In this document: in pieces, positions 1-64,000 of the stretch
Position numbering within the stretch: the first letter of the stretch is position 1
Layout of the letters: each line of letters opens with the position of its first letter
Assembly: GCA_040392885.1 (NCBI GenBank)
Contig: JBEBVF010000001.1
Span: forward strand, 27,505-91,504
Reading direction: 5' to 3'
DNA: 64,000 nt
Source of the DNA: Paracoccus sp. (in: a-proteobacteria)
GTDB lineage: Bacteria > Pseudomonadota > Alphaproteobacteria > Rhodobacterales > Rhodobacteraceae
The notes under the pieces: model-generated
Seen by the model: the letters and a program-made list of their open reading frames with translations, nothing else
Database searches by the model: none
What the model was told of the DNA's origin: nothing
Position numbers and translations under genes: made by a program

Positions 1-177
1 GCCGGGCTGCATCCCGGCGGCGACATCTTCATCCACGGCCAGCCGAACGGCCGCGTGGCGCGCGGCTTTCGCATCAAGGGCGACTGGACGGATGGCTGCA
101 TCGCGGTCTCGGATGCCGAGATCGAGGAGCTATTCGCCGCCACCCGCATCGGCACCGAGGTCGAAATCCGCCCCTGA
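1..177 (+). CDS. L,D-transpeptidase (YkuD) family protein, 3' end only
   Basis: Frame 1 reads AGLHPGGDIFIHGQPNG...DWTDGCIAVSDAEIEELF...EIRP*; HG...T-x-G-C catalytic motif; 5' part is outside the window. Confidence 0.85.
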   Translation, partial: AGLHPGGDIFIHGQPNGRVARGFRIKGDWTDGCIAVSDAEIEELFAATRIGTEVEIRP

Positions 178-245
178 CGCCCCTTCCGCCGGCCGGGAGG
201 GCGGCGTATGCACGGGGACGCGAACGGACAGAAACGGGGACCGCA

Positions 246-968
246 ATGACCTATTGTGTGGGGCTGCGGCTGAATGACGGGCTGGTGCTGCTGTCGGACA
301 CGCGCACCAATGCCGGCATGGACAACATCGCCTCCTATCGCAAGACCTTCGTCTTCGAGAAGCCGGGCCGATGCGTGATCGCCATCATGACCGCCGGCAG
401 CCTGTCGGTCACCCAGACCACCATCGCCCGGCTGCATGACGCCATCGCCGCCGAGGGCGCCGACGAGACCACCTCGATCCTGGAGGCGCCGACCATGCTC
501 AAGGTCGCCTCGCTGATCGGCGACACCCTGGCCCGGACCCGGCGCGAGATCGCCGCCCGCATGGACATGGAGCAGCAGGCCACCGCCAGCCTGATCGTCG
601 GCGGCCAGCGCCAGGGCGAGCACATGCGGCTGTTCCTGGTCTACCCGGAGGGCAATTTCATCGAGGCCACCGACGACACCCCCTTCCTCCAGATCGGCGA
701 GCACAAATACGGCAAGCCGCTGCTGGACCGGGTGGTGACGCCCGAGACCAGCCTGGCGGACGGGCGCAAGGCGGTGCTGCTGTCGATGGATTCGACGCTG
801 CGCTCGAACCTGTCGGTCGGCATGCCGCTGGACCTGACGGTGATCGAGCGCGACGCCTGCGCCATCAGCCACCGCCAGCGCATCGAGGCGGGCGACCCGG
901 ACTTTGCCGCGATGAGCGCCGCTTGGGCCACGGCGCTGCGCGAAAGCTTTCGCAACATCCAGATCTGA
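246..968 (+). CDS. Proteasome-type protease (Anbu, Ntn-hydrolase)
   Basis: MTYCVGLRLNDGLVLLSDTRTNAG N-terminus with Thr2 as candidate nucleophile; QIGEHKYGKP and SNLSVGMPLD motifs. Confidence 0.9.
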   Translation: MTYCVGLRLNDGLVLLSDTRTNAGMDNIASYRKTFVFEKPGRCVIAIMTAGSLSVTQTTIARLHDAIAAEGADETTSILEAPTMLKVASLIGDTLARTRREIAARMDMEQQATASLIVGGQRQGEHMRLFLVYPEGNFIEATDDTPFLQIGEHKYGKPLLDRVVTPETSLADGRKAVLLSMDSTLRSNLSVGMPLDLTVIERDACAISHRQRIEAGDPDFAAMSAAWATALRESFRNIQI

Positions 969-1280
969 GAATCGATTCGCCCGCCGCCGACCGGATCACG
1001 GCACCGCCAACCGCCCCGGCGGACACGAGCGCGTGTAGTCGTGATCACAAACCGCCGCCGAGGCGCCGGGGCACGCTGCGACAAAATGCACCCGGTTGCA
1101 GCCCTTGTTTCCGGGCATCGGGTGTTTGGACACCAGAAGCGCCGATCCGGCGCCTCGTTACGCCGCGTCAAAGCAAGGAAACTACCCAAACACCCTCATA
1201 TGCATAGAATCTATTGCGTGCCATTTTGCCGCAGGTGCGTCACAAAAAAGTAAACGAACACCTGCACTTATCGTCACGAT

Positions 1281-1295
1281 ATGCATGGGTTGCAT
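1281..1295. promoter_or_regulatory. Candidate LysR-type operator upstream of DUF1127 gene
   Basis: ATGC-ATGGGTT-GCAT (ATGC-N7-GCAT, contains T-N11-A), about 110 bp upstream of the start codon. Confidence 0.4.
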
Positions 1296-1406
1296 GACGG
1301 CTCTGCGGTGCAGCATCTGGTTATTCGATGCGTGGCGGGCTATATCCTCGGCATCGAAACGAACGACGGATCGGATCCGCCGATCTTGCTGAAAAGGATG
1401 AGAACC

Positions 1407-1601
1407 ATGTCGGCCATCGACACCCTGCACGCCCCGGCCATTGCCCGCCCCGCCAATATCTTCTCGCGCCTGGCGCTGGCGGTGATGGACTGGAACAACG
1501 CCCGCACGACCCGCGATGCCCTGTATCGCCTGACCGATCGCGAGCTGGACGATATCGGCCTGAACCGCAGCGACATCGATCGTGTCGCGCGTGGCCTGTG
1601 A
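1407..1601 (+). CDS. DUF1127 small protein (64 aa)
   Basis: WNNARTTRDALYRLTDRELDDIGLNRSDI is the DUF1127 signature; AAGGA upstream. Confidence 0.9.
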   Translation: MSAIDTLHAPAIARPANIFSRLALAVMDWNNARTTRDALYRLTDRELDDIGLNRSDIDRVARGL

Positions 1602-1646
1602 TCGCCGCTGAGACCGCAGTCCCGTCCCCTCAACCGGACTGCAGAC

Positions 1647-1688
1647 CTGCCTCCCAACTCGCTTGAGTTGCGGAGGCAGTTTCTTTTT
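1647..1688 (+). terminator. Rho-independent terminator after DUF1127
   Basis: ctgcctcc-caactc-gctt-gagttg-c-ggaggcag hairpin followed by tttcttttt. Confidence 0.8.
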
Positions 1689-1718
1689 CAGGGCCTCGCA
1701 TCGCCCCTCCGCCCTGCC

Positions 1719-1992
1719 GGCCCGCTGACGCGCGCCAACCCTCCCTCTTTCGTCAGACGCCCCACAAGCCGCTTCCCTCGTTCAGCCGGGGGCCGAGGCG
1801 GGCGCCGCACTGCCTTGCCCGCCCGCTGACACGCGCCGCAACCCCTCTGGCGAACGACCCACGCGCCCCTGCCGGTGTCCAGCCGCGTACCGGGGGCCAA
1901 GGCGGGCGCGGCATCGCTCCTCCGTCTTGCTGGTCCTTTGAGCTGCACCAGCCCCCTCCCCCTGTCGTCAGACGCCCCACAGGCCGCTCCCC
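1719..1992. repeat. Degenerate intergenic direct repeats (offsets about 100-105 and 215 nt)
   Basis: tcgtcagacgccccaca(a/g)gccgct(t/c)ccc at 1750-1777 and 1965-1992 (26/28); ccgggggcc(g/a)aggcgggcgc at 1786 and 1890; cccgctgac(g/a)cgcgcc near 1721 and 1822. Confidence 0.7.
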
Positions 1993-2008
1993 ACGCCCCT
2001 GACCGCGC

Positions 2009-2530
2009 TCAGCCGGGTGCCGGTGCCGGCGGGCGCCGGATCTGGCCCAGCACCTCGCGCAGCTCGCCCGCCAGGGTGATGCGTTCCTCCGGTGACAGAA
2101 AGGCGCCCAGCTCGACCTCGCGGGTGCCGCCCTCGTCGAGACCGCCGGTCAGGGTCAGATAATCCTCGACCGGGCCATCCTCGCGCAGCGCCACCCGCAT
2201 CCAGTAGGGATTGGCCTGCCAGTGCCGGTCCGCCCGCCCGGGATCGCGGCGCAGCAGCCGGGCACGGTCGGCGGTCAGCACCAGCACCTCGCGCGTGCGG
2301 CCGCTGCGATAGCTGCGCGTCAGCGCCGCCATCAGCGCCAGCAGCGCCGCCAGCACGAAGGGCAGCAGCCCCCACAGCGCGGGCGAGCCGAACACCGCCA
2401 GCAGCGGCACTGCCAGCAGCGCGGCAGTCACGCCCACAAAGGCGGCATGGCCGCGCGGCGTCAGCGAGCGGAACGGCCACAGCCGCAGCACCAGCGTCTC
2501 GCTATCGGGTTTTTCCCAACGATATGGCAT
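2009..2530 (-). CDS. DUF2244-type integral membrane protein
   Basis: LWPFRSL start, two hydrophobic segments, REVELGAFLSPEERITLA C-terminal motif; lies downstream of ctaD. Confidence 0.8.
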   Translation of the reverse strand: MPYRWEKPDSETLVLRLWPFRSLTPRGHAAFVGVTAALLAVPLLAVFGSPALWGLLPFVLAALLALMAALTRSYRSGRTREVLVLTADRARLLRRDPGRADRHWQANPYWMRVALREDGPVEDYLTLTGGLDEGGTREVELGAFLSPEERITLAGELREVLGQIRRPPAPAPG

Positions 2531-2571
2531 CGTCCCGACCTTGCCCGCGCGCAGGCGCGGGCCTCAATGCA

Positions 2572-2600
2572 GACGACCCCGGAAAGGCTCCGGGGTCGTC
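2572..2600. terminator. GC-rich hairpin downstream of ctaD
   Basis: gacgaccccgga...tccggggtcgtc, 12-bp stem 27 nt past the ctaD stop; no clear U-tract. Confidence 0.55.
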
Positions 2601-2626
2601 CAGTGTCTCATCCCGGCGCCTGGCCC

Positions 2627-4300
2627 TCAATGGGCGCGGGCGTGGTCCCAGTCCTCGCGCTTGGGCAGCGTCTCGAAGGTATGCTCCGGCGGCGGCGACG
2701 GCAGGGTCCATTCCAGCGTATCGGCGTGTTCGTTCCAGTAATTCGCCACCCCGACCCGCCGGCCGTGGAACAGCGTGTAATACATGATGCCGAAGAACAG
2801 CAGATAGGAGGCGAAGGTGATGTAGGCGCCGATCGACGAGATGTTGTTCCAGTAGGAGAACTCCACCGGATAGTCGATATAGCGGCGCGGCATGCCCTGA
2901 CGGCCCAGGAAGTGCTGCGGGAAGAAGGTCAGGTTGGCACCGATGAACATCAGCCAGAAGTGCAGCTTGGCCAGCCCCTCCGGATATTGCCGGCCCGACA
3001 TCTTGCCGATCCAGAAATACACCCCGGCAAAGACCGCGAACACCGCGCCCAGCGACATCACATAGTGGAAATGCGCCACGATGTAGTAGGTGTCGTGATA
3101 GACCCGGTCCAGCGGCGCCTGGCTGATCACCACGCCGGTCACGCCGCCGACGGTGAACAGGAACAGGAAGCCGAAGGCCCAGAGCATCGGCGCCTTGAAC
3201 TCGATCGAGCCGCCCCACATCGTCGCGATCCAGGAGAACACCTTGATCCCGGTGGGCACGGCGATGGTCATGGTCGCCAGCATGAAATAGCTCTGCTGGG
3301 TGACCGACATGCCGACGGTGAACATGTGGTGCGCCCAGACCACGAAGCCCAGCACGCCGATGGCGATGATCGCCATCACCATGCCCATATAGCCGAAGAT
3401 CGGCTTGCGGGCGAAGGTGGCGATGACATGGCTGATGATGCCGAAGCCCGGAATGATGATGATGTAGACTTCCGGGTGACCGAAGAACCACAGGATATGC
3501 TGGTAGAGGATCGGGTCGCCGCCGCCATCGGCGGCGAAGAAGGCGGTGCCGAAGTTGCGGTCCATCAGCAGCATGGTGATGCCGCCGGCCAGCACGGGCA
3601 GGCAGAGCAGGATCATCCAGGCGGTGACGAAGACCGACCAGGCGAACAGCGGCACCTTGAACAGCGTCATGCCGGGGGCACGCATGTTCAGGAAGGTAGT
3701 GATGATGTTGATCGAGCCGAGGATCGACGAGGCGCCCGAGACGTGGACGGCAAAGATCGCCAGGTCCATCGAATAGCCGGCCTCATGCGTGGACAGCGGC
3801 GGATACAGCACCCAGCCGACGCCCGAGCCCAGCTGCCCGTCGCCGCCCGGCGAGAACAGCGAGGTCACCGCCAGCAGCACGCCGACGACATAGAGCCAGT
3901 AGCTGAGGTTGTTCAGCCGCGGGAAGGCCATGTCCGGCGCCCCGATATGCAGCGGCATGAAATAGTTGCCGAAGCCCCCGAACAGCGCCGGGATCACCAC
4001 GAAGAACATCATCAGCACACCGTGATAGGTGATCATGACGTTCCACAGATGCCCGTTGGGCGTGCATTCCTCGGCCGAGGGAAGCAGCCGCCACCCCTCC
4101 ATGCACATGTACTGGACACCGGGGTGTTGCAGCTCCATGCGCATGTAGACGGTGAACATGACCGAGACCAGACCGACCACCGCAGCGGTGACCAGATAGA
4201 GAATCCCGATATCCTTGTGGTTCGTGGACATGAACCAGCGGGTGAAGAACCCGCGGGAATCGTGGTGATCCCCATGTCCCTGGACGGCTGCGTCTGCCAT
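2627..4300 (-). CDS. ctaD: Cytochrome c oxidase aa3-type subunit I
   Basis: [42 protein letters not shown] heme-copper oxidase motifs. Confidence 0.98.
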
Positions 4301-4570
4301 CTAAGCCCCCTCGCGTGAAATAGCTGCCGGCGTCCGGCGCCGGCAATTCCCATCCGTTCTAGCCGAGGCTTCCTGCGGCGGCAACGCCGGAATGGGCAAT
4401 TCCGTGTATTCAATGCGGCATCTGCGCGCAGCCCATGCCCGACCGGAACCAGAACGCCATGAGCATAGCAGAAATCGCGCCCGGGTTGAAGGCCGCGCCC
4501 GGTCACTTTCCGCCCCCGGACCCCGGCCCGGCCCCGAACAGACCGCCGCGAGGCCCGCTTCATTGCCCGG

Positions 4571-4608
4571 AAAACACGAAGGCGCCCGGCCTTGCGGACC
4601 GGGCGCCT
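4571..4608 (-). terminator. Probable terminator of cycA
   Basis: aggcgcccgg...ccgggcgcct 10-bp stem, followed on the minus strand by tcgtgtttt. Confidence 0.6.
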
Positions 4609-4629
4609 GCCGCGAACCGGGAAAACGAC

Positions 4630-5100
4630 TCAGGGCCGCGGGGCGCCGTCGGTCTCCTCGGGCTGCTCGGGGGCGTCGGGGGACTGGGCCAGCAGATAGG
4701 CCACCACATCCGCCTGGTCCTTGTTCAGCTTGAAGGTCATCTTCGAGCGCACCTTGGGATCGCCGCTGTATTCGTCCAGATAGGCGGTCGGGTCGGTGAC
4801 ATAGGCGGCCAGCGAATGCACGTCCCAGACGGCATCGGGATGCGACTCGGCCAGCTTGAGGATGCCGTCGCCATAGCGGAAGCCCTCGACCGAGGCGATC
4901 TTGCGGCCGACCACGCCATAGAGGTTCGGCCCGGTCATCCCGCCCTTGAAGATCACGGTCCCGTCCGGGGCCTGGATCTGGTGGCAGGCCCGGCATTTGC
5001 CGAACACCTTCTCGCCCTTCACGGCATCGCCGGCATCTTGCGCGAACACGGGGCTAGCGAGCGCCACGAGGGCGAACGCAACAGCTGCGGTGGTTTTCAT
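4630..5100 (-). CDS. cycA: Cytochrome c550/c2
   Basis: Signal peptide, QDAGDAVKGEKVFGK, CRACH heme motif, TGPNLYGVVGR, KMTFKL axial Met; directly upstream of ctaD as in Paracoccus. Confidence 0.9.
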   Translation of the reverse strand: MKTTAAVAFALVALASPVFAQDAGDAVKGEKVFGKCRACHQIQAPDGTVIFKGGMTGPNLYGVVGRKIASVEGFRYGDGILKLAESHPDAVWDVHSLAAYVTDPTAYLDEYSGDPKVRSKMTFKLNKDQADVVAYLLAQSPDAPEQPEETDGAPRP

Positions 5101-5160
5101 GGAAATACTCCGATCTCAACAGGGCCGCATCATAACGCTGGTTGCCGCGGCCCGGTGCCA

Positions 5161-5826
5161 TCATAAATCGGAAAAGCAGGATGTGAAGTGGCGGCGCAGG
5201 GCGTCGTCGAGGTCGCCCATCACCACCGGCAGGCCCAGATCGACCAGGCTGGTGACGCCGAAATCATGCAGGCCGCAGGGCACGATGCCGTCGAAATGGC
5301 TCAGCTCCGGCTCGACATTCACGGCGATGCCGTGAAAGCTGATCCAGCGGCGCAGCTTGATGCCGATGGCGGCGATCTTGTCCTCGGCCATGCCGCCATC
5401 GGCGCGGCGCGGCCGGTCGGGGCGCTCGACCCAGACGCCGACACGGCCCTCGCGGATATGGCCGGTGACGCCGAAATCCGCCAGCGCACCGATGACCCAG
5501 GCCTCCAGCCGGGCCACGAAGGCGCGCACGTCGCGGCCGCGCCGGTTCAGGTCCAGCATGACATAGACCACCCGCTGCCCCGGCCCGTGATAGGTATATT
5601 GCCCGCCCCGGCCGGCGACATGCACCGGAAAGCGTTCGGGGGCCAGCAGGTCCTCGGCCCGCGCCGAGGTGCCGGCGGTATAGAGGGGCGGATGCTCGAC
5701 CAGCCAGACCAGCTCGCCCGCGCGCCCCTCGTGGATGGCGGCGACGCGCGCCTCCATGAAGGCCAGCGCCTCCTCATAGGGGGTCAGGCCGGGCGCAGTC
5801 AGCCATTCGGGTTCGGAAATCGGCAT
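5161..5826 (-). CDS. lipB: Lipoyl(octanoyl) transferase
   Basis: [47 protein letters not shown]; start taken at MPISEPEW. Confidence 0.95.
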
Positions 5827-6025
5827 CGAAAGCCTCCGGCGGCGGATGTAGGATGCGTGCTCGCACGCACCATCGCCCAGGACATAGCCCCTGCGCAGGC
5901 GCGGGGCCAGCGGCGCGGGACAGCCGGCGCGCAGGCATGGGGCGGCAAATCGGGGCGCCCGGTGCGTTTTCCCCCTTTCCAAGCCGCCTTGAAGCCGCTA
6001 GATACCCCGCCACTGCCCGAGGCTT

Positions 6026-6112
6026 GCGGCCGTGGCGGAACTGGTAGACGCGCAGCGTTGAGGTCGCTGTGGGGTAACACCCGTGGAAGTTCGATTCTTC
6101 TCGGCCGCACCA
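6026..6112 (+). tRNA. tRNA-Leu (anticodon GAG)
   Basis: GCGGCCG acceptor stem, TGGCGGAACTGGTAGACGC D-arm, cagcg-TT GAG GT-cgctg anticodon arm, long variable arm, GTTCGA T-loop, encoded CCA. Confidence 0.95.
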
Positions 6113-6159
6113 CCTTCCCCCTTCATTTCCCTGCGGAAACTCACGGCCCGGGCCGGGGC

Positions 6160-7188
6160 TCACCCCCGGCTGCGCGCCGCCATGAAGGCCGTGCAGGCGG
6201 TCTCCACCGCCGCCACCGCCTCGTCGTCCACATCCAGATGCGCGACCCAGCGGATGCTGCCATAGCCGCCGCCGACGGCAATGCCTTGCCCGGCCATGAA
6301 GGCGATGAACGCCTCGGCGGTGAAACCCTGCGGCTGCATGAACACCATATTGGTGCGCGCCGCCCCGGCGCCCAGCGCCGGGAACTGCGCCAGCACCTCG
6401 GCCAGGCGGGCGGCCCGGGCATGGTCCTCGGCCAGCCGCTCGACATTGTGTTCCAGCGCATGGATGCCGGCGGCGGCGATCACCCCGGTCTGGCGCATGC
6501 CGCCGCCCAGCATCTTGCGGATGCGGCGGGCGGATTCGATCAGTTCGCGCGGCCCGACCAGCAGCGAGCCGATGGGCGCCCCCAACCCCTTGGACAGGCA
6601 GAGCGACACGCTGTCGAACCAGCCGGCGATCCAGGCCGGGTCGCGGCCGGTGGCGACGGCGGCATTCATCACCCGCGCGCCGTCCAGATGCGTCGCCAGC
6701 CCGTGCAGGCGCGCCAGAGCGGTCGCCGCCTCCAGATAGCCGTCGGGCAGCGGCTGGCCGGAGAAGGTGTTCTCCAGCGTCAGCAGCCGGCTGCGGGCAT
6801 GGTGGAAATCATCGGCCTTGATGCCGGCCTCGATCGCCGCCAGCGCGATGGTGCCATCGGCCTCGTTGGCCAGCGGCTGCGGCTGGATCGAGCCCAGCAC
6901 CGCCGCGCCGCCGCCCTCGTAGCGATAGGTATGCGCCTGCTGCCCGACCAGATATTCGTCGCCGCGCCCGCAATGCGCCATCAGCCCGGCCAGGTTCGAC
7001 TGGGTGCCGGTGGGAAAGAACAGCCCGGCCTCCTTGCCCAGCCGCTCGGCCGCCATCGCCTCCAGCCGCCGCGTGGTCGGGCAGTCGTCATAGACCGCAT
7101 CGCCGACCTCGGCCGCCGCCATGGCCGCGCGCATGGCCGCCGAGGGCCGGGTCACGGTGTCGGAGCGGAAGTCGTGGATCGGGTTCAT
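6160..7188 (-). CDS. ltaE: Low-specificity L-threonine aldolase
   Basis: DFRSDTVTRP, PTGTQSNL, LENT, HLDGAR, CLSKGLGAPIGS, LGGGMRQ. Confidence 0.92.
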   Translation of the reverse strand: MNPIHDFRSDTVTRPSAAMRAAMAAAEVGDAVYDDCPTTRRLEAMAAERLGKEAGLFFPTGTQSNLAGLMAHCGRGDEYLVGQQAHTYRYEGGGAAVLGSIQPQPLANEADGTIALAAIEAGIKADDFHHARSRLLTLENTFSGQPLPDGYLEAATALARLHGLATHLDGARVMNAAVATGRDPAWIAGWFDSVSLCLSKGLGAPIGSLLVGPRELIESARRIRKMLGGGMRQTGVIAAAGIHALEHNVERLAEDHARAARLAEVLAQFPALGAGAARTNMVFMQPQGFTAEAFIAFMAGQGIAVGGGYGSIRWVAHLDVDDEAVAAVETACTAFMAARSRG

Positions 7189-7227
7189 CGGATCGGCCTT
7201 TCAACGCTGCGGGTGCAGCTAACAGCC

Positions 7228-8172
7228 TCAGCCCAGCAGGTGCAACCAGATGCCGATGCTCAGCACCGAGGCGCCGGTGGCCAGCAGCACCGAGGAGGCC
7301 GCCACCCGCTTGGCCGCGCCATACATGTGCGAGAAGATATAGGCATTGACCCCCGGCGCCATCGCCGCGGTCATCACCGCCGAGCGCATGCCGGCCTGGT
7401 CCAGCCCGACCAGCCGGCCGAGGCCGAAGGTGATCGCCGGATGCAGCAGCAGCGAGGCCATGCAGCAGGTGGCGATGACGCCGGCATCGCCCTCCGGGCG
7501 ATAGCGCATCAGCACGCCGCCCAGCGCGAACAGCGCCGTCGGCAGCGCGGTGACGGCGATCATGCGCACCGCCGCCCAGACCGGTTCCGGCAGGTCGAGG
7601 CCCGCCATCCCGGCCAGATTGACCACGAAACCGGCCAGGATGCCCAGCACCAGCGGCGTGCGCAGCACCCCCTTCAGCGCCCGCCCGGCGACGCGGCCGA
7701 TCGACAGGTTCAGGCCGCGGGCGCGGGTGAACTCCATCAGCGTGATGCCGAAGGTATAGATCAGCGGCGAATGGGTCGAGATGATGATCCAGTTGCCGGC
7801 CAGCGCCGCCTCGCCATAGGCGCGTTCGGTGATCGGCACGCCCAGCAGCAGCGAGTTGGAGAACATGGCGACGAAGCCGATGGCCACGCAATCCTCGGGC
7901 TTGCGGTGAAAGATGTGGCGGGCGGCGGCCCAGGCGGCGCCGAAGCCCGCCAGGGCGCCGGCATAGAACACCACCAGCAGCAGCAGGTCGAACTGCGCCG
8001 ACAGGTCGATGCGGGCGATGGATTGGAACAGCAGGAAGGGCGCGGCGAAATTCTGCGCGAAACGCATCAGCGCATCGACCGAGCGGTCGTCGAACCAGTT
8101 GCGCCAGGCCGCCAGATAGCCCGCGCCGACCACCAGGAAGACGGGCAGGATGACGGTGACGAAGGTGCTCAC
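7228..8172 (-). CDS. AEC (auxin efflux carrier-like) family transporter
   Basis: About 10 hydrophobic segments; ILPVFL start, FSNSLLLGVP, AAMAPGVN. Confidence 0.85.
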   Translation of the reverse strand: MSTFVTVILPVFLVVGAGYLAAWRNWFDDRSVDALMRFAQNFAAPFLLFQSIARIDLSAQFDLLLLVVFYAGALAGFGAAWAAARHIFHRKPEDCVAIGFVAMFSNSLLLGVPITERAYGEAALAGNWIIISTHSPLIYTFGITLMEFTRARGLNLSIGRVAGRALKGVLRTPLVLGILAGFVVNLAGMAGLDLPEPVWAAVRMIAVTALPTALFALGGVLMRYRPEGDAGVIATCCMASLLLHPAITFGLGRLVGLDQAGMRSAVMTAAMAPGVNAYIFSHMYGAAKRVAASSVLLATGASVLSIGIWLHLLG

Positions 8173-8975
8173 CCGGCGACCTCGACCTGCATGCCGTCAT
8201 GGGCGGGGACGACATGGGCGGGCGTGTCGGCCATCACCGCCTCGTAATCCATGTCCAGATGCATGTTGGTGATGATGCAGCGCCCGACACCGGAACGCGC
8301 GAACCAGTCCAGCGTCCGGGCCAGATGCGCATGGCTGGGATGCGGGGTGCGGCGCAGGGCATCGCAGATGAACACCTCGGCGCCGGTGATCTTCGGCCAG
8401 GCGCTTTCGGGGATCGTCGAGACATCCGGCAGATAGACCAGCCCGCGCGCATCCTCGCCGCGGATGCGAAAGCCCAGCGCCGGGATCGAGCCATGCTCGA
8501 CCACGAAAGGATCGAAGCGCAGGGTGCCGCCGTCGCCGGCGATGGCGACCTCGCCCTCGATCAGGTTGAGGGTGCAGACCGGCGGGTAATGGCTGCCCGG
8601 CGGGGTCTCGAAGATATAGCCGAAGCGGGTGACCAGCGCCTCGGCGGTGGCGCCGTCGGCCCAGACCGGCATCACCGCGCCGCGGTTGAAGACCAGTTGG
8701 CGGATGTCGTCGATGCCGTGGATATGGTCGGCATGGGGATGGGTATAGACCACCGCATCCAGCGCAGCGACCCCGGCATCCAGCATCTGCGGCACGAAAT
8801 CCGGGCCGGTGTCGATGACCACCCGGGTCACGCCCTGCGGCCCCGCCCGCTCGACCAGCAGCGAGCAGCGGCGGCGGCGGTTGCGGGGATTGGCGGGGTC
8901 GCAATCGCCCCAATGCCCCCCCAGCCGCGGCACCCCGCCCGACGATCCGCAACCGAGGATCGTCGCCCGGATCAT
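8169..8975 (-). CDS. MBL-fold metallohydrolase (PhnP-like)
   Basis: TILGCGSSGGVP, IDTGPD, THPHADHIHGIDD; usual partner of TatD. Confidence 0.9.
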   Translation of the reverse strand: MIRATILGCGSSGGVPRLGGHWGDCDPANPRNRRRRCSLLVERAGPQGVTRVVIDTGPDFVPQMLDAGVAALDAVVYTHPHADHIHGIDDIRQLVFNRGAVMPVWADGATAEALVTRFGYIFETPPGSHYPPVCTLNLIEGEVAIAGDGGTLRFDPFVVEHGSIPALGFRIRGEDARGLVYLPDVSTIPESAWPKITGAEVFICDALRRTPHPSHAHLARTLDWFARSGVGRCIITNMHLDMDYEAVMADTPAHVVPAHDGMQVEVAG

Positions 8976-9814
8976 GCCGCCGCCCTGGTGAACAGCCGGT
9001 CGAAATTGGCCGAGGTCTGGCGGGCGAAATCCTCCGGCGTCATGCCGTAGACCTTGGCGGCGGCCAGCGCGGTATGGGCGACGAAGCCCGGCTCGTTGCG
9101 GCGCCCGCGATGCGGCGGCGGCGCCAGATAGGGGCTGTCGGTCTCGACCAGGATGCGCTCGATCGGGGCGCTTGCAAAGATCTCGCGCAGCTCCGTCGAG
9201 CGCGGGAAGGCGCCGATGCCGGAAAAGGACAGGTAGAAGCCCAGGTCCAGCGCCGCCCGCGCCAGCCCGGCGCCGCTGGAAAAGCAATGCATCACGCAGG
9301 CATAAGCGCCGGCGCGGTGTTCCTCGGTCAGGATGCGGGCCATGTCGGCATCGGCATCGCGGGCATGGATGATCAGCGGCAGGCCGGTGCGACGCGCGGC
9401 CTCGATATGCAGGCGCAGGCTCTCGGCCTGCCGGGCGGCGCTGTCGGGGGTATAGTGGTAATCGAGGCCGGTCTCGCCGATGCCGACCATCTTCGGATGC
9501 GCGGCGAAGGTCTCCAGTTCCGCGACCGTGACCAGCGGGCTGTCGGGCTTCACGCTCATCGGGTGGATGCCGACGGCATAGAACAGGCCCTCGGTGGCCT
9601 CGGCCATGGCGCGCACCTTCGGCTCGTTCTCCAGCCGGGTGCAGATGGTGACCATGCGCGTCACCCCGGCGAGGCGGGCGCGCGCGATCACCTCGGCGCG
9701 GTCATCGTCGAAATCGGGGAAATCCAGGTGGCAATGGCTGTCGACCAGCGGTGCCGCAAGAAAGGGGCTGTCGCCGAAGGCCGGGGCCTCGGGGCGTTTC
9801 ATTCGGTCCGTCAT
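8972..9814 (-). CDS. TatD family hydrolase
   Basis: DSHCHLD, GETGLDY, IHARDA, HCFS, ETDSPYLAP, NEP. Confidence 0.93.
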   Translation of the reverse strand: MTDRMKRPEAPAFGDSPFLAAPLVDSHCHLDFPDFDDDRAEVIARARLAGVTRMVTICTRLENEPKVRAMAEATEGLFYAVGIHPMSVKPDSPLVTVAELETFAAHPKMVGIGETGLDYHYTPDSAARQAESLRLHIEAARRTGLPLIIHARDADADMARILTEEHRAGAYACVMHCFSSGAGLARAALDLGFYLSFSGIGAFPRSTELREIFASAPIERILVETDSPYLAPPPHRGRRNEPGFVAHTALAAAKVYGMTPEDFARQTSANFDRLFTRAAA

Positions 9815-9823
9815 CGCTGCCCG

Positions 9824-10951
9824 TCACATCCTTGCCCCTTGCGCGGCGGGAACCTGCGCAAGCTGGGTCAACATATCCATGACCAGCGCGGCAGCGTCAA
9901 GGTTGACCGCCCGCCCCGCCCGCGCCTGCGCCGAGAGCCGGGCCTGCGCATCCGCCCAGGCACGCGCGGCCCCGGCATCCGGCGACAGCCGCGCCAGGAT
10001 CGCGGCTTCGTCGGGCGTGACCGAGGGCACGGGCGGGCCGGCCAGCCCGGCCAGCGCCAGCCGCGCCAGCAGCCGATCGAGCAGGGTCACGGTCAGGTCG
10101 AAGGGATCGCCCTCGCCCTGCGCCCGGGCGGCGGCGGCCTCGGCGATCCGTGCCGCCGCCTGCCGGTCCAGCCTCGGCAGGGTCGCGAACAGCGCCAGCA
10201 GCCGCTGATAGGCGGCCAGCCCGTCCTGGCCCAGCAGCCGCAGCGCCTCGCCGGCCGAACCGCCGGAGAGCGCCGCCAGCCCGGCGGCCTCCCCGGGCTC
10301 CACCTGCGCCCCGGCCTGCTCCAGCACCTCGGCCATCGGTGCCGGCGCCAGCGGCGCCAGCCGCAGCAGCCGGCAGCGCGAGCGGATGGTCGGCAGCAGC
10401 CGCGCCGGGCGATGCGCGACCAACAGCAGCACCGCGCCCGGCGGCGGCTCCTCCAGCAGCTTCAGCAGTGCGTTGGCGGCCGAGGGGTTCATCTCGTCCG
10501 CGGCGTCGAGGATGGCGACGCGGCGGCCGCCATCGGTGGCGGTCAGCTGGAAGAAGCCCAGCAGGCGGCGGATTTCCTCGACGGTGATCTCGGCGGAATG
10601 GCGGCCGGTCTTCTCGTTGAAGGGGCGGCGGATCAGCGCCAGCCGCGGCTCCGACAGCGCGCGCATCCGGCGGGCCAGCGCCGAATCGGGGTCGGTCTCC
10701 AGCATGTCGAGAGCACCGCCCTCCAGCAGCCAGCGGGCGATGGCCCAGGCCAGCGTCGCCTTGCCCACCCCGCGCGGCCCGGCCAGCAGCCAGGCATGGT
10801 GCAGCCGCCCGGTACCGGCGCTGCGCAGGAAATCCTGCACCGCCGCATCCTGCCCGATCACCCGCGCCGCCTCGCGCGGATGCGGGGCGCCGGGAATGCG
10901 GTCGGCCTCGGGCAGCGGCTCGGCCGGGGCCTCGGCAGGGCGGCGGGCCAT
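9824..10951 (-). CDS. holB: DNA polymerase III subunit delta'
   Basis: HHAWLLAGPRGVGKATLA, DEMNPSAANALLKLLEEPP, LPTIRSRC; alternative in-frame start at 11020. Confidence 0.9.
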   Translation of the reverse strand: MARRPAEAPAEPLPEADRIPGAPHPREAARVIGQDAAVQDFLRSAGTGRLHHAWLLAGPRGVGKATLAWAIARWLLEGGALDMLETDPDSALARRMRALSEPRLALIRRPFNEKTGRHSAEITVEEIRRLLGFFQLTATDGGRRVAILDAADEMNPSAANALLKLLEEPPPGAVLLLVAHRPARLLPTIRSRCRLLRLAPLAPAPMAEVLEQAGAQVEPGEAAGLAALSGGSAGEALRLLGQDGLAAYQRLLALFATLPRLDRQAAARIAEAAAARAQGEGDPFDLTVTLLDRLLARLALAGLAGPPVPSVTPDEAAILARLSPDAGAARAWADAQARLSAQARAGRAVNLDAAALVMDMLTQLAQVPAAQGARM

Positions 10952-11024
10952 CAGCGCACCCGTCCGGGCAGGGGGCGGCGGCTGCGGGCGGGGCGGGCCG
11001 ACGATGCAGGGCGAGGACATGGCA

Positions 11025-11636
11025 TCAGCGCAATCCCTCCGGCAGTTCGGCAGCGACCCGGGCGGCGACGGATTCTGCGCTGCCGGCACCGTCGATCAGC
11101 CGCACCCGGCCCGGCGCATCCCCGGCCAGCGCCCGGAAACCCGCCCGCAGGCGCTGCTGGAAATCGAGGCCCAGCCGCTCGAACCGGTCCTCGGCGCCGC
11201 CGCGCGCATGGGCGCGGCTGGCGGCCTCGGCAGGGTCGAGGTCGATGACGAAGGTCAGGTCGGGCTCCAGCCCGATCATCAGCGCATGCAGCGCATCGAC
11301 CATGCCGCGCAGGCTGGCCCGCGCCGCGCCCTGATAGACCCGGGTGGAATCGGCGAAACGGTCGCTGACCACCACGCCGCCCGCGGCCAGGGCGGGGCAG
11401 ATCACCCGTTCCAGGTGATCGCGGCGGGCGGCGGTGAACAGCAGGATCTCGGTCTCGGGCGACCAGCGCTCGGTGCCGCCCTCGACCAGCAGGCGGCGAA
11501 TTTCCTCGGCGCCGGGGCTGCCGCCCGGCTCGCGGGTCAGGCGCACTGCATGGCCGCGCGCCTCGAGTGCCGCGGCCAGCAGCCGCGCCTGCGTGGACTT
11601 GCCCGAGCCGTCGATGCCCTCGAAGCTGATGAACAT
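11025..11636 (-). CDS. tmk: Thymidylate kinase
   Basis: FISFEGIDGSGKSTQ, TREPGG, DRFADSTRVYQG. Confidence 0.97.
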   Translation of the reverse strand: MFISFEGIDGSGKSTQARLLAAALEARGHAVRLTREPGGSPGAEEIRRLLVEGGTERWSPETEILLFTAARRDHLERVICPALAAGGVVVSDRFADSTRVYQGAARASLRGMVDALHALMIGLEPDLTFVIDLDPAEAASRAHARGGAEDRFERLGLDFQQRLRAGFRALAGDAPGRVRLIDGAGSAESVAARVAAELPEGLR

Positions 11637-11655
11637 CGGCCGCCCCGCCCGGCGG

Positions 11656-12816
11656 TCAGCTGTCGGCGGCGGGGCGCACCGCCTGCCAGGCCATCATGCC
11701 CAGCCGCAGCACCGCACCCTGCAACCGGCCCAGCACCCCGGCCTCGCCGACATCCTCGGCCGCGATCAGCGGCGTGCGCGATTCGACGCCGCCCGGCAGG
11801 GTGACCACCAGATCGCCCAGCTTTTGCCCGGCGGTGATCGGCGCCGGGATCGGGCCGTCAAAGCTGGCCACGGCGGTGATCTGCGCATCCTCGCCGCCGC
11901 GGATCAGCACCCGCACACCCTCGGCGGTGGTCAGCCCGACCTTGCGCTGGCTGCCCAGCCAGACCGGCGCCGTCACCACGGTCTCGCCCTGCGGCACCAC
12001 GGTATGCATGGCGAATTCGCGGAACGCCCAGCTTACCACCCGCTCGGCCTCGTCGGCGCGGGCGCGCTCGTCCGCCAGGCCCATCAGCACGAAGACGATG
12101 CGCCGGTCGCCCTGCATGGCCGAGCCCACCAGCCCATAGCCGGCCTCCTCGGAATGGCCGGTCTTGAGGCCGTCGGCGCCGATGCCCAGCGCCAGCAGCG
12201 GATTGCGGTTGAAGCGGTTGGCGGGGGCGCGGTTGTCGAAGGCGAATTCGCGCAGCCCGAAATCGGCATAGAATTCCGGGAAATCCCGGATCAGGTGCAG
12301 GGCCAGCACGCCCAGGTCGCGGGCCGACATCAGGTGGTCGGGATGCGGCCAGCCCGAGGCATTGGCGAAATGCGAATGCGTCAGGCCCAGCGCACGGGCG
12401 CGCTCGGTCATTTGGCGGGCGAAGGCGTCCTCGGTGCCGGCCATGCCCTCGGCCACCACCACGCAGGCATCGTTGCCGGACATGACGATGATGCCCTTGA
12501 CCAACTCGTCCACGGTGGGGCGGTCCTGCTCGTTGAGGAACATGGTCGAGCCGGCCATCTTGCGCGCCTTCGTCGAGACGCTGAACCGCTCGTCCAGGCT
12601 GAGCCGGCCCTGATGCACGGCCTCGAACAGCATGTAGAGGGTCATCAGCTTCGACATCGAGGCCGGCGGCAGCGCCTCGTCGGCGTTCTTTTCCATCAGC
12701 ACGGTGCCGGTGGTCATGTCATAGACCCAGGCGGCCCGCGCGGTGGTGTCGAATTTCTGCGCCAGCACGGCCTGCGCCGGCAGCAGGAACGCAAGGAAAA
12801 GGGCGATGAAGCGCAT
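11656..12816 (-). CDS. D-alanyl-D-alanine carboxypeptidase (PBP5/6-like)
   Basis: Signal peptide, PASMSK (SxxK), SGN, DGLKTG motifs. Confidence 0.92.
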   Translation of the reverse strand: MRFIALFLAFLLPAQAVLAQKFDTTARAAWVYDMTTGTVLMEKNADEALPPASMSKLMTLYMLFEAVHQGRLSLDERFSVSTKARKMAGSTMFLNEQDRPTVDELVKGIIVMSGNDACVVVAEGMAGTEDAFARQMTERARALGLTHSHFANASGWPHPDHLMSARDLGVLALHLIRDFPEFYADFGLREFAFDNRAPANRFNRNPLLALGIGADGLKTGHSEEAGYGLVGSAMQGDRRIVFVLMGLADERARADEAERVVSWAFREFAMHTVVPQGETVVTAPVWLGSQRKVGLTTAEGVRVLIRGGEDAQITAVASFDGPIPAPITAGQKLGDLVVTLPGGVESRTPLIAAEDVGEAGVLGRLQGAVLRLGMMAWQAVRPAADS

Positions 12817-12921
12817 GACAAATCCAGCCTGTTTGCGCCAAGCCCTACAACAGCCGGGGCGGCGGGGCAACGCGGGCGGCCTCAACTCTGCGTGGCGGCG
12901 CGGCCCCGCGCGCCGGCGCCC

Positions 12922-13254
12922 TCAGTGATAGGTGAAGCTGCCGGTCTCGCAAACATTGACGCCATTGCGCACCAGTTCCTCGCCATCCGAGAAGATGGCG
13001 AGGAAATCGAATATGCAATAGCCGGTGCCATCGTCGAAATCCACCATCACGCTGGAGCCGGAGGGCAGCACGCTGGAGCCGAGGATATCCTCCTCCCAGG
13101 AATCGGTGCCCTTGTTCGAGCCGTAGAATTCCACGATGGAATAGCCGGTATTGTTGATGATGCGCACGCGGCGATCGGCGGCCCCGGCCGGCCCGGCAAG
13201 GCCGGCGACGAGCGACGAGAGCAGCAGAGCCACGACCAGAAGCCTTGTTCCCAT
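12922..13254 (-). CDS. Small secreted protein of unknown function
   Basis: Signal peptide (LLVVALLLSSLVAGLAGPAGA), RRVRIINNTG...WEEDILG, two Cys that could form a disulfide. Confidence 0.75.
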   Translation of the reverse strand: MGTRLLVVALLLSSLVAGLAGPAGAADRRVRIINNTGYSIVEFYGSNKGTDSWEEDILGSSVLPSGSSVMVDFDDGTGYCIFDFLAIFSDGEELVRNGVNVCETGSFTYH

Positions 13255-13468
13255 TTTCACCACCTGTTGACGCGATTCCCGTTTCCGGCGCGCGGCCGGA
13301 TGCGGTTCAGTAATCGCCGGCCCCGGCCTTGCGGCAAGGAGTTTCGCGAAAACACGCTAATGAAATATTGCCAAAATAATTCCCGGCGCCGGAAATGCGC
13401 GGCGCGGGGGATTTTGCCGCGGAACCGGTGCCGTGGCGTGTCGGTCAGCCCCGAATCCCGCCGGCCGA

Positions 13469-14263
13469 TCAGCGCCGGGCGGCGCGGCGGCGCAGGATCT
13501 CGTAGGCCACCGCGCCGAGGATGGTTACCGCGATGATGACCAGCGCCAGTGCGTTCACCGCCGGGGTCAGCCCGGTGCGCACCTTGGTGGCGATGAAGAT
13601 GGTCAGCGGCGTCTCGAAGCCGCGCACGAACAGGGTGGTGTTGTAATTCTCGATGGATTGCAGCACCGCCAGCCCGCCCGAGGCCAGCAGCGCCGGGCGC
13701 AGGAACGGCAGCAGCACGCGGCGGAACACCATGAAGCGCGAGGCGCCGAGGCCCAGCGCGGCCTCCTCCTGCGCGCGGTCGAAGCGTTGCAGGCGGGCGA
13801 TCACCATCAGCATCACATAGCAGATGATGAAGGTGGATTGCGCGATCACGATCAGGACCAGCCCGCCGCCGAGGCCGACCTGCCGCCACAGGATCAGCGT
13901 CGAGATCCCGATCACCACCCCCGGCGTCAGCAGGGGCGAGACCATGATGGCATAGGCCAGGCTGCGCGCCCGCGCATGCAGCGTGGTCAGCACCAGCGCC
14001 GCCGCCGTGCCCACCGGCACCACCACGATCACCACGCCGATGGCGACGAGGATCGAGGTGCCCAGCGACTGCCACATCGCCCGATCCGCCCACATGGCCG
14101 AAAACCACTCCAGCGTCGTGCCTTGCCAGGGGATCACCGTAGGAAAGCGGCTGGTGTTGAAGGCAGCCGCCGACATGATGACCAGCGGCATGAAGAGATA
14201 GGCGACGAACAGCACCAGATAGAGCGCCATCAGCATACGAAAGAGGCGGTCGGCGCCGCTCAT
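13469..14263 (-). CDS. Polyamine-type ABC permease (PotC-like)
   Basis: FNTSRFP...TLEWF, EEAALGLGAS EAA motif, PALLASG. Confidence 0.88.
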   Translation of the reverse strand: MSGADRLFRMLMALYLVLFVAYLFMPLVIMSAAAFNTSRFPTVIPWQGTTLEWFSAMWADRAMWQSLGTSILVAIGVVIVVVPVGTAAALVLTTLHARARSLAYAIMVSPLLTPGVVIGISTLILWRQVGLGGGLVLIVIAQSTFIICYVMLMVIARLQRFDRAQEEAALGLGASRFMVFRRVLLPFLRPALLASGGLAVLQSIENYNTTLFVRGFETPLTIFIATKVRTGLTPAVNALALVIIAVTILGAVAYEILRRRAARR

Positions 14264-15141
14264 TTCGCCACATCCGCCAGGTTGACGCGGGCGATGCGCA
14301 GCGTCGCCAGTACCACGGCCAGACACAGCACCAGCAGGGTCAGCGCATAGGCCGCGCCGCGGTTCCAGTCGCCGCCCTCGAAGAACCAGTTGTAGATGAT
14401 TTCCGTAAACCAGCGGCTGCCGGGCGAGCCGAGCAGCGCCGGCGCCACATAGGAGCCCGCCGCCAGCATGAAGGTGAACACGCAGCCGGTGGCGATCCCG
14501 GCCTTGGCATGGGGAATGACCACCCGGCGATGGATGCGCAGGGTGGAGGCGCCAAGGTCGCGCGCGGCCTCGATCTGCGCCTTCTCAAGGCTTTCGATGG
14601 CGTTGTAGATCGGCAGCAGCATGAACAGGATATAGGCATAGACCATGCCCGCCAGCACGCCGCCATCGCCCTGCCAGCGGATCGGTGCGTCGATGATGCC
14701 CAAGCCCATCAGTGCCGCGTTCAGCGGCCCGCGATAGGCCAGCAGGATATACCAGGCCAGGGTGCGCAGCACCTCGTTGATGAAGAACGGGATGATGAGG
14801 GCGATCAGGAAGATTTCCAGCTGCCCCGGCCCGGCCCGCTGCGCCAGCCAGAAGGCGATGGGATAGCAGACCAGGAAGGTCACCGCCGCCACCAGCGCGC
14901 TGGCCCAGATGGTCTTGAAGAAGATCGCCCGATGCGTCGGCTCACCTGCCAGATAGAGGAAATTCTGTAGCGAATAGTGGTCCTGCGGCCCGCCCAGCTG
15001 CGCCGGCGGCAGGTTCGGGCGCAGGGCATAGTCGATCATCATCAGGTTCGGCGCCAGCACCATGCCGGCGACCCAGATCACCACGAGAACCAGAAACACC
15101 GAGGCCAACCCGGCGCCGAACCTGCGGAACAGCTCAGCCAT
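14260..15141 (-). CDS. Polyamine-type ABC permease (PotB-like)
   Basis: CYPIAFWLA, PFFINEVLR, IEAARDLGAS EAA motif. Confidence 0.88.
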   Translation of the reverse strand: MAELFRRFGAGLASVFLVLVVIWVAGMVLAPNLMMIDYALRPNLPPAQLGGPQDHYSLQNFLYLAGEPTHRAIFFKTIWASALVAAVTFLVCYPIAFWLAQRAGPGQLEIFLIALIIPFFINEVLRTLAWYILLAYRGPLNAALMGLGIIDAPIRWQGDGGVLAGMVYAYILFMLLPIYNAIESLEKAQIEAARDLGASTLRIHRRVVIPHAKAGIATGCVFTFMLAAGSYVAPALLGSPGSRWFTEIIYNWFFEGGDWNRGAAYALTLLVLCLAVVLATLRIARVNLADVAK

Positions 15142-16195
15142 CGGCCAGCACCACGGCATGTTCGGGGGCAAAGCCGAACCGCGCCTCGGTTCCCGGCGCC
15201 GGGGCCTCGGAAAGGCGGGTGTTCGGCACCGTCATGGTCATCGCCGCGCCATCGGGGAAGCGGCCATGGACCAGCGCGAAGGCACCCTCGAAATCCAGCC
15301 GCTCGACGGTGGCGGGCAGGCTGTTCGGCCCGGCGCCGCCCGCCAGCGCCTCGGGGCGGATATAAATCGTCGCCGCCTGCCCCGGCACCACCTCCCGGGC
15401 GCGGCCGCGCAGCGGCCCCAGCGCGGTGTCCAGCGTGGCGATGCCGCCCTCGACACCGGCGACCGTGCCGGCGATGGCATTGGTCTCGCCCACGAAACGC
15501 GCCACGAAGGGCGTGGCGGGGTTGTCGTAGAGGTCGCGGGGCGTGGCGACCTGTTGCAGCAAGCCGGCGCTCATCACCGCCACGCGGTCGGACATGGCCA
15601 GCGCCTCGGACTGGTCGTGGGTGATGTAGATGAAGGTGACGCCGGTGCGCTGTTGCAGGCTGCGCAGTTCGGCCCGCATGTGCTGGCGCAGCTTGAGGTC
15701 CAGCGCCGAGAGCGGCTCGTCCAGCAGCAGCACCTGCGGCTCGACCGCCAGCGCCCGGGCGATGGCGACGCGCTGGCGCTGGCCGCCGGAGAGTTCCCCC
15801 GGCATCCGGTCGCCATAGCCGTCCAGCGCGATCAGGTGCAGCAGTTCCTCGGCGCGCCTGCGACGCTCGGTCTTCGCCACGCCCCGCGCCTCCAGCCCGA
15901 AGGCGATGTTTTCCCAGACCGGCATCAGCGGGAACAGCGCCAGCGACTGAAAGATCATCGCCGTCGGCCGCTGGTTGGGGCCGAGGCCGGCCATGTCGCG
16001 GTCGCCAATCAGGATGCGGCCTTCGGTCGGTTCCAGAAATCCGGCGATCATGCGCAGGATCGTGGTCTTGCCGCAGCCCGAAGGGCCCAGGATGGAAAAG
16101 AATTCCCCCGCGCCGACCTTGAGCGACACGTCGCTGACGGCGCGGGTGTTCCCGAACCGCATGCCGACGCCCGCCAGTTCCACAGAATGCGACAT
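15134..16195 (-). CDS. Polyamine-type ABC ATPase (PotA-like)
   Basis: GPSGCGKTT, LSGGQRQR, LLLDEP, TFIYITHDQSEA, C-terminal TOBE-like region. Confidence 0.92.
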   Translation of the reverse strand: MSHSVELAGVGMRFGNTRAVSDVSLKVGAGEFFSILGPSGCGKTTILRMIAGFLEPTEGRILIGDRDMAGLGPNQRPTAMIFQSLALFPLMPVWENIAFGLEARGVAKTERRRRAEELLHLIALDGYGDRMPGELSGGQRQRVAIARALAVEPQVLLLDEPLSALDLKLRQHMRAELRSLQQRTGVTFIYITHDQSEALAMSDRVAVMSAGLLQQVATPRDLYDNPATPFVARFVGETNAIAGTVAGVEGGIATLDTALGPLRGRAREVVPGQAATIYIRPEALAGGAGPNSLPATVERLDFEGAFALVHGRFPDGAAMTMTVPNTRLSEAPAPGTEARFGFAPEHAVVLADG

Positions 16196-16245
16196 CCGCC
16201 CCCTTTCGAGCTGGCGCGGGGGGAAGGCCCCCGCGCCGGTTTCGA

Positions 16246-17367
16246 TCAGGCCGACAGGAAGCGGTCCTGATATTCGTTGCGCTTGGAGATGTACCAGTTT
16301 TCCTGGATCGGCCACCACCACAGTTTTTCCAGCGCATCGCCCGGATAGGCGGCGGCAAAGAACGCCTTGGCATCGTCCGAGACCAGATCGGCCGAACCCA
16401 CCGCCGTCGAGTTGATCGAGGTGGCGTTGGAATACATCGCCCCGGCCTCGGGGGTCAGGAACCAGTTGATGAAGGCATAGGCCTGATCCAGGTTCGCCGC
16501 CCCCTTCGGGATCGACAGCCCCTCCATCCAGGCCAGGGCGCCTTCCTTCGGCGCGATGAAGCCGACCGGCAGCCCCTCGCGGGCCAGGGCGGCGGCGGTC
16601 GAATCCCAAGTCTGGCCGATGGCGGCGCCATTGACGCGGAAGGCGCCCTGTGCCTCGTTCTCGTTGTTCCAGAACTGGATGATATTGCCCTTGCGGGCGA
16701 TGGCCTCGGCGAGGATGGCGTCGAACACCTCGGTCTGCGCCTCCGGGGTCTTGAAGGCATCGAGCAGCGGGCGCGGCAGCTTGCCCTCGGCCTCCAGCCA
16801 CAGCCCGAGGCCGACCAGCGCCGAATGGGCGCGCACCGTGGCCTTGCCCGCCGCCGCCTCGCCCCAGATGTCGCCATAGGAGGCGGTGCCGTATTCCAGC
16901 GGCATCTGGTCACGGTCGAAGGCCACCGCCTCGGTGCCCCAGTCGGTCGGCACCTGGTAACGCTGGCCGTTCACCACCGCGCCGAGATTGGTCGAGTTCT
17001 GCCAGGCCGAGGGCAGCACCTTCGCCACCTCGATCTTCGATTCGTCGATGGGCTGCACCAGGTCGAACTCGACATAGTTCGGCACCCGGTCCACGGTCGG
17101 CCAGATCAGGTCGAAGCCGCCGCCATTGTTGGCGCGCAGCTGGTTCAGCAGCTCGTCATTGGTGCCGTAGGGGGTGAAGACCGGCTTGATCCCGGTGGCC
17201 TTCTCGAAGGCGCCGAGGATCTCGTCGTTCAGATAGCCGGCCCAGGCAAAGATGTTCACCGTGCCCGACGAGCCCTGCGCCAGCGCACCACGCGACACCA
17301 GCGGCGCCGCCAGCGACAGCCCGGCCAAGGCCGCCGCGCCTTTCAGAACTCCGCGTCGTTTGATCAT
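16246..17367 (-). CDS. PotD/PotF-like substrate-binding protein with Tat signal
   Basis: MIKRRGVLK twin-arginine motif, FAWAGY, PKEGALAWME, AYAFINW. Confidence 0.88.
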   Translation of the reverse strand: MIKRRGVLKGAAALAGLSLAAPLVSRGALAQGSSGTVNIFAWAGYLNDEILGAFEKATGIKPVFTPYGTNDELLNQLRANNGGGFDLIWPTVDRVPNYVEFDLVQPIDESKIEVAKVLPSAWQNSTNLGAVVNGQRYQVPTDWGTEAVAFDRDQMPLEYGTASYGDIWGEAAAGKATVRAHSALVGLGLWLEAEGKLPRPLLDAFKTPEAQTEVFDAILAEAIARKGNIIQFWNNENEAQGAFRVNGAAIGQTWDSTAAALAREGLPVGFIAPKEGALAWMEGLSIPKGAANLDQAYAFINWFLTPEAGAMYSNATSINSTAVGSADLVSDDAKAFFAAAYPGDALEKLWWWPIQENWYISKRNEYQDRFLSA

Positions 17368-17455
17368 GTTCACGGTCGAATCTCCTGATGTTCGATGGGC
17401 CGTCTTCTGGAGCCCGTGCAAGACAATGCCATGACAGCTTGGCACAGGATCGGGC

Positions 17456-17505
17456 AAAAAAACACCTCGCTCCTCACCGCCCGCATTGTGGGGCGGCGAG
17501 GAGCG
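17456..17505 (-). terminator. Rho-independent terminator between MBL hydrolase and the Pot-type operon
   Basis: cgctcctc(g/a)ccgccc 15-bp stem followed on the minus strand by gtgttttttt. Confidence 0.75.
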
Positions 17506-17712
17506 GTCGGCATGCTTCCGGACGGCGATTTCGTCCGCGGGTGCTTCCCCGGTCGGCAGCATCGGGCCGAGGTCGGCGACACGCTTCCACGCGGGTCAGA
17601 TACTCTGAAACCTCGGGCCAACTCGCGGCATAGATGGCGCCGGGCGAGGATTCGGCACTGTCTCCCTCTGACCGGAAACACGGCAGGGCCGGTCCGGACC
17701 GGCCCGCCTCGC

Positions 17713-18405
17713 TCAGATCTCGATCGGCACCAGCACTTCGGGCTCGACGACATTCACGTCGGGAAGACCCTCCTTCATCGTCTCCGCCGACTGCTCCAGC
17801 AGTGGGAAGGTGCGATAATGGCAGGGGATCACCGTCTTGAAGTCGAAGAACTTCTTCGCCGCCCAGGTCGCGCGCGCCATGTCCATCGTGTAATGCCCCC
17901 CGGCGGCGAGGATGCCGATATCGGGGGTGTGCAATTCGGCGAACAGCGCCATGTCGGCCATCACGTCGGTATCGCCCGAGACATAGATCACATGCCCCTC
18001 GCCGGCGATCATGTAGCCCGATTCCGTGCCCAGATAGACCGGCGTGCCGTCCAGGGTGAAAGACGAGGAATGCGTGGCATTCACCATCGTCACCTTCACC
18101 CCCGCCAGATCGACGGTGCCGCCCTTGTTGAAGTCGATGCCCGCAACCCCCGACTGCGCCGCCACCCAATGCGCAAGCTCGGGGATGGCGACGACCGGGA
18201 TGCCCAGCTCCTTCGAGATCGCCGCCGCATCGCCGGTATGATCGCCATGCCCATGGGTCAGCAGGATATGCGTCGCCCCCGCGATGGCCTCCGCCCGGCG
18301 GGCGACCGGAAACATCGGATTGCCGGAAAGCCAGGGGTCGATCAGCAGCACCGCATCGCCGATGGCGATGCGGAAGCCGGAATGGCCGAGCCAGGTGATC
18401 TTCAT
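17713..18405 (-). CDS. Metal-dependent hydrolase (UPF0173-type MBL fold)
   Basis: MKITWLGHSGFRI, LIDPWL, LTHGHGDHTGD, HSSS, SGDT, PCHY. Confidence 0.9.
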   Translation of the reverse strand: MKITWLGHSGFRIAIGDAVLLIDPWLSGNPMFPVARRAEAIAGATHILLTHGHGDHTGDAAAISKELGIPVVAIPELAHWVAAQSGVAGIDFNKGGTVDLAGVKVTMVNATHSSSFTLDGTPVYLGTESGYMIAGEGHVIYVSGDTDVMADMALFAELHTPDIGILAAGGHYTMDMARATWAAKKFFDFKTVIPCHYRTFPLLEQSAETMKEGLPDVNVVEPEVLVPIEI

Positions 18406-18505
18406 AGGTGCCTCCTTCGATGGCCCCTGGGAGGCGGGGCCGGTCTTTGCATTCTACGACAGCCCGCCACCGCAAGGCAAAGCCGCGGCGCCGCCGGGCA
18501 TCGCT

Positions 18506-19852
18506 TTACAGGAACGGCCCCAGTTGCAGGCGGCTGCCATCGCTGAAGCGCGACAGGCGGAAGCGGCCGAGGTCATGGCCCGGGGCATTGCCCTGGATCA
18601 GGTCGGCCATCACCCGCCCGATGCCCGGACCGATGCCGAAGCCGTGGCCGCTCATGCCGGTGGCCACATACAGGCCGGGAATCGCCGCCACCTGGTCGAG
18701 GACCGGCACGAAATCCGGCATGGTGTCGATCATCCCCGCCCAGGTGGTCTTCAGCCGCACCGGGCCGAGTTCGGGAAACAGCCGGGCAAAATTCTCTGCC
18801 GCCGCGCGCAGATGGCCGGCGGCCGGCGGCGGGTTCAGGACGCGCATGCGCTCGAACGGGCTTTCCCCGTCCTCGGGCCAGCTGCGCGGCGTGCCCCAGG
18901 CGTCGGGATAGCCGGCCGGCGCCCAGGGCGCATAGCGGGTAGCAAGCGGATGGGCCCGCAGCGCCGGCAGGTATTTCCCCATATGCCGGAAGGCGTCGGG
19001 GCCGAGATAGAGGCGGCTGCCGCCGCCCGCCGCCAGCGTATAGCCGCCATCCTGCCGGCGCCGGAACGCCACCCCCTTCTCGGAGACCGCGCCGGCATGG
19101 ATCTCGGGCAGGGGCTCGGTCGCGGCGACGGTGGCGCGCACGCTGAGCTGGGGAAGGCCGACCCCGTGCCGGCGCAGCAGCAGCGAGGACCAGGCACCCC
19201 CGGCCACCAGCACGGTCGCGGCGGCGATGCGCCCGGCCTCGGTCAGCACGCCGGTGATCCGGCCCGCCGCGATGTCCAGCGCCCGCACGGCGCAGTTCTC
19301 GACGATGGTCAGGCCCGCGCGCGCCGCCAGCCGGGCCAGCGCCGGCACCGCCAGCCAGGGCTCGGCCCGCTGGTCGGAGGGCGTGATCATCCCGCCCCGC
19401 ACCCGCCGCGACAGGCCGGGAAGCAGCCGCGCCACCCCCTCGGCGTCCAGCAGGCGGGTGTCGAGGTCATGCGCCGCGGCCAGCGCCATGAAGTCCTGAT
19501 AGCCCTGGAGCTGCCGGTCGGTATCGGCCAGATAGGTCACCCCGGTCTGCCGCAGCCCGATCTCCTCGCCGCTTTCCTGCGCCAGCTGCTGCCAGAGGCG
19601 CCCGGCCTCGATCATGATCGGCAGCTCGGCCGCATCGCGGCCCTGCTTGCGCACCCAACCCCAGTTGCGCGAGGACTGCTCGGCGGCGATGCGCCCCTTT
19701 TCCACCAGCGTGACGGAAACGCCCTGGCGAGCGAGGAACAGGCCCGTGGTCACCCCGATGACCCCGCCGCCGATGATGACGACATCGCAGGCGGCCGGGG
19801 GCGGTCCGGGAAAGGCGACGGGATCGGCGACGGAGAACGGAAAACGGGGCAT
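18506..19852 (-). CDS. FAD-dependent oxidoreductase (D-amino acid oxidase/DadA-like)
   Basis: VVIIGGGVIG Rossmann motif, EQSSRNWGWVR, WAGMID, GMSGHGFGIGPG. Confidence 0.88.
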   Translation of the reverse strand: MPRFPFSVADPVAFPGPPPAACDVVIIGGGVIGVTTGLFLARQGVSVTLVEKGRIAAEQSSRNWGWVRKQGRDAAELPIMIEAGRLWQQLAQESGEEIGLRQTGVTYLADTDRQLQGYQDFMALAAAHDLDTRLLDAEGVARLLPGLSRRVRGGMITPSDQRAEPWLAVPALARLAARAGLTIVENCAVRALDIAAGRITGVLTEAGRIAAATVLVAGGAWSSLLLRRHGVGLPQLSVRATVAATEPLPEIHAGAVSEKGVAFRRRQDGGYTLAAGGGSRLYLGPDAFRHMGKYLPALRAHPLATRYAPWAPAGYPDAWGTPRSWPEDGESPFERMRVLNPPPAAGHLRAAAENFARLFPELGPVRLKTTWAGMIDTMPDFVPVLDQVAAIPGLYVATGMSGHGFGIGPGIGRVMADLIQGNAPGHDLGRFRLSRFSDGSRLQLGPFL

Positions 19853-20027
19853 GGCGGGCACCTCTGGATCGCGACGGGTTGGGGGCGGCGGTTATCCGGC
19901 GGCTACGGCCATCCCGCCCGCCGCACTATGGCAAGGTTCGGGCCGGGATGTCAGGCCCAAGGCGGAGAATGTGACCATCGGTCCCGGTCGCATGGTTCCG
20001 GCGGCGCCGGGCTGGGCATCCGGGGGG

Positions 20028-20318
20028 CGACCGCGAGAATCCGTTGCAGGGATTGAGGGAGGCCATACCGCCGGGCCCACCCGCATTCGCCGTTCGTTAG
20101 GAGAGGGCATGGGACCATTCCCCTGCCCTCGACGGGCGGCCCCTCGGGCTCAGCCGATAGCGCGGTCGCGAACAACCGTCGCAGGAATCGAGCAAAGACA
20201 AACCGCCGGCCCTACCCGCATTCGCCGTTCTTTCGCGGCGGCAAGGGAACCATCCACCCCCCTCACCTGGGACGGCGGCGCCCCCGCCCCCACAGCCTCA
20301 GCCGATGGCGCGGTCGCG
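20028..20318. repeat. Degenerate tandem duplication (135/148-nt offsets) including a copy of the MFS gene 3' end
   Basis: acccgcattcgccgttc identical at 20079-20095 and 20214-20230; ctcagccgat(a/g)gcgcggtcgcg at 20149-20170 and 20297-20318 (21/22). Confidence 0.75.
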
Positions 20319-21614
20319 GGTTTCGGCCTTCACCATCAGCAGGGCCAGCGCCGCCAGCACCAGCAGCCCCGCGAAGGTGCCGATGGCGATGCCGAAGCCC
20401 TTGGCGAAGACCACCGCCAGCATGCTGGGCGCCAGGATGCCGCCCAGCCGGGCCACGGCGCTGGCCGTGCCCATGCCGGTGCCGCGCAGATGGGTCGGGT
20501 AAAGCTCGGGCGTGAAGGCATAGAGCGCGCCCCAGGTGCCCAGCAGCGCAAAGCTCATCAGGATCAGCGAGGAGGCGACCATCGCGGTCCCCGTCGCCAC
20601 CGTGAACAGGAAACAGCCGGCCGCGCTGAGCAGCAGGAAGGCCAGCAGCGTGGTCCGCCGGCCGATGGCCTCGACCCCCCAGGCGGCCAGCGCATAGCCG
20701 GGGATCTGCGCCAGCGCCAGGATCACCAGAAACCCGTAGCCGCGGACGAATCCGAAACCCTCGGTGGCCAGTTGCCCCGGCACCCAGACAAAGACGCCGT
20801 AATAGGACAGCGAGACCAGGAACCACAGCGCCAGCACCCCGAAGGTCCGCGCCCGCAGCAGACCGGAAAAGATCGACTCCTCGGCCCCCTCCGGCACCGC
20901 CGAGGGAACGATGGTCGCCCCGGCGGGCAAAGCCGGCCTGCCGTTCGCGGCCAGCACCCGGTCCAGCACCGCCTTTGCCTCGTCCGCGCGGCCCTTGCGG
21001 GTCAGGTACATCGGCGATTCCGGCACCCAGAGGCGCAGGAAGATGCCGATCGCCGCCGGCAGCGCGGCCACGCCAAAGATCCAGCGCCACGGCGCCACCG
21101 CGCCCTGCGCGGCCGCGATCCATGCGGTCAGCGCCACGATGATGGTGCCGATGGCCCAGAAGCCCTCCAGCCAGACCAGCCAGCGCCCGCGATTCTTCGG
21201 CGGCAGGAATTCGGCCATCATCGCGTAATCCACCGGCAGCGTGCCACCCACCGCCACCCCGGTCAGGAAGCGTAGCGCCAGCAGCATGGTGAAATCCTGC
21301 GCGAAGGCCGAGGCCATGCCGAAGACGGCATCCATCAGCACCGTCAGCAGCAGGATGTTGCGCCGCCCGATGCGGTCGGCGATGCGCCCGAAGGCAAAGG
21401 CGCCGACGAACATGCCGAGGAAGAACAGCGTGCCGATCTGGAGCGCCGCCAGACGCTCGATCCCGAAACTGGCGGCGACCGAGGGCGCGGCAAAGCCCAC
21501 CGCGATCACCTGCATGGCGTCGGCCGCCCAGACCAGCCCGAAGATCCCCAGAAGCCGCCGCTGGAACCGCCCGGTTCCGCCCTGGGCCAGGGCCTCGTCC
21601 ACGGTCAGTTGCAT
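20298..21614 (-). CDS. MFS transporter (sugar/aromatic acid/SV2-like)
   Basis: About 12 TM segments; GRIADRIGRR MFS signature, AEFLP...RG, PESP, ELYPT..RGTG. Confidence 0.9.
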   Translation of the reverse strand: MQLTVDEALAQGGTGRFQRRLLGIFGLVWAADAMQVIAVGFAAPSVAASFGIERLAALQIGTLFFLGMFVGAFAFGRIADRIGRRNILLLTVLMDAVFGMASAFAQDFTMLLALRFLTGVAVGGTLPVDYAMMAEFLPPKNRGRWLVWLEGFWAIGTIIVALTAWIAAAQGAVAPWRWIFGVAALPAAIGIFLRLWVPESPMYLTRKGRADEAKAVLDRVLAANGRPALPAGATIVPSAVPEGAEESIFSGLLRARTFGVLALWFLVSLSYYGVFVWVPGQLATEGFGFVRGYGFLVILALAQIPGYALAAWGVEAIGRRTTLLAFLLLSAAGCFLFTVATGTAMVASSLILMSFALLGTWGALYAFTPELYPTHLRGTGMGTASAVARLGGILAPSMLAVVFAKGFGIAIGTFAGLLVLAALALLMVKAETRDRAIG

Positions 21615-21688
21615 CCGCCTGCCTCCGATACGGGGAATTCCGACCTGAACTAGCGCGGATGTCCGGCGTCACCAAGCCTCGATTTGCG

Positions 21689-21717
21689 GCAATGCGGCAA
21701 TTTCTTTGCCGCATTGC
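21689..21717. promoter_or_regulatory. Perfect 12-bp inverted repeat upstream of MFS gene (operator or hairpin)
   Basis: gcaatgcggcaa-tttct-ttgccgcattgc. Confidence 0.45.
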
Positions 21718-21851
21718 GTCTTGCCGCTGTCCCGGGCGGCAGGCGGCCCTTCACGGCAGCACGGCCAGGGGGCCGTTCGTCCGCCCCGTCGGGCTATCGG
21801 CCGCCTGAAACCTCACCGCATCGCCGGGCGCGGCCTGCACCGCCGCAGGCC

Positions 21852-22856
21852 TCATTCGGCCATCAGGGACCGGATTCGCTCATGCAGCGCCCGGCTGACC
21901 GGGATGCCCTCGCGCCGGCTGATTTCCCGCGCGGCATGGCGGCGGGCGCCGGGGAGGCGGGCGCCTTGACCCTCGATGCGGTCCAGCGTCGCCTCGGCCG
22001 CCTCCAGATTGCCCGGCTCCGCAAGCAGGGCGGGATCGAAGGCGATGATCAGCTCGCCGTGACAGGGGGCGGCCTGCTGGCCCCGGTCGAACTCGGCGGA
22101 CTGGCGGCTGGTGCGGTCACCGATGAAGGGGCCGGCCATCAATTCGATCATGGTCGCCAGGGCCGAGCCCTTGTGGCCGCCAAAGGGCAGCATCGCTCCC
22201 GCCAGGATCGCCGCCGGGTCGGTGGTCGGCCGCCCCTCGTCATCCAGGCCCCAGCCCTCCGGCACCGTCTTGTCCGCCTGCCGGTGAAGGGCAATGTCGG
22301 CCCGCGAGGCGGCGGTGGTGGCAAAGTCGAAGACATAGGGCGGCCTTGCGGCGCGCGGCCAGGCAAAGGCCAGCGGATTGGTGCCCAGAACCGGCCGCGT
22401 CCCCCCGGCCGGCGCCACCCAGTCATGGGTCGGGTTCATGGACAGCGCCGCCAGACCGTGACCGGCGATCTCCTCCACCACCGGCCAGAGCGCCGTCGAG
22501 TGAAAGCCGTTATTGACCGCCAGGAAGGCGATGCCGAGGGCGCGGGCGGCCTCGATCAGCGCCGGCAGACCGGCGCGGGCCGCCGCCACGGAAAAGCCGT
22601 AGCCGGCATCGACCCGGACGACGGCCGGCGTGACCTGCTCGACCCGCGGCACGGCATCGCGGGCGAAGGCCGGATGCGCCATCGTGTCCAGCGTTCCGGG
22701 CAGCCGTTGCAGGCCATGCGACAGGGCACCATCCCGCTGCGCCCGGGTCAGCATGTCGGCCATGGCGGCCGATTGCGCCTGCGACAGGCCATGACCGCGC
22801 AGGAAATCGAGGGCCAGTTGGTAGACCTCGGCCTCCGAAAGCAGGATCTCGTCCAT
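21852..22856 (-). CDS. Ldh-2 family oxidoreductase (DpkA/ComC-like)
   Basis: SHGLQRL, VDAGYGF, GTNPLAFA, FDFATTA, FGGHKGSALA. Confidence 0.88.
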   Translation of the reverse strand: MDEILLSEAEVYQLALDFLRGHGLSQAQSAAMADMLTRAQRDGALSHGLQRLPGTLDTMAHPAFARDAVPRVEQVTPAVVRVDAGYGFSVAAARAGLPALIEAARALGIAFLAVNNGFHSTALWPVVEEIAGHGLAALSMNPTHDWVAPAGGTRPVLGTNPLAFAWPRAARPPYVFDFATTAASRADIALHRQADKTVPEGWGLDDEGRPTTDPAAILAGAMLPFGGHKGSALATMIELMAGPFIGDRTSRQSAEFDRGQQAAPCHGELIIAFDPALLAEPGNLEAAEATLDRIEGQGARLPGARRHAAREISRREGIPVSRALHERIRSLMAE

Positions 22857-23183
22857 CACCGTCTCCTTTGTGCCGGCCCGTGAAATGGCCCGCTTCTCCG
22901 GCACATGGTTCCAGAAGCGGCCCCGGACCAACAGCCCCGGGCCGGTCCCATGCCGCCGCGCCGCGACCTTACCACCCCGTCTGGTGATCCGGCCATGGGT
23001 GGCGAAGCGCCGGGCCTCACGCCGTCACAGAGGCCGTCCCGGCGCTGCCCGGATGGCCGGGCCGGGGCAAGCCATGCTGGCCAAACAGCCTATAGGAAGA
23101 TAGCGGCAATCGCCTTATCATCGGCCGGCGCCGTTGCGGTTCCTGCGCATGCCGCGGCGGGTTGAGCGGAGACGGAGGCAGGA

Positions 23184-24359
23184 ATGCCCCACATGGTCGA
23201 GCTTGTCGACGATCTCGGACGCCTCGGGGATATCGGACCACAATGGGCAGAGCTGCACGCCGCGGCGGGCGGCGGGCCGTTCTCCTCGGCCGAATGGCTG
23301 GCGGCCTGGGCCGCGGCCTATGGCGGTCAGGGGGCGGCGCCCTGCATCGGGCTGGCCTGGTCCGGCGGGCGGCTGCTGGCCGGCATGCCGCTGGGGCTGC
23401 GGCGCGGGCGGGTCTCGACGAGGGGGCCGCGCGTCGGCAAGCTGGTGATGCTCTGCGACGAGCGAGCCGGGTTTCACGAGGTCCTCGCCCTTCCCGGCCC
23501 CGAGGGGCAGGCCGCGGTGGCGGCGCTGCTGGAGGGCTGTCTGGCGCGGGGCGGCTGGGAGTTGGCCGACCTGAACCCGGTTCTGGGCTCGGCCGCGCTC
23601 GACGGGCTGGCGGCGCGCGCGCAGGCGCAGGGCCTTGCCGTCTGGCGGCGCGAGGAGATCCGGCGCGCGGTCTGCGACCTGTCGGCCGGCTGGCAGGGCT
23701 ATCTGGCGCGGCGCAGCGGCAACTTTCGCAAGTCGATCCGCGTGGCGCGCAAGCGGGTCGAGGCGGAGTGGGGCACGCTGCGCATCCTCCGCGGCGGCGA
23801 GCCCGATGCCGATGCCGTGCTGGAACGGGCGCTGGCCGTGTCGGCGCGCTGCTGGAAGGCGCGGATGGGCACCGATATCGGCTCGAATCCGCGGGTGCGC
23901 GCCTTCATGACCGAGATCTGGACCCGGTTCTCGGCCCGCAAGGCGGCGCGCATCCTGCTGCTCAGCATCGGCGGCCGCGATGCCGCAAGCTGTTTCCTGC
24001 TGCGTTCCGGCAATCGCGAATACGGGTTCATCACCGATTTCGACGAGGATTTCGCCGCGCTGTCGCCGGGGCGTGTCATCGTCTCGCATGCGCTGGAAAC
24101 CGCGGCGGCCGACGGGATCGCGGTGTTCGACATGATGCGGCTGACCCCGTTCTGGGAGCGCTTTGCCGATGAGATCCAGAGCTTCGAGCGGCTGCGCCTC
24201 TGCCGGCGGTTCGGGCTGGCCTGGCTGTGGCTGTCGGTCGAGGAACGCGCCCGGCCGCTGGGGCGCGAATTGCGAAAACGTTACCGGCGGCGCAGCCATA
24301 CCCGGATAGCATTCAAGGACAGGTCCAGCGAGAGGGAGCGCAGCGATGAGGATGCGTGA
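23184..24359 (+). CDS. CelD/BcsL-type GNAT acyltransferase (HfsK-like), copy 1
   Basis: GPFSSAEWLAAW, CDLSAGWQGYLARRSGNFRKSIR, FDEDFAALSPGRV, FDMM; Arg-rich C-terminus. Confidence 0.8.
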   Translation: MPHMVELVDDLGRLGDIGPQWAELHAAAGGGPFSSAEWLAAWAAAYGGQGAAPCIGLAWSGGRLLAGMPLGLRRGRVSTRGPRVGKLVMLCDERAGFHEVLALPGPEGQAAVAALLEGCLARGGWELADLNPVLGSAALDGLAARAQAQGLAVWRREEIRRAVCDLSAGWQGYLARRSGNFRKSIRVARKRVEAEWGTLRILRGGEPDADAVLERALAVSARCWKARMGTDIGSNPRVRAFMTEIWTRFSARKAARILLLSIGGRDAASCFLLRSGNREYGFITDFDEDFAALSPGRVIVSHALETAAADGIAVFDMMRLTPFWERFADEIQSFERLRLCRRFGLAWLWLSVEERARPLGRELRKRYRRRSHTRIAFKDRSSERERSDEDA

Positions 24360-25542
24360 TTGGCCGCCGATGCGCCGCGCCGGCCGCATCGGCCTGGCAC
24401 TGGCGCTGCTCGCCGCCCCGGCGGCGGCCGAGACGCTGACCATGGAGCCGGGCGACACGGTGGCGGTGTCGGTGCTGGGGCGCGCGGACCTGAGCGGCAG
24501 CTTTACCCTGCGCTCGGACGGCACGATCTCGATGCATGTCATCGGCGCAACGAAGGCGGCGGGCCTGACCGAGGCCGAGCTGGAGGACAGTCTGGAGGCG
24601 CTGCTGACCGGCGAAATGCAGCTTCCCTCCTCGGTCACCGTCTGGGTGGACAGCTGGCGGCCGGTCTATGTGCTGGGCGGCGTGGTGGCGCCGGGCGCCT
24701 TCGACTATCGGCTGGGCATGACGGTCGAGCAGGCGGTGGCGCTGGCCGGCGGCTTCGATCTGGGCACCGTGACGGGTTCGAGCAGCCTCAGCATGCGGGT
24801 GGTGGATCAGGCCGCCACGCTGGACGAGATCGGCCTGCGCCTGACCGAACTGTCGGTGCGGCGCGCCCGGCTGGAGGCCGAGGCCGCCGAACTCGACAGC
24901 TTCGCCGGACAGGCCGGCGGCGAGGGCGCGGCGGCCGCGATGACGGCCGAGCAGCAGCGCCTGTTCGAGAGCCGCGGGCAGGTGGTGCAAAACCGGCTGG
25001 AGGCGGCGGACGAGGTCAAGGTCCTGGCCGGAAACGAGGCCGATTCGCTGGCCGCGCAGCGCGAGTTGCTGAGCCGGCAGATCGCCGAGCAGGAGGCCAG
25101 CGTCGCGGACCTGCAATCGCTGTTCGACAAGGGGCTGGCCAGTTCCGAACGGCTGCGCGAGGCGCGGCGCGGGCTGACCGCGGACCGCATCGAACTGATG
25201 ACCGCCGCCAGCTTCGAGGCGCGGGCGCGTCAGGAGGTGGCGGCGGCCGATGCCTCGGTCAGCGATTTCATGACCGGCCGCCAGCGCGACATTGCCGAGG
25301 AACTGGCCAATATCGGCAGCCAGCAGCGCGCCGCCGAGCAGGAACTGGCCGCCGCGCAGCATTTCCTGGCCGAATTCGGCCCGCGCGTCGGCTATCTCGA
25401 CGGGGAGCTGGGACCGCCGGTGTTCCGCGTCACCCGCCGCAACGGGGCGGCGACCGAGCTGCTGGAACTGGCCGCCACCGACCCGCTGCGCCCCGGCGAT
25501 CTGGTCGAGGTGGTACGCGAGCCGGCTCAGCCCACCGAGTGA
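24346..25542 (+). CDS. Polysaccharide export protein (OPX; Wza/ExoF-like)
   Basis: Signal peptide, PGDTVAVSV, DGTISMHVIG, VYVLGGVVAPGAFDYR, coiled coil, LRPGDLVEV. Confidence 0.88.
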   Translation: MRMRDWPPMRRAGRIGLALALLAAPAAAETLTMEPGDTVAVSVLGRADLSGSFTLRSDGTISMHVIGATKAAGLTEAELEDSLEALLTGEMQLPSSVTVWVDSWRPVYVLGGVVAPGAFDYRLGMTVEQAVALAGGFDLGTVTGSSSLSMRVVDQAATLDEIGLRLTELSVRRARLEAEAAELDSFAGQAGGEGAAAAMTAEQQRLFESRGQVVQNRLEAADEVKVLAGNEADSLAAQRELLSRQIAEQEASVADLQSLFDKGLASSERLREARRGLTADRIELMTAASFEARARQEVAAADASVSDFMTGRQRDIAEELANIGSQQRAAEQELAAAQHFLAEFGPRVGYLDGELGPPVFRVTRRNGAATELLELAATDPLRPGDLVEVVREPAQPTE

Positions 25543-27530
25543 CCGGCTGCCGCCGCGGCGGGGCCCCGCCCGGCCAGCCGCGCCAGGATGGCGAGGTTGC
25601 GGCTGTTCTCCTCGGGCGTCGAGATCGGCAACAGGAAATAGCGCTGCTTGTAGAATGCCTTCTCGCCCAGATAGATGCCCTCCTCGGCAAAGACCTCGAC
25701 CACCCGTGTCAGGGTATCGGGCAGCTCCACCAGCATGAAGGGTGCCTGGCTGGGCACCACGTCCAGCCCGAGGCCGGTCAGCGCGCCGGCCATGCGGCGA
25801 CGCTCGGCCGTGGTGGTGTCGAAGATGTGCTGCTGATGGGCGGTGGCGCCGAGGGCGGCGGTGGCCGCCACCTCCGACAGGCGCGAGATGGAAAAGATGC
25901 GCTCGCCGCGCTTGAGCCATTCGACATGTTCCGGCCGGCCATAGGCATAGCCGACCCGCGCCCCGGCCAGCGCATAGAACTTGGAGAAGGTGCGCAGGCC
26001 GAGGATCGGCCGGGTTTCGGTGTCGATGAGGTCGCGGGCGGTCACCGCCTCGGGGTCGTCGACATATTCGGCATAGGCCTCGTCCAGCAGGATCGGGATG
26101 CTGTCGGGCACCATGGCGAGGAAGCGGGCGAAACCGGCCTTCTTCAGCACCACCCCTTCGGGATTGGAGGGCGAGATCAGATAGATCAGCCGCGTCGCCG
26201 GGCCGACCGCCGCCGCCACCGCATCGAGGTCGTATTCAAAGCCCGCGCCGGTGCGGCGCAGCGGCACCATGGTCGCATCGAGCGCCCGCTTGCCGACCAG
26301 CATGTTGAAGCCGAACCAGCCCGGCCTGGCCGATACCACCTTGTCGCCGGGCCGGGTCAGCATTTCCAGCAGCCGGTCGAGGATCTCCCACGAGCCGTTG
26401 CCGATGGCAAAGCAGTCGGAGTCCAGCCGCATCCTCGCCGCCAGCGCGGCGCGCAGCGCGCCATGGGTCTCGTCGGGATAGACCGCGGCGAGGCGCGGCG
26501 TCGTCGCGGCGCCCAGCGCCGCCATCACCTCCGGCGCGGCGCCGTAATGGTTCTCGGCCCGGTCATAGATGGTGAAATCGGTATCGGTGCGGGCAACGGT
26601 GCGGCCGTTATGGACATAGACGGGATAGGTGAAGGCCGGCACCTGAGCGATCGGGGTGGCGGTGTGCAGCTCGGCCTCGGCATCGGCCAGGAGCCGCCAG
26701 GCCGAAAGGCTGCGCCCGGAGACGAGGGCCGCCGGCGCGCTGGCCACCCGGATGAAGGCCGGCAGCAGCGAATCGGGTTCCGGCAGCAGGCTGGCCTTCA
26801 GGGTGCCCAGGGTGCGCTCGGTCATGCCGGTATGCACGCTGCCCAGCCGCAGAGTGGTGACGACGATGCCCGAAGCGGCCGCTTCGGCGGCCAGCTGCAT
26901 GGTCAGCCCCTCCAGCCCGTGCTTGGACACCGCATAGGCGGAATGGCCGGGCTGCGGCCGCTCGACCGCGCCGGTCGAGACATTGATGATCCGGCCATGG
27001 CCTTGGGGCAGCATGACCCGCAACGCCGCCTGGGCGGCCCGGAAGGCCCCGCCCAGATTGGCATCGAGGACCGCCATGAACTCGGTGTCCGGCAGATCCG
27101 CGAGGACGGGATGGCCCGCCTCGGCAATGCCGGCATTGTTGATCAGGATGTCGATACCGCCGAGCCGGTCGGCGACCTCGGCAAAGGCGCGCCCGACCTG
27201 ATCGGCGCGGGTCAGGTCGGCGGCGACGGCGAAGGCCCCGCCGCCGATGGCGCTGGCCGCGGCCTCGCCCTCGGCGGCGGAGCGCGACAGGATGGCCACG
27301 CGGCAGCCCTGCGCGGCCAGCCCCCGCGCCACCGCCAGCCCGATGCCGCGATTGCCGCCGGTTACCACGACGCGGCGGCCGGCGAGGCCCGGCTCCGGGT
27401 CCGCGGGCAGCGGCGCCGCCGGTCCAGCGCGGCCGCGCCGCTTGCGCCGGCCGCGGCCGGTGGCCTTGCCGAGCAGATCGAGGGTGACGGCGATATTGCG
27501 GCGCAGGCGGCGCCCCAGGCGGCTGGTCAT
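25527..27530 (-). CDS. SDR oxidoreductase / class I-II (HisC-like) PLP aminotransferase fusion
   Basis: N-half: VVVTGGNRGIG, LINNAG, INVSTG, YAVSK. C-half: YPD, GNGSWE, SPSNPEG, LLDEAYAEY, RTFSKFYALAGARVGY. One uninterrupted frame. Confidence 0.82.
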   Translation of the reverse strand: MTSRLGRRLRRNIAVTLDLLGKATGRGRRKRRGRAGPAAPLPADPEPGLAGRRVVVTGGNRGIGLAVARGLAAQGCRVAILSRSAAEGEAAASAIGGGAFAVAADLTRADQVGRAFAEVADRLGGIDILINNAGIAEAGHPVLADLPDTEFMAVLDANLGGAFRAAQAALRVMLPQGHGRIINVSTGAVERPQPGHSAYAVSKHGLEGLTMQLAAEAAASGIVVTTLRLGSVHTGMTERTLGTLKASLLPEPDSLLPAFIRVASAPAALVSGRSLSAWRLLADAEAELHTATPIAQVPAFTYPVYVHNGRTVARTDTDFTIYDRAENHYGAAPEVMAALGAATTPRLAAVYPDETHGALRAALAARMRLDSDCFAIGNGSWEILDRLLEMLTRPGDKVVSARPGWFGFNMLVGKRALDATMVPLRRTGAGFEYDLDAVAAAVGPATRLIYLISPSNPEGVVLKKAGFARFLAMVPDSIPILLDEAYAEYVDDPEAVTARDLIDTETRPILGLRTFSKFYALAGARVGYAYGRPEHVEWLKRGERIFSISRLSEVAATAALGATAHQQHIFDTTTAERRRMAGALTGLGLDVVPSQAPFMLVELPDTLTRVVEVFAEEGIYLGEKAFYKQRYFLLPISTPEENSRNLAILARLAGRGPAAAAAGHSVG

Positions 27531-28690
27531 GATGTTTCGTCCCTGACGGCGGCCGGGCGGTCGCGGGGGCGCAGCCCGTCGCGGACCGGCCCCGTCAGCC
27601 GGTCGCAGATATCCTCGAAGGCGCGGACGGCGCCCGGGATCAGATAGGGGGTCACCCGCTCGGCGGCGGCCTGCCGCCTGGCCGGGTCGTCGGGCTCGAG
27701 CAGCGCGGCGTGCAGCGCCGCGGCCATGGCCGGCACGTCGCCGGGCGGCACCAGCCGCCCCAGCCTGCCGTCTGCCAGGATGTCGCGCGGGCCGGGGCAA
27801 TCGCTCGCCACCACTCCGGCGCCGGCGGCCAGCGCCTCGACGAGGACATTGCCGAAACCCTCGCGCCGCGAGCCGAGGGCCAGGACCCGGGCCCGCGCCA
27901 GCTCCGGCATCAGCGAGGCGGTGACGCCCGCCAGCGTGATGCGGCCGGCCATGCCCAGCCGGGCGATCAGCGCGGCCAGCCGCGCATGGTCGGGGCCCTC
28001 GCCGAATATCTTCAGATGCAGTTGCGGATGGTCGGGGACCAGGCGGGCCACGGCCTCGATGACGGTCTCATGGCCCTTGTCAGGCACCAGCCGGCCCGCC
28101 GCGACGACCCGGCCGGCGATGCGCGGCGGCGGCGCCCGCGCCAGCCCGGCCAGCAGCTCCGGGGCCAGCACGGGATTGGGCGCGACCGCATGCGCCAGCC
28201 CGTGCAGGCCCAGCGTGTCGATCCAGTCCCGGGCCAGGGTTTCGGTCGGGGCCACCAGCAGGTCCGCCCGCGGATAAAGCGCCCGCACCAGCCCGCGCCG
28301 CGCCCGCGGCCGGCGGGCCGAGGCCAGATAGGCGGCGGCCTGGGTATGTTCGCTGACGATGATGCGCGGACGCCGGGCGCCGCGCCAGGGCAGGGTGGCA
28401 AGCAGCACGGCGATGTTCATCGCATTGGTGCCGGAATAGACCAGATCGACCCGCTGTTGCGCCAGCCAGCGCGCCAGCACCGGCCCCAGCAACAGCGCCC
28501 GCCGCCCGCCGGCATCATGGACCGGAATGTCGGCAGGGAGGCCGTCCAGCAGGGCGCCTTCGGCTTTCCTGAGGAAAAGCAGCGGCGTGAAACGCTCGCG
28601 ATCGAGGCCGACGAGCAGGCGCAACACCACATGCTCGATCCCGCCGGTTTTCAGATGCGGCAACAGGAAGGCAATACGAGTCTTGCGCAT
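27527..28690 (-). CDS. GT4 glycosyltransferase
   Basis: GGIEHV, GRLVPDKG, SRREGFGNVLVEALAAG. Confidence 0.92.
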   Translation of the reverse strand: MRKTRIAFLLPHLKTGGIEHVVLRLLVGLDRERFTPLLFLRKAEGALLDGLPADIPVHDAGGRRALLLGPVLARWLAQQRVDLVYSGTNAMNIAVLLATLPWRGARRPRIIVSEHTQAAAYLASARRPRARRGLVRALYPRADLLVAPTETLARDWIDTLGLHGLAHAVAPNPVLAPELLAGLARAPPPRIAGRVVAAGRLVPDKGHETVIEAVARLVPDHPQLHLKIFGEGPDHARLAALIARLGMAGRITLAGVTASLMPELARARVLALGSRREGFGNVLVEALAAGAGVVASDCPGPRDILADGRLGRLVPPGDVPAMAAALHAALLEPDDPARRQAAAERVTPYLIPGAVRAFEDICDRLTGPVRDGLRPRDRPAAVRDETS

Positions 28691-28812
28691 GGAAACGGCG
28701 AACTCTGTATCAACACATCGTTCACCTCATTCTGCAACAAGCGGCCCCTTCGCGCAACAAGGCGTGAGATTGGCCATTTGGCCATGCGCCGCGGCAGAAA
28801 AGGACGGATACT

Positions 28813-29616
28813 ATGCAGAGATTTTCTGATCATGTGGTCGGGATGGTGCGAGGCAGCCTGAACCTCTCGCGGGTTTCCGCGCTGGCGGCGGTGGCGCTGC
28901 TGTCGCTGGCCACCAATGGCGTGGCGGCGGCGGCCCTGCCGGCCTGCGCGACGCCGCAGCTCTCGGGGTTCGAGACCGGCAGCGATCCCGCCGAGGGTTT
29001 CTCCAGAACCCAGTTGCAGCGCGGCGAGATCACCCTGACCGCCGACCCGGTGGACGGCGGCAACCGGGCCGCCTTCATGAGTGCCGAGCGCAAGCGCGGC
29101 GGCGAGGTGGGCAAGTCCGACCTGATCCTCGCCTTCTCGCCCGTCGGCGCCGGCCGCACCATCGAGATGGGCGGGCGGTTCCTGTTTCCGGCCGAGTCGC
29201 GGCTGGACAGCCTGATTCTGATGGACCTGGAATGCGCCTCCTGCGGGCTCGATACCAATCCCGGCATCCGCCTCTATCTGCGCGACGGCCTGTTGCGGGT
29301 GGATCGCTCCAAGATCGGCATCGAGGAGCCGTTCCTGCCCGGCGTGCCGCTGGCCCTGAAGACCGGCGGCTGGCATGAGATCAGGTGGGAGGTCACGCTG
29401 GGCATCGGCGCCGCCGGGCGCAGCCGGGTGTTCGTCGACGGCAGGCAGGTCCTGGACGCCCAGGGCACGACGCTGCTGAGCCAGGCGGTCGTCAAGCAGT
29501 TCGCCCCGATCAAGGTGCGCGAGCAGGCCGACCGCTTCCAGATCGGGCTGACGGCGAATTCCAACACCACCCGGCAGAGCCTGTATCTGGACGATGTGAG
29601 CATCTGCGCCCGATAG
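28813..29616 (+). CDS. Secreted polysaccharide lyase-like protein (beta-jelly-roll/LamG-like)
   Basis: Signal peptide; LMDLEC, PGIRLYL, GGWHEIRWEV, RVFVDG, YLDDV pattern of jelly-roll lyase-type proteins; lies inside the EPS locus. Confidence 0.6.
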   Translation: MQRFSDHVVGMVRGSLNLSRVSALAAVALLSLATNGVAAAALPACATPQLSGFETGSDPAEGFSRTQLQRGEITLTADPVDGGNRAAFMSAERKRGGEVGKSDLILAFSPVGAGRTIEMGGRFLFPAESRLDSLILMDLECASCGLDTNPGIRLYLRDGLLRVDRSKIGIEEPFLPGVPLALKTGGWHEIRWEVTLGIGAAGRSRVFVDGRQVLDAQGTTLLSQAVVKQFAPIKVREQADRFQIGLTANSNTTRQSLYLDDVSICAR

Positions 29617-29620
29617 GCCC

Positions 29621-30694
29621 TCAGGCCGAGGTGCAGGCCCGGACCATGCGCGCGATGGCGGGTTCGGTCACCCCTTCATGGATCGGCAGGCGCAGGACGT
29701 GGCGTTTCAGCGCCGCGGCCTCGGGGAAGCCCGACAGGTCGATGGCCGGGTGAAAGCGCCGCCAGAAGCGCACCGGCTCGATCCCGGCGCGGGCAAGAGC
29801 GGCAAACACCCGGTCCGGCTCGGCGGTCCAGAGGGGGAAATAGGCCGGGCAGGCGCCCGCGGGCAGGACCTCGATCAGCGGCCGCAACGCGGGCATGGCC
29901 GGAAGCCGGGCGGCCAGCGCGCGATAGTTCCGCCGTCGCACGGCGGCCACCCGCTCGTGATCGACATGCCCGAGCATGAAGCGGGTAATGCGCGAGGCGT
30001 GATCGCGCCGCGCCTCGTCACCGAAACCGGCGACGGCATCCCAGCGGTCGAGATCCGCGCCGCCCCGATCCCGCGGCCCGCTGCGGACCCGGCGGCGCAA
30101 GGCATTGGCCGAAAGCGATTTCAGTGCCGCCAGCGTGTGCCGCAAGGGCGGACGGCCCAGCGCGGGCAGCACCGCGTCCCGGCGCATCCACAGCGCGCCA
30201 CCATCCGGCACCCCCAGCGTCTTGACCAGCGAGAACACCGCCATGTCGCCGGCGCGTCCCAGCGGCGCCCCATCCGCGCCCCGCGAATACAGGCCCAGCG
30301 CCAGATCCTCGACCAGCAGCGCACCGGCCGCGCCGGCCAGATCGGCCAAAGCTGCCAGCGGCTGTTCCCGGCCGAAATAATGGATGACATGGATGGCGCC
30401 GCCACCCGCGCGCAGCAGCCGCGCCACATCGTCGAGATCGGCGCTCAGGTCGCGCCCCAGCCGATAGGGCACCGGCCGGCCGCCGGCGGCCAGGATGGCA
30501 TCAACCTCGGAGCCGCAATGCCATGCCGGCACCAGCACCCGCGCGCCACCCCGCAACCCGAGCGCACGCAGCCCGGCCCAGATCGCGGTGCGGCCATTGG
30601 CGGTCAGATGCGTGCGGGCATCGCCGAAGGGAAATGGCACCGGGCTGCGGCCGAAGGGGCCGGGCGCCGGGGATTTGGCGATGATACGGGTCAC
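29621..30694 (-). CDS. Short DegT/DnrJ-type PLP enzyme
   Basis: GRTAIWAGL, VLVPAWHC, VIHYFG, VEDLAL, FSLVKTLGVPDGG (PLP lysine), LRLPIH; GTG start overlaps the flippase stop (GTGA). Confidence 0.75.
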   Translation of the reverse strand: MTRIIAKSPAPGPFGRSPVPFPFGDARTHLTANGRTAIWAGLRALGLRGGARVLVPAWHCGSEVDAILAAGGRPVPYRLGRDLSADLDDVARLLRAGGGAIHVIHYFGREQPLAALADLAGAAGALLVEDLALGLYSRGADGAPLGRAGDMAVFSLVKTLGVPDGGALWMRRDAVLPALGRPPLRHTLAALKSLSANALRRRVRSGPRDRGGADLDRWDAVAGFGDEARRDHASRITRFMLGHVDHERVAAVRRRNYRALAARLPAMPALRPLIEVLPAGACPAYFPLWTAEPDRVFAALARAGIEPVRFWRRFHPAIDLSGFPEAAALKRHVLRLPIHEGVTEPAIARMVRACTSA

Positions 30695-32307
30695 GGCGTG
30701 CCCCCGCGGCCGAGCCGGCGTGCCAGCCGCCGTGTCAGCGCCCGGACCTCGGGGAGGCCGGTCAGCGCGGCGCTCAGCAGAAAGGTCAGCCCGCCCGCGG
30801 CACCGGACAGGCCAAGCGCCGCCAGCATCCGCAGCCGGCCGGCATCGCCCGCCGGCAGCACCGCCTCGCGCGTCAGCCAGATGGCGATGCCGGCCAGCGC
30901 CGAGGCCAGCGCCAGGCTGACGAAGGGCCGCAGCTCGCCCACGCGGACCGGCGCGCCGCTGTGACGCGACAGCCAGATCCACAGCATCACGAGGATGCCG
31001 GCCATCGACAGCAGCGCGCCGACCGGCACCGCGACGAGGCCCAGCCGCGGCACGAAAGCCAGGTCGAAACCGATGCGCAGGGCCAGCCCCAGCGCCGTCG
31101 ATCCGGCGATCATCGCCAGTTGCGGCAGCCTTCCATCGGCAAAGATCGCCGAGACCAGCGACCCCAGCACGGCATTGATCGGCATCAGCAGGGCCAGGAT
31201 GGCGAATACCGCGGCGGTGATGCGCGCATCCTCGGCGGTGAAGCGGCCATGCTGGAGGACGACATGGATGAACGGCCCGCCCAGCAGCACCAGGCTGACC
31301 GCCAGCGGCAGGATGAAGAACAGCGAGGTGCGGATGGAATCGCGCACCAGCACGCGAAAGGCGGCGCCGTCGCGCTCGGCCGAGGCGATGGCGAAATGCG
31401 TGTAATAGACCAGAACCACGCTGTTGGTGACCAGCCCCGGCGTCATGTTCACCATGCGCTGCGCAAAGTCGTAGGCGGCGACCATGCCCTCGCCGGTGGT
31501 CGAGGCGAAGGCGATGTCGATCCAGCCGGCGCCGATGATGTGGAACTGCGCCACCAGCATGGCGACGATGCGATGGCGGCCCAGCTCGGGCGGCGGCTGC
31601 GCCGGGGCGGGCACGACCGGGGGGTGGTCGCGCGCGAATACCCGCCGCCCGGCCAGGCCGAAGGCGACGCCCATCACGACCGTGCCCAGCAGGGTCGCGA
31701 CCGCCAGCCCGCCAAGGCCGAACCCCGCCACCGGCACCAGCAGCAGGGCGAGGAGAATCGCCAGCCGCGGCGCCAGCCGCGCAAGCACCGGCAGCGAATA
31801 GAGTTGCAGCGCGTTCAGCGTGGCCCCGGACAGCGCCGTGACCGCCGAGATCGGCATGCCCAGCAGCAGGATGCGGAAATACAGCACCGCCCTGTCCACC
31901 CGGTCGGCATCAAAGCCCGGCGCCAGCAGCCGCACGATCGGCTCGGCCAGCAGCAAGCCGAGGGCGGTTGCCGCCAGGCTGACCAGCAGCAGCCGCCGGG
32001 CGCTGACGGAAAGCCGGAGGCGCAAGACCTCCATCCCCTCGTTGCGGGCGACCCGGACCAGCGGCGGTACCTGCAGCAGGTGAAAGGCCCGCTCCAGCCC
32101 CATGGCGAGGTTGGAGGTCACCCGCCGGCCGAGGAAATAGGCATCCGTCGCCGCCGAGGCCCCGTAAAGGGTGGCGATGCCCATGGCAATCAGCAGCCCG
32201 AGGACCGAACCCAGCCCCTTCAACAGCGTGACGCTGACGATGCTCAGCATGGTCCGGGGCGCACCGCGGCCGGTATCGGGACCGGCCGGGTGCGGCGCGG
32301 CCGTCAT
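30691..32307 (-). CDS. MOP-superfamily flippase (MurJ/Wzx-like)
   Basis: LYGASAATDAYF, LLAPGF, YDFAQR, LQHGRFTAED; 12-14 TM segments. Confidence 0.85.
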   Translation of the reverse strand: MTAAPHPAGPDTGRGAPRTMLSIVSVTLLKGLGSVLGLLIAMGIATLYGASAATDAYFLGRRVTSNLAMGLERAFHLLQVPPLVRVARNEGMEVLRLRLSVSARRLLLVSLAATALGLLLAEPIVRLLAPGFDADRVDRAVLYFRILLLGMPISAVTALSGATLNALQLYSLPVLARLAPRLAILLALLLVPVAGFGLGGLAVATLLGTVVMGVAFGLAGRRVFARDHPPVVPAPAQPPPELGRHRIVAMLVAQFHIIGAGWIDIAFASTTGEGMVAAYDFAQRMVNMTPGLVTNSVVLVYYTHFAIASAERDGAAFRVLVRDSIRTSLFFILPLAVSLVLLGGPFIHVVLQHGRFTAEDARITAAVFAILALLMPINAVLGSLVSAIFADGRLPQLAMIAGSTALGLALRIGFDLAFVPRLGLVAVPVGALLSMAGILVMLWIWLSRHSGAPVRVGELRPFVSLALASALAGIAIWLTREAVLPAGDAGRLRMLAALGLSGAAGGLTFLLSAALTGLPEVRALTRRLARRLGRGGTP

Positions 32308-32531
32308 GCGCGCCCCGTGGCGCTGCCGCATGTCCCCGGCCGGCGGCATGGCCGGAGGACGAGCCTCGCCGGTTTTCGGACCCGATGGTGCATGATGCGC
32401 GGCTCCAACCTCCCTCGGCGTGGCCTATTCTTAATGCATTCATGAAACGCTGTTAATTCTTCTGTGCGACTCGCCGGTATTAGTGTAACACAATACCTCT
32501 GGACCCAGTAAGGGTCCTTATTCGGGAGTGT

Positions 32532-33671
32532 ATGATGCTCCAAACCGACAACCCCCGCGAGAATCATTTCCAAGTCGTTTCCGCCCCAACCATTTCTCCC
32601 AATAGTTGTGCAACTCTGGGGGAATTCGCATTTGCAGCATCGCGACCCCTGCCCCGTCCCCGCGGCCTGCTGTCGGGGGCGGAATTGCGCGCCGGCTATC
32701 TGGTCGAGAATGAGGCGCTGGATGCAATCTACAACCGGACGCTGGCAGCCATGCTGCTGATAATGATTTCGCCAATCTTTCTGGTCATATGCGTCCTGAT
32801 GAAGCTGACCACGCCCGGCCCGGTCCTTTACCGCGGCGCGCGGCTGGGGCGGGGCCGGAAGGTCTTCCACATGCTGAAGTTCCGCACGCTGGCGACAGAG
32901 GCCGCCCGCCTCACCCGCGACCGGACGCTGCCGCGCCACAACCTCTGCGAGACCCCGCTCGGCACCTATCTGCGCAAGTCGCGCCTCGACGAGCTGCCGC
33001 AGCTGCTGAACATCCTGCGCGGCGAGATGGTGTTCTACGGCCCGCGCCCGATTCGCCCCGAGGTCGAGGACCACTACATGTCGGCCGCGCCGAGCTATGC
33101 GCTACGCTTTGTGGTGCGGCCGGGGCTGATCGGGCTGGCGCAGGCGCGGCTGACGCACGAGACACCAAAGGCCGCGCGCGCCCGGCTGACCGCGATGTGC
33201 TGCCGGGCGCCGGTCAACTATCCCCGGCAGACCGTGTTCATCACCTGGATCGGGCTTTGCGTCCTGTGGCGCACGCTGACCGCGATCGGCGATGCGCTGG
33301 GCGATCTGGCCTCGCCGATCCACGGGCACAAATGGCTGCGCTCGGGGTTCAGCCGCCCCTCCGCCAGCCGCATCGAGATCATCACCGACAACGAGACCCG
33401 GGTCGCGGTGCTGAGCGGCATTTCCGACGAGATCGTGCAATTCGTCTCGCCGCGGCGGCTGGCGCCCCGGCGTTATTCCGCCGAATTGGTTCGCCAGCGA
33501 CGACGGCATCGAATTGCACGGGTTCCGGTGACGATAAATCTGCAAATCGTCACCCCGGTCGGAGTAGGACAGCCGGGGGTCGCCCATTACGCCGCCTATC
33601 GCGTCAATTCGGACTATTCCCGATACATGATCGAGCGCTATTTCCTGCGTTCGGCCGTGGTTCCGTCCTAA
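32532..33671 (+). CDS. Priming phosphoglycosyl transferase with C-terminal extension
   Basis: SPGPVL-like PGPVLYR, LKFRTL, SRLDELPQLLNILRGEM.FYGPRP, VRPGLIGLAQ; about 110 extra beta-rich residues; true start may lie downstream. Confidence 0.85.
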   Translation: MMLQTDNPRENHFQVVSAPTISPNSCATLGEFAFAASRPLPRPRGLLSGAELRAGYLVENEALDAIYNRTLAAMLLIMISPIFLVICVLMKLTTPGPVLYRGARLGRGRKVFHMLKFRTLATEAARLTRDRTLPRHNLCETPLGTYLRKSRLDELPQLLNILRGEMVFYGPRPIRPEVEDHYMSAAPSYALRFVVRPGLIGLAQARLTHETPKAARARLTAMCCRAPVNYPRQTVFITWIGLCVLWRTLTAIGDALGDLASPIHGHKWLRSGFSRPSASRIEIITDNETRVAVLSGISDEIVQFVSPRRLAPRRYSAELVRQRRRHRIARVPVTINLQIVTPVGVGQPGVAHYAAYRVNSDYSRYMIERYFLRSAVVPS

Positions 33672-33710
33672 GGCTGCAATCGACGCATTCCCCGGAAACG
33701 GAGTGGCCAG

Positions 33711-35123
33711 ATGATCCAGCAATATGCCGAGCTTTTGCGCCATTACCGCAGGCTGGTGGCGACGATATTTTTCGGCATTGTCGGCGGCGTGGGATTGGTC
33801 AGCACCTTCTTTCTGTTCGTCATGCCGCTTTATACCGCGACCACGACGGTCAGCCTGCTGCCCACCCAGTCGGAACTGGCCTATAGCGATGCGTTTTCAC
33901 GGGGCGGCTCGCTCAACCCCGCCAATCTGATGAGCGAGACCCATATCGAATACCTGCTCAGCCGCGAGACCGCGCAGCGCACCGTCGACCGGCTGATCGC
34001 CGAATACGGCACCCCGGAGCCGGTGGTGCGCAGCGGTTTCCGTGCCGTGCTGGGCGACGGCTTCCGCCTGTTCAAGAATACGCTGCGCCGCGTCTACAAC
34101 CTCCTGAATTCGGGCAAGCACGTACCGATCGACGCCTATACCGATGCCGTGCTGAGCATGCAGGATTCCATCGACGCCGAAATGGTCGAGGGCACCTATA
34201 TCCTCGAATTGTCGGTGACCTGGGATTCCCCCGAAGTGGCCGCGGCCGCCGCCAACATGCTGGCCGATGTCTATGTCGAGCGCGCCCGCGAACAGGCCCG
34301 AGACGCCGCATTGCAACTGGAGCAGGAACTGACCGCGCAGCTGGAGCGCAATACCGGCATCTCGCCCGAGATCAGCAGCCAGATCGAGGCACTGCGGCTG
34401 GCGCGGGCGACGGGGTTCAACGTGCTGCGGGTGGTCGACCGGGCCAGCGTGCCGGTCTATCCCAGCTTTCCCAAGGTGGTCATCAACGTGCTGATCGCCA
34501 TCGCCGCGGCCCTTGTGCTGTCGATCTTTGCGCTGGTCAGCATCGACACTTTCTCGGGAAAGGTGACGACCCGCGGCGATCTGGCCCGGCTTCTGGGCGG
34601 GCTCGCGCTGCCGACCAGCCGGCCGCACGACCTGCGCCGCGCCGCCGGGGCCGCGCGCCTCCTGCGCCTGCATGCCGATGTGAACGGCACCCCCGGCGCC
34701 GTGCTGTCGCTGGAAGGCGACCGCGACGCCGACCTGGCCGCGGCGCTGCTCGAACGCGCGCTCTGGCCGGGGCTGAGCCCGTCGCGGCAGGGTGCCGGGG
34801 CCGCGCGGTCGGTGCTGTTTCTGGACAGCCGGCGCCGCGACGCGCTGGCACCGGGACGGACGCGGGTGGCCGTCGGCGCCGAATCGCTGGCCGATCCCCC
34901 CGGCGCCGCCACCAGGCCCGAGGCCGCCGCCAAAGCGGTGCCGGGCATGGTCAGTCTCGGCGGCGCCGCCGAGAGCTTTTCGTTGGCCGGCCTGTCCATG
35001 CCGTCCTGGCTGGTGATCGTGATGCGCCCCGGCCGCATCACGGAGGCCGAATTGCAGCGCGTGGCTGAGGAATGGCGGCAGCGCGGCGTTCCGGCGGTCT
35101 TCGGCATGTTGTTGAAGGCGTGA
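33711..35123 (+). CDS. Polysaccharide co-polymerase (Wzz/Wzc-like) with degenerate C-terminal domain
   Basis: N-terminal TM, PLYTATTTV, AAAAANMLADVY, RVVDRASVP...P.P, second TM; no Walker A in the C-terminus. Confidence 0.75.
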   Translation: MIQQYAELLRHYRRLVATIFFGIVGGVGLVSTFFLFVMPLYTATTTVSLLPTQSELAYSDAFSRGGSLNPANLMSETHIEYLLSRETAQRTVDRLIAEYGTPEPVVRSGFRAVLGDGFRLFKNTLRRVYNLLNSGKHVPIDAYTDAVLSMQDSIDAEMVEGTYILELSVTWDSPEVAAAAANMLADVYVERAREQARDAALQLEQELTAQLERNTGISPEISSQIEALRLARATGFNVLRVVDRASVPVYPSFPKVVINVLIAIAAALVLSIFALVSIDTFSGKVTTRGDLARLLGGLALPTSRPHDLRRAAGAARLLRLHADVNGTPGAVLSLEGDRDADLAAALLERALWPGLSPSRQGAGAARSVLFLDSRRRDALAPGRTRVAVGAESLADPPGAATRPEAAAKAVPGMVSLGGAAESFSLAGLSMPSWLVIVMRPGRITEAELQRVAEEWRQRGVPAVFGMLLKA

Positions 35124-35126
35124 CCC

Positions 35127-36416
35127 ATGCCGGACGGAGCCCTCCCCCCGTGCGCTGTCCCTCTGTCGCAGGGCACCGTCCGGGCCGCGCGCGACCGCAT
35201 CGCCCTGCGCCGGCGGGCGGTGGCGATCTGGTCGGCGGGGGTGCTGGCGATCCTGGCCGCAGGGGTTGCCGCCCGGGCCACCGGGGCGCCGGGCGGACTG
35301 GCGGGGGGCGGGGTACTGGCCGGGCTGGCGGCATGGCGGCTCTTGCAGGACCGGTTCATGCGCACCACCGGCGGCATTCCCGTCCTGACCTGGCACAGCG
35401 TCAGCCGCGATGCCGGCTGGCTGCCCTGGGCCGAGGCGACCTCGGTCACGCCCGAGACGCTGGACCGGCAACTGGCCCTGCTGCGCCGGATGGGCTGCCA
35501 GAGCATGGACAGCGTGGAATTCGTCCGCCGCCGCATGGCCGGCGCGACCGTGCCGCCCGAGACGGTGATCCTGCATTTCGACGACGGCTATCTGGACAAC
35601 TGGGTGGCCGCCGCCCCGCTGCTGGCGCGGCATGACATGCGGGCCAGCCTGTTCGTCTCGCTGGATTTCATCGCACCGCCGCGACCGGTGCCGGCGACGA
35701 TCCTCGACCCCGGCGCGGTGCTGCGCTGGGACGGCTATCTGTCCTGGGACGAGCTGCGGGCCCTGGATGGCGGCGCCTTTGGCGGGGCATTCGGGATCGA
35801 GCCCCATGGCGTCGATCATGGCCGCGTGCCCGTCGGGCCGAGGGTGGTGGATCACGTCGACCCCGGCAACTGGCGGCGGCTGGCCTGGGTGCAATGGGCG
35901 GCGATGCCCGGCGACAAGCACGACTGGTATGTCTCCGACGCGCCGCCGGCGCGGGGCCATGGCACCCCCGTCCATGAAAGCGCCCCGGCGCTGGCCGCCC
36001 CGGCCTGGAGCCCGGGCGGCGGCGAGGACGAGGCCGCCTATAGCGCCCGCCTGTTGCGCGACCTACTGGCCTGCCGGCAGGCCTTCCTGACCCGGCTCGG
36101 CCGGGCGCCGAACATCTTCTGCTGGCCGCAGAACCGCGCCAGCGATGCCGGCCGCGCCATCGCCGCCGAGACCGGCTATCTGGCGACCACCGCCGGGCAT
36201 GGCACCAACCGCGCCGACGAGGACCCCGCCATCCTTTCGCGCGTCCATGTCGGCGAGCGGGTGGCCGGGTTCCGCTGGCCGGCGGCGGACGACCTGTTCC
36301 TGCGCGCCACCATCCTCGGCTTTCGCGGCAATCACTACTGGTATTTCCCGGTGCTGGCGCTGTCGCTGCTGCGGCGGGCGGTCACCGCCCTGCGGGTGGC
36401 GGGAGGTGGCGCATGA
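35127..36416 (+). CDS. Membrane-anchored CE4 polysaccharide deacetylase
   Basis: N-terminal hydrophobic segments, PVLTWHSV, HFDDGYLDN, HGVDH, FCWP. Confidence 0.85.
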   Translation: MPDGALPPCAVPLSQGTVRAARDRIALRRRAVAIWSAGVLAILAAGVAARATGAPGGLAGGGVLAGLAAWRLLQDRFMRTTGGIPVLTWHSVSRDAGWLPWAEATSVTPETLDRQLALLRRMGCQSMDSVEFVRRRMAGATVPPETVILHFDDGYLDNWVAAAPLLARHDMRASLFVSLDFIAPPRPVPATILDPGAVLRWDGYLSWDELRALDGGAFGGAFGIEPHGVDHGRVPVGPRVVDHVDPGNWRRLAWVQWAAMPGDKHDWYVSDAPPARGHGTPVHESAPALAAPAWSPGGGEDEAAYSARLLRDLLACRQAFLTRLGRAPNIFCWPQNRASDAGRAIAAETGYLATTAGHGTNRADEDPAILSRVHVGERVAGFRWPAADDLFLRATILGFRGNHYWYFPVLALSLLRRAVTALRVAGGGA

Positions 36417-37795
36417 TCGGGCTGGGCCTGCGTCTTTCCGGGCTGGCCGCGGGTTTCCTGCTGCTGTCGCTGATCATCGTGGCGATGGGTTCGGCCTCGC
36501 TGATGCTGTCGGCGGCGCTGGTGCCCGGCCTGGTCATCGGCGCCGCCATTGCCTGCCAGCCATTTGCCGGGCTGGTGCTGCTGGTGGTCTTTGCCCAGCT
36601 CGACGCGGTGGCCAACATCGTCTCGCAGGCACTGCCGATCTCGCTCTACAAGCTGCTGACGCTGGCGGTGCTGGGCGGGTTCGGGCTGATGGCGGTGGCT
36701 GGCCCGCGCCCCCTGCGGCTGGGCGAACGCTCGCGCGAGATGCAGGTCACGGTGCTGTTCGCGCTGGCCATGGCGCTGTCCTTCCTGCTTTGCGAATACA
36801 AGGGCGCGGCCATGGGGCGGCTGATCGGGTTCTACAGCGTGATCCTGCTGTTCTTCCTGATCTCGGTCCTGGTCGATTCGCCGCGCCGGCTGGAGGTGCT
36901 GGTCTGGGCGCTGGTGCTAACCGGGCTAGTCTCCTCGGTGCTGGTGCTGCTCGACACCTTTCTCGGTGTGCGGCTGGTCTCGACCTCGGCGGCGGCGGCG
37001 ACGGCGCAGTTCAACGGCCAGGCCCGTTCGGCGGGCGGGTCCGACTACAACCCCACCACGGCCGCGCATATGCTGATGGCGACCACGATCATCGCCGGGG
37101 TGCTGCTGGTGCGCCATCCCCGCTGGCGGGCGCTGAGCGGGCTGGCCTTCGCCCTCGGCGTGCCGGCGCTGGTCTTCACCTTTGCCCGCAGCGCCGCCAT
37201 CGCCTTCGCCGTGGTGGCGCTGGTCTTCGTCTGGCGCCAGCGCCGGCACCGGCTGTTTCCGTTCCTGCTCATCCTCGGCCTGATCGCGCTGGGCGCGGGG
37301 CTGTTCTTCGTGCCGCCGCTGTTCTGGGCGCGGATGCTGACGCTGCTGGATTTCGGCCTCGACCGGACGCTGCTGCGGCGGGTGTCCTACAACATCATCG
37401 GCTTCGAGCTGTGGGTGCAGCACCCGGTCCTGGGCATCGGCCCGGGCAATTTCCCGCAATATTACGCCGGGCCGGATTTCCGCTGGTTCCCCGGGCGCGA
37501 GCCGATGCCCCGGCAGCTGCACAACACCTATATGGAGCTGCTGACCGAGACCGGGCTGGTCGGGCTGGGCCTGTTCCTGGGCGTCATGCTGGCCTGCCTG
37601 CGCAAGGCCGCGCAGGTGGCGCGGCGCGGCGCCGGCCCGGTGGCGCCGCTGGCCGAGGCGCTGGCCTATGCCTTTGCAGGCTTCCTGCTGGCCTCGGTCT
37701 TCATGCCCAACGAGGACACCAAGTTCATGTGGCTCCTGCCCGGCCTGTGCCTGGCCGCCTGGCGGCTGGCGCGCCCGGAAACGGAAGGGGGCTGA
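36413..37795 (+). CDS. Wzy-like polymerase / O-antigen ligase family protein
   Basis: About 12 TM segments; TFARSA, HPVLGIGPGNF, LHNTYMELLTETGLVG. Confidence 0.88.
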   Translation: MIGLGLRLSGLAAGFLLLSLIIVAMGSASLMLSAALVPGLVIGAAIACQPFAGLVLLVVFAQLDAVANIVSQALPISLYKLLTLAVLGGFGLMAVAGPRPLRLGERSREMQVTVLFALAMALSFLLCEYKGAAMGRLIGFYSVILLFFLISVLVDSPRRLEVLVWALVLTGLVSSVLVLLDTFLGVRLVSTSAAAATAQFNGQARSAGGSDYNPTTAAHMLMATTIIAGVLLVRHPRWRALSGLAFALGVPALVFTFARSAAIAFAVVALVFVWRQRRHRLFPFLLILGLIALGAGLFFVPPLFWARMLTLLDFGLDRTLLRRVSYNIIGFELWVQHPVLGIGPGNFPQYYAGPDFRWFPGREPMPRQLHNTYMELLTETGLVGLGLFLGVMLACLRKAAQVARRGAGPVAPLAEALAYAFAGFLLASVFMPNEDTKFMWLLPGLCLAAWRLARPETEGG

Positions 37796-37796
37796 G

Positions 37797-39014
37797 ATGC
37801 GCCTGGCGATCATCGTCACCGAATATCCCAAGACCACCGAGACCTTCATCCTGCGCGACGTGATGACCTTTCTGGCCGCCGGGACCGACCTGCGCCTCTA
37901 TCACCTGACCCCCTATCGCCGGACCGAGATCCTGCACGACTTCGCTGCCCCGACCCGGGGGCTGGCACGGCATGTCGGGCTGGCCGGCTGGCGCGGTATC
38001 GGCGCCGCGGCGCGCCGCCCCGGCCCGACGGCGGCCCGCGCCGCCCGGATCATCCGCGAGCAGGCGGCCGAGCCGCTGCTGATGGCGAAATCGCTGGCTT
38101 TGCTGCCGCAGGCCAGCGCCATTGCCGCCGAGCTGCGCGACTGGGGCGCCGATCACGTCCATGCCGAATTCGCCGGCCATCCGGCGACGGCGGCCTGGAT
38201 CGTCCATCACCTGACCGGCATTCCCTACAGCGTCAGCTGCCGCGCCCATGACATCTTCCGCACCCAGCGGCTGCTGGAGCAGAAGCTGGGCGATGCCGCC
38301 GTGGTGCGCACGGTCAGCGACTATGCCCGCGCCTTCCTGCTGGAGCGCGTGCCCGGCCTCGATCCCGCCAAGGTCGAGGTGATCCATTCCAGCCTCGACA
38401 TCGCCCATATTCCGCTGGAGGACCCGCCGCCGCAGGCGCCGTTCCACATCCTCTATGTCGGGGCCCTGCAGGTCAGGAAGGGCGTAGACGTGCTGCTGCG
38501 GGCGCTGGCCGGGCTGGCCATTCCCGACTGGCATTGCACAGTGGCCGGCGACGGGCCGGAACGCACCCGGCTGGAGGCGCTGGCCGCCGGCCTCGGCCTG
38601 GCGCAGCGGGTGCGTTTCCTCGGCAGGCAGGGCTTCGAGCACGTCGCCGGGCTCTATCGCGAGGCCAGCGTGATCGTCGCGCCCTCGGTGATCGGGCCGA
38701 AGGGGCGGACCGAGGGCATCCCCAATGTGATGATCGAGGCGCTGGCCTTCCGGCGCCCGGCGATCTCCACCACCGTTTCCGGCATCCCGGAACTGATCAT
38801 CGACGGGGTGACCGGGCGGCTGGTGGCGCCCGGTTCGGTCGAGGCGCTGCGCGCGGCCCTCGCGGCGGTCCATGCCGACCCCGCCGCCGCCTGGGCCATG
38901 GCCTGCGCCGGGCGGCGCCATGTCGAGGCCGGGTTCGACCTGCGCCGCAACGCCGCCCGGCAACTGGTGCTGTTCGAGGCCCATCGCGCCCCCGGCTTGC
39001 GGAGGGCGGGATGA
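37797..39014 (+). CDS. GT4 glycosyltransferase (WcaL-like)
   Basis: YPKTTETFI, HVHAEFA, VGALQVRKG, EGIPNVMIEALA. Confidence 0.9.
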   Translation: MRLAIIVTEYPKTTETFILRDVMTFLAAGTDLRLYHLTPYRRTEILHDFAAPTRGLARHVGLAGWRGIGAAARRPGPTAARAARIIREQAAEPLLMAKSLALLPQASAIAAELRDWGADHVHAEFAGHPATAAWIVHHLTGIPYSVSCRAHDIFRTQRLLEQKLGDAAVVRTVSDYARAFLLERVPGLDPAKVEVIHSSLDIAHIPLEDPPPQAPFHILYVGALQVRKGVDVLLRALAGLAIPDWHCTVAGDGPERTRLEALAAGLGLAQRVRFLGRQGFEHVAGLYREASVIVAPSVIGPKGRTEGIPNVMIEALAFRRPAISTTVSGIPELIIDGVTGRLVAPGSVEALRAALAAVHADPAAAWAMACAGRRHVEAGFDLRRNAARQLVLFEAHRAPGLRRAG

Positions 39015-40165
39015 GCCTCTTGCTGTTCTGGCTGCTGCTTTTCCTCGTCCTGTGGTCGCTTTTCGGCTATGGGCTGGTCTGGATGGGGCTGGCGCGGCTG
39101 TTCGGCCGCAGGGAGGCCCCCCTGCCCGAGACCCCGCTGCGCGTGACCATGCTGATCGCCGCGCGCAACGAGGCCGCGATCATCCGCCACAAGCTGGAAA
39201 CCGTGCTGGCGCAGGATACCGGGCCGCATCGCCTGGACATCCTGGTGATCTCGGACGGGTCCGAGGACGACACCCTCGCCCAGGCGCTGTCGCTGGGCGC
39301 GCCGGAGGTCGCCGCCTTCCAGACCGCGACCCATGGTGGCAAGGCGCGGGCACTCACGGCGGGGCTGGCGCGCATCACCGCCGATGTGGTGGTGTTTTCC
39401 GATGCCAACAGCCTGCTGGTGCCGGGGGCGCTGCGCCATCTGCTGCGCCCCTTTGCTCGCGCGCAGGTCGGCGGCACCTGTGGCCAGCCGCAGCCGCAGG
39501 CCGCGCGCGGCGGCTGGATCGCCCGCGTCGAGGCGCTGTTCTGGCGCTATGACAGCGGCCTGAAGGCGGCCGAAAGCGCGCTGGGCGGGGCGGTGTCGGC
39601 GCAGGGCACGCTTTACGCGATGCGCCGCGCGCTGGTGCCGGCGGTCATCCCCGACGCCATGGCCGATGATTTCTACATCTCTGCGCAGGCACCGGTGGCC
39701 GGCCGGCGGCTGGTTCTGGCGCCGCAGGCCGTCGCCATCGAGGCCGTCACCGCCCGCACCGGCGACGAGTTCATGCGCCGCGTGCGCTCGACCGAGCGGG
39801 GCTGGCGCGCACTCTGGGCGATGCGGGGCCTGATGAACCCGTTCCGGCACGGGCTCTATGCGCTGCAACTGATCTGCCACAAGCTGCTGCGGCGGCTGGT
39901 GGCGTTCCTGCTGCCGCTGCTGCTGGCGGTCAATATGCTGGTGGCGGCGGAAGGCTGGTTCCCGGCCGCCACGCTGGCGCTTCAGGTCGCGGTCTATCTG
40001 CTGGCGGCGGCGGCGATCCTGCTGCCGGGCGCGCGGCGCCTGCCGGGGGCGGGACAGGCGGCGTTCTTCGTGCTGGGCCATGTTGCCATGGCCTGGGGCA
40101 TCATCCGGGCGGGCCTCGGCGTGCGCTCCAGCCGCTGGGTGCCGGTGCGGGAGGACGCGCCATGA
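39011..40165 (+). CDS. GT2 glycosyltransferase (membrane, PgaC/HfsG-like)
   Basis: IAARNE, SDGSED, GKARAL, FSDANS, DDFY, RRVRS; N- and C-terminal TM segments. Confidence 0.9.
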   Translation: MSLLLFWLLLFLVLWSLFGYGLVWMGLARLFGRREAPLPETPLRVTMLIAARNEAAIIRHKLETVLAQDTGPHRLDILVISDGSEDDTLAQALSLGAPEVAAFQTATHGGKARALTAGLARITADVVVFSDANSLLVPGALRHLLRPFARAQVGGTCGQPQPQAARGGWIARVEALFWRYDSGLKAAESALGGAVSAQGTLYAMRRALVPAVIPDAMADDFYISAQAPVAGRRLVLAPQAVAIEAVTARTGDEFMRRVRSTERGWRALWAMRGLMNPFRHGLYALQLICHKLLRRLVAFLLPLLLAVNMLVAAEGWFPAATLALQVAVYLLAAAAILLPGARRLPGAGQAAFFVLGHVAMAWGIIRAGLGVRSSRWVPVREDAP

Positions 40166-41295
40166 GCCGGCTGCCGGAGACGCGGGTGCTGACCGACTGG
40201 CCGGCCTTCGAGGCGGTGGCGGGCGACTGGGCCGCGCTGCATGCGCGCGCGGGCGGCGCCCTCTATTCCTCGCATCACTGGCTGGCGGCGATGCAGGCTG
40301 CCTTCGGCCTGCCCGGCGCCATGGCCTTCGTCACCCTCTGGCAGGGCGGGCGCATGGTGGCGGCGGCGCCGATGGTGGCCCGGCCGGAACGGCTGTCCAA
40401 GCTGGCGCCGTTCTATCGCCCGCCGGTCCTGCGGCTGATGGCCTGCAAATATTCCGGCTTTGTCGAGATGCTGGCGGAGACCGACACCCTGCGCGCCCGC
40501 CTGGCCGAGGCGGTCCATGATGTGGCCGCCGGCCGGGTCATCGCGCTCGACCCGCTGAAGGCGGGCGCGGCCACCGACCAGATCCTGACCGTGCTGGGCG
40601 AATGCGGCCGCACCGTCACCCAGGCGCCGCGTTTCCGCAGCGTCACCATCCCGGCCCGCCGCACCAGCGCCGAGCATCTGGCAGGCCGCAAGGCCGGGTT
40701 CCGCAAGGGGCTGCGCAAGGCGCAGCGGCGGCTGGAGGCATCGGGTGGCCGTTTCGAGGAGGTGCGCCACCTCGACCCCGCCATGATGGCGCGCATCGAG
40801 GCGATCTCGGCGCGCTCGTGGAAAAGCGCGGCCGGCACCAGCCTTGCCGCCGATCCCGGCAATGCGCGCTTCCTGGCCGAGATCAGCACCCGGCTGGCGC
40901 CGGATGCCATGATCCTCAGCATCGACGGGGTGGACCGGGCCTTTGCCGCCTCGATCCGCTACGGCATGACGGATTACATGATCTGGACGGAATTCGACGA
41001 GACGGTGGCCGAGCTGTCGCCCGGCCGGCTGGTGGTATGGGAGCTGATCTGCTGCGTTCTGGACCGGCGCGACGACCGGGCGGTGCAGGATCTGGTGCGG
41101 CGCACGCATTTCACCGGCGAGATGGGCGACGAAGGCTATGCCCTGCTGGCGGCGCGGGCCATGCCGCGGCGGGGCGCTGCGCATCTGCTCGGCGCTGCCG
41201 AGGCGCGGCTGCGCGCCATCGCCGGCCACCGCCGTTTCGGCCGCCGCAAGGGGGTGCGGCGGGCCGATGTCAACATGCTGGAGGCGGAGGCGTGA
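40162..41295 (+). CDS. CelD/BcsL-type GNAT acyltransferase, copy 2
   Basis: LYSSHHWL, RKAGFRKGLRKAQRRL, FDETVAELSPGRL; Arg-rich C-terminus. Confidence 0.78.
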   Translation: MSRLPETRVLTDWPAFEAVAGDWAALHARAGGALYSSHHWLAAMQAAFGLPGAMAFVTLWQGGRMVAAAPMVARPERLSKLAPFYRPPVLRLMACKYSGFVEMLAETDTLRARLAEAVHDVAAGRVIALDPLKAGAATDQILTVLGECGRTVTQAPRFRSVTIPARRTSAEHLAGRKAGFRKGLRKAQRRLEASGGRFEEVRHLDPAMMARIEAISARSWKSAAGTSLAADPGNARFLAEISTRLAPDAMILSIDGVDRAFAASIRYGMTDYMIWTEFDETVAELSPGRLVVWELICCVLDRRDDRAVQDLVRRTHFTGEMGDEGYALLAARAMPRRGAAHLLGAAEARLRAIAGHRRFGRRKGVRRADVNMLEAEA

Positions 41296-42374
41296 GCGGG
41301 GGCGAGATCCGCGTCGACATCAGCCGGTCCCTGTCCGCTGCCGAGGCCGGGGAGGCCGCCGCCTTCCTGGAGGCCAGCCCCGCCGCCAGCCACCTGCAGC
41401 GCCCGGACTGGCCGGACTATCTCGATCCGGCGCCGCGGCACCGCTATCTGGTGCTGCGGGCGCGGGCGGGCGGGGCACTGGTCGGGTTGGCGCTGGCGCG
41501 GCTCGGCCGGCTGGCGCCGGGCTTTCACCTGGCCGTCCTGCGCCGCGGCCCGGTCACGCATGCGGTGGCCGACCTGGCGCGGGTGGTGCCGGCCATGGCG
41601 CAGGCGCTGCGCGGGGAGGGCGTCTGCTCGCTGGTCGTGAATCCGCGCTGGCAGGAGGCCGAGGCCGAGGCCGCCACCGCCCTGCTGGCCGGGCTCAGCG
41701 CGCAGGAGCTGCCGCGCGCCGGCCAGTCCATGCACCGCGCCACGCTGCTGGTCGACCTGTCGGGCACGCCCGAGGCGCTGACCGCGCGCCTCAAGCCGCG
41801 CTGCCGGCGCCAGATCAACCGCGCGGCCGCGCTCGGGCTGGAGGTGCGCCCGGCCGCCAGCCTCGACGAGGTGTTGGCCTTCGAGCCGGTGTTTCGCGAT
41901 TTCCACCGCCGGCGCGGTCTGGGCACCGAGGCGATTCCGCCGCCGGCGCAGCAATGGGCACTGACCCGGGATCGCGGCGCCTTGCTGCTGGGCTATTACC
42001 GGGGGCGGCCGGTCTGCGGCCATGGCATGCTGGCCGATGGCCCGCGCGCCACCTGGCTGTCCCTCGCCAGCGCCGAGGGCCTGCACGACCTGCCGCATGA
42101 CTATGCGCTGATCTGGCAGGCGCTGCTGGCCGCGCAGGCGCAGGGCCTGCGCTGGTTCGACATGGCCGGCGCGCCCAGCCGGCGCGATGCCGACCCGGCC
42201 GGCCCCGACCGGGGCCAGATGAACCGCCAGCAGTTCAAGACCGCCTTCGCTCCAGCCCATGTCGAGCTGGTGCCGATGATGGCGCTGGGGCTGCGCCAGC
42301 CTGCCCATGACCTGCTGTTCGGCCTGCGCCAGCACTATCGCGGCTGGAAGGCCGGGCGGAGGCCGCAGCCATGA
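41292..42374 (+). CDS. FemAB/FemX-like transferase
   Basis: HLQRPDW, LRRGPV, TLLVDL...LKPRCRRQINRA..LGLEVR, WQALLAA...G.RWFDMAG, QFKTAF; GTG start overlaps previous stop. Confidence 0.75.
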   Translation: MSGGEIRVDISRSLSAAEAGEAAAFLEASPAASHLQRPDWPDYLDPAPRHRYLVLRARAGGALVGLALARLGRLAPGFHLAVLRRGPVTHAVADLARVVPAMAQALRGEGVCSLVVNPRWQEAEAEAATALLAGLSAQELPRAGQSMHRATLLVDLSGTPEALTARLKPRCRRQINRAAALGLEVRPAASLDEVLAFEPVFRDFHRRRGLGTEAIPPPAQQWALTRDRGALLLGYYRGRPVCGHGMLADGPRATWLSLASAEGLHDLPHDYALIWQALLAAQAQGLRWFDMAGAPSRRDADPAGPDRGQMNRQQFKTAFAPAHVELVPMMALGLRQPAHDLLFGLRQHYRGWKAGRRPQP

Positions 42375-43291
42375 GCCGCCCGGTCCCGCTGTTCATCCTC
42401 GGCCTGCAACGCTCCGGCACCACCTTTGCCGCCAATCTGCTGGCCGCGCATCCACAGATCGCCGCCGTGGCCCATGCCCGCCATCGCGGCGTGCATGAAA
42501 GCGTGTTCTTCTCGCATTTCGCGCGGCTGTTCGGGGACTGGTCGGAGGCCGGGGCACGGGCCGCGGCGGTGGCGGCGTTCCTCGACAGCGACTATTTTCG
42601 CCTGACCGGGCTGGATGCCGCGGCCACCGGCGCGGCGATGCAGGCGGCGCAAACGCCCGGCGCGGCGTTCCGGCAGGTGATGGACACCCTGGCGCAGCAG
42701 GGCGGCCGCCGGGTCTGGATCGAGAAATCCCCCCATCACACGCTGCTGGCCGACGAGATCGCGGATATGCTGCCCGATGCGCATTTCCTGTGCATCGCCC
42801 GCGAGACGGCGGATTTCACCCGCTCGCGGCTCTGGGCCTATGGGCGGCAGCCGCCGCGCTATCCGGGGCGGGCGAGGGTGATCCTGCGCGCCTGCCTGTC
42901 GAACGCGTTCCACCAGCGCTTCATGGCCGGCCTGCCGGTGCGGATCGGGGCGGACCGGGTGCATGCCGTGGGCTATGCGGCGCTGGCACGCGACCCGGAT
43001 GCGGCACTGGCGCCGCTGCTGAGAGTGCTGGGGCTGGCGCCGCTGGCCGGGAGGCGGCCGGATTTCGCGGCCAATAGCAGCTTTGCCAGCGCGGCCAGCC
43101 GCGCCGCCGCGCTGGGGCGCAGCGACCGCGCGCTGATCGCCGCCGGGGCGGCGCTGGCCGGCGCCGTGCCGCAGCCGCTCCTTGCCGCCTTGCAGCGCCG
43201 GGCGGCGCGGCGGCGCCCCCGCGCGTTCCCCGCCTGGGTGCGCACCCCGGACATCTCCGGCCCCGCGCCGGGACAGGAGGGCAGCCGATGA
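42371..43291 (+). CDS. PAPS-dependent sulfotransferase
   Basis: LFILGLQRSGTT (5'-PSB loop), ESVFF, WIEKSP.H, R...D...S (3'-PB region). Confidence 0.85.
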   Translation: MSRPVPLFILGLQRSGTTFAANLLAAHPQIAAVAHARHRGVHESVFFSHFARLFGDWSEAGARAAAVAAFLDSDYFRLTGLDAAATGAAMQAAQTPGAAFRQVMDTLAQQGGRRVWIEKSPHHTLLADEIADMLPDAHFLCIARETADFTRSRLWAYGRQPPRYPGRARVILRACLSNAFHQRFMAGLPVRIGADRVHAVGYAALARDPDAALAPLLRVLGLAPLAGRRPDFAANSSFASAASRAAALGRSDRALIAAGAALAGAVPQPLLAALQRRAARRRPRAFPAWVRTPDISGPAPGQEGSR

Positions 43292-44406
43292 CCCCGCCAC
43301 CCCGCCCGCGCCCGCTGCGGATCGAACGGATCACCGCCATCGCGGATCTCGACGCCCTGGCGGCGCCCCTGGCCGAGCTGGCCGGGGCGGCGGATGCGCT
43401 GGTCTTCAGCCATCCGGCCTTTTTCCTGCCCTGGAGCCGCGCGGCCATCGCCAATGGCCAGCGTCCGGACTGCCTGGCCCTCTATTCCGGCACCACGCTG
43501 TGCGGTTTCCTGCCGTTCTTCGCCCGCCGCGACCGGCATGCGCTGCTGGGGCGCGTGCTGGGGCCGCCGCGCTATGGCTCGTCACCGCCTTTCGACCTGC
43601 TGCTGGCCGGGGTGGACGAGACAGCCGCCATCGCCGCGCTGGGCGCCGAGGTCCGGCGCCATTCATGGATCGGGCAGGACATCCGCGCGGATGTGGCCGG
43701 CTCGCGCCTCGGCGCGGGCTGGGCGGACTGGTTCGCCGGCCGGGGCCATGCCGTGGAGCGGGCTGCCGGGCCGGGTTACTACCTGGTCCGCAATGCCGGC
43801 AGCGTGGCACAGTTCAAGGCCGCCCTGCCGGGCCGGCAGCGCCGCGAATGCGAACGGCACCTGCGGCGGCTGGCCGGAATCGGCGGTTTCCGGCTGGTCC
43901 GTTCGGGCGATGCGGTCGGCGGGGCGCTGGAGGCGATGCAGGGCATCGTCATGCAAAGCTGGAAGGGCAGCGCCGAGATGGCCCGCCGCGGCTGGACCAT
44001 GCTGCATTCCGTGGCGCTGTCGATGGCCGAGGCCGGCATGCTGCGCCTGTGGCTGGTCGAGGTCGAGGCGCGGCCCATCGCCTATCTGATGGAATTCGAG
44101 GACCGCCACCGCCATCGCCACGCCTTCCACAACGCCCAGGTCGAGGCCGACGACCATCTCGGCCCCGGCAAGTCGGTGATCTATACCAGCCTGTGCGCCG
44201 CGCAGGAGGAGGGCGTTCCGGTCTATGAGTTCTGGGGCTATCGCGACTATCTGCGCAGGTTCTCGAACGGGATTCGCGAGACCCGCTCGGTCCGCATCGA
44301 CAATCCGGGGTTGCTGCAACGGCTGCAACGCAGCCTGCTCCCCGCCCGGCGCGCGGGCGGCGCCGATGCCGTGGGGACCGGGGGGGACGGCCCGTGCGCC
44401 GGTTGA
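43288..44406 (+). CDS. CelD/BcsL-type GNAT acyltransferase, copy 3
   Basis: VFSHPAFFLPW, RQRRECERHLRRL, LWLVEVEARPIAY, HLGPGKSV, YEF.G. Confidence 0.78.
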   Translation: MTPPPRPRPLRIERITAIADLDALAAPLAELAGAADALVFSHPAFFLPWSRAAIANGQRPDCLALYSGTTLCGFLPFFARRDRHALLGRVLGPPRYGSSPPFDLLLAGVDETAAIAALGAEVRRHSWIGQDIRADVAGSRLGAGWADWFAGRGHAVERAAGPGYYLVRNAGSVAQFKAALPGRQRRECERHLRRLAGIGGFRLVRSGDAVGGALEAMQGIVMQSWKGSAEMARRGWTMLHSVALSMAEAGMLRLWLVEVEARPIAYLMEFEDRHRHRHAFHNAQVEADDHLGPGKSVIYTSLCAAQEEGVPVYEFWGYRDYLRRFSNGIRETRSVRIDNPGLLQRLQRSLLPARRAGGADAVGTGGDGPCAG

Positions 44407-44659
44407 TTTGTTTCCCGGCCCCTTGATCCGGCGATGAAGGGTTGCGGCCCCGGCGCGGCGCGGGCGTTCTTGCCTGTTCACCGCCGCCACCCGGGGAGTT
44501 CAACAAGGGGCTTCGGGGGGACCTTTATCATCGTCAGCCCAACCCGATATTCGGAGCGGGGCCGAGGGCTTCCGGAGCCGCAAAGATGGCCACCGTGCTC
44601 CGGTCGTCTCACCCACTCTCCCGAGTACGGCCAGAGAGGCCGCCCGATGGACGCCGCGC

Positions 44660-45202
44660 CTACGGGGCCCGCAGGCTCTCGGCCATGAAGTCGGCGCGCG
44701 CCTCGATCCCCGCCAGCGGCAGTTCGATAATCTGGTAGCCGAGCCGGGCATAGGTCTCGGCCATGACCTTGCCGGTCGCCTCGGCCTCGTGCCGATCCTG
44801 CCTGCGCTCGGCATCCTGCGTGAAGATGGCGTCCCAATAGGGGGCGAGGAAGACCCGCCTGTTGTAGCGGCAAAGCCTCGCCGCCGCCTCGACATGGGCC
44901 GGAACGGGCAGGCCGCAAAGCGTGAGATAGCCGACCACGTCGGGAATGCCGCGATCCATCAGGACCGGCGCGCCACTGGCCCGGGCCTCGTGCCAGGACC
45001 GCAGTTCCCAGCCCAGCATCAACTCGGCGAACATGGCCCGATCCGCCCAGGGCCGGGCCGGGCCGCCGATCCTGACCTGATCCCGGATGATCGCCCGCCC
45101 GGCCTCGGGCATCGTGCGAAAGCCGCGCCGGGCCATGGCGTCGATCACGCTGCTTTTGCCGGAACCGGGACCGCCGGTCACGACGAACATTGGTTCACAC
45201 AT
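44660..45202 (-). CDS. Small P-loop ATPase (AAA_28/NadR-like)
   Basis: FVVTGGPGSGKSS, EAGRAII, DRGIPD, YTQD-like IFTQDAER. Confidence 0.85.
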   Translation of the reverse strand: MCEPMFVVTGGPGSGKSSVIDAMARRGFRTMPEAGRAIIRDQVRIGGPARPWADRAMFAELMLGWELRSWHEARASGAPVLMDRGIPDVVGYLTLCGLPVPAHVEAAARLCRYNRRVFLAPYWDAIFTQDAERRQDRHEAEATGKVMAETYARLGYQIIELPLAGIEARADFMAESLRAP

Positions 45203-45578
45203 GTGCCATCCTCGCATTTCTCCATGAAGGGATAGGCGCCGGATGCCCGGATTCCGGGCGGGCATGGTCAATACGCCCGAACAGGCCCAGCCATCCAAAC
45301 GGATAACGGCAGCGGCCCTGCCCCGGAGGCCGGCGTCGCAGGCGACCAGCGGGCGCGCCATGCCCACATTGAGACCTGCCAGAAAGCTCCCTGTCTTTCC
45401 GGCAAGAGGCCCTCCGGCGCAACGTCCGGGCCTCTGCTGGACCTCGTGGCCGCACCCGAACGCGAAGACCTGGCGTCAAGTCTCGCACCGGCCGAAAATC
45501 TGACGGCCGATTGCTCATGTCGCATCGCCGATGGCGGCAGGAGCGATTACCTTGCATCTGCGACCAACGGAGGCCGAG

Positions 45579-46229
45579 ATGAGCGGTGGCATCGACAGAC
45601 CCTGGAACGACGTGCTGACGTTCTGGTTCCCCGAAGGACACGACCTGAACATCGCCCCGGACCGCCACCGCGCATATTGGCGCTGGCGTCTGCATGGCGG
45701 CGCCGATGCCGAAATCATCGGGCGTTTCGCCGATGTGACCGAGAGGGCCGCGACAGGCCAGCTCGACCATTGGGCAGGATGCGCGGCGGGGAGGCTGGCG
45801 CTCATCATCCTTCTCGACCAGTTCTCGCGCTCGCTCTGGCGCGATACGCCCCGCGCCTTTGCGCAGGACAAGGCCGCACTGGCGCTGGCGCTGGAGGGGC
45901 TGGCGAACGGCGCCTATGACGCCATGCCGACGCCCTGGCACAGGATCACCTTCACCCAGCCGCTGGGCCACGCCGAGGGGCCCGACCATCTCGCCCGCAT
46001 CGACCGGCTGATCGCCCTGCGCGAGACCGTCGCCGCCTCCGCGCCGTTGCCGCTGCAACCGATCTACCAGACCCTGGTTCAGCAGGCCCGCAAGGTGCGC
46101 GACATCATCGCCCGCTTCGGCCGCCATCCCCATCGCGACGCCATCCTGGGCCGCGGGCCCCTGTCAGCGGAAAAGGCCGACTCCACCACTACGGCCCCGC
46201 CGCATCTGGATCTTTTCCAGGAGCCATGA
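45579..46229 (+). CDS. DUF924 family protein
   Basis: VLTFWF, LALIILLDQFSR, AFAQD, PLGHAE, IIARFGRHPHR...LGR. Confidence 0.88.
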   Translation: MSGGIDRPWNDVLTFWFPEGHDLNIAPDRHRAYWRWRLHGGADAEIIGRFADVTERAATGQLDHWAGCAAGRLALIILLDQFSRSLWRDTPRAFAQDKAALALALEGLANGAYDAMPTPWHRITFTQPLGHAEGPDHLARIDRLIALRETVAASAPLPLQPIYQTLVQQARKVRDIIARFGRHPHRDAILGRGPLSAEKADSTTTAPPHLDLFQEP

Positions 46230-46483
46230 ACCTCGGGATGATATCCGAACCCCCGAAAGCAAGGGAGAGATACAGCGCAGCGCGTGGCGCCCCCCCCCGA
46301 CCCCGATTGCCGGCGCTTCCGGCTAGAAGCAAGCGCGAACCCGGATCGCGCTATCGTCACGATGATCCGGAAAGCTGCTGGCACCTTACCGCCGGACCAA
46401 GCCGCATCGGATGAAAGCCACCCCATCAGCCTCATGCCCACCTCGATCCCGTCGGGATGCCGGAACCGGAAAATCGATCGGTC

Positions 46484-48031
<1,548 letters not shown>

Positions 48032-48317
48032 TTACGATGCCTTTGCCGGCTTCAGGATGATCCAGCCATCAGTTCCGGAAACCGATGGATGAAGCCCGAC
48101 GATGGCTCGCTCCGACTTTCCAGTCTCCCGCCCGTTATGGCTTGTCAATGTTCCAACACGCCGACATCCGCGCCTTGATGACGCACCTGCCGGCCACTCG
48201 ACGGCCCTGGCGATGTGGGGGGGCCGCTTGCGCATCGTGGCGACGGCGCAGATCGAGACGGTGGCGGCGGTGCTGGGCCATGACCGCGCGGCGGCCCGCA
48301 AGCGGCTGGAACGCATC

Positions 48318-48650
48318 GAGCCGATCATCCTCAATCCCGAAGGCGCCCTGGCCGGCCTGACCGTCGTCGATCAGGCCGGCCCGAGGCCCTGGTGCCCCCG
48401 GATCGAGCCGCCGAATGGCTGGGCGTGCATCACCTCACCGATCTGGGCGTGGACGGGCTGGCCCGGGCCTTGGCGGCGCGGCTGGATGTGCCGGTAGTGT
48501 TGGGCACCGTCAGCCGGCTGATTCTGGACGTGAACCGCTGGCTAGACGATCCGCGCTCGATCCTGGCGCAGGTCAAGGGGCGGGATCTGATCGGGAATAC
48601 CCTCGATGCCGAAGCCCGGCTGGCCCGGCCGCGGCCCCTGGAACAAGCTG
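48318..48650 (+). pseudogene. Frameshifted, truncated N-formylglutamate amidohydrolase
   Basis: EPIILNPEG...VVDQAG in one frame, then HHLTDLGV...SRLILDVNRWLDDPRSI in another; similarity ends near 48650. Confidence 0.7.
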
Positions 48651-49010
48651 CGCGACCGCTCCGGCCTCTGAGGGGGCGATGCAGAATCGGCGCCGCGTCA
48701 GGATCGTACCCGCCATTACTTCTGTCGCTGGTTGTTGGACCCTTGGTTCAGATCATTTCGCCGTGGGCCCGTTCCTTCTCGCCGCTTGGGTCTTCCGTAC
48801 CCGAAAAGGCAAGACCGCGCTGACAACACCAACAGCTGATAACGGACTTCCACCCTTCAATCCAGAAATCCGCGGGGTCGGAGGGTTTTCCTCGAAGAAT
48901 GGATCACCTCTCTTGCTATCCGCAGATCAACCTCGCGAGTGTTTCAGGGAACCGCTCGTAGCCCACTGCCGGCCACAGATGGAAGTGGAAGCAGATATTC
49001 CGGTATTGTG

Positions 49011-50801
49011 TCAGGACCCTGCCACGACCGCCAGGGCATGCCCCCGATCATCGCTGATCAATTGATAATCCGGATCCTTCTCGCCGGACCCACCCCAGAA
49101 ACAGGCAGGATCCGGCGGCGGCAGCGTGCTTTCGTCAAATCTCTGCAAAGTATACTGACCTGTCCCGACCGGAACCAGGTGAGGCACTGCCGAAAGCAGC
49201 CGGCGCGTATAGGGATGACGAGGATCCTCGAACAGCTGTTGCGCGGTGCCCAATTCCATGACCCGTCCGCGATACATGACGACGACCCGATCGCAGATGC
49301 TTTCGACCACCGCCAGATCATGGCTGATAAAGAGGCAGGCAAAGCCGAATTGCGCTTGCAGATTGCGCAGCAAGTCGAGGATCTGGGCCTGCACGGTCAC
49401 ATCGAGCGCCGAGACGGGCTCATCCGCCACGACCAGCTCGGGGCGCGAAACGAGGGCACGGGCAATGGCGACGCGCTGGCGCTGCCCACCCGAGAGCTGA
49501 TGGGGAAAGCGGTCGGCAAAGCCACGATCGAGACCCACAGCCTCCAGCATCTCGCCGACGCTGGCGCTGACGCTGCCAGCCGGGGCCGGACTGTCCAGGG
49601 CACGCAGACCTTCGGCGATGATCTGGCCGATGCGCATTCGCGGGCTGAGCGACGAAAAGGGGTCCTGGAAGACGATCTGCATCTTTGGCCGCAACCGGCG
49701 CAACGCACTGCCGGACATCGCCGTGATGTCCTGCCCGCGCCACAATATCTGCCCGCCCGACGAATCCTTCAGGCGGATCATGGCCCGGCCATAGGTGCTT
49801 TTACCGGAGCCGGACTCGCCAACCAGGCCGACCATTTCGCCGGGGTTGATCGCAAGGGAAAGCCGATGCACGACTGTTACCCTGCGACGAGCCAGGAAAG
49901 GCAGGCGGGAGGGCTTTTCATAGGCGACGCTCAACTCACGCGTCTCGATCAACGGCACGTCCATCGAGGGCACGGTCTCGGAACGTTCGGCCGGGGGACG
50001 CGGCAGTGCCTCCAGCAACTTGCGGGTGTAGTCGCGTGTCGGTGCGGCAAGGATGTCGGCGACGGGCCCGCTTTCGACCATCTCGCCTCGGCACATGACA
50101 GATACCCGATCGGCGTATTCCGCGACCACGCCCAGATCGTGTGTGACCAGGAGGACCGAAACGTCCAGGCGGCGCACCAGGTCGCGCATGATGTCCAGCA
50201 CCTCGCGCTGGACGATGGCGTCGAGTGCCGTAGTCGGTTCATCCGCAAGGAGGAGTTTCGGGCGCAGCATCATGACTGATGCGATCATGATGCGCTGTCG
50301 CATGCCTCCCGAAAATTCATGCGGATAGCGATCCAGACAGGTCTCGGGATCTACGATCTTCACCGCGCGCAGCATGTCCAGCGCGATTTGCCGGATTTCA
50401 GCATCCGATTTGCCGGTATGGAGCCGCATGGCTTCAGCCATCTGGGCACCGATCTTCATCGACGGGTTCAGGGACACCAATGGCTCCTGAAAGATCATCC
50501 CGATCTGGGCACCGCGCAGACGGCGGCGCCCGGCCTCATCAAGGCCCGTCAGGTCCTGACCGTCGAAATGAATGGTGCCGGCTGCAACAGACAGGCCGGG
50601 GGGCAACAGACCGATGATGGCACGCGCAATCATGGTCTTGCCGGACCCGGATTCGCCCACAAGGGCGTGAATCTCGCCGGGACGAATACTCAGGTCGACA
50701 TTGCGCACCACACGCAGCGGGTCGGGTTTGGCATGGAAGATCACATCGAGCCCGCGCAACGAGAGCAAGGGGGCCGCCTGGTCTTGGGGAATGTCTTTCA
50801 T
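49011..50801 (-). CDS. Dpp/Opp ABC ATPase, fused double NBD
   Basis: Two GESGSGK motifs, FSGGMRQR and LSGGQRQR, DEPT and DEPV, HPYT. Confidence 0.92.
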   Translation of the reverse strand: MKDIPQDQAAPLLSLRGLDVIFHAKPDPLRVVRNVDLSIRPGEIHALVGESGSGKTMIARAIIGLLPPGLSVAAGTIHFDGQDLTGLDEAGRRRLRGAQIGMIFQEPLVSLNPSMKIGAQMAEAMRLHTGKSDAEIRQIALDMLRAVKIVDPETCLDRYPHEFSGGMRQRIMIASVMMLRPKLLLADEPTTALDAIVQREVLDIMRDLVRRLDVSVLLVTHDLGVVAEYADRVSVMCRGEMVESGPVADILAAPTRDYTRKLLEALPRPPAERSETVPSMDVPLIETRELSVAYEKPSRLPFLARRRVTVVHRLSLAINPGEMVGLVGESGSGKSTYGRAMIRLKDSSGGQILWRGQDITAMSGSALRRLRPKMQIVFQDPFSSLSPRMRIGQIIAEGLRALDSPAPAGSVSASVGEMLEAVGLDRGFADRFPHQLSGGQRQRVAIARALVSRPELVVADEPVSALDVTVQAQILDLLRNLQAQFGFACLFISHDLAVVESICDRVVVMYRGRVMELGTAQQLFEDPRHPYTRRLLSAVPHLVPVGTGQYTLQRFDESTLPPPDPACFWGGSGEKDPDYQLISDDRGHALAVVAGS

Positions 50802-50809
50802 CGTGTTGG

Positions 50810-51637
50810 CTACCCTGTGTTCCGGGGGTCGAGAGCATCGCGCAGGGCGTCGCCCAGCAGGTTGATACCAACCAGGGTGACGGAGATGCAGATTCCGGGC
50901 AGAACACCCAGCCAGGGCTGGCGCGACAGCTCGCCCCTGGCTTCGGCAAGCATGTTGCCCCAGGTCGGCGCGGGTGGCGGCACCCCGAGGCCCAGAAAGC
51001 TGAGCGAGCTTTCCGCCAGCAGCACCCAACCCAGCATGGTGGTCGCCAGCACAATCAACGGCGCAAGGCAGTTCGGAAGGACATGGCGCCACAGTGTATA
51101 GAGCCCGCTGTTGCCGAGCGCGACGGAAGCCTCGACATATTCCTTCTCGCGCACCGAAAGCACGGTGCCGCGCACCAGCCGCGTGACGGAAGGCAGATAG
51201 GCCAGCCCCAGCGCCAGGATGACTCCCCATTTCGAAGGGCCGATGACAACCATCAGCGCCAGCGCGAGCAGAAGGCCCGGGAAGGCCATCAGGGCCTCGA
51301 TGACCATCATGATCAGCCGATCCGCCAATCCACCGCGATAACCGGCGATCGCGCCGAGAACGACGCCACCGACCACCGCCATCACCGCAGTCATGAAGCA
51401 GATGACGATGGAGACGCTGGCACCCGCGAGAACGCGCGAGAACTGATCGCGGCCGAAGGTGTCGGTACCGAAGGGGTGCTCCCATGAGGGCGGCACGAGG
51501 CGGCGGCCGAAATCGGGCAGCAGCGGATCATAGGGCGTCCAGACCAGGCCGACGAGCGCTGCGAGCAACGCGACGGCACAGAGCGCCAGTCCCAGCTGGC
51601 CATTGAAATGTGAGGTCAGGGCACGGAGAATTTTCAT
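50810..51637 (-). CDS. Dpp/Opp ABC permease (DppC-like)
   Basis: HPFGTD..GRD, EYVEAS.ALG, LSFLGLG, WGNML, GDALRD.LDPR. Confidence 0.92.
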   Translation of the reverse strand: MKILRALTSHFNGQLGLALCAVALLAALVGLVWTPYDPLLPDFGRRLVPPSWEHPFGTDTFGRDQFSRVLAGASVSIVICFMTAVMAVVGGVVLGAIAGYRGGLADRLIMMVIEALMAFPGLLLALALMVVIGPSKWGVILALGLAYLPSVTRLVRGTVLSVREKEYVEASVALGNSGLYTLWRHVLPNCLAPLIVLATTMLGWVLLAESSLSFLGLGVPPPAPTWGNMLAEARGELSRQPWLGVLPGICISVTLVGINLLGDALRDALDPRNTG

Positions 51638-52578
51638 TGCAGGCGCACCCTCGGGTCGATGACGGAATAAAGGATGTCGACCAGCAGGTTCACGGCGACA
51701 TAGACAAAGGCCACCAGCAACAGCGCCCCCTGCAGGACCGGGTAATCCCGCGCATAGATGCTGTCGACGATCAGCTTCCCTATGCCCGGCAGGCTGAAAA
51801 CCGTTTCGGTCACCGTCGCGCCGCCAAGCAGCGATGCCAGGATGAGACCCAGCAAGGTGAATGTCGGTCCGGCGGCGTTCTTCAGTACATGCCGCAGCAG
51901 GACCGCGGCCTCGCTCAACCCCTTGGCGCGGGCATGGGTGACATATTCGAGGCGAAGGACCTCGAGCGAGCTTGAGCGCATCATCCGCGTCAGCACACCG
52001 ATCTCGGTTACCATGAGAGCCATGACCGGCATGATCAGATAGAGAATGCCACGGCCGAAATCGTCCTGGATCGCGACATAGCCGATGGTGGGCAGCCAGT
52101 GGAGCTTGACCCCGAACAGCAGCAGCAACATCAGCCCGACCCAGAAGCTCGGCATCGACAGCGTCACTATGGCGAACAGGCTGATTCCCAGGTCCGGCTT
52201 GCGATTCTGGAACCGCGCGGCAATCAACCCGGCGGGAACCGCCACCAGTGCCGCCGCCAGAACCGCCAGGATCACCACGGTGGCCGTGACCGAAAACCGC
52301 TGGAAGATCGTCGTCAGAACTGGCTCACCCGTGCGGATGGATACGCCAAGGTCACCCGAAAGGATATTTCCGGCCCAAGCGAAGAACTGAACCGGCAGAG
52401 GCTTGTCGAGCCCCATCCGGGCCCGCAATTCGGCCAGCGCCTGCGGTGTGGCCTGGTCGGCGAGCATCAATTGCGCCGGATCGCCGGGGATCAGGCGGAT
52501 CAGTGCAAATACTGAAACCGCCACAATCAGTATCGTTGGAAGCGCCATGAGGCACCGCTTGACAAGATAAGTCCACAT
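51634..52578 (-). CDS. Dpp/Opp ABC permease (DppB-like)
   Basis: IPGDPA, GDLGVS, EYVTHARAKGL, TETVFSLPGIG. Confidence 0.92.
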   Translation of the reverse strand: MWTYLVKRCLMALPTILIVAVSVFALIRLIPGDPAQLMLADQATPQALAELRARMGLDKPLPVQFFAWAGNILSGDLGVSIRTGEPVLTTIFQRFSVTATVVILAVLAAALVAVPAGLIAARFQNRKPDLGISLFAIVTLSMPSFWVGLMLLLLFGVKLHWLPTIGYVAIQDDFGRGILYLIMPVMALMVTEIGVLTRMMRSSSLEVLRLEYVTHARAKGLSEAAVLLRHVLKNAAGPTFTLLGLILASLLGGATVTETVFSLPGIGKLIVDSIYARDYPVLQGALLLVAFVYVAVNLLVDILYSVIDPRVRLQ

Positions 52579-52637
52579 GAGAGCTTCCCGGCTGACAGCA
52601 AAGACCGGGCCCCTTGCGGAGCCCGGATCGACAATGC

Positions 52638-54191
52638 TCAACGATCAATATCGACGTTCCAGTAGATCTCGTTCCCCGTTCCGGAACCGACAAAACCCGA
52701 AACCCCGTCGCGCACGGCCAGGAAGCTGGCGCGATGACCAACGCTGTAAGCGGGAATTTCGGCGTTGAACTCGGCCTGCAACTCGTCGATCAATGCCTGC
52801 CGTTTGGTCGGGTCGGTGATCACCATCGCTTCGTCGATCAACTCCTGGGCGCGCTCGGTCCGCAATACCTTCCGGTCCTGCGCTCCTGAAATCATCTCGA
52901 AGCTCAGCGCGGGATCCAGGCGGGCGGAATAGGCGAAGGACATCAGCTGGTATTTTCCGGAATTATAGAGGTCGATCTGCGTTCCCCACTCGATCGTCTC
53001 CAGCTCCACATTGATGCCGGCGGCGGCCAGCATGGATTGGGCAATCAATGCACGTTCGAAATAGCCGCCAGACCGCTTGCTGGTGATCATGCTGATCTTC
53101 TCGCCCTGATATCCCGCCTCGGCCAGCAACTCGGCGGTTCGGGCGGGGTCGTAGCCGGGACCGGTCGCGACGGCATCCGAATAGAAGGCGGACATCGGCG
53201 GAATGACGGACATGCTGGCCTTGCCGCGCCCTTCGGTGGTGACCTCCACGATGGTGTCGCGGTCGAGGGCGTAGGCGATCGCCTCGCGCAGGGCCGGATT
53301 GGACAGCAGCGGGTCTCGCACATTTATCAGGAATGCATCCCAAACTGCGGTCGGGACCGTCAGGACAGTCGCCCCGCCCGCACCCTCGATCTCGGCGATA
53401 TCGCCCGCTTCGATTGTTGCGATGTCGAGATCTCCCGCCATGAAGGCGGTCTTCTTGACCGCGGTTTCGGGGAGGATGTGATAACGCACCCGATCGACAA
53501 GCGCTGCTTTCTGCCCCGTGTAGCCGGACGAAGGTCCCTCGGGAGAGACATAGTCTGGAAACTTCAGCAGGTCGATATATTGCGCCGGGCGGATATCGCC
53601 ATAGATGAAGGGGCCCGTGGCGACGGGTTTGATCCAGGAACCATCCGGCCCGACCGAATCGGGGTGGAGGACCGCGGTCGCACCACAATCGAATCGTGCC
53701 AGATTGCCGAGAAAGGTTGCGCTCGGACCCGCCAAGGTAAAGCGCACGGTGCTCGAATCCACGACCTCCATCGCCGTGACCGCCGGTCCCTCTTCGCCGT
53801 TGAAGGAGGTACGGCACCGCCACCCGGTTGCCGGGTCCATATAGCGGTCCCAGGACCACTTCACATGTTCCGCAGTCATGATCTCGCCGTTGTGGAACCG
53901 TACGTTATCACGCAGCGCAAAGGTATAGGTCAGACCGTCTTCACTGATCTCGACGCTCTTGGCCAGAACCGGCCGCACGCTGAAATCCTCGGCATATCCC
54001 ACCAATCCCTCGACGACATGCATCATCACCGAATCTGTCGGCCCGTCACGGTCGACGCCCGGCTGGGTGCCACGGATGTCCTGCGAAAAGCTGACATTCA
54101 GCACTTTCTCGGCCAGGGCGGGGGACGCAGCGAGCGCCACGCCCAGGGCAAGGGCACTGCTGACGAAGGCCTTGAGTCTCGATTTAGACAT
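52638..54191 (-). CDS. Dpp/Opp ABC substrate-binding protein (family 5)
   Basis: Signal peptide, EGLV, SEDGLTYTFALR...FHNG, PVATGPF, LREAI.YALDR. Confidence 0.92.
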   Translation of the reverse strand: MSKSRLKAFVSSALALGVALAASPALAEKVLNVSFSQDIRGTQPGVDRDGPTDSVMMHVVEGLVGYAEDFSVRPVLAKSVEISEDGLTYTFALRDNVRFHNGEIMTAEHVKWSWDRYMDPATGWRCRTSFNGEEGPAVTAMEVVDSSTVRFTLAGPSATFLGNLARFDCGATAVLHPDSVGPDGSWIKPVATGPFIYGDIRPAQYIDLLKFPDYVSPEGPSSGYTGQKAALVDRVRYHILPETAVKKTAFMAGDLDIATIEAGDIAEIEGAGGATVLTVPTAVWDAFLINVRDPLLSNPALREAIAYALDRDTIVEVTTEGRGKASMSVIPPMSAFYSDAVATGPGYDPARTAELLAEAGYQGEKISMITSKRSGGYFERALIAQSMLAAAGINVELETIEWGTQIDLYNSGKYQLMSFAYSARLDPALSFEMISGAQDRKVLRTERAQELIDEAMVITDPTKRQALIDELQAEFNAEIPAYSVGHRASFLAVRDGVSGFVGSGTGNEIYWNVDIDR

Positions 54192-54242
54192 TTCAATTCC
54201 CTGCGGTTGGTGTTCTGGTTTTTTCTTCTAGACCCGATCGGC

Positions 54243-55352
54243 TCAAAGCCTGAATTCGGCATAATCGCCCGGCAGATAGGGTCGTTGCCGCACCCACATC
54301 CGACCGGCGGCGGCATCCATGATGATTGATGCAACGGTTGCCGAGATCTGGTGGGCCCCGCCGGACGGATCACGCAGCACGGCGCGCGGCGCCCCGAAAC
54401 GGTCCGCAAATGCCTTGCGGAACGTCGCGTCGGTGATGGCGTTCCCGTCTGCCTCCAGCACCCGACGCACACGCCGATCCCGGTAGAGGGTATTCATTCC
54501 CTCGACGAGACCCCGATCCCGGACCTTGCTCCGCGCTGCCAATGTCACGAAGTGATTGGCATGGGTGAGGATCCCGGCTTCGGGCACCTGCCAGAAGATT
54601 TCCCCCGGAGTCGTCTCCAGATTGATCACTTCGCCCTCGGCTTCGGCTGAGCTCAGGGTCATGTTGTTCGAGATCGAACGCGGGGTCTGCGCGACCGCGT
54701 TCAAGGCGCTGCCGAAGTCATTCGCTTCCAGCGCAAGGCGGCGCACGATCGAGAGAGGAACGCCGGGTTTGCTCCAGGATTCGTCCATCGTCGACAGGTT
54801 GTTGCCGGTGATTGCGATGCCGGCCGAGTTCATGCCGGCGCGCGCCAGCCCACCCGCTTCGACATAGGTCATGACATCGGGGCCATCCTCGCGCCGCACC
54901 ACGAGGACGACTGTGAAATCCGCACATTCCTGGCGCCAATCCCAGTTCTGCCCGTGCAGAAGACGACCGTCCCGTGTCCGCTCGGGCAGGACGGCAGCGG
55001 CCGTACAGCCATCATCCAGATCCTCGCGATCCTCGGGGGAGGTGGGGATGGTGCCGGCGTTCAGGATTTCACTGCGGCCATTGATGACCAGCACTTCCGC
55101 GGGATCAAGCCCGGCCCCGGCGGCGATGGCTCCAATTTCGGCATACTGATCGGGGCAGGTTTCGGCCAATTGCCGCAACAATACGCGCCCGGTATCCACG
55201 ACCATGCCCCAGGTCAGACCCCGCGACTCCAGCAGCCGTTGATAGAATGCCGCGCCGCCCTTTATGCGTGTGTCCGCCGCACGCCCATAGGCCGCTCCAC
55301 GATCGGCGGGAGGGCCTTCGATTTCGATCAGTGGCGGGGGAGACGTCGACAT
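54243..55352 (-). CDS. C45 family autoproteolytic amidase/acyltransferase (Ntn hydrolase)
   Basis: INGRSEI, DDGCT (G-C cleavage site and nucleophile), HGQNWDW, GMNSAG, THANHF. Confidence 0.85.
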   Translation of the reverse strand: MSTSPPPLIEIEGPPADRGAAYGRAADTRIKGGAAFYQRLLESRGLTWGMVVDTGRVLLRQLAETCPDQYAEIGAIAAGAGLDPAEVLVINGRSEILNAGTIPTSPEDREDLDDGCTAAAVLPERTRDGRLLHGQNWDWRQECADFTVVLVVRREDGPDVMTYVEAGGLARAGMNSAGIAITGNNLSTMDESWSKPGVPLSIVRRLALEANDFGSALNAVAQTPRSISNNMTLSSAEAEGEVINLETTPGEIFWQVPEAGILTHANHFVTLAARSKVRDRGLVEGMNTLYRDRRVRRVLEADGNAITDATFRKAFADRFGAPRAVLRDPSGGAHQISATVASIIMDAAAGRMWVRQRPYLPGDYAEFRL

Positions 55353-56233
55353 CAGCGCGCCCCTCCTCGGATCTTCCGCAGATGCTCACGGAAGAACTCC
55401 CTCACCGCCGGAATGACGCCCGTCACGCTGTGCGACACGTTGGGAACAACGCAGAGTTCGGCATCCACACCATGCTCACGCAGCGAAGCGACGAGTGTCG
55501 TCGCCCGTTCGATCCGCGTGCTGCCGGCATCATTTGCTCCCTCCAGCCAGTGCGGCGAACCGGGGCGGTGGGTGATTTCCCAGGTCTCCACATCCGCGGC
55601 GCCGACGACCGCCAGCACCCTGACGTTGCGCAACGCCTCGAGGTCGACCGCGCGGCCGAAACGTTCCTTTGCATCACGGATGCCGACCCACCAGTCACGG
55701 CCATCGTCCAGAAGCGTCACCGAACCGGGAGCCCCCACACATACCGCCGAAACCCGCTCGGGATGCAGGAGAGCGAAGCGATGGACGAAGTGCCCGCCTC
55801 CCGAAAAGCCGAACATCATGAAGCGCGGGAAGGGTACGGACAGCCGAGCCTCGACCTCTCGCACCATGGCAAGAAGGACCAGGTCATAGCGGATATCCTG
55901 CTCCTGGATGTATTTGTAACCGTTTCGGTTCTCGTCTCCCAGCACCCCGACCGGGAACAGCGGGGCAAGTACCACGCAGTTGTTGTAGCGGCCGAATTCG
56001 CTGAACATGTCACGATAACGGGCGTTCTCGCGTCCAGTCCCGTGCATAGCCACGATCAGTTCGGGCGGCTCTTCCCCTGCCTCGCCCAGATGCTCCGGCA
56101 CATAGAGCACATAGCTGAAGCGCGGATCCGCCTTGCACGCATAGGCAACAGTATCACCGCGGTCGTAAAGTGCGTGTCCGCGACTGGCCAGATCATCCCG
56201 GGGCATGTGCTCTCCCTGTGTCATGCTCTTCAT
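55352..56233 (-). CDS. Alpha/beta hydrolase
   Basis: VAMHGTGR, VLAPLFP, FGFSGGG nucleophile elbow, VG..D, C-terminal H; start probably 56224 or 56233. Confidence 0.8.
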   Translation of the reverse strand: MKSMTQGEHMPRDDLASRGHALYDRGDTVAYACKADPRFSYVLYVPEHLGEAGEEPPELIVAMHGTGRENARYRDMFSEFGRYNNCVVLAPLFPVGVLGDENRNGYKYIQEQDIRYDLVLLAMVREVEARLSVPFPRFMMFGFSGGGHFVHRFALLHPERVSAVCVGAPGSVTLLDDGRDWWVGIRDAKERFGRAVDLEALRNVRVLAVVGAADVETWEITHRPGSPHWLEGANDAGSTRIERATTLVASLREHGVDAELCVVPNVSHSVTGVIPAVREFFREHLRKIRGGAR

Positions 56234-56281
56234 GTCCCCTGAGCTTAGGCCTCAAAATTGGTGTGTCAATAGTCAATAATA

Positions 56282-56291
56282 TTGGCGCCAA
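56282..56291. promoter_or_regulatory. Palindrome in the divergent hydrolase/GntR promoter (candidate operator)
   Basis: TTGGCGCCAA perfect palindrome within an AT-rich intergenic region. Confidence 0.4.
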
Positions 56292-56403
56292 AATACGCAT
56301 CAGTTATTTTTGCGCTTCCCAAACCGACCTGCCTGCCCCAAGTTGGCGCGGACGACCGGCGCAGAAGCCGGCAAACGTGCAAGAGAGACGACATGGGAAG
56401 GCG

Positions 56404-57018
56404 ATGGAGAAGATTGGCCTCGAACAGCTGCGCGAGAACCTGATACGGGACATCTTCTCCGGCTCGCTGCCGGGCGGCAGCTGGCTCAAGCAGGCTGACC
56501 TCGAGAGGCGATATGGAGTTTCTCGTGCCTTGGTGCGCCGGGTCCTCGATGACCTGACCGTGCGCGACTATGTACAGCATGAGCCAAACCGAGGCTATCG
56601 GGTCGCGATCCTGTCGGATGACAACCGCAACGAATTGCGCGAGATCCGGGTCGTGCTGGAATGTCATGCCGCGGCCAGTGTCATGGAGTGCGTGACACCA
56701 GCCGATGTCGACGAGTTGGCCACCTTGGCAGAGGCCTTTCGACAAGCAACACAGACCGGCACCCTGGCCGATCAGGTCACCGCGAACTTCGCCTTCCATC
56801 AGCGACTATACGAGGTCGGGCGGAATCGGACGCTCTTTGATCTTCTGATGGAGATGCACCATCGCGCCGTCGCGCGCGTCGTCACCCCCTGGCCCTCCGT
56901 CGCGCAGATGGAGCGGGCGGCAAACGATCATTTCAGCATGGTCGAGGCCTTGAAAAACGGCGATCTCGCAGCGTTGCAGGAAACTATCAGACGTCATGTG
57001 GGCCACTTGGGGAAATAA
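56404..57018 (+). CDS. GntR family regulator (FCD domain)
   Basis: LRENLIRDIFSGSLP.G..L, YGVSRALVR HTH; FAFHQRL, NDHFSMVEAL. Confidence 0.88.
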   Translation: MEKIGLEQLRENLIRDIFSGSLPGGSWLKQADLERRYGVSRALVRRVLDDLTVRDYVQHEPNRGYRVAILSDDNRNELREIRVVLECHAAASVMECVTPADVDELATLAEAFRQATQTGTLADQVTANFAFHQRLYEVGRNRTLFDLLMEMHHRAVARVVTPWPSVAQMERAANDHFSMVEALKNGDLAALQETIRRHVGHLGK

Positions 57019-57490
57019 TCCCGACCAGGTACCGCGCGCTCGTCCTGCACAAAAAACGCAGGCCTGCGAAAGCGCGGCGCAAGCCTTACCCACCTCGATC
57101 GACTGGCGCCCTGACTGGCCGAGATCCTGACGCCGGGGATTGCGCTGGCGCCAGGGCATGGCAAGGGATGGTCGCCCAATGCCTTGGGTGATCAACGACA
57201 ATGACGGCGTGGACGACAGTTCCGGCAAGACGCTGTTCTGGAGCCTCGGCAAGCTCTGATCTTGCGCTGCATCCAACCGATCCGCCGTGCTGCACAGGCC
57301 CCGGCGGGATTTTGCGTTTTTGCCAGGTGTCCAGCATCATCACCAGCGACGACACCGGCCTCCCTCCCGGCCCTGACCGCAGGCAGGGTGCTGCGCGAGG
57401 GCCGGCGCTTTCCGGTCTCCGGCCTGAAAATGAGCGGCCCAAAACATCGGCGCGACCGGCAGGCGCCTCCTGCCGTTGCGCCGGGCGTGC

Positions 57491-58393
57491 TCAGAGACCC
57501 GCAGCCTGCGGCGGCTCGGAGTGCAGGAATGGCGGGGTCAGGTCGATGCCATGCTCGCGCAGGGTCGCGTCGATGCGGCTGAACACCTCGTTGCGGCAGG
57601 CCATCTCGTGATCGTATTTCGGCACCCAGTATTTCACCTGATAGCGGATGCCTTCGGGCCCGTATTGCACCACCTGGACCTCGGGGCCCCGGCCCTGCAC
57701 GATCGTTTCGGCGCCGGTCAGCGCCTCGCGGATCAGCACCCGCGCCTCGATCACCGACAGCCGCACCGGCAGCGTCAGCTCGGCATGGTCGCGATACTCC
57801 TGCCGGGGGGCGCTGTAATTGGTGATCCGCTGGCGCGAGATCTGGCTGTTGGGCAGGATCACATAGGTGCTGTCGCGCGTGACCAGCCGCGTGGTGCGCC
57901 AGCCGATCTCCTGCACGCGGCCCTGCGCCAGCCCCTCGATCCGCACCCAGTCGCCGATGCGGAACGGGGCCTCGATCCCCAGCGCCAGACCCGAAAACGT
58001 ATCGGCCACGACATTGCGGATGGCAAAGCCCAGCACCGCCAGCACCAGCCCGGAGCCGGTCAGGATACCCGAGAGGTCCTGCCGGAAGAACAGCGACAGG
58101 CCGGCCAGCGTGGCGATGACGAAAAGGCCCACGCGCAAGAGGTCCAGCGCCACCTTTGGTACCGGTCGCTGGCCCTTGCGGCGACGGTTCAGCCGGGCGC
58201 TGACCAGCCCGTGGATCAGATGCGCCGCCGTGAACAGCGCCATCGTCACCGCGGTGTTGCGCACCATGTCCCACCACCGGGCGCCATCGGGCAGCAGCGC
58301 CAGCACCGGCCCGCCGAACAGCGCCAGCAGGATCAGGACGGCAAGGACGATCCAGGCACCCTGCGGGCGGGGCGGGCCGTCAACCCTGCTCAT
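57491..58393 (-). CDS. MscS family mechanosensitive channel
   Basis: ILTGSG...VLGFA...FSGL, PFRIGDW, V.EIGWRTT, LPNS. Confidence 0.9.
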   Translation of the reverse strand: MSRVDGPPRPQGAWIVLAVLILLALFGGPVLALLPDGARWWDMVRNTAVTMALFTAAHLIHGLVSARLNRRRKGQRPVPKVALDLLRVGLFVIATLAGLSLFFRQDLSGILTGSGLVLAVLGFAIRNVVADTFSGLALGIEAPFRIGDWVRIEGLAQGRVQEIGWRTTRLVTRDSTYVILPNSQISRQRITNYSAPRQEYRDHAELTLPVRLSVIEARVLIREALTGAETIVQGRGPEVQVVQYGPEGIRYQVKYWVPKYDHEMACRNEVFSRIDATLREHGIDLTPPFLHSEPPQAAGL

Positions 58394-58408
58394 CGGGGCA
58401 CCTTTCGG

Positions 58409-58528
58409 TCAGCGGACGGGACCGCCTGCCTCCGGGACCGCCATAGGATCGGCAGGCACGGTCCCGGTCATCGGCGCCTGAATGATCGGCGGCTCGGGCA
58501 GAGCGGGAATTCATCGAGAAGGTCACAT
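58409..58528 (-). pseudogene. Remnant N-terminus of a nitronate monooxygenase-like gene
   Basis: After GGAGGA: M*PSR*IPALPEPPIIQAPMTG...MAVPEAGG, resembling the PIIQAPMAG...AVSEAGG start of NMO-family enzymes; two in-frame stops. Confidence 0.55.
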
Positions 58529-58550
58529 GCTTGTCCTCCGCCGGTGGGTG

Positions 58551-58710
58551 ATGCCCGGCCGAGGGTAGCCAACCCCCTCGCCCGGTGAAAGCCCGGCCGG
58601 CCATGCCTTCGGGGGGCACGGGAACCTTCGGGAGCGTCCCGGACAGATAACCCTGCTTCAATGGGCTCCGACCCAAGATGAAACGGAAGCCGCCGCACCT
58701 ATATGGTCCG
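58551..58710 (+). ncRNA. Candidate structured non-coding element, family unassigned
   Basis: gaggg-tagccaacc-ccctc hairpin; two CC(TTCG)GG tetraloops at 58606-58613 and 58625-58632; gggctccgaccc hairpin; no credible ORF. Confidence 0.45.
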
Positions 58711-59243
58711 CCGGTAACCCGCCTCGAGACTCCCTCACACTGTCTCGTTGGTGGGTGGGAGCCCGTCCTGCGCGCGAGGTCATGCGCCTCGATTTCGTGA
58801 GGCGGAAGGGCTCGACCGGGTGAGGTCCCGCGGTTCTCACCGATGGTCTCACCAAAACCGGTCGGGCCTGCGATTTCCGCCACCTGATCGAGGCGCATCG
58901 AGGACGCATTGCGAGTCGTGACAGACAAGACAGTGCTGGTGCCGCCCCAGGAAACAGGAGAGGCGAGCCCCGCCCGGCAACCGGCCGGCATGGCACGGTG
59001 ATCCTGCGGGTCACGAATCTCCCGGGCAGGGCGGTGATGACCACTCGCCGTCAAGAAACACCCCGGAGCGGATTGCCAAGTAATTGACGGCATTACAAAG
59101 GCAGAATTGATCGCGGGAATGATCCGCAGCCGCCCCATCCGCAGCACTGAAGAAATTTTCTCTTCCGCATCATGTCCTTCTGACGCGGAGGCGGGACATC
59201 CTTTACGCCGGGCTCAGGCTTTGCTTGACTCGTTGATGGCCGT

Positions 59244-59255
59244 TTTGCATACAAA
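59244..59255. promoter_or_regulatory. Candidate GntR/FadR-type operator upstream of the second ABC operon
   Basis: TTTGCATACAAA near-palindrome, about 120 bp upstream of the start codon. Confidence 0.4.
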
Positions 59256-59373
59256 TAGTATTCTGGACGGATGGCAGATTGCGGGATGCCCATTCCCCCG
59301 CATAGGCTGCTGGTTGCGCATTCAACGAGACAAGATCCCGCAAGAAGGATCGCCCATCAACATGGAGATTCCG

Positions 59374-61113
59374 ATGAAGCTTCCCAGAGACGTTGCCCTC
59401 GTGACGGCCGCCCTGGCGGCGGCGCTGACGCTGGCCGGTGCCGCCAGCGCCCAGGAGCCGCAGACGGGCGGGGTGCTGCGCATCCTCGCCACGGGCGAGC
59501 CCGACCACATGGACCCGACCAGCGCGGGCATGGTCAACACCAACAACTACATGCGGGCGGTGTCGCGCCAGCTGGTCAGCTATGCGGCCTCGAACGATGC
59601 CGAGGTGGCGCTGGCCCCCGTCGGCGACCTCGCGACGGAGGTGCCCCAGCCTTCGGCGGACGGGCTGAGCTATACCTTCACCCTGCGGCAGGGGGCGATG
59701 TGGAATGCGCCCTCGGGGCCGCGCCAGATCACCTCGACCGATGTCGAGCGCGGCATCAAGCGCATGTGCAACCCGGTGCTCGGCTCGCCCATGCAGACCT
59801 ATTTCACCTCGCTGATCGAGGGCATGGCAGAGTTCTGCGACGGCTTTGCCAAGGTCGATGCCGATGCCGGCGCGATCAAGGCCTATATCGAGGAGAACGA
59901 CATCCCCGGCATCACCCAGCCCGACGATGCCACCGTGACCTTCCAGCTCAAGGAGCGGGCCGGCGACTTCATCTACATGCTGTCGCTGGTCAATTCCTCG
60001 CCCGAGCCGGTCGAGGCGCTGGACTACATGCCCGACAGCCCGGAATACCGCGCCAACTATATTTCCAGTGGTCCCTATACCATCGGGGAATATGTGCCTG
60101 ATACCGTCATCCGGCTGGTGCGCAACCCCGCCTGGGCCCCCGAATCCGACCCGGTCCGCAAGGCCTATGTCGACGAGATCGAGATCACCATGGGCCTTCA
60201 GGCCGATGCGATCATGCAACAGTTGCAGTCGGGCGATGCCGATCTGGCCTATGACATCAACATCCCGACCGCGATCCTCGCCATGCTGCAGGCCACCGGC
60301 GACGAAAAGCTGGTCCCGATCTCGGCCGGCAACACCAACTTCCTGTTCATCAACACGGTCTCGGACAACAACAACGGCGCGCTGAAGGACCTGCGCGTGC
60401 GTCAGGCCCTGGCCTATGCGGTGGACAAGGCCGCCATCGTCCAGCAATGGGGCGGCCCGGCCGTGGCCGAGCCGGTGGGCGGCATCTTCGGCCTCGGGGT
60501 CCTGGGGCATCACGACTTCGACCCCTATCCCAGCCCTGATTCCAAGGGCGACCCGGAAAAGGCCAAGGCGCTGCTGGCCGAGGCCGGTTTTCCCGACGGC
60601 ATCACCCTGAAGATGCCCTATCGCAACAAGGATCTGGAGGTGGCGACGGCGCAGACGCTCCAGGCCAGCCTGGCCCGCGCCGGCATCACGGTCGAGCTGA
60701 TCCCGGTCACCGCGGCGGATTACTATTCCAAGTTCATGACCAACCAGGCCAATACCCGCGACGGGGTCTGGGACATCGCGCCGGTCGGCTGGACGCCGGA
60801 CTGGGTGGGCGGGGCCGCGCGCTCGGTCTTCCAGCCGCAATTCACCTTCGACGGCACGCACCAGACCTACAATTACACCGACTACAACAACGACGAGGCC
60901 AACCGGATCGCCACCGAGGCCATCAACGCCACCACGCCCGAGGACACCGCGCGCCTCTGGGCCCAGGTCGACGAGCTGGTCATGGCCGATGTTCCGGTCG
61001 TGCCGCTGATCGCCAACAAGAACCCGCGCTATCATGGCGCGGCGGTGCAGAACTACCAGATCTTCGCGCTTGGCGTGGAAGGCGACTGGACGAATATCTG
61101 GATCGACCGCTGA
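59374..61113 (+). CDS. Oligopeptide-type ABC substrate-binding protein (family 5)
   Basis: Signal peptide, EPDHMDP, SADGLSYTFTLR, SSGPY, VRQALAYAVDK, GWTPDW. Confidence 0.9.
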   Translation: MKLPRDVALVTAALAAALTLAGAASAQEPQTGGVLRILATGEPDHMDPTSAGMVNTNNYMRAVSRQLVSYAASNDAEVALAPVGDLATEVPQPSADGLSYTFTLRQGAMWNAPSGPRQITSTDVERGIKRMCNPVLGSPMQTYFTSLIEGMAEFCDGFAKVDADAGAIKAYIEENDIPGITQPDDATVTFQLKERAGDFIYMLSLVNSSPEPVEALDYMPDSPEYRANYISSGPYTIGEYVPDTVIRLVRNPAWAPESDPVRKAYVDEIEITMGLQADAIMQQLQSGDADLAYDINIPTAILAMLQATGDEKLVPISAGNTNFLFINTVSDNNNGALKDLRVRQALAYAVDKAAIVQQWGGPAVAEPVGGIFGLGVLGHHDFDPYPSPDSKGDPEKAKALLAEAGFPDGITLKMPYRNKDLEVATAQTLQASLARAGITVELIPVTAADYYSKFMTNQANTRDGVWDIAPVGWTPDWVGGAARSVFQPQFTFDGTHQTYNYTDYNNDEANRIATEAINATTPEDTARLWAQVDELVMADVPVVPLIANKNPRYHGAAVQNYQIFALGVEGDWTNIWIDR

Positions 61114-61204
61114 GGGTCGCTGACGGGCCGCGCCTCTGGCGTGGCCCGTCTTCCCACTGACTTTCGACGGGGCGCCCGGTCACACCAACGAGACGAGGTC
61201 CGGT

Positions 61205-63070
61205 TTGACTGTTCTCGACGTGAAGAACCTGACGGTCGACATTCCCACCGAGGACGGGGTCGTGCATGCCGTGCATGACGTGTCCTTCTCGATCGAGCCG
61301 GGGCGGCTGTTCGGCATCGCCGGCGAATCCGGCTCGGGCAAGAGCGTGCTGACCCAGGCGATCCTCGGGCTGCTGCCTGGCGCGGAGATCAGCGGCGAGG
61401 TCAATTTCGGCGGCCGCAACCTGATCGGCCTGCCCGGCGAGGCGCTGCGCCGGCTGCGCGGCAGCCAGATCGGCATGATCTTCCAGGACCCGCTGTCCAG
61501 CCTGCATCCCTATTACACCATCGGCGCGCAGATCGCCGAGGTGCTGCACATCCATCAGCGCATCGGCGCCGAGGAGGCCCGCGCCCGGGTGATCGAGATG
61601 CTGGGCAAGGTCGGCATCCCGTCGCCCGCGGACCGTTACGACGACTACCCCCACCAGTTTTCCGGCGGCATGCGCCAGCGGGTGATGATCGCCATGGCGC
61701 TGATCATGCAGCCCACGCTGCTGATCGCGGACGAGCCGACCACCGCGCTGGATGTCACGGTACAAAGCCAGATCATCGCCCTGATCGACGAGATGCGGCG
61801 AGAAATGGGCACCACCGTCATCATGATCACCCATGATCTCGGCCTGCTGTCATCCGCCGCCGACGAGGTGATGATCCTCTATGCCGGGCACCGCATGGAA
61901 TATGCCCGCGCGGCGCGCCTGTTCCGCGCCCCCGCGCATCCCTATACGGCGGGGCTGCTGCGCTCCTCGCCGGCGAATTACAGCCCCGGCGCCGATCTGC
62001 GCCCGATCCCGGGCCGGCCGCCCAGCCTGCTGCTGCGCCCCCGGGGCTGCGTCTTTGCACCCCGCTGCGCCGAGGCGCTGCCCCGATGTGCCACAAACCC
62101 GCCACCGCTGAACATCTATGAGGACGGCACGCAATCGCTGTGCTGGCTGGCCGGCGGCACCCGCCCGCCCCGGACCCCGGCCGCCGCCCCGGCGCCTGCC
62201 GCCGCCGCCCCGGCAGCAGAGCCGGCCGGCGACTCTGTGCCGATGGCCGAGTTGCGGGACCTGCGCCTGACCTATCGGCTGCGCAGCTTCATGGGCAAGG
62301 CCCGCACGCATGAGGTGCTGAAAGGCATCAACCTGACCATCCGCAAGGGCGAGACCGTGGGTCTGGTCGGTGAAAGCGGCTGCGGCAAATCCACCACGGC
62401 GCGGGTGCTGGCCGGGCTGGTCGCGCCCAGCGGCGGCTCGGTCACGCTGATGGGACGGGACATGGCCAGGCTGTCGCGGGCCGAGTGGCGGACGATGCGC
62501 CGCCAGGTGCAGGTGGTGTTCCAGGACCCGTTCGGCTCGCTCAATCCGCGGCGGCGGGTCGGTGCGATCATCGGCGACCCGTTCCGCCTGCACGGTATCG
62601 CCCGCGGCGCCGCCCGGCGCGAGAAGGTGCGCGAGCTGATGGAGCTGGTGGGCCTCAACCCCGAGCATTACAACCGCTTCCCCTCCGAGTTCTCGGGCGG
62701 ACAGCGCCAGCGCATCGGCATTGCGCGCGCCTTGGCGCTGAACCCGGCCATGATCATCTGCGACGAGCCGGTCTCGGCGCTGGACGTGTCGATCCAGGCG
62801 CAGGTCCTGAACCTGCTGCGCCGGCTGCAACGCGACCTGCAACTGACCTATCTGTTCATCAGCCACGACCTTTCGGTGGTGCGCCATGTCTGCGACCGCA
62901 TCGCGGTGATGCAGGGCGGGCAGATCGTCGAACTGGCCACGACCGAGGCGCTGTTTGCCGCCCCGCAGCACCCCTATACCCGCACGCTGCTGGCCGCCTC
63001 GAAATCGCCGCCGGCGATCCTGGAGACCGCGCCGCGCGTGCCCGTCGCCCAATGGGAGGCAAGCCCATGA
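61205..63070 (+). CDS. Dpp/Opp ABC ATPase, fused double NBD
   Basis: GESGSGKS, FSGGMRQR, GESGCGKS, FSGGQRQR; TTG start. Confidence 0.92.
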   Translation: MTVLDVKNLTVDIPTEDGVVHAVHDVSFSIEPGRLFGIAGESGSGKSVLTQAILGLLPGAEISGEVNFGGRNLIGLPGEALRRLRGSQIGMIFQDPLSSLHPYYTIGAQIAEVLHIHQRIGAEEARARVIEMLGKVGIPSPADRYDDYPHQFSGGMRQRVMIAMALIMQPTLLIADEPTTALDVTVQSQIIALIDEMRREMGTTVIMITHDLGLLSSAADEVMILYAGHRMEYARAARLFRAPAHPYTAGLLRSSPANYSPGADLRPIPGRPPSLLLRPRGCVFAPRCAEALPRCATNPPPLNIYEDGTQSLCWLAGGTRPPRTPAAAPAPAAAAPAAEPAGDSVPMAELRDLRLTYRLRSFMGKARTHEVLKGINLTIRKGETVGLVGESGCGKSTTARVLAGLVAPSGGSVTLMGRDMARLSRAEWRTMRRQVQVVFQDPFGSLNPRRRVGAIIGDPFRLHGIARGAARREKVRELMELVGLNPEHYNRFPSEFSGGQRQRIGIARALALNPAMIICDEPVSALDVSIQAQVLNLLRRLQRDLQLTYLFISHDLSVVRHVCDRIAVMQGGQIVELATTEALFAAPQHPYTRTLLAASKSPPAILETAPRVPVAQWEASP

Positions 63071-64000
63071 CCGACACGAGCCCGGACCGCGAGACCGAAG
63101 AACCGGCCTCCGGCGTCGTCGCCCGCGATTCCCTCGACCTGACGCTGCGCCGGTTGCGGCGCGACCCGGCGGCGGTGGCGGCGGTGCTGGTCATCCTCGG
63201 TGTCATCGCCCTGGCGGTGCTGGCGCCGCAGATCGCCGCGCTGACCGGCCATTCCGCCATCGAGCAGTTCCGCGAAACCGGCATGAGCCCGACCGGCCTG
63301 CCGGTCGGCCCGAACGGCGAATTCTGGCTGGGTGCCGACCAGTTGGGCCGCGACGTGCTGGTGCGGCTGGCCTATGGCGCGCGGATCTCGCTGCTGGCAG
63401 GGGTGGCGGCGGCGCTGCTGGCCTCCTGCATCGCGGTCATCGTCGGCGTCACCGCGGGTTATCTGGGCGGCTGGGTGGACACGCTGCTCAGCCGGCTCAT
63501 CGACCTGGTGATGAGCGTGCCCTTCCTGCTTTGCGCGCTGGCACTGGTCTCGGTCCTGGGGCCCAGCCTGATGCTGAGTGTGCTGGTCATCGTGTTCTTT
63601 TCCTGGGCGGCGATGGGGCGGGTGATCCGCGCGCAGGTCATCTCGCTCTCGCGGATGGAGTTCGTGCAGGCCAGCCGTTCGCTGGGGGCGGGGCCACTGT
63701 CGATCATGGCGGTCGACATCCTGCCCAATCTGGCGGTGCCGATCATCGTCTATACTACCATGCTGATCCCCAATGCGATCGTGTTCGAGGCCACGCTGTC
63801 CTTCCTCGGCATGGGGATCGTGCCGCCGACGCCCAGCTGGGGCGGCATGCTGGCCGATGCCTCATCGAACTCGCTCTATCTGGTGGCCTGGTGGCTGGTG
63901 TTCTTTCCGGGTCTGGCGCTGCTGCTGACCACGCTGGCCTTCAACATCCTCGGCGACAGCCTGCGCGATGCGCTGGACCCCAAGAGCCGGCGCCGGGCCC
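63067..64000 (+). CDS. Dpp/Opp ABC permease (DppC-like), runs off the window
   Basis: WLGADQLGRD, EFVQASRSLGA, LSFLGMG, SWGGML, GDSLRDALDPK. Confidence 0.9.
   Translation, partial: MTDTSPDRETEEPASGVVARDSLDLTLRRLRRDPAAVAAVLVILGVIALAVLAPQIAALTGHSAIEQFRETGMSPTGLPVGPNGEFWLGADQLGRDVLVRLAYGARISLLAGVAAALLASCIAVIVGVTAGYLGGWVDTLLSRLIDLVMSVPFLLCALALVSVLGPSLMLSVLVIVFFSWAAMGRVIRAQVISLSRMEFVQASRSLGAGPLSIMAVDILPNLAVPIIVYTTMLIPNAIVFEATLSFLGMGIVPPTPSWGGMLADASSNSLYLVAWWLVFFPGLALLLTTLAFNILGDSLRDALDPKSRRRA

Follow-up and report, generated by a model that had tools for sequence, protein, structure and literature searches.

The locus considered here spans positions 23184-44406 of a 64,000-nucleotide window, the whole stretch of Paracoccus sp. 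DNA that was analysed. The question it raises is what kind of polysaccharide its genes build, and whether they form a holdfast-like system, as a first-pass annotation of this DNA had proposed. The locus family bears on two standing questions: what reactions the HfsK-type (FemX-fold) transferases of polysaccharide loci catalyse and, outside the cyanobacteria, which genes underlie bacterial exopolysaccharide (EPS) that is both sulfated and partly de-acetylated.

Results

The 17 genes of the locus (Table 1) are real and tightly coupled, in agreement with the first-pass annotation: GC3 in the coding frame ranges from 0.81 to 0.93, and Pfam backs the family call of every gene, those of g5 and g9 being the weakest by Pfam alone. 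Refined starts were adopted for g3, g6, g12, g13 and g15, and start/stop overlaps of 4 nt at eight gene junctions indicate operons. The flanking genes serve metabolism and transport and are unrelated to a polymer, so that the borders are right as given. Eight genes provide assembly and export functions (a priming transferase, two GT4 and one GT2 glycosyltransferases, a MurJ-like flippase, a Wzy_C protein, a co-polymerase and an OPX protein), and the other nine are tailoring or accessory genes.

Table 1. Genes of the locus, with positions in the window.
Gene	Position	Strand	Assignment	Basis
g1	23184..24359	+	FemX-fold tandem GNAT, HfsK/CelD type	Acetyltransf_6 (PF13480) 92.8 bits, E 3e-26
g2	24346..25542	+	OPX-type export protein	Poly_export (PF02563) 51 bits; SLBB (PF10531) 37 bits; HlyD-like coiled coil
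g3	25527..27530	-	FabG-like classical SDR + HisC-like fold-type I aminotransferase fusion	adh_short + Aminotran_1_2
g4	27527..28690	-	GT4 glycosyltransferase a	Glyco_trans_1_4, Glycos_transf_1, Glyco_transf_4 (Pfam)
g5	28813..29616	+	Secreted beta-jelly-roll polysaccharide lyase (PF14099 family)	Signal peptide; homologues; fold
g6	29621..30694	-	Divergent DegT/DnrJ/EryC1-family PLP enzyme, sugar aminotransferase type	PF01041 56.7 bits, E 3e-15
g7	30691..32349	-	MOP-superfamily flippase, MurJ-like	MurJ (Pfam) 131 bits, E 5.5e-38
g8	32532..33671	+	Small polyprenyl-phosphate sugar-1-phosphate transferase (priming)	Bac_transf 129 bits (GA 27), E 2e-37
g9	33711..35123	+	Polysaccharide co-polymerase without kinase	Two TM helices; weak GNVR, partial TIGR01005
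g10	35127..36416	+	CE4 de-N-acetylase (PgaB-N-like)	Polysacc_deac_1 (PF01522); PgaB matches in NCBIfam, PDB
g11	36413..37795	+	Wzy_C-family membrane protein	Wzy_C 67 bits, E 2e-18
g12	37797..39014	+	GT4 glycosyltransferase b	Pfam; EpsE-like 150 bits, under cut-off
g13	39011..40165	+	Membrane-anchored GT2	Glyco_tranf_2_3, Glycos_transf_2, Glyco_transf_21 (Pfam); TM segments
g14	40162..41295	+	FemX-fold tandem GNAT	PF13480 55 bits, E 1e-14
g15	41292..42374	+	FemAB-like tandem GNAT	PF13480 32.5 bits, E 1e-7; FemAB 24.7 bits
g16	42371..43291	+	PAPS-type sulfotransferase, cytoplasmic	Sulfotransfer_3 93.5 bits, E 3e-26
g17	43288..44406	+	FemX-fold tandem GNAT	PF13480 45 bits, E 1.5e-11

The locus recurs collinearly in other genomes at 33-72% amino-acid identity, which rules out a chance arrangement. 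Cultured Leisingera thetidis carries the full set in the same order, a Cypionkella MAG is collinear, and Leisingera sp. ANG-Vp (also cultured) and G320 are collinear without the g3 fusion, which is the sole gene missing from ANG-Vp; two Paracoccaceae MAGs carry the locus in a permuted gene order. The outermost genes, g1 and g17, adjoin each other in L001 and L002, so that both ends belong to a single unit. Distant versions keep the priming transferase, both GT4s, the GT2, Wzy, the co-polymerase, the CE4 deacetylase and the sulfotransferase, and MurJ-like flippase genes are found in the two distant loci checked, G199 and G244. The g3 fusion, the DegT-like gene, the lyase and the number of GNATs vary among these versions, while the CE4 and sulfotransferase genes are the two tailoring genes present in every one. 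The locus is rare in its family, a homologue of g11 occurring in 6 of 400 sampled genera; it is nevertheless less singular than had been implied, being present in cultured Leisingera. Metagenomes of 12 studies contain near-identical DNA, and the organism is widespread in metagenomes of sludge, compost and sediment; as to transcription, metatranscriptome runs yield just a few short contigs that match exactly.

All five classes of component of a Wzx/Wzy machine are represented, that of the polymerase by a candidate, g11. The priming enzyme g8 has partial NCBIfam matches only, and its tail of about 120 residues has no Pfam match at E<=10. Among the glycosyltransferases, g4 is retained in all locus versions, g12 is the best conserved gene of all (orthologues at 63-72% identity), and g13 has orthologues at 46-72%. 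With 11 hydrophobic segments, g7 is a MOP flippase that is MurJ-like rather than a classical Wzx (Polysacc_synt_3 27 bits; TIGR01695 138 bits, under the cut-off of 235), and it takes the place of Wzx in the pathway. The signal peptide of the export protein g2 is without a lipobox, and the protein gives weak TIGR03027 and TIGR01843 matches and has orthologues at 36-48% identity; a Wza-type C-terminal helix is missing from g2, as is an outer-membrane partner gene from the locus. Its partner g9 is assigned as a co-polymerase on its two-TM topology and partial TIGR01005 match, and is the weaker call of the two, GNVR scoring 20 bits against a cut-off of 27.7; its cytoplasmic tail has neither a Walker A motif (P-loop) nor a Pfam match.

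The Wzy_C domain of g11, a protein with 12 hydrophobic segments, is common to O-antigen ligases and O-oligosaccharyltransferases. Were g11 a WaaL/PglL-type ligase, the locus would build a decorated oligosaccharide for lipid A-core or for proteins, and the Pfam family is indeed that of the O-antigen ligases, the best NCBIfam match being 'putative O-glycosylation ligase, exosortase A-associated' (77 bits), with a weak match to TfpM besides. However, all of these scores lie under the family cut-offs, g11 is the sole polymerase candidate of the locus, a co-polymerase and an OPX protein belong to the same conserved unit, and the secreted lyase implies a polymer. We consider a ligase quite unlikely, and from the presence of the co-polymerase and OPX protein we infer that g11 is the repeat-unit polymerase.

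The first-pass calls of acetyltransferases, borne out by Acetyltransf_6 in g1, g14 and g17 and by the FemAB-like g15, can be refined to FemX-fold tandem GNATs. A long basic C-terminal helix is found in g1, whose orthologues in L001-L003, L082 and L083 share 43-55% identity, and its AlphaFold model (pLDDT 93.4) has FemX, the aa-tRNA-dependent peptide synthases Sbb17/Sba18 and MprF as best Foldseek matches. In the tree, g14 is the sister paralogue of g1 (orthologues at 33-51% identity) and g17 forms a separate deep clade (30-53%); g15 has orthologues at 50-58% and a weak TIGR03019 match. That these paralogues fall into deep, conserved clades suggests that they do distinct jobs. All of them persist in ANG-Vp, which lacks g3, so that no GNAT is strictly dependent on the fusion.

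The catalytic motifs of the deacetylase g10 (HFDDGY, PHGVDH, WPQNR and RVH) are complete and invariant. Its N-terminus forms a two-helix membrane hairpin with basic residues on both sides in 5 orthologues, so that hydropathy and the positive-inside rule would place the catalytic domain in the cytoplasm, where it is predicted to lie beside the soluble GNATs and the sulfotransferase. The latter, g16, has an intact PAPS loop (RSGTT) and an orthologue in every locus version, and an APS kinase on contig C139 provides for PAPS synthesis from outside the locus. The earlier proposal of a polymer that is deacetylated, re-acylated or aminoacylated, and sulfated is thereby made feasible by the CE4 motifs and anchor, the FemX fold of g1 and the APS kinase; that the product may actually carry such substituents, and may serve as an adhesin, we infer.

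The gene described earlier as lyase-like encodes a secreted jelly-roll polysaccharide lyase, as judged by its signal peptide, homologues and fold. PF14099 scores 24.6 bits on g5 against a cut-off of 29.9, and the call is drawn from its homologues, named heparin lyase I family or polysaccharide lyase, and from its model (pLDDT 89.9), for which Foldseek returns the PL20 glucuronan lyase 2zzj as best match (E 5e-11), followed by PL36, PL7 and PL14 alginate lyases. The jelly-roll fold occurs in lectins too. As a predicted lyase, g5 suggests that the polymer may contain uronic acid; the genome also has a gene for a nucleotide-sugar 6-dehydrogenase. The aminotransferase g6 matches TlmJ, a Kdo8N transaminase and perosamine synthase in the PDB and keeps a Lys at the aligned PLP-lysine position. 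The g3 fusion, whose PDB profile matches are HisC/phenylalanine aminotransferase and FabG, belongs to a rare family and is an accessory module; besides ANG-Vp and G320, it is missing from the carriers G244, G199 and G051.

Discussion

The locus is an uncharacterised and architecturally ordinary member of the Wzx/Wzy class, coherent and heavily tailored as the first-pass annotation held, and it is not a Caulobacter-type holdfast system. A conserved alphaproteobacterial holdfast or UPP-type polar adhesin, in which HfsH/HfsK-like tailoring tunes the cohesion of a GlcNAc-rich glue, has a certain appeal, as the Caulobacter crescentus hfs pathway is likewise of Wzx/Wzy type and pairs a CE4 deacetylase (HfsH) with a FemX-like tandem GNAT (HfsK) that has a basic C-terminal tail (PMC5362036, PMC8449245); the locus has the full machine and the pair, the latter at family and fold level only, and its FemX-fold GNATs carry a comparable basic helix at the C-terminus. 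However, the hallmark of conserved alphaproteobacterial holdfast-like pathways is the WecG-family transferase HfsJ, which acts on UndPP-Glc (PMC11340318), and PF03808 (WecG family, GT26) matched nothing in the locus or elsewhere in the source genome (94.6% complete), whereas it did match a Caulobacter control genome. Nor is the primer of HfsE type, g8 scoring 88 bits against the NF050817 cut-off of 750, and hfa-type anchor genes were not found nearby. The hfsK gene and its paralogues are found away from the hfs locus in Caulobacter and Hirschia, and the chemistry of HfsK is itself unsolved (PMC8449245); here, in contrast, four GNAT genes lie inside the locus, together with a sulfotransferase and a lyase that are foreign to holdfast systems, a DegT-like enzyme and the SDR-aminotransferase fusion. 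Kinship with the holdfast, as the label 'holdfast-like' would have it, is thus very unlikely.

The gene families with their catalytic motifs and folds, the predicted topology, the PAPS supply and the conservation of the whole as one unit are established directly, and on these we would base an order of steps, their substrates and product, and a role in matrix or capsule. The locus probably specifies a pathway of the Wzx/Wzy-dependent kind, whose product would be a heteropolysaccharide, secreted or capsular, built from repeat units of about four sugars. Undecaprenyl phosphate would be primed by g8 at the cytoplasmic face and three sugars added by g4, g12 and g13. The hairpin-anchored g10 would remove N-acetyl groups from hexosamine, g16 would transfer sulfate from housekeeping PAPS, and g1, g14, g15 and g17 would acylate or aminoacylate amines or hydroxyls that are free, while g6 and the optional g3 fusion may supply an amino sugar or amine-bearing substituent. 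The repeat unit would be turned over by g7, polymerised by g11 under the control of g9 and exported by g2, and the secreted g5 would trim or release chains, implying uronic acid in the backbone.

A more specific product can be envisaged, namely a heparan-like, N-sulfated polymer of glycosaminoglycan (GAG) type, in which the deacetylase and sulfotransferase act like the animal N-deacetylase/N-sulfotransferase. The hexosamine amine would be freed on the lipid-linked unit and N-sulfated beside a uronic acid, the heparin-lyase-I-family enzyme would trim the chain, and the leftover amines would receive acyl or aminoacyl groups from the FemX-fold enzymes. The idea draws on the retention of both genes in every locus version and on the predicted cytoplasmic location of both products; we think it unlikely. 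If true, it would point to genes behind the sulfated polymers of GAG-like type that have been described from sludge and from marine isolates (PMC10483923, PMC7356697).

Whichever substituents are made, the locus family joins FemX-fold transferases to genes for sulfation and de-acetylation in cultured, non-pathogenic and tractable Leisingera strains. With these carriers and the natural fusion-less variant, one can test directly which substituents are added, whether their donors are acyl-CoA or aa-tRNA, and whether sulfation is at N or O. Sulfated polymers of anionic character are important to aggregation in sludge, compost and sediment habitats.

The earlier remark that no named locus with this combination of genes is known stands: no NCBIfam equivalog cut-off was reached, and no characterised counterpart was found in the literature searched. 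EPS loci associated with XrtA/PEP-CTERM (exosortase) also have FemAB-like and deacetylase genes. Like the present locus they have Wzx/Wzy-type parts and a predicted decorated EPS, and weak matches to TIGR03027, TIGR03019, TIGR03088 and TIGR03097 point the same way. These matches are, however, far under equivalog cut-offs (TIGR03027 59 against 180, TIGR03019 20 against 260, TIGR03097 77 against 188), and the 94.6%-complete genome yielded no exosortase (PF09721); an exosortase-associated locus is extremely improbable, and already largely refuted. The best sequence relative of g10 in the PDB and NCBIfam is the N-terminal CE4 domain of PgaB, with which it has the metal and catalytic motifs in common, but PgaB is a lipoprotein that acts in the periplasm as part of a synthase-dependent pathway, whereas g10 is hairpin-anchored, predicted to be cytoplasmic and part of a Wzy pathway. 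The PNAG (pga) system itself was considered and rejected (g13 52 bits against the PgaC_IcaA cut-off of 422; g10 68 against 322 for PgaB). The structural neighbours of g1, namely FemX/FemAB, Sbb17/Sba18 and the MprF synthase domain, have the tandem GNAT fold in common with it (TM for FemX/Sbb17/Sba18 0.51-0.60 when query-normalised, 0.67-0.73 when target-normalised), but sequence identity is just 12-15%, and CoA-using tandem GNATs are also among the structural matches. Last, the synechan (xss) locus of Synechocystis PCC 6803 (PMC8205485) is likewise of Wzx/Wzy type with embedded cytoplasmic sulfotransferases, and its product is a sulfated EPS. Compared by description, it belongs to another phylum and uses other transferases, whereas the present locus has a single sulfotransferase, which always occurs together with a CE4 deacetylase and is joined by FemX-fold enzymes.

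Proposed pathway and gene content

The locus probably directs the Wzx/Wzy-dependent synthesis of an acidic heteropolysaccharide. While still in the cytoplasm, its lipid-linked repeat unit would lose N-acetyl groups, receive sulfate and be acylated or aminoacylated; flipping, polymerisation and export would follow, and a secreted lyase would trim the polymer. The gene families, motifs, folds, topology prediction and conservation on which this scheme draws come from the sequence analysis itself, whereas the substrates, the order of the steps, the product and its role are what we infer.

Gene calling by third-position G+C (GC3) in this window of approximately 70% G+C placed 17 ORFs (GC3 0.81-0.93; g1-g17 in window order) within 23184-44406, the same span and gene number as the first-pass annotation, whose family names were each borne out by Pfam. 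Five gene models were refined by inspection of start codons, and 4-nt start/stop overlaps occur at eight junctions. The flanks carry an Ldh_2 dehydrogenase, an MFS transporter, an AAA_28 protein, DUF924, a CoA transferase, and ABC-transport and housekeeping genes, and the proposed borders are therefore considered correct. Rfam returned no family at the gathering threshold across window 1-64000 (including 58540-58890), and a promoter/terminator scan of 28.4-33.8 kb gave signal near background. A defence-system reading was discarded, as PADLOC gave no real match for the five proteins submitted.

Coordinates (window) and orientation of refined gene models and protein features
Feature	Position	Strand	Remark
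g2, OPX export protein	24346-25542	+	cleavable signal peptide
g3, SDR-aminotransferase fusion	25527-27530	-	refined start; 667 aa
g6, DegT-like enzyme	29621-30694	-	refined start
g8, C-terminal tail of priming transferase	33309-33668	+	~120 aa
g9, cytoplasmic tail of co-polymerase	34566-35120	+	~185 aa
g12, GT4 glycosyltransferase	37797-39014	+	refined start
g13, GT2 glycosyltransferase	39011-40165	+	refined start
g15, GNAT	41292-42374	+	refined start
Units by direction of transcription			g1-g2 (+); g4-g3 (-); g5 (+); g7-g6 (-); g8-g17 (+)

The OPX protein lacks a lipobox cysteine, and behind its Poly_export and SLBB domains lies an HlyD/AprE-like coiled-coil hairpin (partial match to TIGR01843), for which the Leisingera orthologues match PF25994; the locus encodes no outer-membrane beta-barrel partner for it. 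Neither the g8 tail nor the g9 tail gave a Pfam match at E<=10, and the latter has no Walker A motif. A PilZ-like assignment for the g8 tail was dropped for want of HMM support at this threshold.

Conservation and distribution

Searching with all 17 proteins by tblastn, we found that two Paracoccaceae MAGs (L001 and L002) and a Cypionkella MAG (L003/L091) carry the whole locus, at 40-72% identity. In L001 and L002 the last gene, g17, directly adjoins g1-g2, so that the two extremes of the window's locus belong to a single system. The order in these MAGs is permuted (L002 7940-21920, L001 712-7763), with g11-g17 running straight into g1-g2, followed by g3/g4 and g5; the 22 kb of L002 examined, which lies near a contig end, showed neither g6 nor the flippase gene g7. 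Cultured carriers were reached through homologues of the lyase g5: Leisingera thetidis has all 17 genes in the order of the window, at roughly 763-795 kb of CP109787.1, and Leisingera sp. ANG-Vp holds 16, the g3 fusion being absent from its entire genome.

When the Wzy gene was sought in one genome per genus of the window's own family, a homologue was present in six of 400 other genera, and exceeded 50% identity in two. Another species of the window's own genus lacks both Wzy and the left flanking Ldh_2 gene, so that this part of the chromosome varies between members of the genus. Three distant versions of the locus (G244, G199 and G051; Wzy 36-44% identical) retain the priming transferase, both GT4s, the co-polymerase, CE4 deacetylase, Wzy, GT2 and sulfotransferase; a MurJ-like flippase gene is present in G199 and G244, the two in which unassigned ORFs were scanned. 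The three differ in how many FemX-type genes they have; only G244 has the lyase, and none has the DegT-like gene or the fusion. From the gene set so retained, the core of the family appears to be an assembly line for a four-sugar repeat together with the CE4 enzyme and the sulfotransferase, the remainder being accessory. That g11, the Wzy_C protein of this set, acts instead as a ligase we regard as decidedly improbable.

Near-identical g11-g13 DNA occurs in metagenomes of 12 studies, spanning sediment, sludge, wastewater, compost, digester, landfill, soil and insect samples. Sequencing runs listed as RNA contain a few short, exactly matching contigs that overlap g3, g7/g8 and g12, a weak hint of transcription, given that such contigs may be DNA carry-over.

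Tailoring enzymes

The deacetylase g10 carries the invariant CE4 motifs (HFDDGY, PHGVDH, WPQNR, RVH), and its closest solved relatives are PgaB N-domains. In distant orthologues its N-terminal hydrophobic region spans 40-45 residues, a length that fits two helices, with basic residues on either side; the positive-inside rule then predicts a cytoplasmic catalytic domain, which would set g10 apart from PgaB. A periplasmic placement, which would bar re-acylation, had been suggested by one hydropathy peak and was rejected given a two-helix hairpin in five orthologues. The sulfotransferase g16 has the PAPS loop RSGTT, and an APS kinase is encoded on another contig (C139) of the same genome. Its PDB matches are marginal (CurM/TPST) and uninformative on N- versus O-sulfation; NDST-like N-sulfation yielding a heparan-like polymer seems unlikely.

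Sequence search of the PDB gave no match for g5, so a fold model was needed. The model (pLDDT 89.9) resembles PL20 glucuronan lyase and PL36/PL7/PL14 alginate lyases, and the protein has a signal peptide. Polysaccharide lyase action requires uronic acid, and a nucleotide-sugar 6-dehydrogenase gene lies elsewhere in the genome. When the DegT-like g6 is aligned with DegT enzymes, the position of their PLP lysine is a lysine in g6 as well.

Four GNATs (g1, g14, g15 and g17) accompany these enzymes. The g1 model (pLDDT 93.4) shows two GNAT domains in tandem and a long, basic helix at the C-terminus. In structure it comes closest to FemX, to the aa-tRNA-dependent amide synthases Sbb17/Sba18 and to the MprF synthase domain, all only marginally reached by the g1 sequence profile; CoA-using tandem GNATs rank below them. 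The GNAT tree pairs g1 with g14 as sister paralogues and puts g17 in a separate deep clade. We hold it possible, though rather doubtful, that the four FemX-fold enzymes perform tRNA-dependent aminoacylation.

The g3 fusion is made up of a FabG-like SDR and a HisC/aromatic-type aminotransferase. Its family is rare, with 77 clusters matched among 5.8 billion proteins, some 35 of them full-length fusions and mostly from Paracoccaceae; a scan of GTDB species genomes with the g3 profile likewise gave about 35 fusion-bearing loci. FemX-type GNATs lie nearby in 22 of 33 such loci, often two to four in tandem, as often do GT4s and, in seven loci, a PIG-L-type deacetylase. This company suggests that the fusion supplies an amine-bearing group for the chemistry of the neighbouring GNATs. 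This link is not an essential one, since the four GNATs are all retained in Leisingera sp. ANG-Vp, which has no fusion, and a strict coupling of the fusion to one specific GNAT is weakened accordingly.

A second recurrent type of fusion locus, in Fuscovulum, Rhodobacter sp. SW2, Pelagimonas, Roseovarius, Ca. Aalborgicola and others (among L005-L034), combines the fusion with three tandem FemX-type GNATs of three orthologous clades, a PIG-L/LmbE-like deacetylase, a UXS-like SDR and two or three GT4s; some of these loci also carry an ABC-transporter pair. One fusion orthologue (G061:C3:17064-19034) contains a single in-frame TAG, possibly marking a pseudogene or an assembly error.

Comparison with known systems

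None of the 17 proteins reached an NCBIfam equivalog cut-off, and no description of the Leisingera locus was found in the literature searched, which takes in few subscription journals; the first-pass annotation, too, had known of no named equivalent. The chromosomal EPS module of P. inhibens (exoY PGA1_c05260), with six GTs including a COG1922/WecG type and a COG2244 Wzx, was rejected as a counterpart, being a different locus by composition. An exosortase-linked system is extremely unlikely, given that no exosortase was found in the genome, which is 94.6% complete.

Holdfast-like pathways across Alphaproteobacteria share the WecG-family transferase HfsJ, which acts on UndPP-Glc (Hershey laboratory, PMC11340318). 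PF03808, the WecG family, is absent from the locus and from this genome, while a Caulobacter control matched, and the g8 primer scores far under the HfsE cut-off. Neither in Caulobacter nor in Hirschia does hfs include hfsK or its paralogues, and the reaction of HfsK is not known (PMC5362036, PMC8449245). The likeness thus extends no further than the tailoring pair of deacetylase and GNAT, and membership of the holdfast pathway itself is very unlikely. We regard the locus as an uncharacterised one of a known kind, which can be tested through its cultured carriers.

Follow-up and report, generated by a model that had tools for sequence, protein, structure and literature searches.

Four divergent PF13480 transferases encoded by a Wzx/Wzy exopolysaccharide locus from an uncultured member of the Paracoccaceae

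Overview

Positions 23184 to 44406 of the window, the 64,000-nucleotide stretch of DNA analyzed here, form a Wzx/Wzy exopolysaccharide (EPS) locus of about 21 kb that carries four transferases of the Pfam family PF13480, designated GNAT1 to GNAT4. The source genome is a MAG of an uncultured Paracoccaceae bacterium (94.6% complete, 208 contigs). We consider it reasonably likely that these proteins are ancient, non-redundant paralogues of the CelD/BcsL/UppA/HfsK kind that decorate amino groups of the Wzx/Wzy polysaccharide, with the basic tails found on some of them acting as tethers. Biochemistry has defined neither donor nor acceptor for any EPS-associated member of PF13480, so that N-acylation is assigned by analogy; amino sugars are probably what the GNATs decorate.

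Organization of the locus

Profile searches identify in the locus a priming polyprenyl-phosphate glycosyl-phosphate transferase (PGT), Wzx, Wzy, Wzz and Wza components, three glycosyltransferases (GTs), a CE4 deacetylase, a DegT aminotransferase, an SDR-aminotransferase and a sulfotransferase. At the left end, the plus-strand gene of GNAT1 (23184-24359, 391 aa) overlaps by 14 bp the gene of a Wza-like outer-membrane polysaccharide export protein with Poly_export and SLBB domains (24346-25542, plus strand). The minus strand then encodes an SDR dehydrogenase fused to a HisC-like class I/II aminotransferase (25527-27530; 667 aa from an ATG at 27530, in a frame open to 27800, with orthologues of 667-671 aa) and a first GT4 glycosyltransferase (27527-28690). 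A BioF-like alpha-oxoamine synthase was considered for the whole 757-aa SDR+aminotransferase frame, in keeping with the "BioF2-like" name of PF13480, and rejected as NCBIfam assigns the frame as HisC-like. A polysaccharide-lyase-like protein (28813-29616, plus strand), with a weak Pfam match below the cut-off, is kept in relatives. Next come, on the minus strand, a DegT/DnrJ/EryC1 sugar aminotransferase (29621-30694; 357 aa, GTG start, Pfam 56.7 bits), 86% identical to the DegT gene of the locus labeled L010 and masked by a spurious plus-strand ORF (29678-30964), and a Wzx/MurJ-type flippase (30691-32349).

All remaining genes lie on the plus strand. They encode the priming PGT (32532-33671), whose catalytic Bac_transf domain was found by profiles; a Wzz/PCP-like chain-length protein (33711-35123) with weak GNVR and eps_transp_fam matches; the CE4 deacetylase (35127-36416); a Wzy-type polymerase with a Wzy_C match (36413-37795); a second, EpsE-like GT4 (37797-39014; likely start at ATG 37797, frame open from 37668); a GT2 glycosyltransferase (39011-40165); GNAT2 (40162-41295, 377 aa), the sister of GNAT1; GNAT4 (41292-42374, 360 aa, GTG start), the most FemAB-like of the four; a Sulfotransfer_3 sulfotransferase (42371-43291); and GNAT3 (43288-44406, 372 aa). 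ATGA or GTGA overlaps join CE4 to Wzy and run through the series GT4-GT2-GNAT2-GNAT4-sulfotransferase-GNAT3, such that the sulfotransferase gene is translationally coupled on both flanks.

Four members of PF13480

The preliminary description reported three divergent HfsK-like GNATs, here GNAT1, GNAT2 and GNAT3. All three are real genes, with open frames and coding-type GC3 (0.87-0.90), and the profile search places them in PF13480 (92.8, 55.4 and 45.0 bits, respectively), that is Acetyltransf_6, the CelD/BcsL/BioF2-like GNAT family that includes HfsK and has a Pfam gathering score of 22 bits. Their number was too low by one, GNAT4 being a fourth PF13480 protein at 31.6 bits. Membership was also seen in a genome-level profile search. 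The divergence that had been noted holds: GNAT1 shares 33% identity with GNAT2 (E 3e-39) and 24% with GNAT3 (E 9e-5), and BLAST detects no similarity between GNAT4 and the other three. The patterns F..W..AW and DL...L...R..R, given as common to the three, match none of the proteins when taken literally; looser versions ([FY]S...[WF]...[WM], [SC]WK and L[SG]PG[RK]) do occur in GNAT1, GNAT2 and GNAT3. The SPG motif is literal in GNAT1 and GNAT2, as it is in HfsK, and reads GPG in GNAT3; GNAT4 has neither form.

An exhaustive homologue search with GNAT1 gave 7,464 clusters at E<=1e-3 and 42 at E<=1e-30; word-indexed searches returned few matches. Natural fusions among the homologues include PF13480+DegT, Sulfotransfer_3+PF13480 (P0022) and GT4+PF13480. 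The sole NCBIfam match of the GNATs is BspF, a protein crotonyl-transferase, at 18-31 bits (cut-off 775; E 1e-7 to 1e-3); BspF is the only characterized PF13480 enzyme found in NCBIfam, and its use of crotonyl-CoA is read from its NCBIfam name. FemAB-type profiles were approached and missed, by GNAT4 for FemAB (PF02388; 22.6 bits, cut-off 24) and for the PEP-CTERM FemAB family TIGR03019 (21.1 bits, cut-off 260), and by GNAT1 for FemAB_like (13.5 bits, cut-off 27). No signal peptide or TM segment was found in any of the four, KD hydropathy staying below the TM threshold, and all four are predicted to be cytoplasmic.

The AF2 model of GNAT1 (pLDDT 88.9, pTM 0.84) is a FemX-like tandem GNAT followed by a C-terminal extension, as described for HfsK, in which residues 345-390 form a long basic helix; the likeness to HfsK drawn in the preliminary description holds for the fold of this protein. 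The best PDB neighbors in Foldseek are FemX structures (1xe4, 1ne9 and 4ii9; E 2e-13 to 3e-12, TM 0.59-0.70), along with the aminoacyl-tRNA peptide synthases Sbb17/Sba18, the MprF transferase domain, a clavulanate tandem GNAT and VipF, so that the closest solved folds are mostly aminoacyl-tRNA-dependent rather than acyl-CoA-dependent. Sequence searches of the PDB with GNAT1 and with a four-paralogue profile returned nothing even at E 10, and these fold relatives therefore come from structure comparison only.

Conservation of the locus in relatives

A related-locus search with orthologue alignment returned four loci in Paracoccaceae MAGs. The four GNATs are kept there at 47-58% identity and, together with their partner genes, at 47-71% identity in MAGs with 56-70% GC, in the same or a permuted order. 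The placement of two GNATs at the borders of the locus, to which attention had been drawn, is seen in the window and in a Cypionkella MAG. All four are contiguous in two other Paracoccaceae MAGs (GT2-GNAT2-GNAT4-sulfotransferase-GNAT3-GNAT1-Wza), and the bracketing is therefore a local permutation. In one locus (L009) both the GNAT2 and the GNAT4 orthologue are broken into two ORFs; the GNAT4 orthologue of another (L019) gives a continuous tblastn match of 297 residues.

No GNAT1 homologue was found in 24 genomes of the same genus. An attempt to place island borders from the flanking genes of same-genus genomes failed, at about 50% identity and with no synteny. On a broader scale, a sample of 301 alphaproteobacterial genomes shows EPS-associated PF13480 proteins in 62%, often in multiple copies, and PF13480 genes are repeatedly found clustered in twos or threes across the sampled Alphaproteobacteria.

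Basic tails and c-di-GMP

Arg-rich C-termini had been ascribed to all three GNATs first noticed. This is true of GNAT1, where 14 of the last 40 residues are Arg or Lys (binomial P=3e-4), and marginally of GNAT2 (9/40, P=0.08), in which the richest 20-aa window lies in the tail; GNAT3 shows no significant excess (6/40, P=0.35), nor is the tail of GNAT4 enriched. The basic motif of GNAT1 RPLGRELRKRYRRRSHTRIAFKD is kept in orthologues down to about 35% identity and that of GNAT2 is kept in its own as G[HK]RR.G.RK.VRRADV; we take the strongly basic C-terminal helix of each of these two proteins to be a conserved functional element.

HfsK binds c-di-GMP, as the preliminary description correctly cited. 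It has a tandem-GNAT fold with a C-terminal extension; this tail is required for membrane association and activity, and in several phyla the orthologues of HfsK are encoded among EPS genes (PMC5362036). Of three Caulobacter paralogues, two were captured with c-di-GMP (PMC5362036), and binding is thus not a family trait. Our reference sequence was taken from a Caulobacter-type genome by means of the HfsE model and validated by the seven published arginines (102, 112, 151, 240, 267, 352 and 353). It aligns with GNAT1 at 21% identity (E 2e-6). "HfsK-like" is therefore apt for Pfam family and fold but not for orthology, GNAT1 having hundreds of closer relatives. Two c-di-GMP determinants have been published for HfsK. 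R112, a surface arginine on its first GNAT domain, faces a Cys in GNAT1 and a Val in GNAT2, in a segment where the alignment is poor, and the region of RR352/353 in the C-terminal extension aligns loosely within Arg-rich sequence, where chance alignment is easy. The sole invariant column of a 14-sequence alignment is that of R352, again in an Arg-rich region. The tails of HfsK and GNAT1 share the PLGR start and a single aligned Arg.

Taken with the unenriched tails of GNAT3 and GNAT4, these comparisons weaken the case for the gating of the GNATs by c-di-GMP that had been suggested, and nothing examined here lends support to c-di-GMP control through them. The best candidate c-di-GMP input in the locus, and a more conventional one than the GNAT tails, would be the C-terminal tail of the priming transferase (about residues 275-375). 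AF2 models it as a barrel (pLDDT about 90) that matches PilZ folds at E 3e-4 and TM up to 0.71, with PilZ domains or PilZ-domain proteins making up 34 of the 36 best Foldseek PDB matches (ranks 1-36, E up to about 0.09). Its motifs RSGFSR and SGISDE are invariant in seven orthologues, yet non-canonical when compared with RxxxR and [D/N]xSxxG, and it has no Pfam PilZ match. The genome encodes two GGDEF proteins; among the larger scanned ORFs of the window, no GGDEF, EAL or Pfam-PilZ gene was found. An Rfam scan for c-di-GMP riboswitches produced no match of any kind, a result of little weight as the same scan missed a tRNA-Leu that ARAGORN finds. It seems improbable that the GNAT1 and GNAT2 helices work as switches of the HfsK type, a membrane tether released by c-di-GMP, which together with the PilZ-fold tail would place control at both initiation and decoration. 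If so, the second messenger would alter the chemistry of the polymer and not its amount alone.

Sources of acceptor amines

The deacetylase that had been reported alongside the GNATs is present. The CE4 protein matches Polysacc_deac_1 at 34.2 bits (cut-off 23.1) over residues 141-178 only, has a PgaB-N-terminal-like match of 68 bits and carries HFDDGY and HGVDH as motifs of the Asp-His-His metal site. Its Arg-rich N-terminus is followed by a two-helix hydrophobic hairpin, a layout that predicts a membrane-tethered catalytic domain facing the cytoplasm. The CE4 domain and the signal-peptide-less GNATs would then share a compartment, which makes deacetylation followed by reacylation topologically possible. 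The proposal that the GNATs act on amines freed by CE4 gains from this topology and loses from the presence of DegT and the SDR-aminotransferase, which make CE4 only one of three possible amine sources. These two enzymes and the natural fusions of PF13480 (to DegT, a sulfotransferase and GT4) suggest amines made by aminotransferases at least as strongly as amines freed by CE4.

Relation to known systems and proposed mechanism

HfsK (CC3689), CC2278 and CC1244 of Caulobacter crescentus belong to the same family and share the FemX-like tandem-GNAT architecture. Like the GNATs described here, the Caulobacter proteins are cytoplasmic, of about 360-390 aa, with an Arg-cluster C-terminal helical extension starting PLGR; they also occur as several roughly 30%-identical paralogues per genome and are linked to a Wzx/Wzy adhesin/EPS pathway that uses a CE4 deacetylase (HfsH). 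They differ in that the genes of HfsK and its paralogues map outside the hfs cluster, whereas the four GNAT genes lie inside one locus, and in that the tails of GNAT1 and GNAT2 have conserved motifs of their own and are far more basic (the richest 20-residue tail window has 10 Arg+Lys in GNAT1 and 9 in GNAT2, as against 7 in the last 40 residues of HfsK). In Agrobacterium tumefaciens, the unipolar polysaccharide, UPP, requires the BcsL-like UppA, whose gene stands next to those of a PCP and Wza, as well as the UppA paralogue UppQ (bioRxiv 10.1101/2021.04.22.440995). The likeness is one of gene arrangement: a CelD/BcsL-type GNAT heads a cluster beside export genes (uppA-uppB(PCP)-uppC(Wza) there, GNAT1-Wza here), and in UPP a second paralogue is required for the same polymer. 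UPP involves two paralogues at separate loci rather than four in one, and no sulfotransferase or aminotransferase fusion is reported in its pathway. A Wzx/Wzy cluster of Actinoplanes brings CE4 and DegT together with a BioF2-like acetyltransferase (PMC13390465). The co-occurrence of FemAB-like and CE4 proteins in EPS loci is itself a recognized theme, represented by the TIGR03019 and TIGR03006 families of XrtA/PEP-CTERM systems; the locus described here departs from these in its low TIGR03019 score and in that the window revealed neither an exosortase nor a PEP-CTERM gene. Nod-factor synthesis joins CE4 deacetylation (NodB), N-acyl transfer (NodA) and a sulfotransferase (NodH) on a cytoplasmic, GT2-made GlcNAc-type backbone. 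The logic is the same, by analogy only; NodA is not a GNAT, and the use of a CE4 product by the GNATs would likewise be an extrapolation from that system.

In the reading that we favor, each GNAT would work at the inner face of the membrane and pass an acyl or aminoacyl group to an amine carried by the repeat unit or by its nucleotide-sugar precursors. The amines could be supplied by the DegT aminotransferase, the SDR-aminotransferase fusion and/or the putatively cytoplasmic, membrane-tethered CE4. The basic helices of GNAT1 and GNAT2 would most likely anchor both proteins, either at the anionic membrane or on the lipid-linked substrate, in a manner comparable to the HfsK tail, and the GNATs together with the sulfotransferase would yield a heavily decorated polymer. 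A triple deletion in Hirschia baltica that removed hfsK along with its paralogues gave no holdfast phenotype (PMC8449245), which indicates that members of the PF13480 family can be dispensable.

Alternative interpretations

Three other roles were weighed against decoration by tethered paralogues. The one closest to the preliminary description, in which each GNAT re-acylates CE4-freed amines with a different group under a c-di-GMP gate formed by the Arg-rich C-termini, as in HfsK, seems improbable to us. There is established precedent in deacetylase/N-acyltransferase pairs such as NodB/NodA and LpxC/LpxD, CE4 shares an operon with GNAT2, GNAT4 and GNAT3 as well as their predicted compartment, and the conserved Arg clusters of GNAT1 and GNAT2, the common PLGR start, the invariant R352 column and the GGDEF proteins of the genome all agree with such a gate. 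Nevertheless, the aligned arginines of Arg-rich tails are weak evidence set beside the low identity to HfsK, the unconserved R112, the tails of GNAT3 and GNAT4 and the incomplete capture of the Caulobacter paralogues, and the PilZ-fold domain of the priming transferase would offer a simpler input. Four different acceptor amines would not obviously arise from one CE4 in a locus with two aminotransferases, DegT is found fused to PF13480, and GNAT1 moves together with the half of the locus that carries DegT and the SDR-aminotransferase, not beside CE4.

The fold neighbors of GNAT1 (FemX with peptidyl-RNA, Sbb17/Sba18 and the aminoacyl-PG synthase domains of MprF) raise another option, to which we give a rather low chance, the highest of the three: at least one GNAT, GNAT4 above all, would be a Fem-type aminoacyl-tRNA-dependent transferase that forms an amide between an amino acid (e.g., Gly, Ala or Ser) and an amino sugar or uronic acid in the lipid-linked repeat unit, with the tRNA acceptor arm bound by the basic helices. 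A basic helix would suit nucleic-acid binding, and the weak FemAB and TIGR03019 matches of GNAT4 and FemAB_like match of GNAT1 point the same way, but every one of them falls below its curated cut-off, the acetyl-CoA-binding clavulanate tandem GNAT and VipF are close folds as well, and BspF of the same Pfam family goes by name with crotonyl-CoA. BspF is in turn what could suggest that some paralogues acylate proteins rather than glycans, or are catalytically dead scaffolds, as might the missing SPG/GPG motif of GNAT4 and the split orthologues of L009. We regard this as very improbable, given BspF scores so far under the cut-off, splits confined to a single MAG with a continuous GNAT4 match in L019, and four genes that remain about 50% identical over a long evolutionary distance, translationally coupled in a glycan operon.

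Concluding remarks

As an example of a known genomic theme, the four-GNAT EPS locus of this uncultured organism is ordinary. EPS-associated PF13480 proteins such as CelD/BcsL, UppA/UppQ and HfsK are widespread and genetically important for adhesins. Each GNAT of this locus adjoins a different candidate partner, be it DegT, the SDR-aminotransferase, CE4 or the sulfotransferase, and a compact, conserved locus with four divergent GNATs could serve to assign specificities within the family.

Four PF13480 Paralogues in an Exopolysaccharide Locus

The preliminary description of this window (G+C ~70%) had named three divergent HfsK-like GNATs accompanied by a deacetylase, an observation that was largely right, with four genes instead of three. 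The three named ORFs are genuine, their reading frames being open and their codon-position G+C of coding type. In the HMM search that had been proposed as a check, GNAT1 (23184-24359, + strand, 391 aa, E 2.8e-26), GNAT2 (40162-41295, +, 377 aa, E 9.8e-15) and GNAT3 (43288-44406, +, 372 aa, E 1.5e-11) each exceeded the PF13480 (Acetyltransf_6) gathering score. The fourth member, GNAT4 (41292-42374, +, GTG start, 360 aa), lies between GNAT2 and a sulfotransferase gene and matches PF13480 with 31.6 bits. Against NCBIfam, GNAT1-3 matched solely the Brucella crotonyl-transferase BspF, far below threshold. Divergence is indeed pronounced: by BLAST, GNAT1 is 33% identical to GNAT2 (E 3e-39) and 24% identical to GNAT3 (E 9e-5), and GNAT4 has no BLAST-detectable similarity to any of the three. 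The motifs described as common to them match in looser forms, not as the literal patterns. Likewise, the basic C-terminus holds statistically for GNAT1 (14 Arg/Lys in the last 40 residues, P=3e-4) and locally yet clearly for GNAT2, but is absent from GNAT3 and GNAT4.

Elsewhere in the genome, a fifth PF13480 match (contig C2, locus L002, 940-2076, 378 aa) seems from its sequence to belong to another subfamily. Its neighbours, read from the translations alone, are YbaK-like and ribosome-hibernation-factor-like, and the gene is therefore considered unrelated to the exopolysaccharide (EPS) locus. An equivalent was found in Caulobacterales genomes.

According to Pfam and NCBIfam scans, 23184-44406 is a predicted complete Wzx/Wzy-type EPS cluster. 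It opens with GNAT1 and a Wza-like exporter gene (+), followed on the - strand by a gene for a 667-aa fusion of an SDR dehydrogenase and a HisC-like class I/II aminotransferase (25527-27530) and by a GT4 gene. A lyase-like gene (28813-29616, +; Polysacc_lyase 24.6 bits, below cut-off) precedes genes for a DegT/DnrJ/EryC1 aminotransferase (29621-30694) and a Wzx/MurJ-type flippase, both on the - strand. The last run (+) encodes a priming glycosyl-phosphate transferase (32532-33671), a Wzz-like protein, the CE4 deacetylase (35127-36416), Wzy, GT4 (GT4b), GT2, GNAT2, GNAT4, the sulfotransferase (42371-43291) and GNAT3, with ATGA/GTGA overlaps between CE4 and Wzy and at each junction from GT4b through GNAT3. 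The DegT gene is masked by a longer spurious + ORF (29678-30964) without family match, and was recognised solely via the gene call in a related locus, L010 (88% identical). The flanking genes, with Ldh_2, MFS and DAO on the upstream side and AAA_28 and DUF924 on the other, are unrelated.

The lyase-like gene is kept within the biosynthetic locus of all relatives, and its product may trim or recycle the polymer. In every related locus a GT4 gene lies next to that for the SDR-aminotransferase fusion, which could supply an unusual amino substituent. The sulfotransferase gene shares ATGA overlaps with GNAT4 on its upstream side and with GNAT3 on its downstream side. A metagenomic protein of 725 aa (P0022) naturally fuses Sulfotransfer_3 to PF13480, which suggests that sulfation is functionally linked to one of the GNATs.

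Relationship to HfsK and Fold of GNAT1

HfsK of Caulobacter crescentus was sought by searching the NCBIfam HfsE model first over Alphaproteobacteria and then over the order to which the best matches belonged; the genome thus reached (HfsE 883 bits, above cut-off) was then searched for PF13480. The candidate, an ORF of 361 aa with a TTG start, carries Arg at 102, 112, 151, 240, 267, 352 and 353. These are all the HfsK positions mutated by Sprecher et al., and Arg at each of them identifies the ORF as HfsK or an orthologue. Its identity to GNAT1, 21% across 304 residues (E 2e-6), indicates homology at the family level only.

The HfsK label holds for family and fold, and no further. The AlphaFold2 model of GNAT1 (alignment of 20 sequences; mean pLDDT 88.9, pTM 0.84) combines two GNAT-like alpha/beta halves with an extended helix at the C-terminus (345-390), which is the published architecture of HfsK (PMC5362036). 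Foldseek against the PDB placed Weissella FemX at the top (E 2e-13, TM 0.6-0.7), next the aminoacyl-tRNA-dependent peptide synthases Sbb17/Sba18, and also a clavulanate-pathway tandem GNAT and the aminoacyl-phosphatidylglycerol synthase domain of MprF. As to the donor, the closest folds of GNAT1 are mostly aminoacyl-tRNA users and GNAT4 leans to FemAB; on the acyl-CoA side stand BspF, a member of the same Pfam family named as a crotonyl-transferase, and an acetyl-CoA-binding tandem GNAT among the fold neighbours of GNAT1.

Possible Acceptor Amines and c-di-GMP Input

The preliminary description had each GNAT acylate amines freed by the deacetylase, possibly under c-di-GMP gating. The deacetylase is present, with the CE4 metal-site motifs HFDDGY and HGVDH. 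Its N-terminus is Arg-rich, followed by ~40 hydrophobic residues forming two helices and by DRWMRTR, most clearly in the orthologue of L009, a related locus. Applied here, the positive-inside rule predicts a membrane-tethered catalytic domain that faces the cytoplasm, making deacetylation followed by reacylation topologically possible. The locus also codes for two aminotransferases, DegT and the SDR fusion; PF13480 occurs naturally in single chains with DegT (P0026, P0028) and GT4 (P0027), and GNAT1 stays linked to the half of the locus that carries the DegT and SDR-aminotransferase genes. Taken together, these observations make aminotransferase-made amines at least as likely to be the acceptors as CE4-freed ones. 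On the tests made, coupling of the GNATs to CE4 is possible but not favoured. Four enzymes facing three amine sources suggest a mixed picture.

For c-di-GMP, the tails offer a likeness that is suggestive only, since Arg aligns easily inside Arg-rich sequence: HfsK R352 is the sole invariant column of a 14-sequence alignment, and the HfsK tail (AEALPLGRISELPGKAMRRIDLLRGLH) opens with PLGR, a stretch it has in common with the motif of the GNAT1 clade, E.LRP[LI]GR..RR....R.RKR.AFKD. The other published determinant, R112, is replaced in the alignment by Cys (GNAT1) or Val (GNAT2). In Caulobacter, c-di-GMP captured only two of three paralogues (PMC5362036), hence binding cannot be deduced from family membership. 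Two GGDEF genes are encoded elsewhere in the genome, and no GGDEF, EAL or Pfam-PilZ domain was seen among the larger scanned ORFs of the window. Rfam gave no match at gathering threshold across the whole window, a weak negative since tRNA-Leu(GAG), located by ARAGORN at 6026-6112, was also unlisted.

The C-terminal 125 aa of the priming transferase (33294-33668, +) have no Pfam match even at E 10, but are nearly invariant among seven orthologues and are modelled with confidence as a six-stranded barrel plus helix (pLDDT ~90). Of the top 36 fold matches in the PDB (E up to ~0.09), 34 are PilZ domains or PilZ-domain proteins, among them Alg44, PA PilZ, MotI, MrkH, PlzA, MapZ, BcsA and YcgR, with E values starting at 3e-4 and TM scores reaching 0.71. 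The motifs are non-canonical, with RSGFSR for RxxxR and SGISDE for [D/N]xSxxG, and are invariant in the seven orthologues. If the EPS is c-di-GMP-controlled, this predicted PilZ-type tail is the more conventional input. On the tests made, gating of the GNATs themselves is possible but not favoured.

Distribution, Precedents and Significance

Orthologues of GNAT1 are few: an exhaustive search yielded 7,464 related clusters (50% identity) at E<=1e-3, a number that fell to 42 at E<=1e-30. Those that are named are all from MAGs of Paracoccaceae (Cypionkella, Amaricoccus and unnamed genera). No GNAT1 homologue, used as locus marker, occurs in the 24 same-genus genomes, making the locus accessory. 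Where present, the full gene set is retained, with 47-71% identity between the proteins; its carriers are scattered Paracoccaceae MAGs of 56-70% G+C, and the genes occur in two permuted orders. This patchiness suggests horizontal transfer or repeated loss; no tRNA was found at the locus borders in the window. One Cypionkella contig carries PF13480 matches at 15226, 32399, 33528 and 35555, in the order and spacing of the window. Two other MAGs join the halves the opposite way (GT2-GNAT2-GNAT4-sulfotransferase-GNAT3-GNAT1-Wza), so the bracketing of the locus by two GNATs, true of the window and of Cypionkella, reflects a permutation and not a design feature. Conservation of all four GNATs as a full complement argues that they are functional, not redundant. 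In L009 (5757-8001; GCA_041397345.1), the GNAT2 and GNAT4 orthologues appear as two ORFs apiece (249+168 aa and 224+143 aa), through gene decay or, alternatively, a frameshift or error of assembly in this MAG; the GNAT4 orthologue of another related locus, L019, gives an uninterrupted 297-residue tblastn match.

Multiplicity of PF13480 is ordinary. The family occurs in 187 of 301 sampled alphaproteobacterial genomes, many with 4-9 copies; among the matches listed, at least four loci hold three copies within ~10 kb and one more within ~16 kb, besides several pairs and fused doubles. PF13480 is also repeated within single proteins, two to four stretches being present in chains of 750-1,160 aa. 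HfsK orthologues cluster with EPS genes in several phyla, and Caulobacter has three paralogues (PMC5362036). Further precedents are UppA and UppQ of Agrobacterium (bioRxiv 10.1101/2021.04.22.440995) and an Actinoplanes cluster combining CE4, DegT and BioF2-like proteins (PMC13390465); a Hirschia triple mutant had no holdfast phenotype (PMC8449245).

According to a 2025 paper (PMC12802240), little is understood of how Wzx/Wzy pathways are controlled post-translationally, in contrast to c-di-GMP-regulated synthase pathways. Of the features of this locus, the more interesting may be the putative PilZ domain carried by its Wzx/Wzy priming enzyme. The significance of the GNAT set is modest, and comes from its conserved basic tails and from a family whose biochemistry is unsolved.

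Follow-up and report, generated by a model that had tools for sequence, protein, structure and literature searches.

In an exopolysaccharide (EPS) locus of Paracoccus we identified a single gene that joins a classical SDR domain to a HisC-like PLP domain from which both substrate-anchoring arginines have been lost. The gene lies within the window, the whole 64,000-nucleotide stretch of DNA that we analysed. We tentatively propose that its product works at the membrane, where it would take an alcohol of a neutral glycan precursor through a carbonyl to an amine, and that N-acylation follows; we regard this as quite possible, if still short of probable. New here are the loss of the arginine pair across the fused clade, the placement in GNAT-linked EPS loci and a conserved basic N-terminal helix.

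How charged, adhesive and antigenic a bacterial surface polysaccharide is depends on its amino and N-acyl substituents, and to our knowledge the enzymes that install the non-standard ones are mostly unknown. If our proposal is correct, the fusion would represent a third independent solution for converting a hydroxyl to an amine in glycan biosynthesis, beside the extended-SDR/DegT and GFO/DegT pairs. It would do so on the scaffold of a histidine/aromatic amino-acid aminotransferase minus the arginine held to be a class-I hallmark, which raises the question of how the amino donor is bound. In addition, its clustering with multiple HfsK/FemX-like GNATs would offer a handle on the donors and acceptors of such enzymes, including that of the Caulobacter holdfast.

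An intact fusion gene and a rare, monophyletic family

The first-pass annotation had described one continuous frame with complete SDR and fold-type I motifs, translationally coupled to GT4, and this description held throughout. All of the motifs it named were found, namely GGNRGIG (residues 58-64), NNAG (131-134), YAVSK (199-203), DEAY (483-486) and RTFSK (513-517), and the ATG of the fusion overlaps the TGA of the GT4 gene as ATGA (Table 1). Pfam placed adh_short (PF00106) at residues 53-239 (E 8e-48, 162.9 bits against a gathering cut-off of 26.6) and Aminotran_1_2 at residues 325-626 (E 1.6e-36). A 757-aa frame opening at an upstream TTG was rejected as the fusion ORF and is unused, since the homologues share the start MTSRLGRRLRR.

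Table 1. Features of the fusion gene and its surroundings, in positions of the window
Feature	Position	Strand	Remark
Fusion gene (P0001)	25527..27530	-	667-aa SDR + HisC-like PLP protein and TGA stop
ATGA overlap of GT4 stop and fusion start	27527..27530	-	translational coupling
Conserved basic amphipathic N-terminal helix, residues 2-28, RRxRR	27447..27527	-	AF2 helix 2-28
Variable disordered linker, residues 29-48	27387..27446	-	pLDDT <50 at 28-45; alignment-variable
Classical SDR domain, residues 49-290	26661..27386	-	includes conserved C-terminal tail 250-290
Inter-domain arm, residues 291-324	26559..26660	-	equivalent of HisC N-terminal arm; contains R324
HisC/ArAT-like fold-type-I PLP domain, residues 325-652	25575..26558	-	catalytic residues all present
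W381 codon, pocket position	26388..26390	-	Trp, Ser or Ala in family
K517 codon, PLP-binding lysine	25980..25982	-	kept in 63/64 members
G622 codon, first substrate-anchoring Arg position (ArAT Arg322)	25665..25667	-	never Arg in fused clade
L633 codon, second near-universal Arg position (ArAT Arg330, class-I carboxylate/phosphate anchor)	25632..25634	-	
GT4 glycosyltransferase, preceding the fusion in its operon	27527..28690	-	
Divergent DegT-like aminotransferase ORF	29621..30982	-	two genes from fusion; Leisingera orthologue annotated DegT
HfsK/FemX-like tandem GNAT 1 (Acetyltransf_6)	23184..24359	+	
HfsK/FemX-like GNAT 2	40162..41295	+	
HfsK/FemX-like GNAT 3	41292..42374	+	also above Pfam FemAB cut-off
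HfsK/FemX-like GNAT 4	43288..44406	+	
CE4 / PgaB-like polysaccharide deacetylase	35127..36416	+	

The source is a fragmented metagenome-assembled genome of 208 contigs and one database relative (P0073) is frameshifted, but the possibility of an assembly or frameshift artefact of two neighbouring genes, raised in the first-pass annotation, is refuted and has practically no chance of being correct: about 65 other assemblies independently encode the same two-domain protein at full length, two of them (Leisingera thetidis and Thiohalobacter sp. IOR34) being complete genomes, contigs of four independent, unrelated metagenomes (sediment, insect, landfill and sludge) span the junction at 26559-26660 without an indel, and the inter-domain linker is conserved and confidently modelled. 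The fusion is real.

The family is rare: 1.84 billion proteins, grouped at 50% identity, yielded about 45 clusters of it, and 3 of 301 host-family genomes carry the fusion. The names seen for its members in databases were all generic (SDR family oxidoreductase, histidinol-phosphate aminotransferase), and a literature search returned no paper on them. The first-pass annotation had also allowed that the architecture might belong to an enzyme already characterised; our database and literature searches found no characterised enzyme with an SDR plus HisC-like architecture. Leisingera thetidis, Frigidibacter sp. MR17.14, Thiohalobacter sp. IOR34 and Mesorhizobium mediterraneum are cultured carriers, so that the function of the fusion is directly testable.

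With CobD as the outgroup, the fused aminotransferase domains formed one clade within the HisC/ArAT radiation (SH-aLRT 99), showing that the fusion arose once. Judged by sequence, we propose that these proteins constitute a new, monophyletic family, in which a basic N-terminal helix precedes a classical SDR and a HisC-like domain lacking both arginines. Two variants carry an additional extended-SDR domain of the nucleotide-sugar type, and in P0227 the fusion is joined to a Wzx flippase. The more distant members P0145 and P0170 lie outside EPS loci, so that the link to EPS does not extend to the whole family.

The AF2 model of the fusion (pLDDT 91.8, pTM 0.87) points to a fixed mutual arrangement of the two domains. 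R324, in the arm between them, is specific to the family and adjoins the ENxxG motif. The N-terminal helix is kept in 61 of 64 members, with a median net charge of +7 and a muH of 0.62, and may serve as a membrane-interface or partner-docking tether.

Conserved catalytic residues and a lost arginine pair

In addition to NNAG, the SDR domain contains a TGxxxGxG motif (residues 57-64) and the catalytic tetrad N158-S185-Y199-K203. Across 64 members T57, G58, G62, G64, N158, Y199 and K203 are invariant, while S185 is present in 61. R61, within the Gly-rich motif, occurs in 45 of the 64 and R83, which follows strand beta-2, in at least 90%; neither Asp nor any other acidic residue stands after that strand. 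By the textbook rule this signature would indicate an NADP(H)-type cofactor. Such a signature is commoner in biosynthetic reductases than in oxidising dehydrogenases, and the SDR may therefore run reductively. The best NCBIfam matches of the domain were FabG, glucose 1-dehydrogenase and 3-hydroxybutyrate dehydrogenase.

By both sequence and fold, the PLP domain is nearest to the ArAT Rv3772 (4r2n) and to HisC, with a Foldseek TM of 0.87 to 4r2n and approximately 31-38% identity, and CobD ranks lower. It shares with these enzymes the ENxxG and YP motifs and the same set of PLP residues: K517, D483, Y486, N456 and R525 align with ArAT Lys217, Asp184, Tyr187, Asn157 and Arg225, which assigns K517 to the Schiff base and R525 to the PLP phosphate. 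D483, Y486 and S516 were found in all 64 members, and N456 and R525 are invariant or nearly so. No match to PF01041 (DegT) was obtained in the fusion protein (Pfam, E <=0.01).

In contrast to HisC and ArAT, the domain sits behind an SDR and lacks both of the substrate-anchoring arginines. In Mycobacterium tuberculosis the phosphate or carboxylate of the substrate is anchored by Arg337 and Arg346 of HspAT and by Arg322 and Arg330 of ArAT (PMC4703992). At the first of these positions Arg occurs in 0 of 40 sequences of the fused clade compared to 28 of 30 stand-alone relatives, and at the second in 0 of 40 compared to 30 of 30. Moreover, the pocket position that is Asp in HisC (GSDE) and Val86 in ArAT is W381 in the fusion. 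Loss of the arginine pair together with replacement of the HisC Asp by Trp would fit a neutral substrate rather than one bearing a phosphate or carboxylate.

The fusion also falls below the cut-offs of the HisC models, with 175.8 bits against 276.55 for TIGR01141 and 197.5 against 374 for NF002878, and its gene sits in EPS loci rather than in a his operon or one for aromatic amino acids. Since the host genome carries two ordinary HisC-like paralogues elsewhere, the fusion is an extra copy and not the housekeeping HisC. Both paralogues keep the two arginines, and one of them adjoins a prephenate-dehydrogenase-like ORF.

Association with EPS loci and HfsK/FemX-like GNATs

The view of the fusion as a redox and PLP enzyme of a polysaccharide locus, taken in the first-pass annotation, was supported by its conserved bifunctional architecture and its occurrence in polysaccharide clusters. 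All nine EPS-linked loci, from alpha- and gammaproteobacteria, lie in such clusters together with one to four PF13480 GNATs. In both G057 and Leisingera, the order GT4 then fusion is kept, as is the block in which a GNAT and Wza face the fusion and GT4. Genomes with the fusion contain 4-5 PF13480 copies, compared to 1-2 in most of 98 other sampled genomes of the family and at least four in only 6 of these. As PF13480 genes are present in 97 of 101 family genomes, finding them in the same genome as the fusion says little, and only clustering and copy number count.

A deacetylase (CE4 or PIG-L) accompanies the fusion in four of seven loci. In the window, the CE4 / PgaB-like deacetylase could be a second amine-exposing enzyme. 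Through the DegT-like ORF, whose true start is probably near 30694, classical sugar aminotransferases are represented at the locus after all. The first-pass annotation was right that the fusion is not the usual pair of NDP-sugar epimerase (extended SDR) and DegT, with the qualification that a DegT-like gene lies two genes away. A sulfotransferase is also encoded at the locus. In Thiohalobacter-type loci, the fusion is accompanied by a single GNAT, with no deacetylase or DegT within 10 kb, making these a minimal pair of putative amine maker and amine acylator. In Frigidibacter a flippase gene overlaps the fusion gene. Epimerase and dehydratase neighbours differ between loci (GalE, Gmd-like and others without family assignment), and hence no common nucleotide sugar emerges.

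These GNATs belong to the same family as HfsK of Caulobacter crescentus, the tandem-GNAT, FemX-like PF13480 proteins, and the likeness to the holdfast system is confined to this partner family. HfsK has been proposed to acylate those amines of holdfast precursors that the deacetylase HfsH exposes, and a coupling of HfsK homologues to EPS loci has been described (PMC5362036). The holdfast locus given there lists no SDR-aminotransferase, whereas the Paracoccus locus combines four GNAT paralogues with the fusion, a DegT-like gene and the sulfotransferase.

A proposed amination reaction and its alternatives

We propose that the fusion would act at the cytoplasmic membrane face during Wzx/Wzy-type exopolysaccharide assembly. 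There, the SDR domain would act on a neutral glycan precursor and oxidise one of its hydroxyls to a carbonyl, which the fused HisC-derived PLP domain would transaminate to an amine. A sugar or polyol borne by a nucleotide or undecaprenyl carrier could be this precursor, and the unit that the co-translated GT4 adds is a plausible candidate. Fusing both steps would pull the unfavourable oxidation forward and keep the reactive carbonyl from escape. The new amine, together with amines from the deacetylase and the DegT-like enzyme, would subsequently be N-acylated or N-aminoacylated by the HfsK/FemX-like GNATs. The Wzx fusion of P0227, the flippase overlap in Frigidibacter and the basic N-terminal helix argue for action at the membrane. 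A bolder version, which we consider improbable, is that the arginine-less transaminase and the SDR directly aminate a lipid-linked EPS repeat at the membrane, and that on this amine as primer as many as four FemX-like transferases, which may depend on aminoacyl-tRNA, build a short peptide or oligo-acyl side chain. A Gram-negative exopolysaccharide would then be decorated in the manner of a peptidoglycan bridge.

Two-enzyme oxidation-transamination pairs are known in glycan biosynthesis, as in WbpB/WbpE, GnnA/GnnB and KdnB/KdnA (Kdo8N), with a GFO/IDH/MocA or iron-ADH oxidoreductase and a DegT-type aminotransferase as separate proteins. The fusion would follow the same logic, from sugar hydroxyl through carbonyl to amine for a cell-surface glycan, but differs in that a classical SDR is covalently joined to a HisC-type domain.

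Alternatively, along the lines of the first-pass annotation, the fusion could start from a central metabolite and form a free non-sugar amine, such as serinol, an amino alcohol or an amino acid of unusual type, which another enzyme would attach to the polymer. We consider this unlikely. Enzymes of the HisC/CobD family do such a job for the HS:2 capsule of C. jejuni, in which Cj1437 and Cj1436 make serinol phosphate and ethanolamine phosphate for glucuronate amidation; both are stand-alone proteins that act on phosphate esters and work with a phosphatase and an amidoligase. Classical SDRs commonly use small polyols and hydroxy acids, consistent with the FabG-type matches, and the GNATs could attach the product. 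The fusion would resemble Cj1437 and Cj1436 as a PLP enzyme dedicated to amine decoration of a surface polysaccharide, but is set apart from them, as they are described, by its SDR, by the absence of phosphate-anchoring arginines and by the absence of such partners among the genes scanned. Serinol and ethanolamine amide decoration of the C. jejuni capsule exists (PMC11800397, PMC12409886). Among the locus genes covered by our general Pfam scan, as opposed to a dedicated search, there was no phosphatase (HAD type included), ATP-grasp or amidoligase. The loss of both arginines in every member also weakens the case for a HisC/CobD-like reaction on a small phosphate or carboxylate precursor. The basic helix and the joined flippase hint at a substrate bound to the membrane; taken with the GNATs and deacetylases, they would rather favour an amine placed directly on the glycan precursor.

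The NADP(H) signature and the deacetylases would also suit a reductive route to an acyl donor, to which we assign a similarly low likelihood. Here the PLP domain would deaminate an amino compound or aminate a keto compound and the NADPH-dependent SDR would reduce a carbonyl, yielding a unit of the hydroxy-acyl or amino-acyl kind (for instance a hydroxy acid or beta/gamma-hydroxy amino acid) that the GNATs would transfer to the amino sugars which the deacetylase sets free. GNATs depend on an acyl donor, and N-acyl groups such as 3-hydroxybutanoyl and N-acetyl-homoseryl occur on bacterial amino sugars. However, the Thiohalobacter-type loci would offer no evident amine to accept the acyl group other than one made by the fusion, loss of the carboxylate-anchoring arginine disfavours amino-acid or keto-acid substrates, and neither a CoA-ligase nor a carrier-protein gene is a conserved neighbour of the fusion.

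Even for the amination that we propose, the lack of the class-I arginine makes binding of an amino-acid donor puzzling, and on sequence grounds the PLP domain could perform other chemistry. It is nevertheless very improbable that the domain is a CobD-like decarboxylase, racemase, eliminase or cyclodehydratase, or a scaffold without catalytic activity through which the SDR dimerises. Other chemistries have arisen on HisC-like scaffolds, and the NCBIfam models for the GntC cyclodehydratase and PtaA matched one member weakly, but the strict conservation of all PLP-binding and catalytic residues means that the domain is no dead scaffold. CobD (1lc5) has a HisC-like fold to which the domain aligns with a TM of about 0.81, yet it is less similar to the domain than are the aminotransferases, with only 57 bits in the PDB search. 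CobD retains both arginines, the second of them also in the host genome's own copy, and serves as the outgroup to the radiation that holds the fused clade. The decarboxylation-reduction also suggested in the first-pass annotation loses further ground here, with the domain nesting among aminotransferases: it scores 127.6 bits against the CobD model (TIGR01140, NCBIfam), far under the cut-off of 290.55, while a genuine CobD gene on contig C143 of the host genome scores 306.4 bits.

The fusion gene and its protein family

The first-pass annotation had described the gene as one 667-residue frame with SDR and fold-type I motifs, translationally coupled to a GT4 gene. Both descriptions hold: the frame and all of the motifs listed for it are present in P0001, the fusion protein under study, and the fusion start codon shares an ATGA with the TGA stop of the GT4 gene that precedes it. 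In Pfam, adh_short matches residues 53-239 of P0001 (E 8e-48) and Aminotran_1_2 matches residues 325-626 (E 1.6e-36). A 757-aa frame from an upstream in-frame TTG was rejected as the start because the homologues share the starting Met of P0001. The domain junction is intact in metagenomic Logan contigs of sediment, insect, landfill and sludge origin, which span it with substitutions only and no indels, demonstrating that the fusion is real and excluding both a fusing frameshift and an assembly artefact. At the other end of the gene, the fusion gene and the Wza gene converge with overlapping 3' ends, and a landfill-metagenome contig (run X3) lacks three bases in the Ala/Gly-rich C-terminal tail, an in-frame variant. 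A 54%-identical orthologue from a different genus of the same family (G057) has one reported in-frame TAG, which may mean that the gene is a pseudogene or that sequencing introduced an error.

This is a small family: among 5.8 billion proteins searched, about 65 full-length ones have the same two-domain layout (650-676 aa, 30-89% identity), and exhaustive HMMER analysis of 1.84 billion representatives gave about 45 two-domain clusters at 50% identity. The homologues include proteins of two complete genomes, Leisingera thetidis and Thiohalobacter sp. IOR34, and others from Frigidibacter and Mesorhizobium mediterraneum and from many MAGs. The fusion gene was found in 3 of 301 host-family genomes, and a same-genus genome was without it. 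Among the homologues shown, the source names are solely "SDR family NAD(P)-dependent oxidoreductase" or "histidinol-phosphate aminotransferase", and literature searches covering the fusion, FemAB in EPS and bifunctional dehydrogenase/aminotransferases did not find the architecture in any paper.

In a 64-member alignment, the SDR residues T57, G58, G62, G64, N131, A133, N158, S185, Y199 and K203 are invariant or nearly so. R61 lies in the glycine motif and the near-invariant R83 just past strand beta-2, where there is no acidic residue; this is a textbook NADP(H) signature, suggesting that NADP(H) is the cofactor. AlphaFold2 modelling on the family alignment gave a pLDDT of 91.8 and a pTM of 0.87 for the whole chain, and the two domains are therefore predicted to adopt a fixed arrangement. 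In the model, residues 2-28 form an N-terminal helix and residues 28-45 a disordered linker; the helix is kept in 61 of the 64 members, is amphipathic (muH 0.62) and is strongly basic, with a median net charge of +7.

The PLP domain and its lost arginine anchor

Within the PLP half, N456, D483, Y486, S516, K517 and R525 are conserved across the 64-member alignment, and N456, D483, Y486, K517 and R525 align with the PLP-binding Asn157, Asp184, Tyr187, Lys217 and Arg225 of the M. tuberculosis aromatic aminotransferase Rv3772 (ArAT; PMC4703992). Of the NCBIfam models, HisC models matched the C-terminal half best, all under their curated cut-offs, with the CobD score lower still. The nearest structures in Foldseek were Rv3772 ArAT (4r2n) and several HisC entries, with CobD lower in the ranking.

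Subfamily I-beta aminotransferases use two C-terminal arginines to grip the phosphate of histidinol-phosphate or the carboxylate groups of amino-acid and keto-acid substrates; the pair corresponds to Arg322/Arg330 in ArAT and Arg337/Arg346 in the M. tuberculosis histidinol-phosphate aminotransferase HspAT, the second being listed as conserved across all homologues (PMC4703992). P0001 has G622 and L633 at these positions. Across 70 aligned sequences, all 30 stand-alone HisC-like proteins and the CobD of the host genome carry the second arginine and 28 of the 30 carry the first, while the 40 fused-clade sequences have Arg at neither position. Both arginines are retained in the host genome by CobD (306 bits) and by the two ordinary HisC paralogues. 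In addition, the HisC pocket aspartate (GSDE; Val86 in ArAT) is replaced by Trp381 in P0001.

In a maximum-likelihood tree, all aminotransferase domains of the fusions group together (SH-aLRT 99) within the HisC/ArAT radiation, with CobD as the outgroup, indicating a single fusion event; the anion anchor was lost with it or afterwards. P0001 is clearly of HisC/CobD stock by descent, yet it fails membership as HisC and as CobD. A housekeeping HisC was rejected, given that paralogues exist in the genome and that the fusion gene is rare, and CobD identity was rejected with the real CobD located elsewhere in the genome. Candidate replacement anchors are R324, which adjoins the ENxxG motif, R273 and R386; R541 was dropped as a family-specific anchor, as the ordinary HisC paralogues of the genome also have Arg there.

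Polysaccharide loci and their GNAT genes

The fusion gene lies in a Wzx/Wzy-type EPS locus that encodes a priming Bac_transf phosphoglycosyl transferase, three glycosyltransferases (two GT4, one GT2), a MurJ/Wzx-type flippase, Wzy, a GNVR co-polymerase and a Wza exporter, along with a CE4/PgaB-like deacetylase, a sulfotransferase and polysaccharide-lyase-like and divergent DegT-like genes. Four PF13480 (Acetyltransf_6) genes for HfsK/FemX-like GNATs are also present; one of them, also over the FemAB threshold, is hidden within a longer ORF, which brings the count for the locus from three to four. A fifth copy lies on a different contig of the genome. A PDB sequence search with GNAT1 gave no match at E <=1, and NCBIfam returned weak BspF-like matches for the GNATs and nothing else. 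At this size, PF13480 proteins have a tandem-GNAT, FemX-like architecture; they include Caulobacter HfsK, for which acylation of amines unmasked by the deacetylase HfsH has been proposed and whose homologues are coupled to EPS loci (PMC5362036).

Coordinates of features in the window and in homologous loci
Feature	Position	Strand	Remarks
EPS locus	about 23.2 to 44.4 kb
GNAT1	23184..24359	+	PF13480
Fusion gene (P0001)	25527..27530	-	667 aa
Overlap of fusion and Wza 3' ends	25527-25542
Three-base in-frame variant	25546
Domain junction	26559-26660
GT4 gene	27527..28690		upstream of the fusion gene
Polysaccharide-lyase-like gene	28813-29616	+	PF14099, below cut-off; between the GT4 and DegT-like genes, opposite strand; 52%-identical gene in equivalent position in Leisingera
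DegT-like ORF	29621-30982	-	PF01041, 56.7 bits, partial match; true start probably near 30694; Leisingera orthologue is a called DegT gene (365 aa)
Antisense frame of DegT-like gene	29678-30964		opposite strand; rejected as spurious
Longer ORF	40602-42374		contains the hidden GNAT gene
Hidden HfsK/FemX-like GNAT gene	41292-42374	+	FemAB 25.6 bits vs cut-off of 24
Sulfotransferase gene	42371-43291	+	flanked by GNAT genes
Orthologue with in-frame TAG (L040)	G057:C3:17064-19034
Giant repeat protein, Thiohalobacter-type loci	L031 12573-16739; L045 11769-15731		~1,350 aa
Three-domain members P0128, P0145	L049 10001-12868		942, 955 aa

We compared nine EPS-linked loci, from Leisingera, Thiohalobacter, a gammaproteobacterial MAG, Frigidibacter, two metagenomic contigs, the fusion-carrying genomes G057 and G152, and the window; each holds either the gene itself or a homologue of 33-54% identity. 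All nine lie in a polysaccharide cluster (Wzx/Wzy/Wza or ABC type) and have one to four PF13480 genes, and in G152 four tandem GNAT genes directly adjoin the fusion. Fusion genomes have 4-5 PF13480 copies, compared to mostly 1-2 in 98 other sampled family genomes, with at least four copies in only 6 of these 98 genomes lacking the fusion. A deacetylase (CE4 or PIG-L) was found in 4/7 loci and a sulfotransferase in 3/7, and the fusion gene of Frigidibacter shares its last bases with the flippase gene. The minimal set occurs in the Thiohalobacter-type loci, where a single GNAT accompanies the fusion and both deacetylase and DegT are absent within 10 kb. We also looked for a shared nucleotide-sugar enzyme beside the fusion; the "Epimerase" neighbours differ between loci, being GalE, Gmd-like or an unassigned extended SDR, and therefore no common precursor can be deduced.

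Sulfotransferases near the fusion also occur in Thiohalobacter and, at greater distance, in Frigidibacter. After the fusion, Thiohalobacter-type loci encode a giant FG-GAP/ASPIC/beta-helix/hemolysin-type-repeat protein that has no counterpart in the window.

Proposed reaction and outlying family members

These results establish that the fusion is a conserved bifunctional redox and PLP enzyme, that its core clade is dedicated to polysaccharide loci and that its active site is remodelled away from phosphate and carboxylate substrates. As the most economical mechanism, we tentatively propose that the SDR domain would oxidise a hydroxyl on a neutral glycan precursor, that the PLP domain would then transaminate the product to an amine, and that the FemX/HfsK-like GNATs would receive this amine, with the enzyme located at the membrane. 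A membrane location is suggested by the basic amphipathic helix and by a flippase fusion in P0227 (854 aa, 3.9-kb contig), in which a Polysacc_synt (Wzx) flippase is fused in frame ahead of the basic helix, the SDR and an aminotransferase truncated soon after its start by the contig end; this arrangement was observed once, and a lost stop codon could account for it.

The small-molecule amine envisaged in the first-pass annotation, for which the C. jejuni capsule offers a parallel, is weakened: its bifunctional redox/PLP enzyme in an EPS locus stands, but both arginines of the anchor are lost and no partner enzymes appeared among the locus genes scanned, making this route unlikely. We consider equally unlikely a reductive route yielding an unusual acyl donor for the GNATs, although the NADP(H) signature of the SDR speaks in its favour. 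Less probable again is PLP chemistry other than transamination; any transaminase model requires that the amino-acid donor bind without the class-I arginine.

Hydroxyl oxidation coupled to transamination has precedents in the two-protein systems WbpB/WbpE, GnnA/GnnB and KdnB/KdnA, where the chemistry is as in our preferred mechanism but is divided between two proteins instead of residing in one fused chain. Both folds are already familiar; the combination of a classical SDR-HisC-type fusion, clade-wide arginine loss, a basic N-terminal helix and systematic clustering with FemX/HfsK-like GNATs was not found described. The fusion represents a well-defined, testable and uncharacterised enzyme family rather than a new principle.

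Finally, the distant members P0145 and P0170 (28-30% identity) lie outside EPS loci, P0145 having ankyrin and patatin genes as neighbours in a non-EPS context. In P0128 and P0145, a third, extended-SDR ("Epimerase") domain is added N-terminally, and the classical SDR of P0145 lacks both TGxxxGxG and the YxxxK lysine, as though its role had passed to the added domain.
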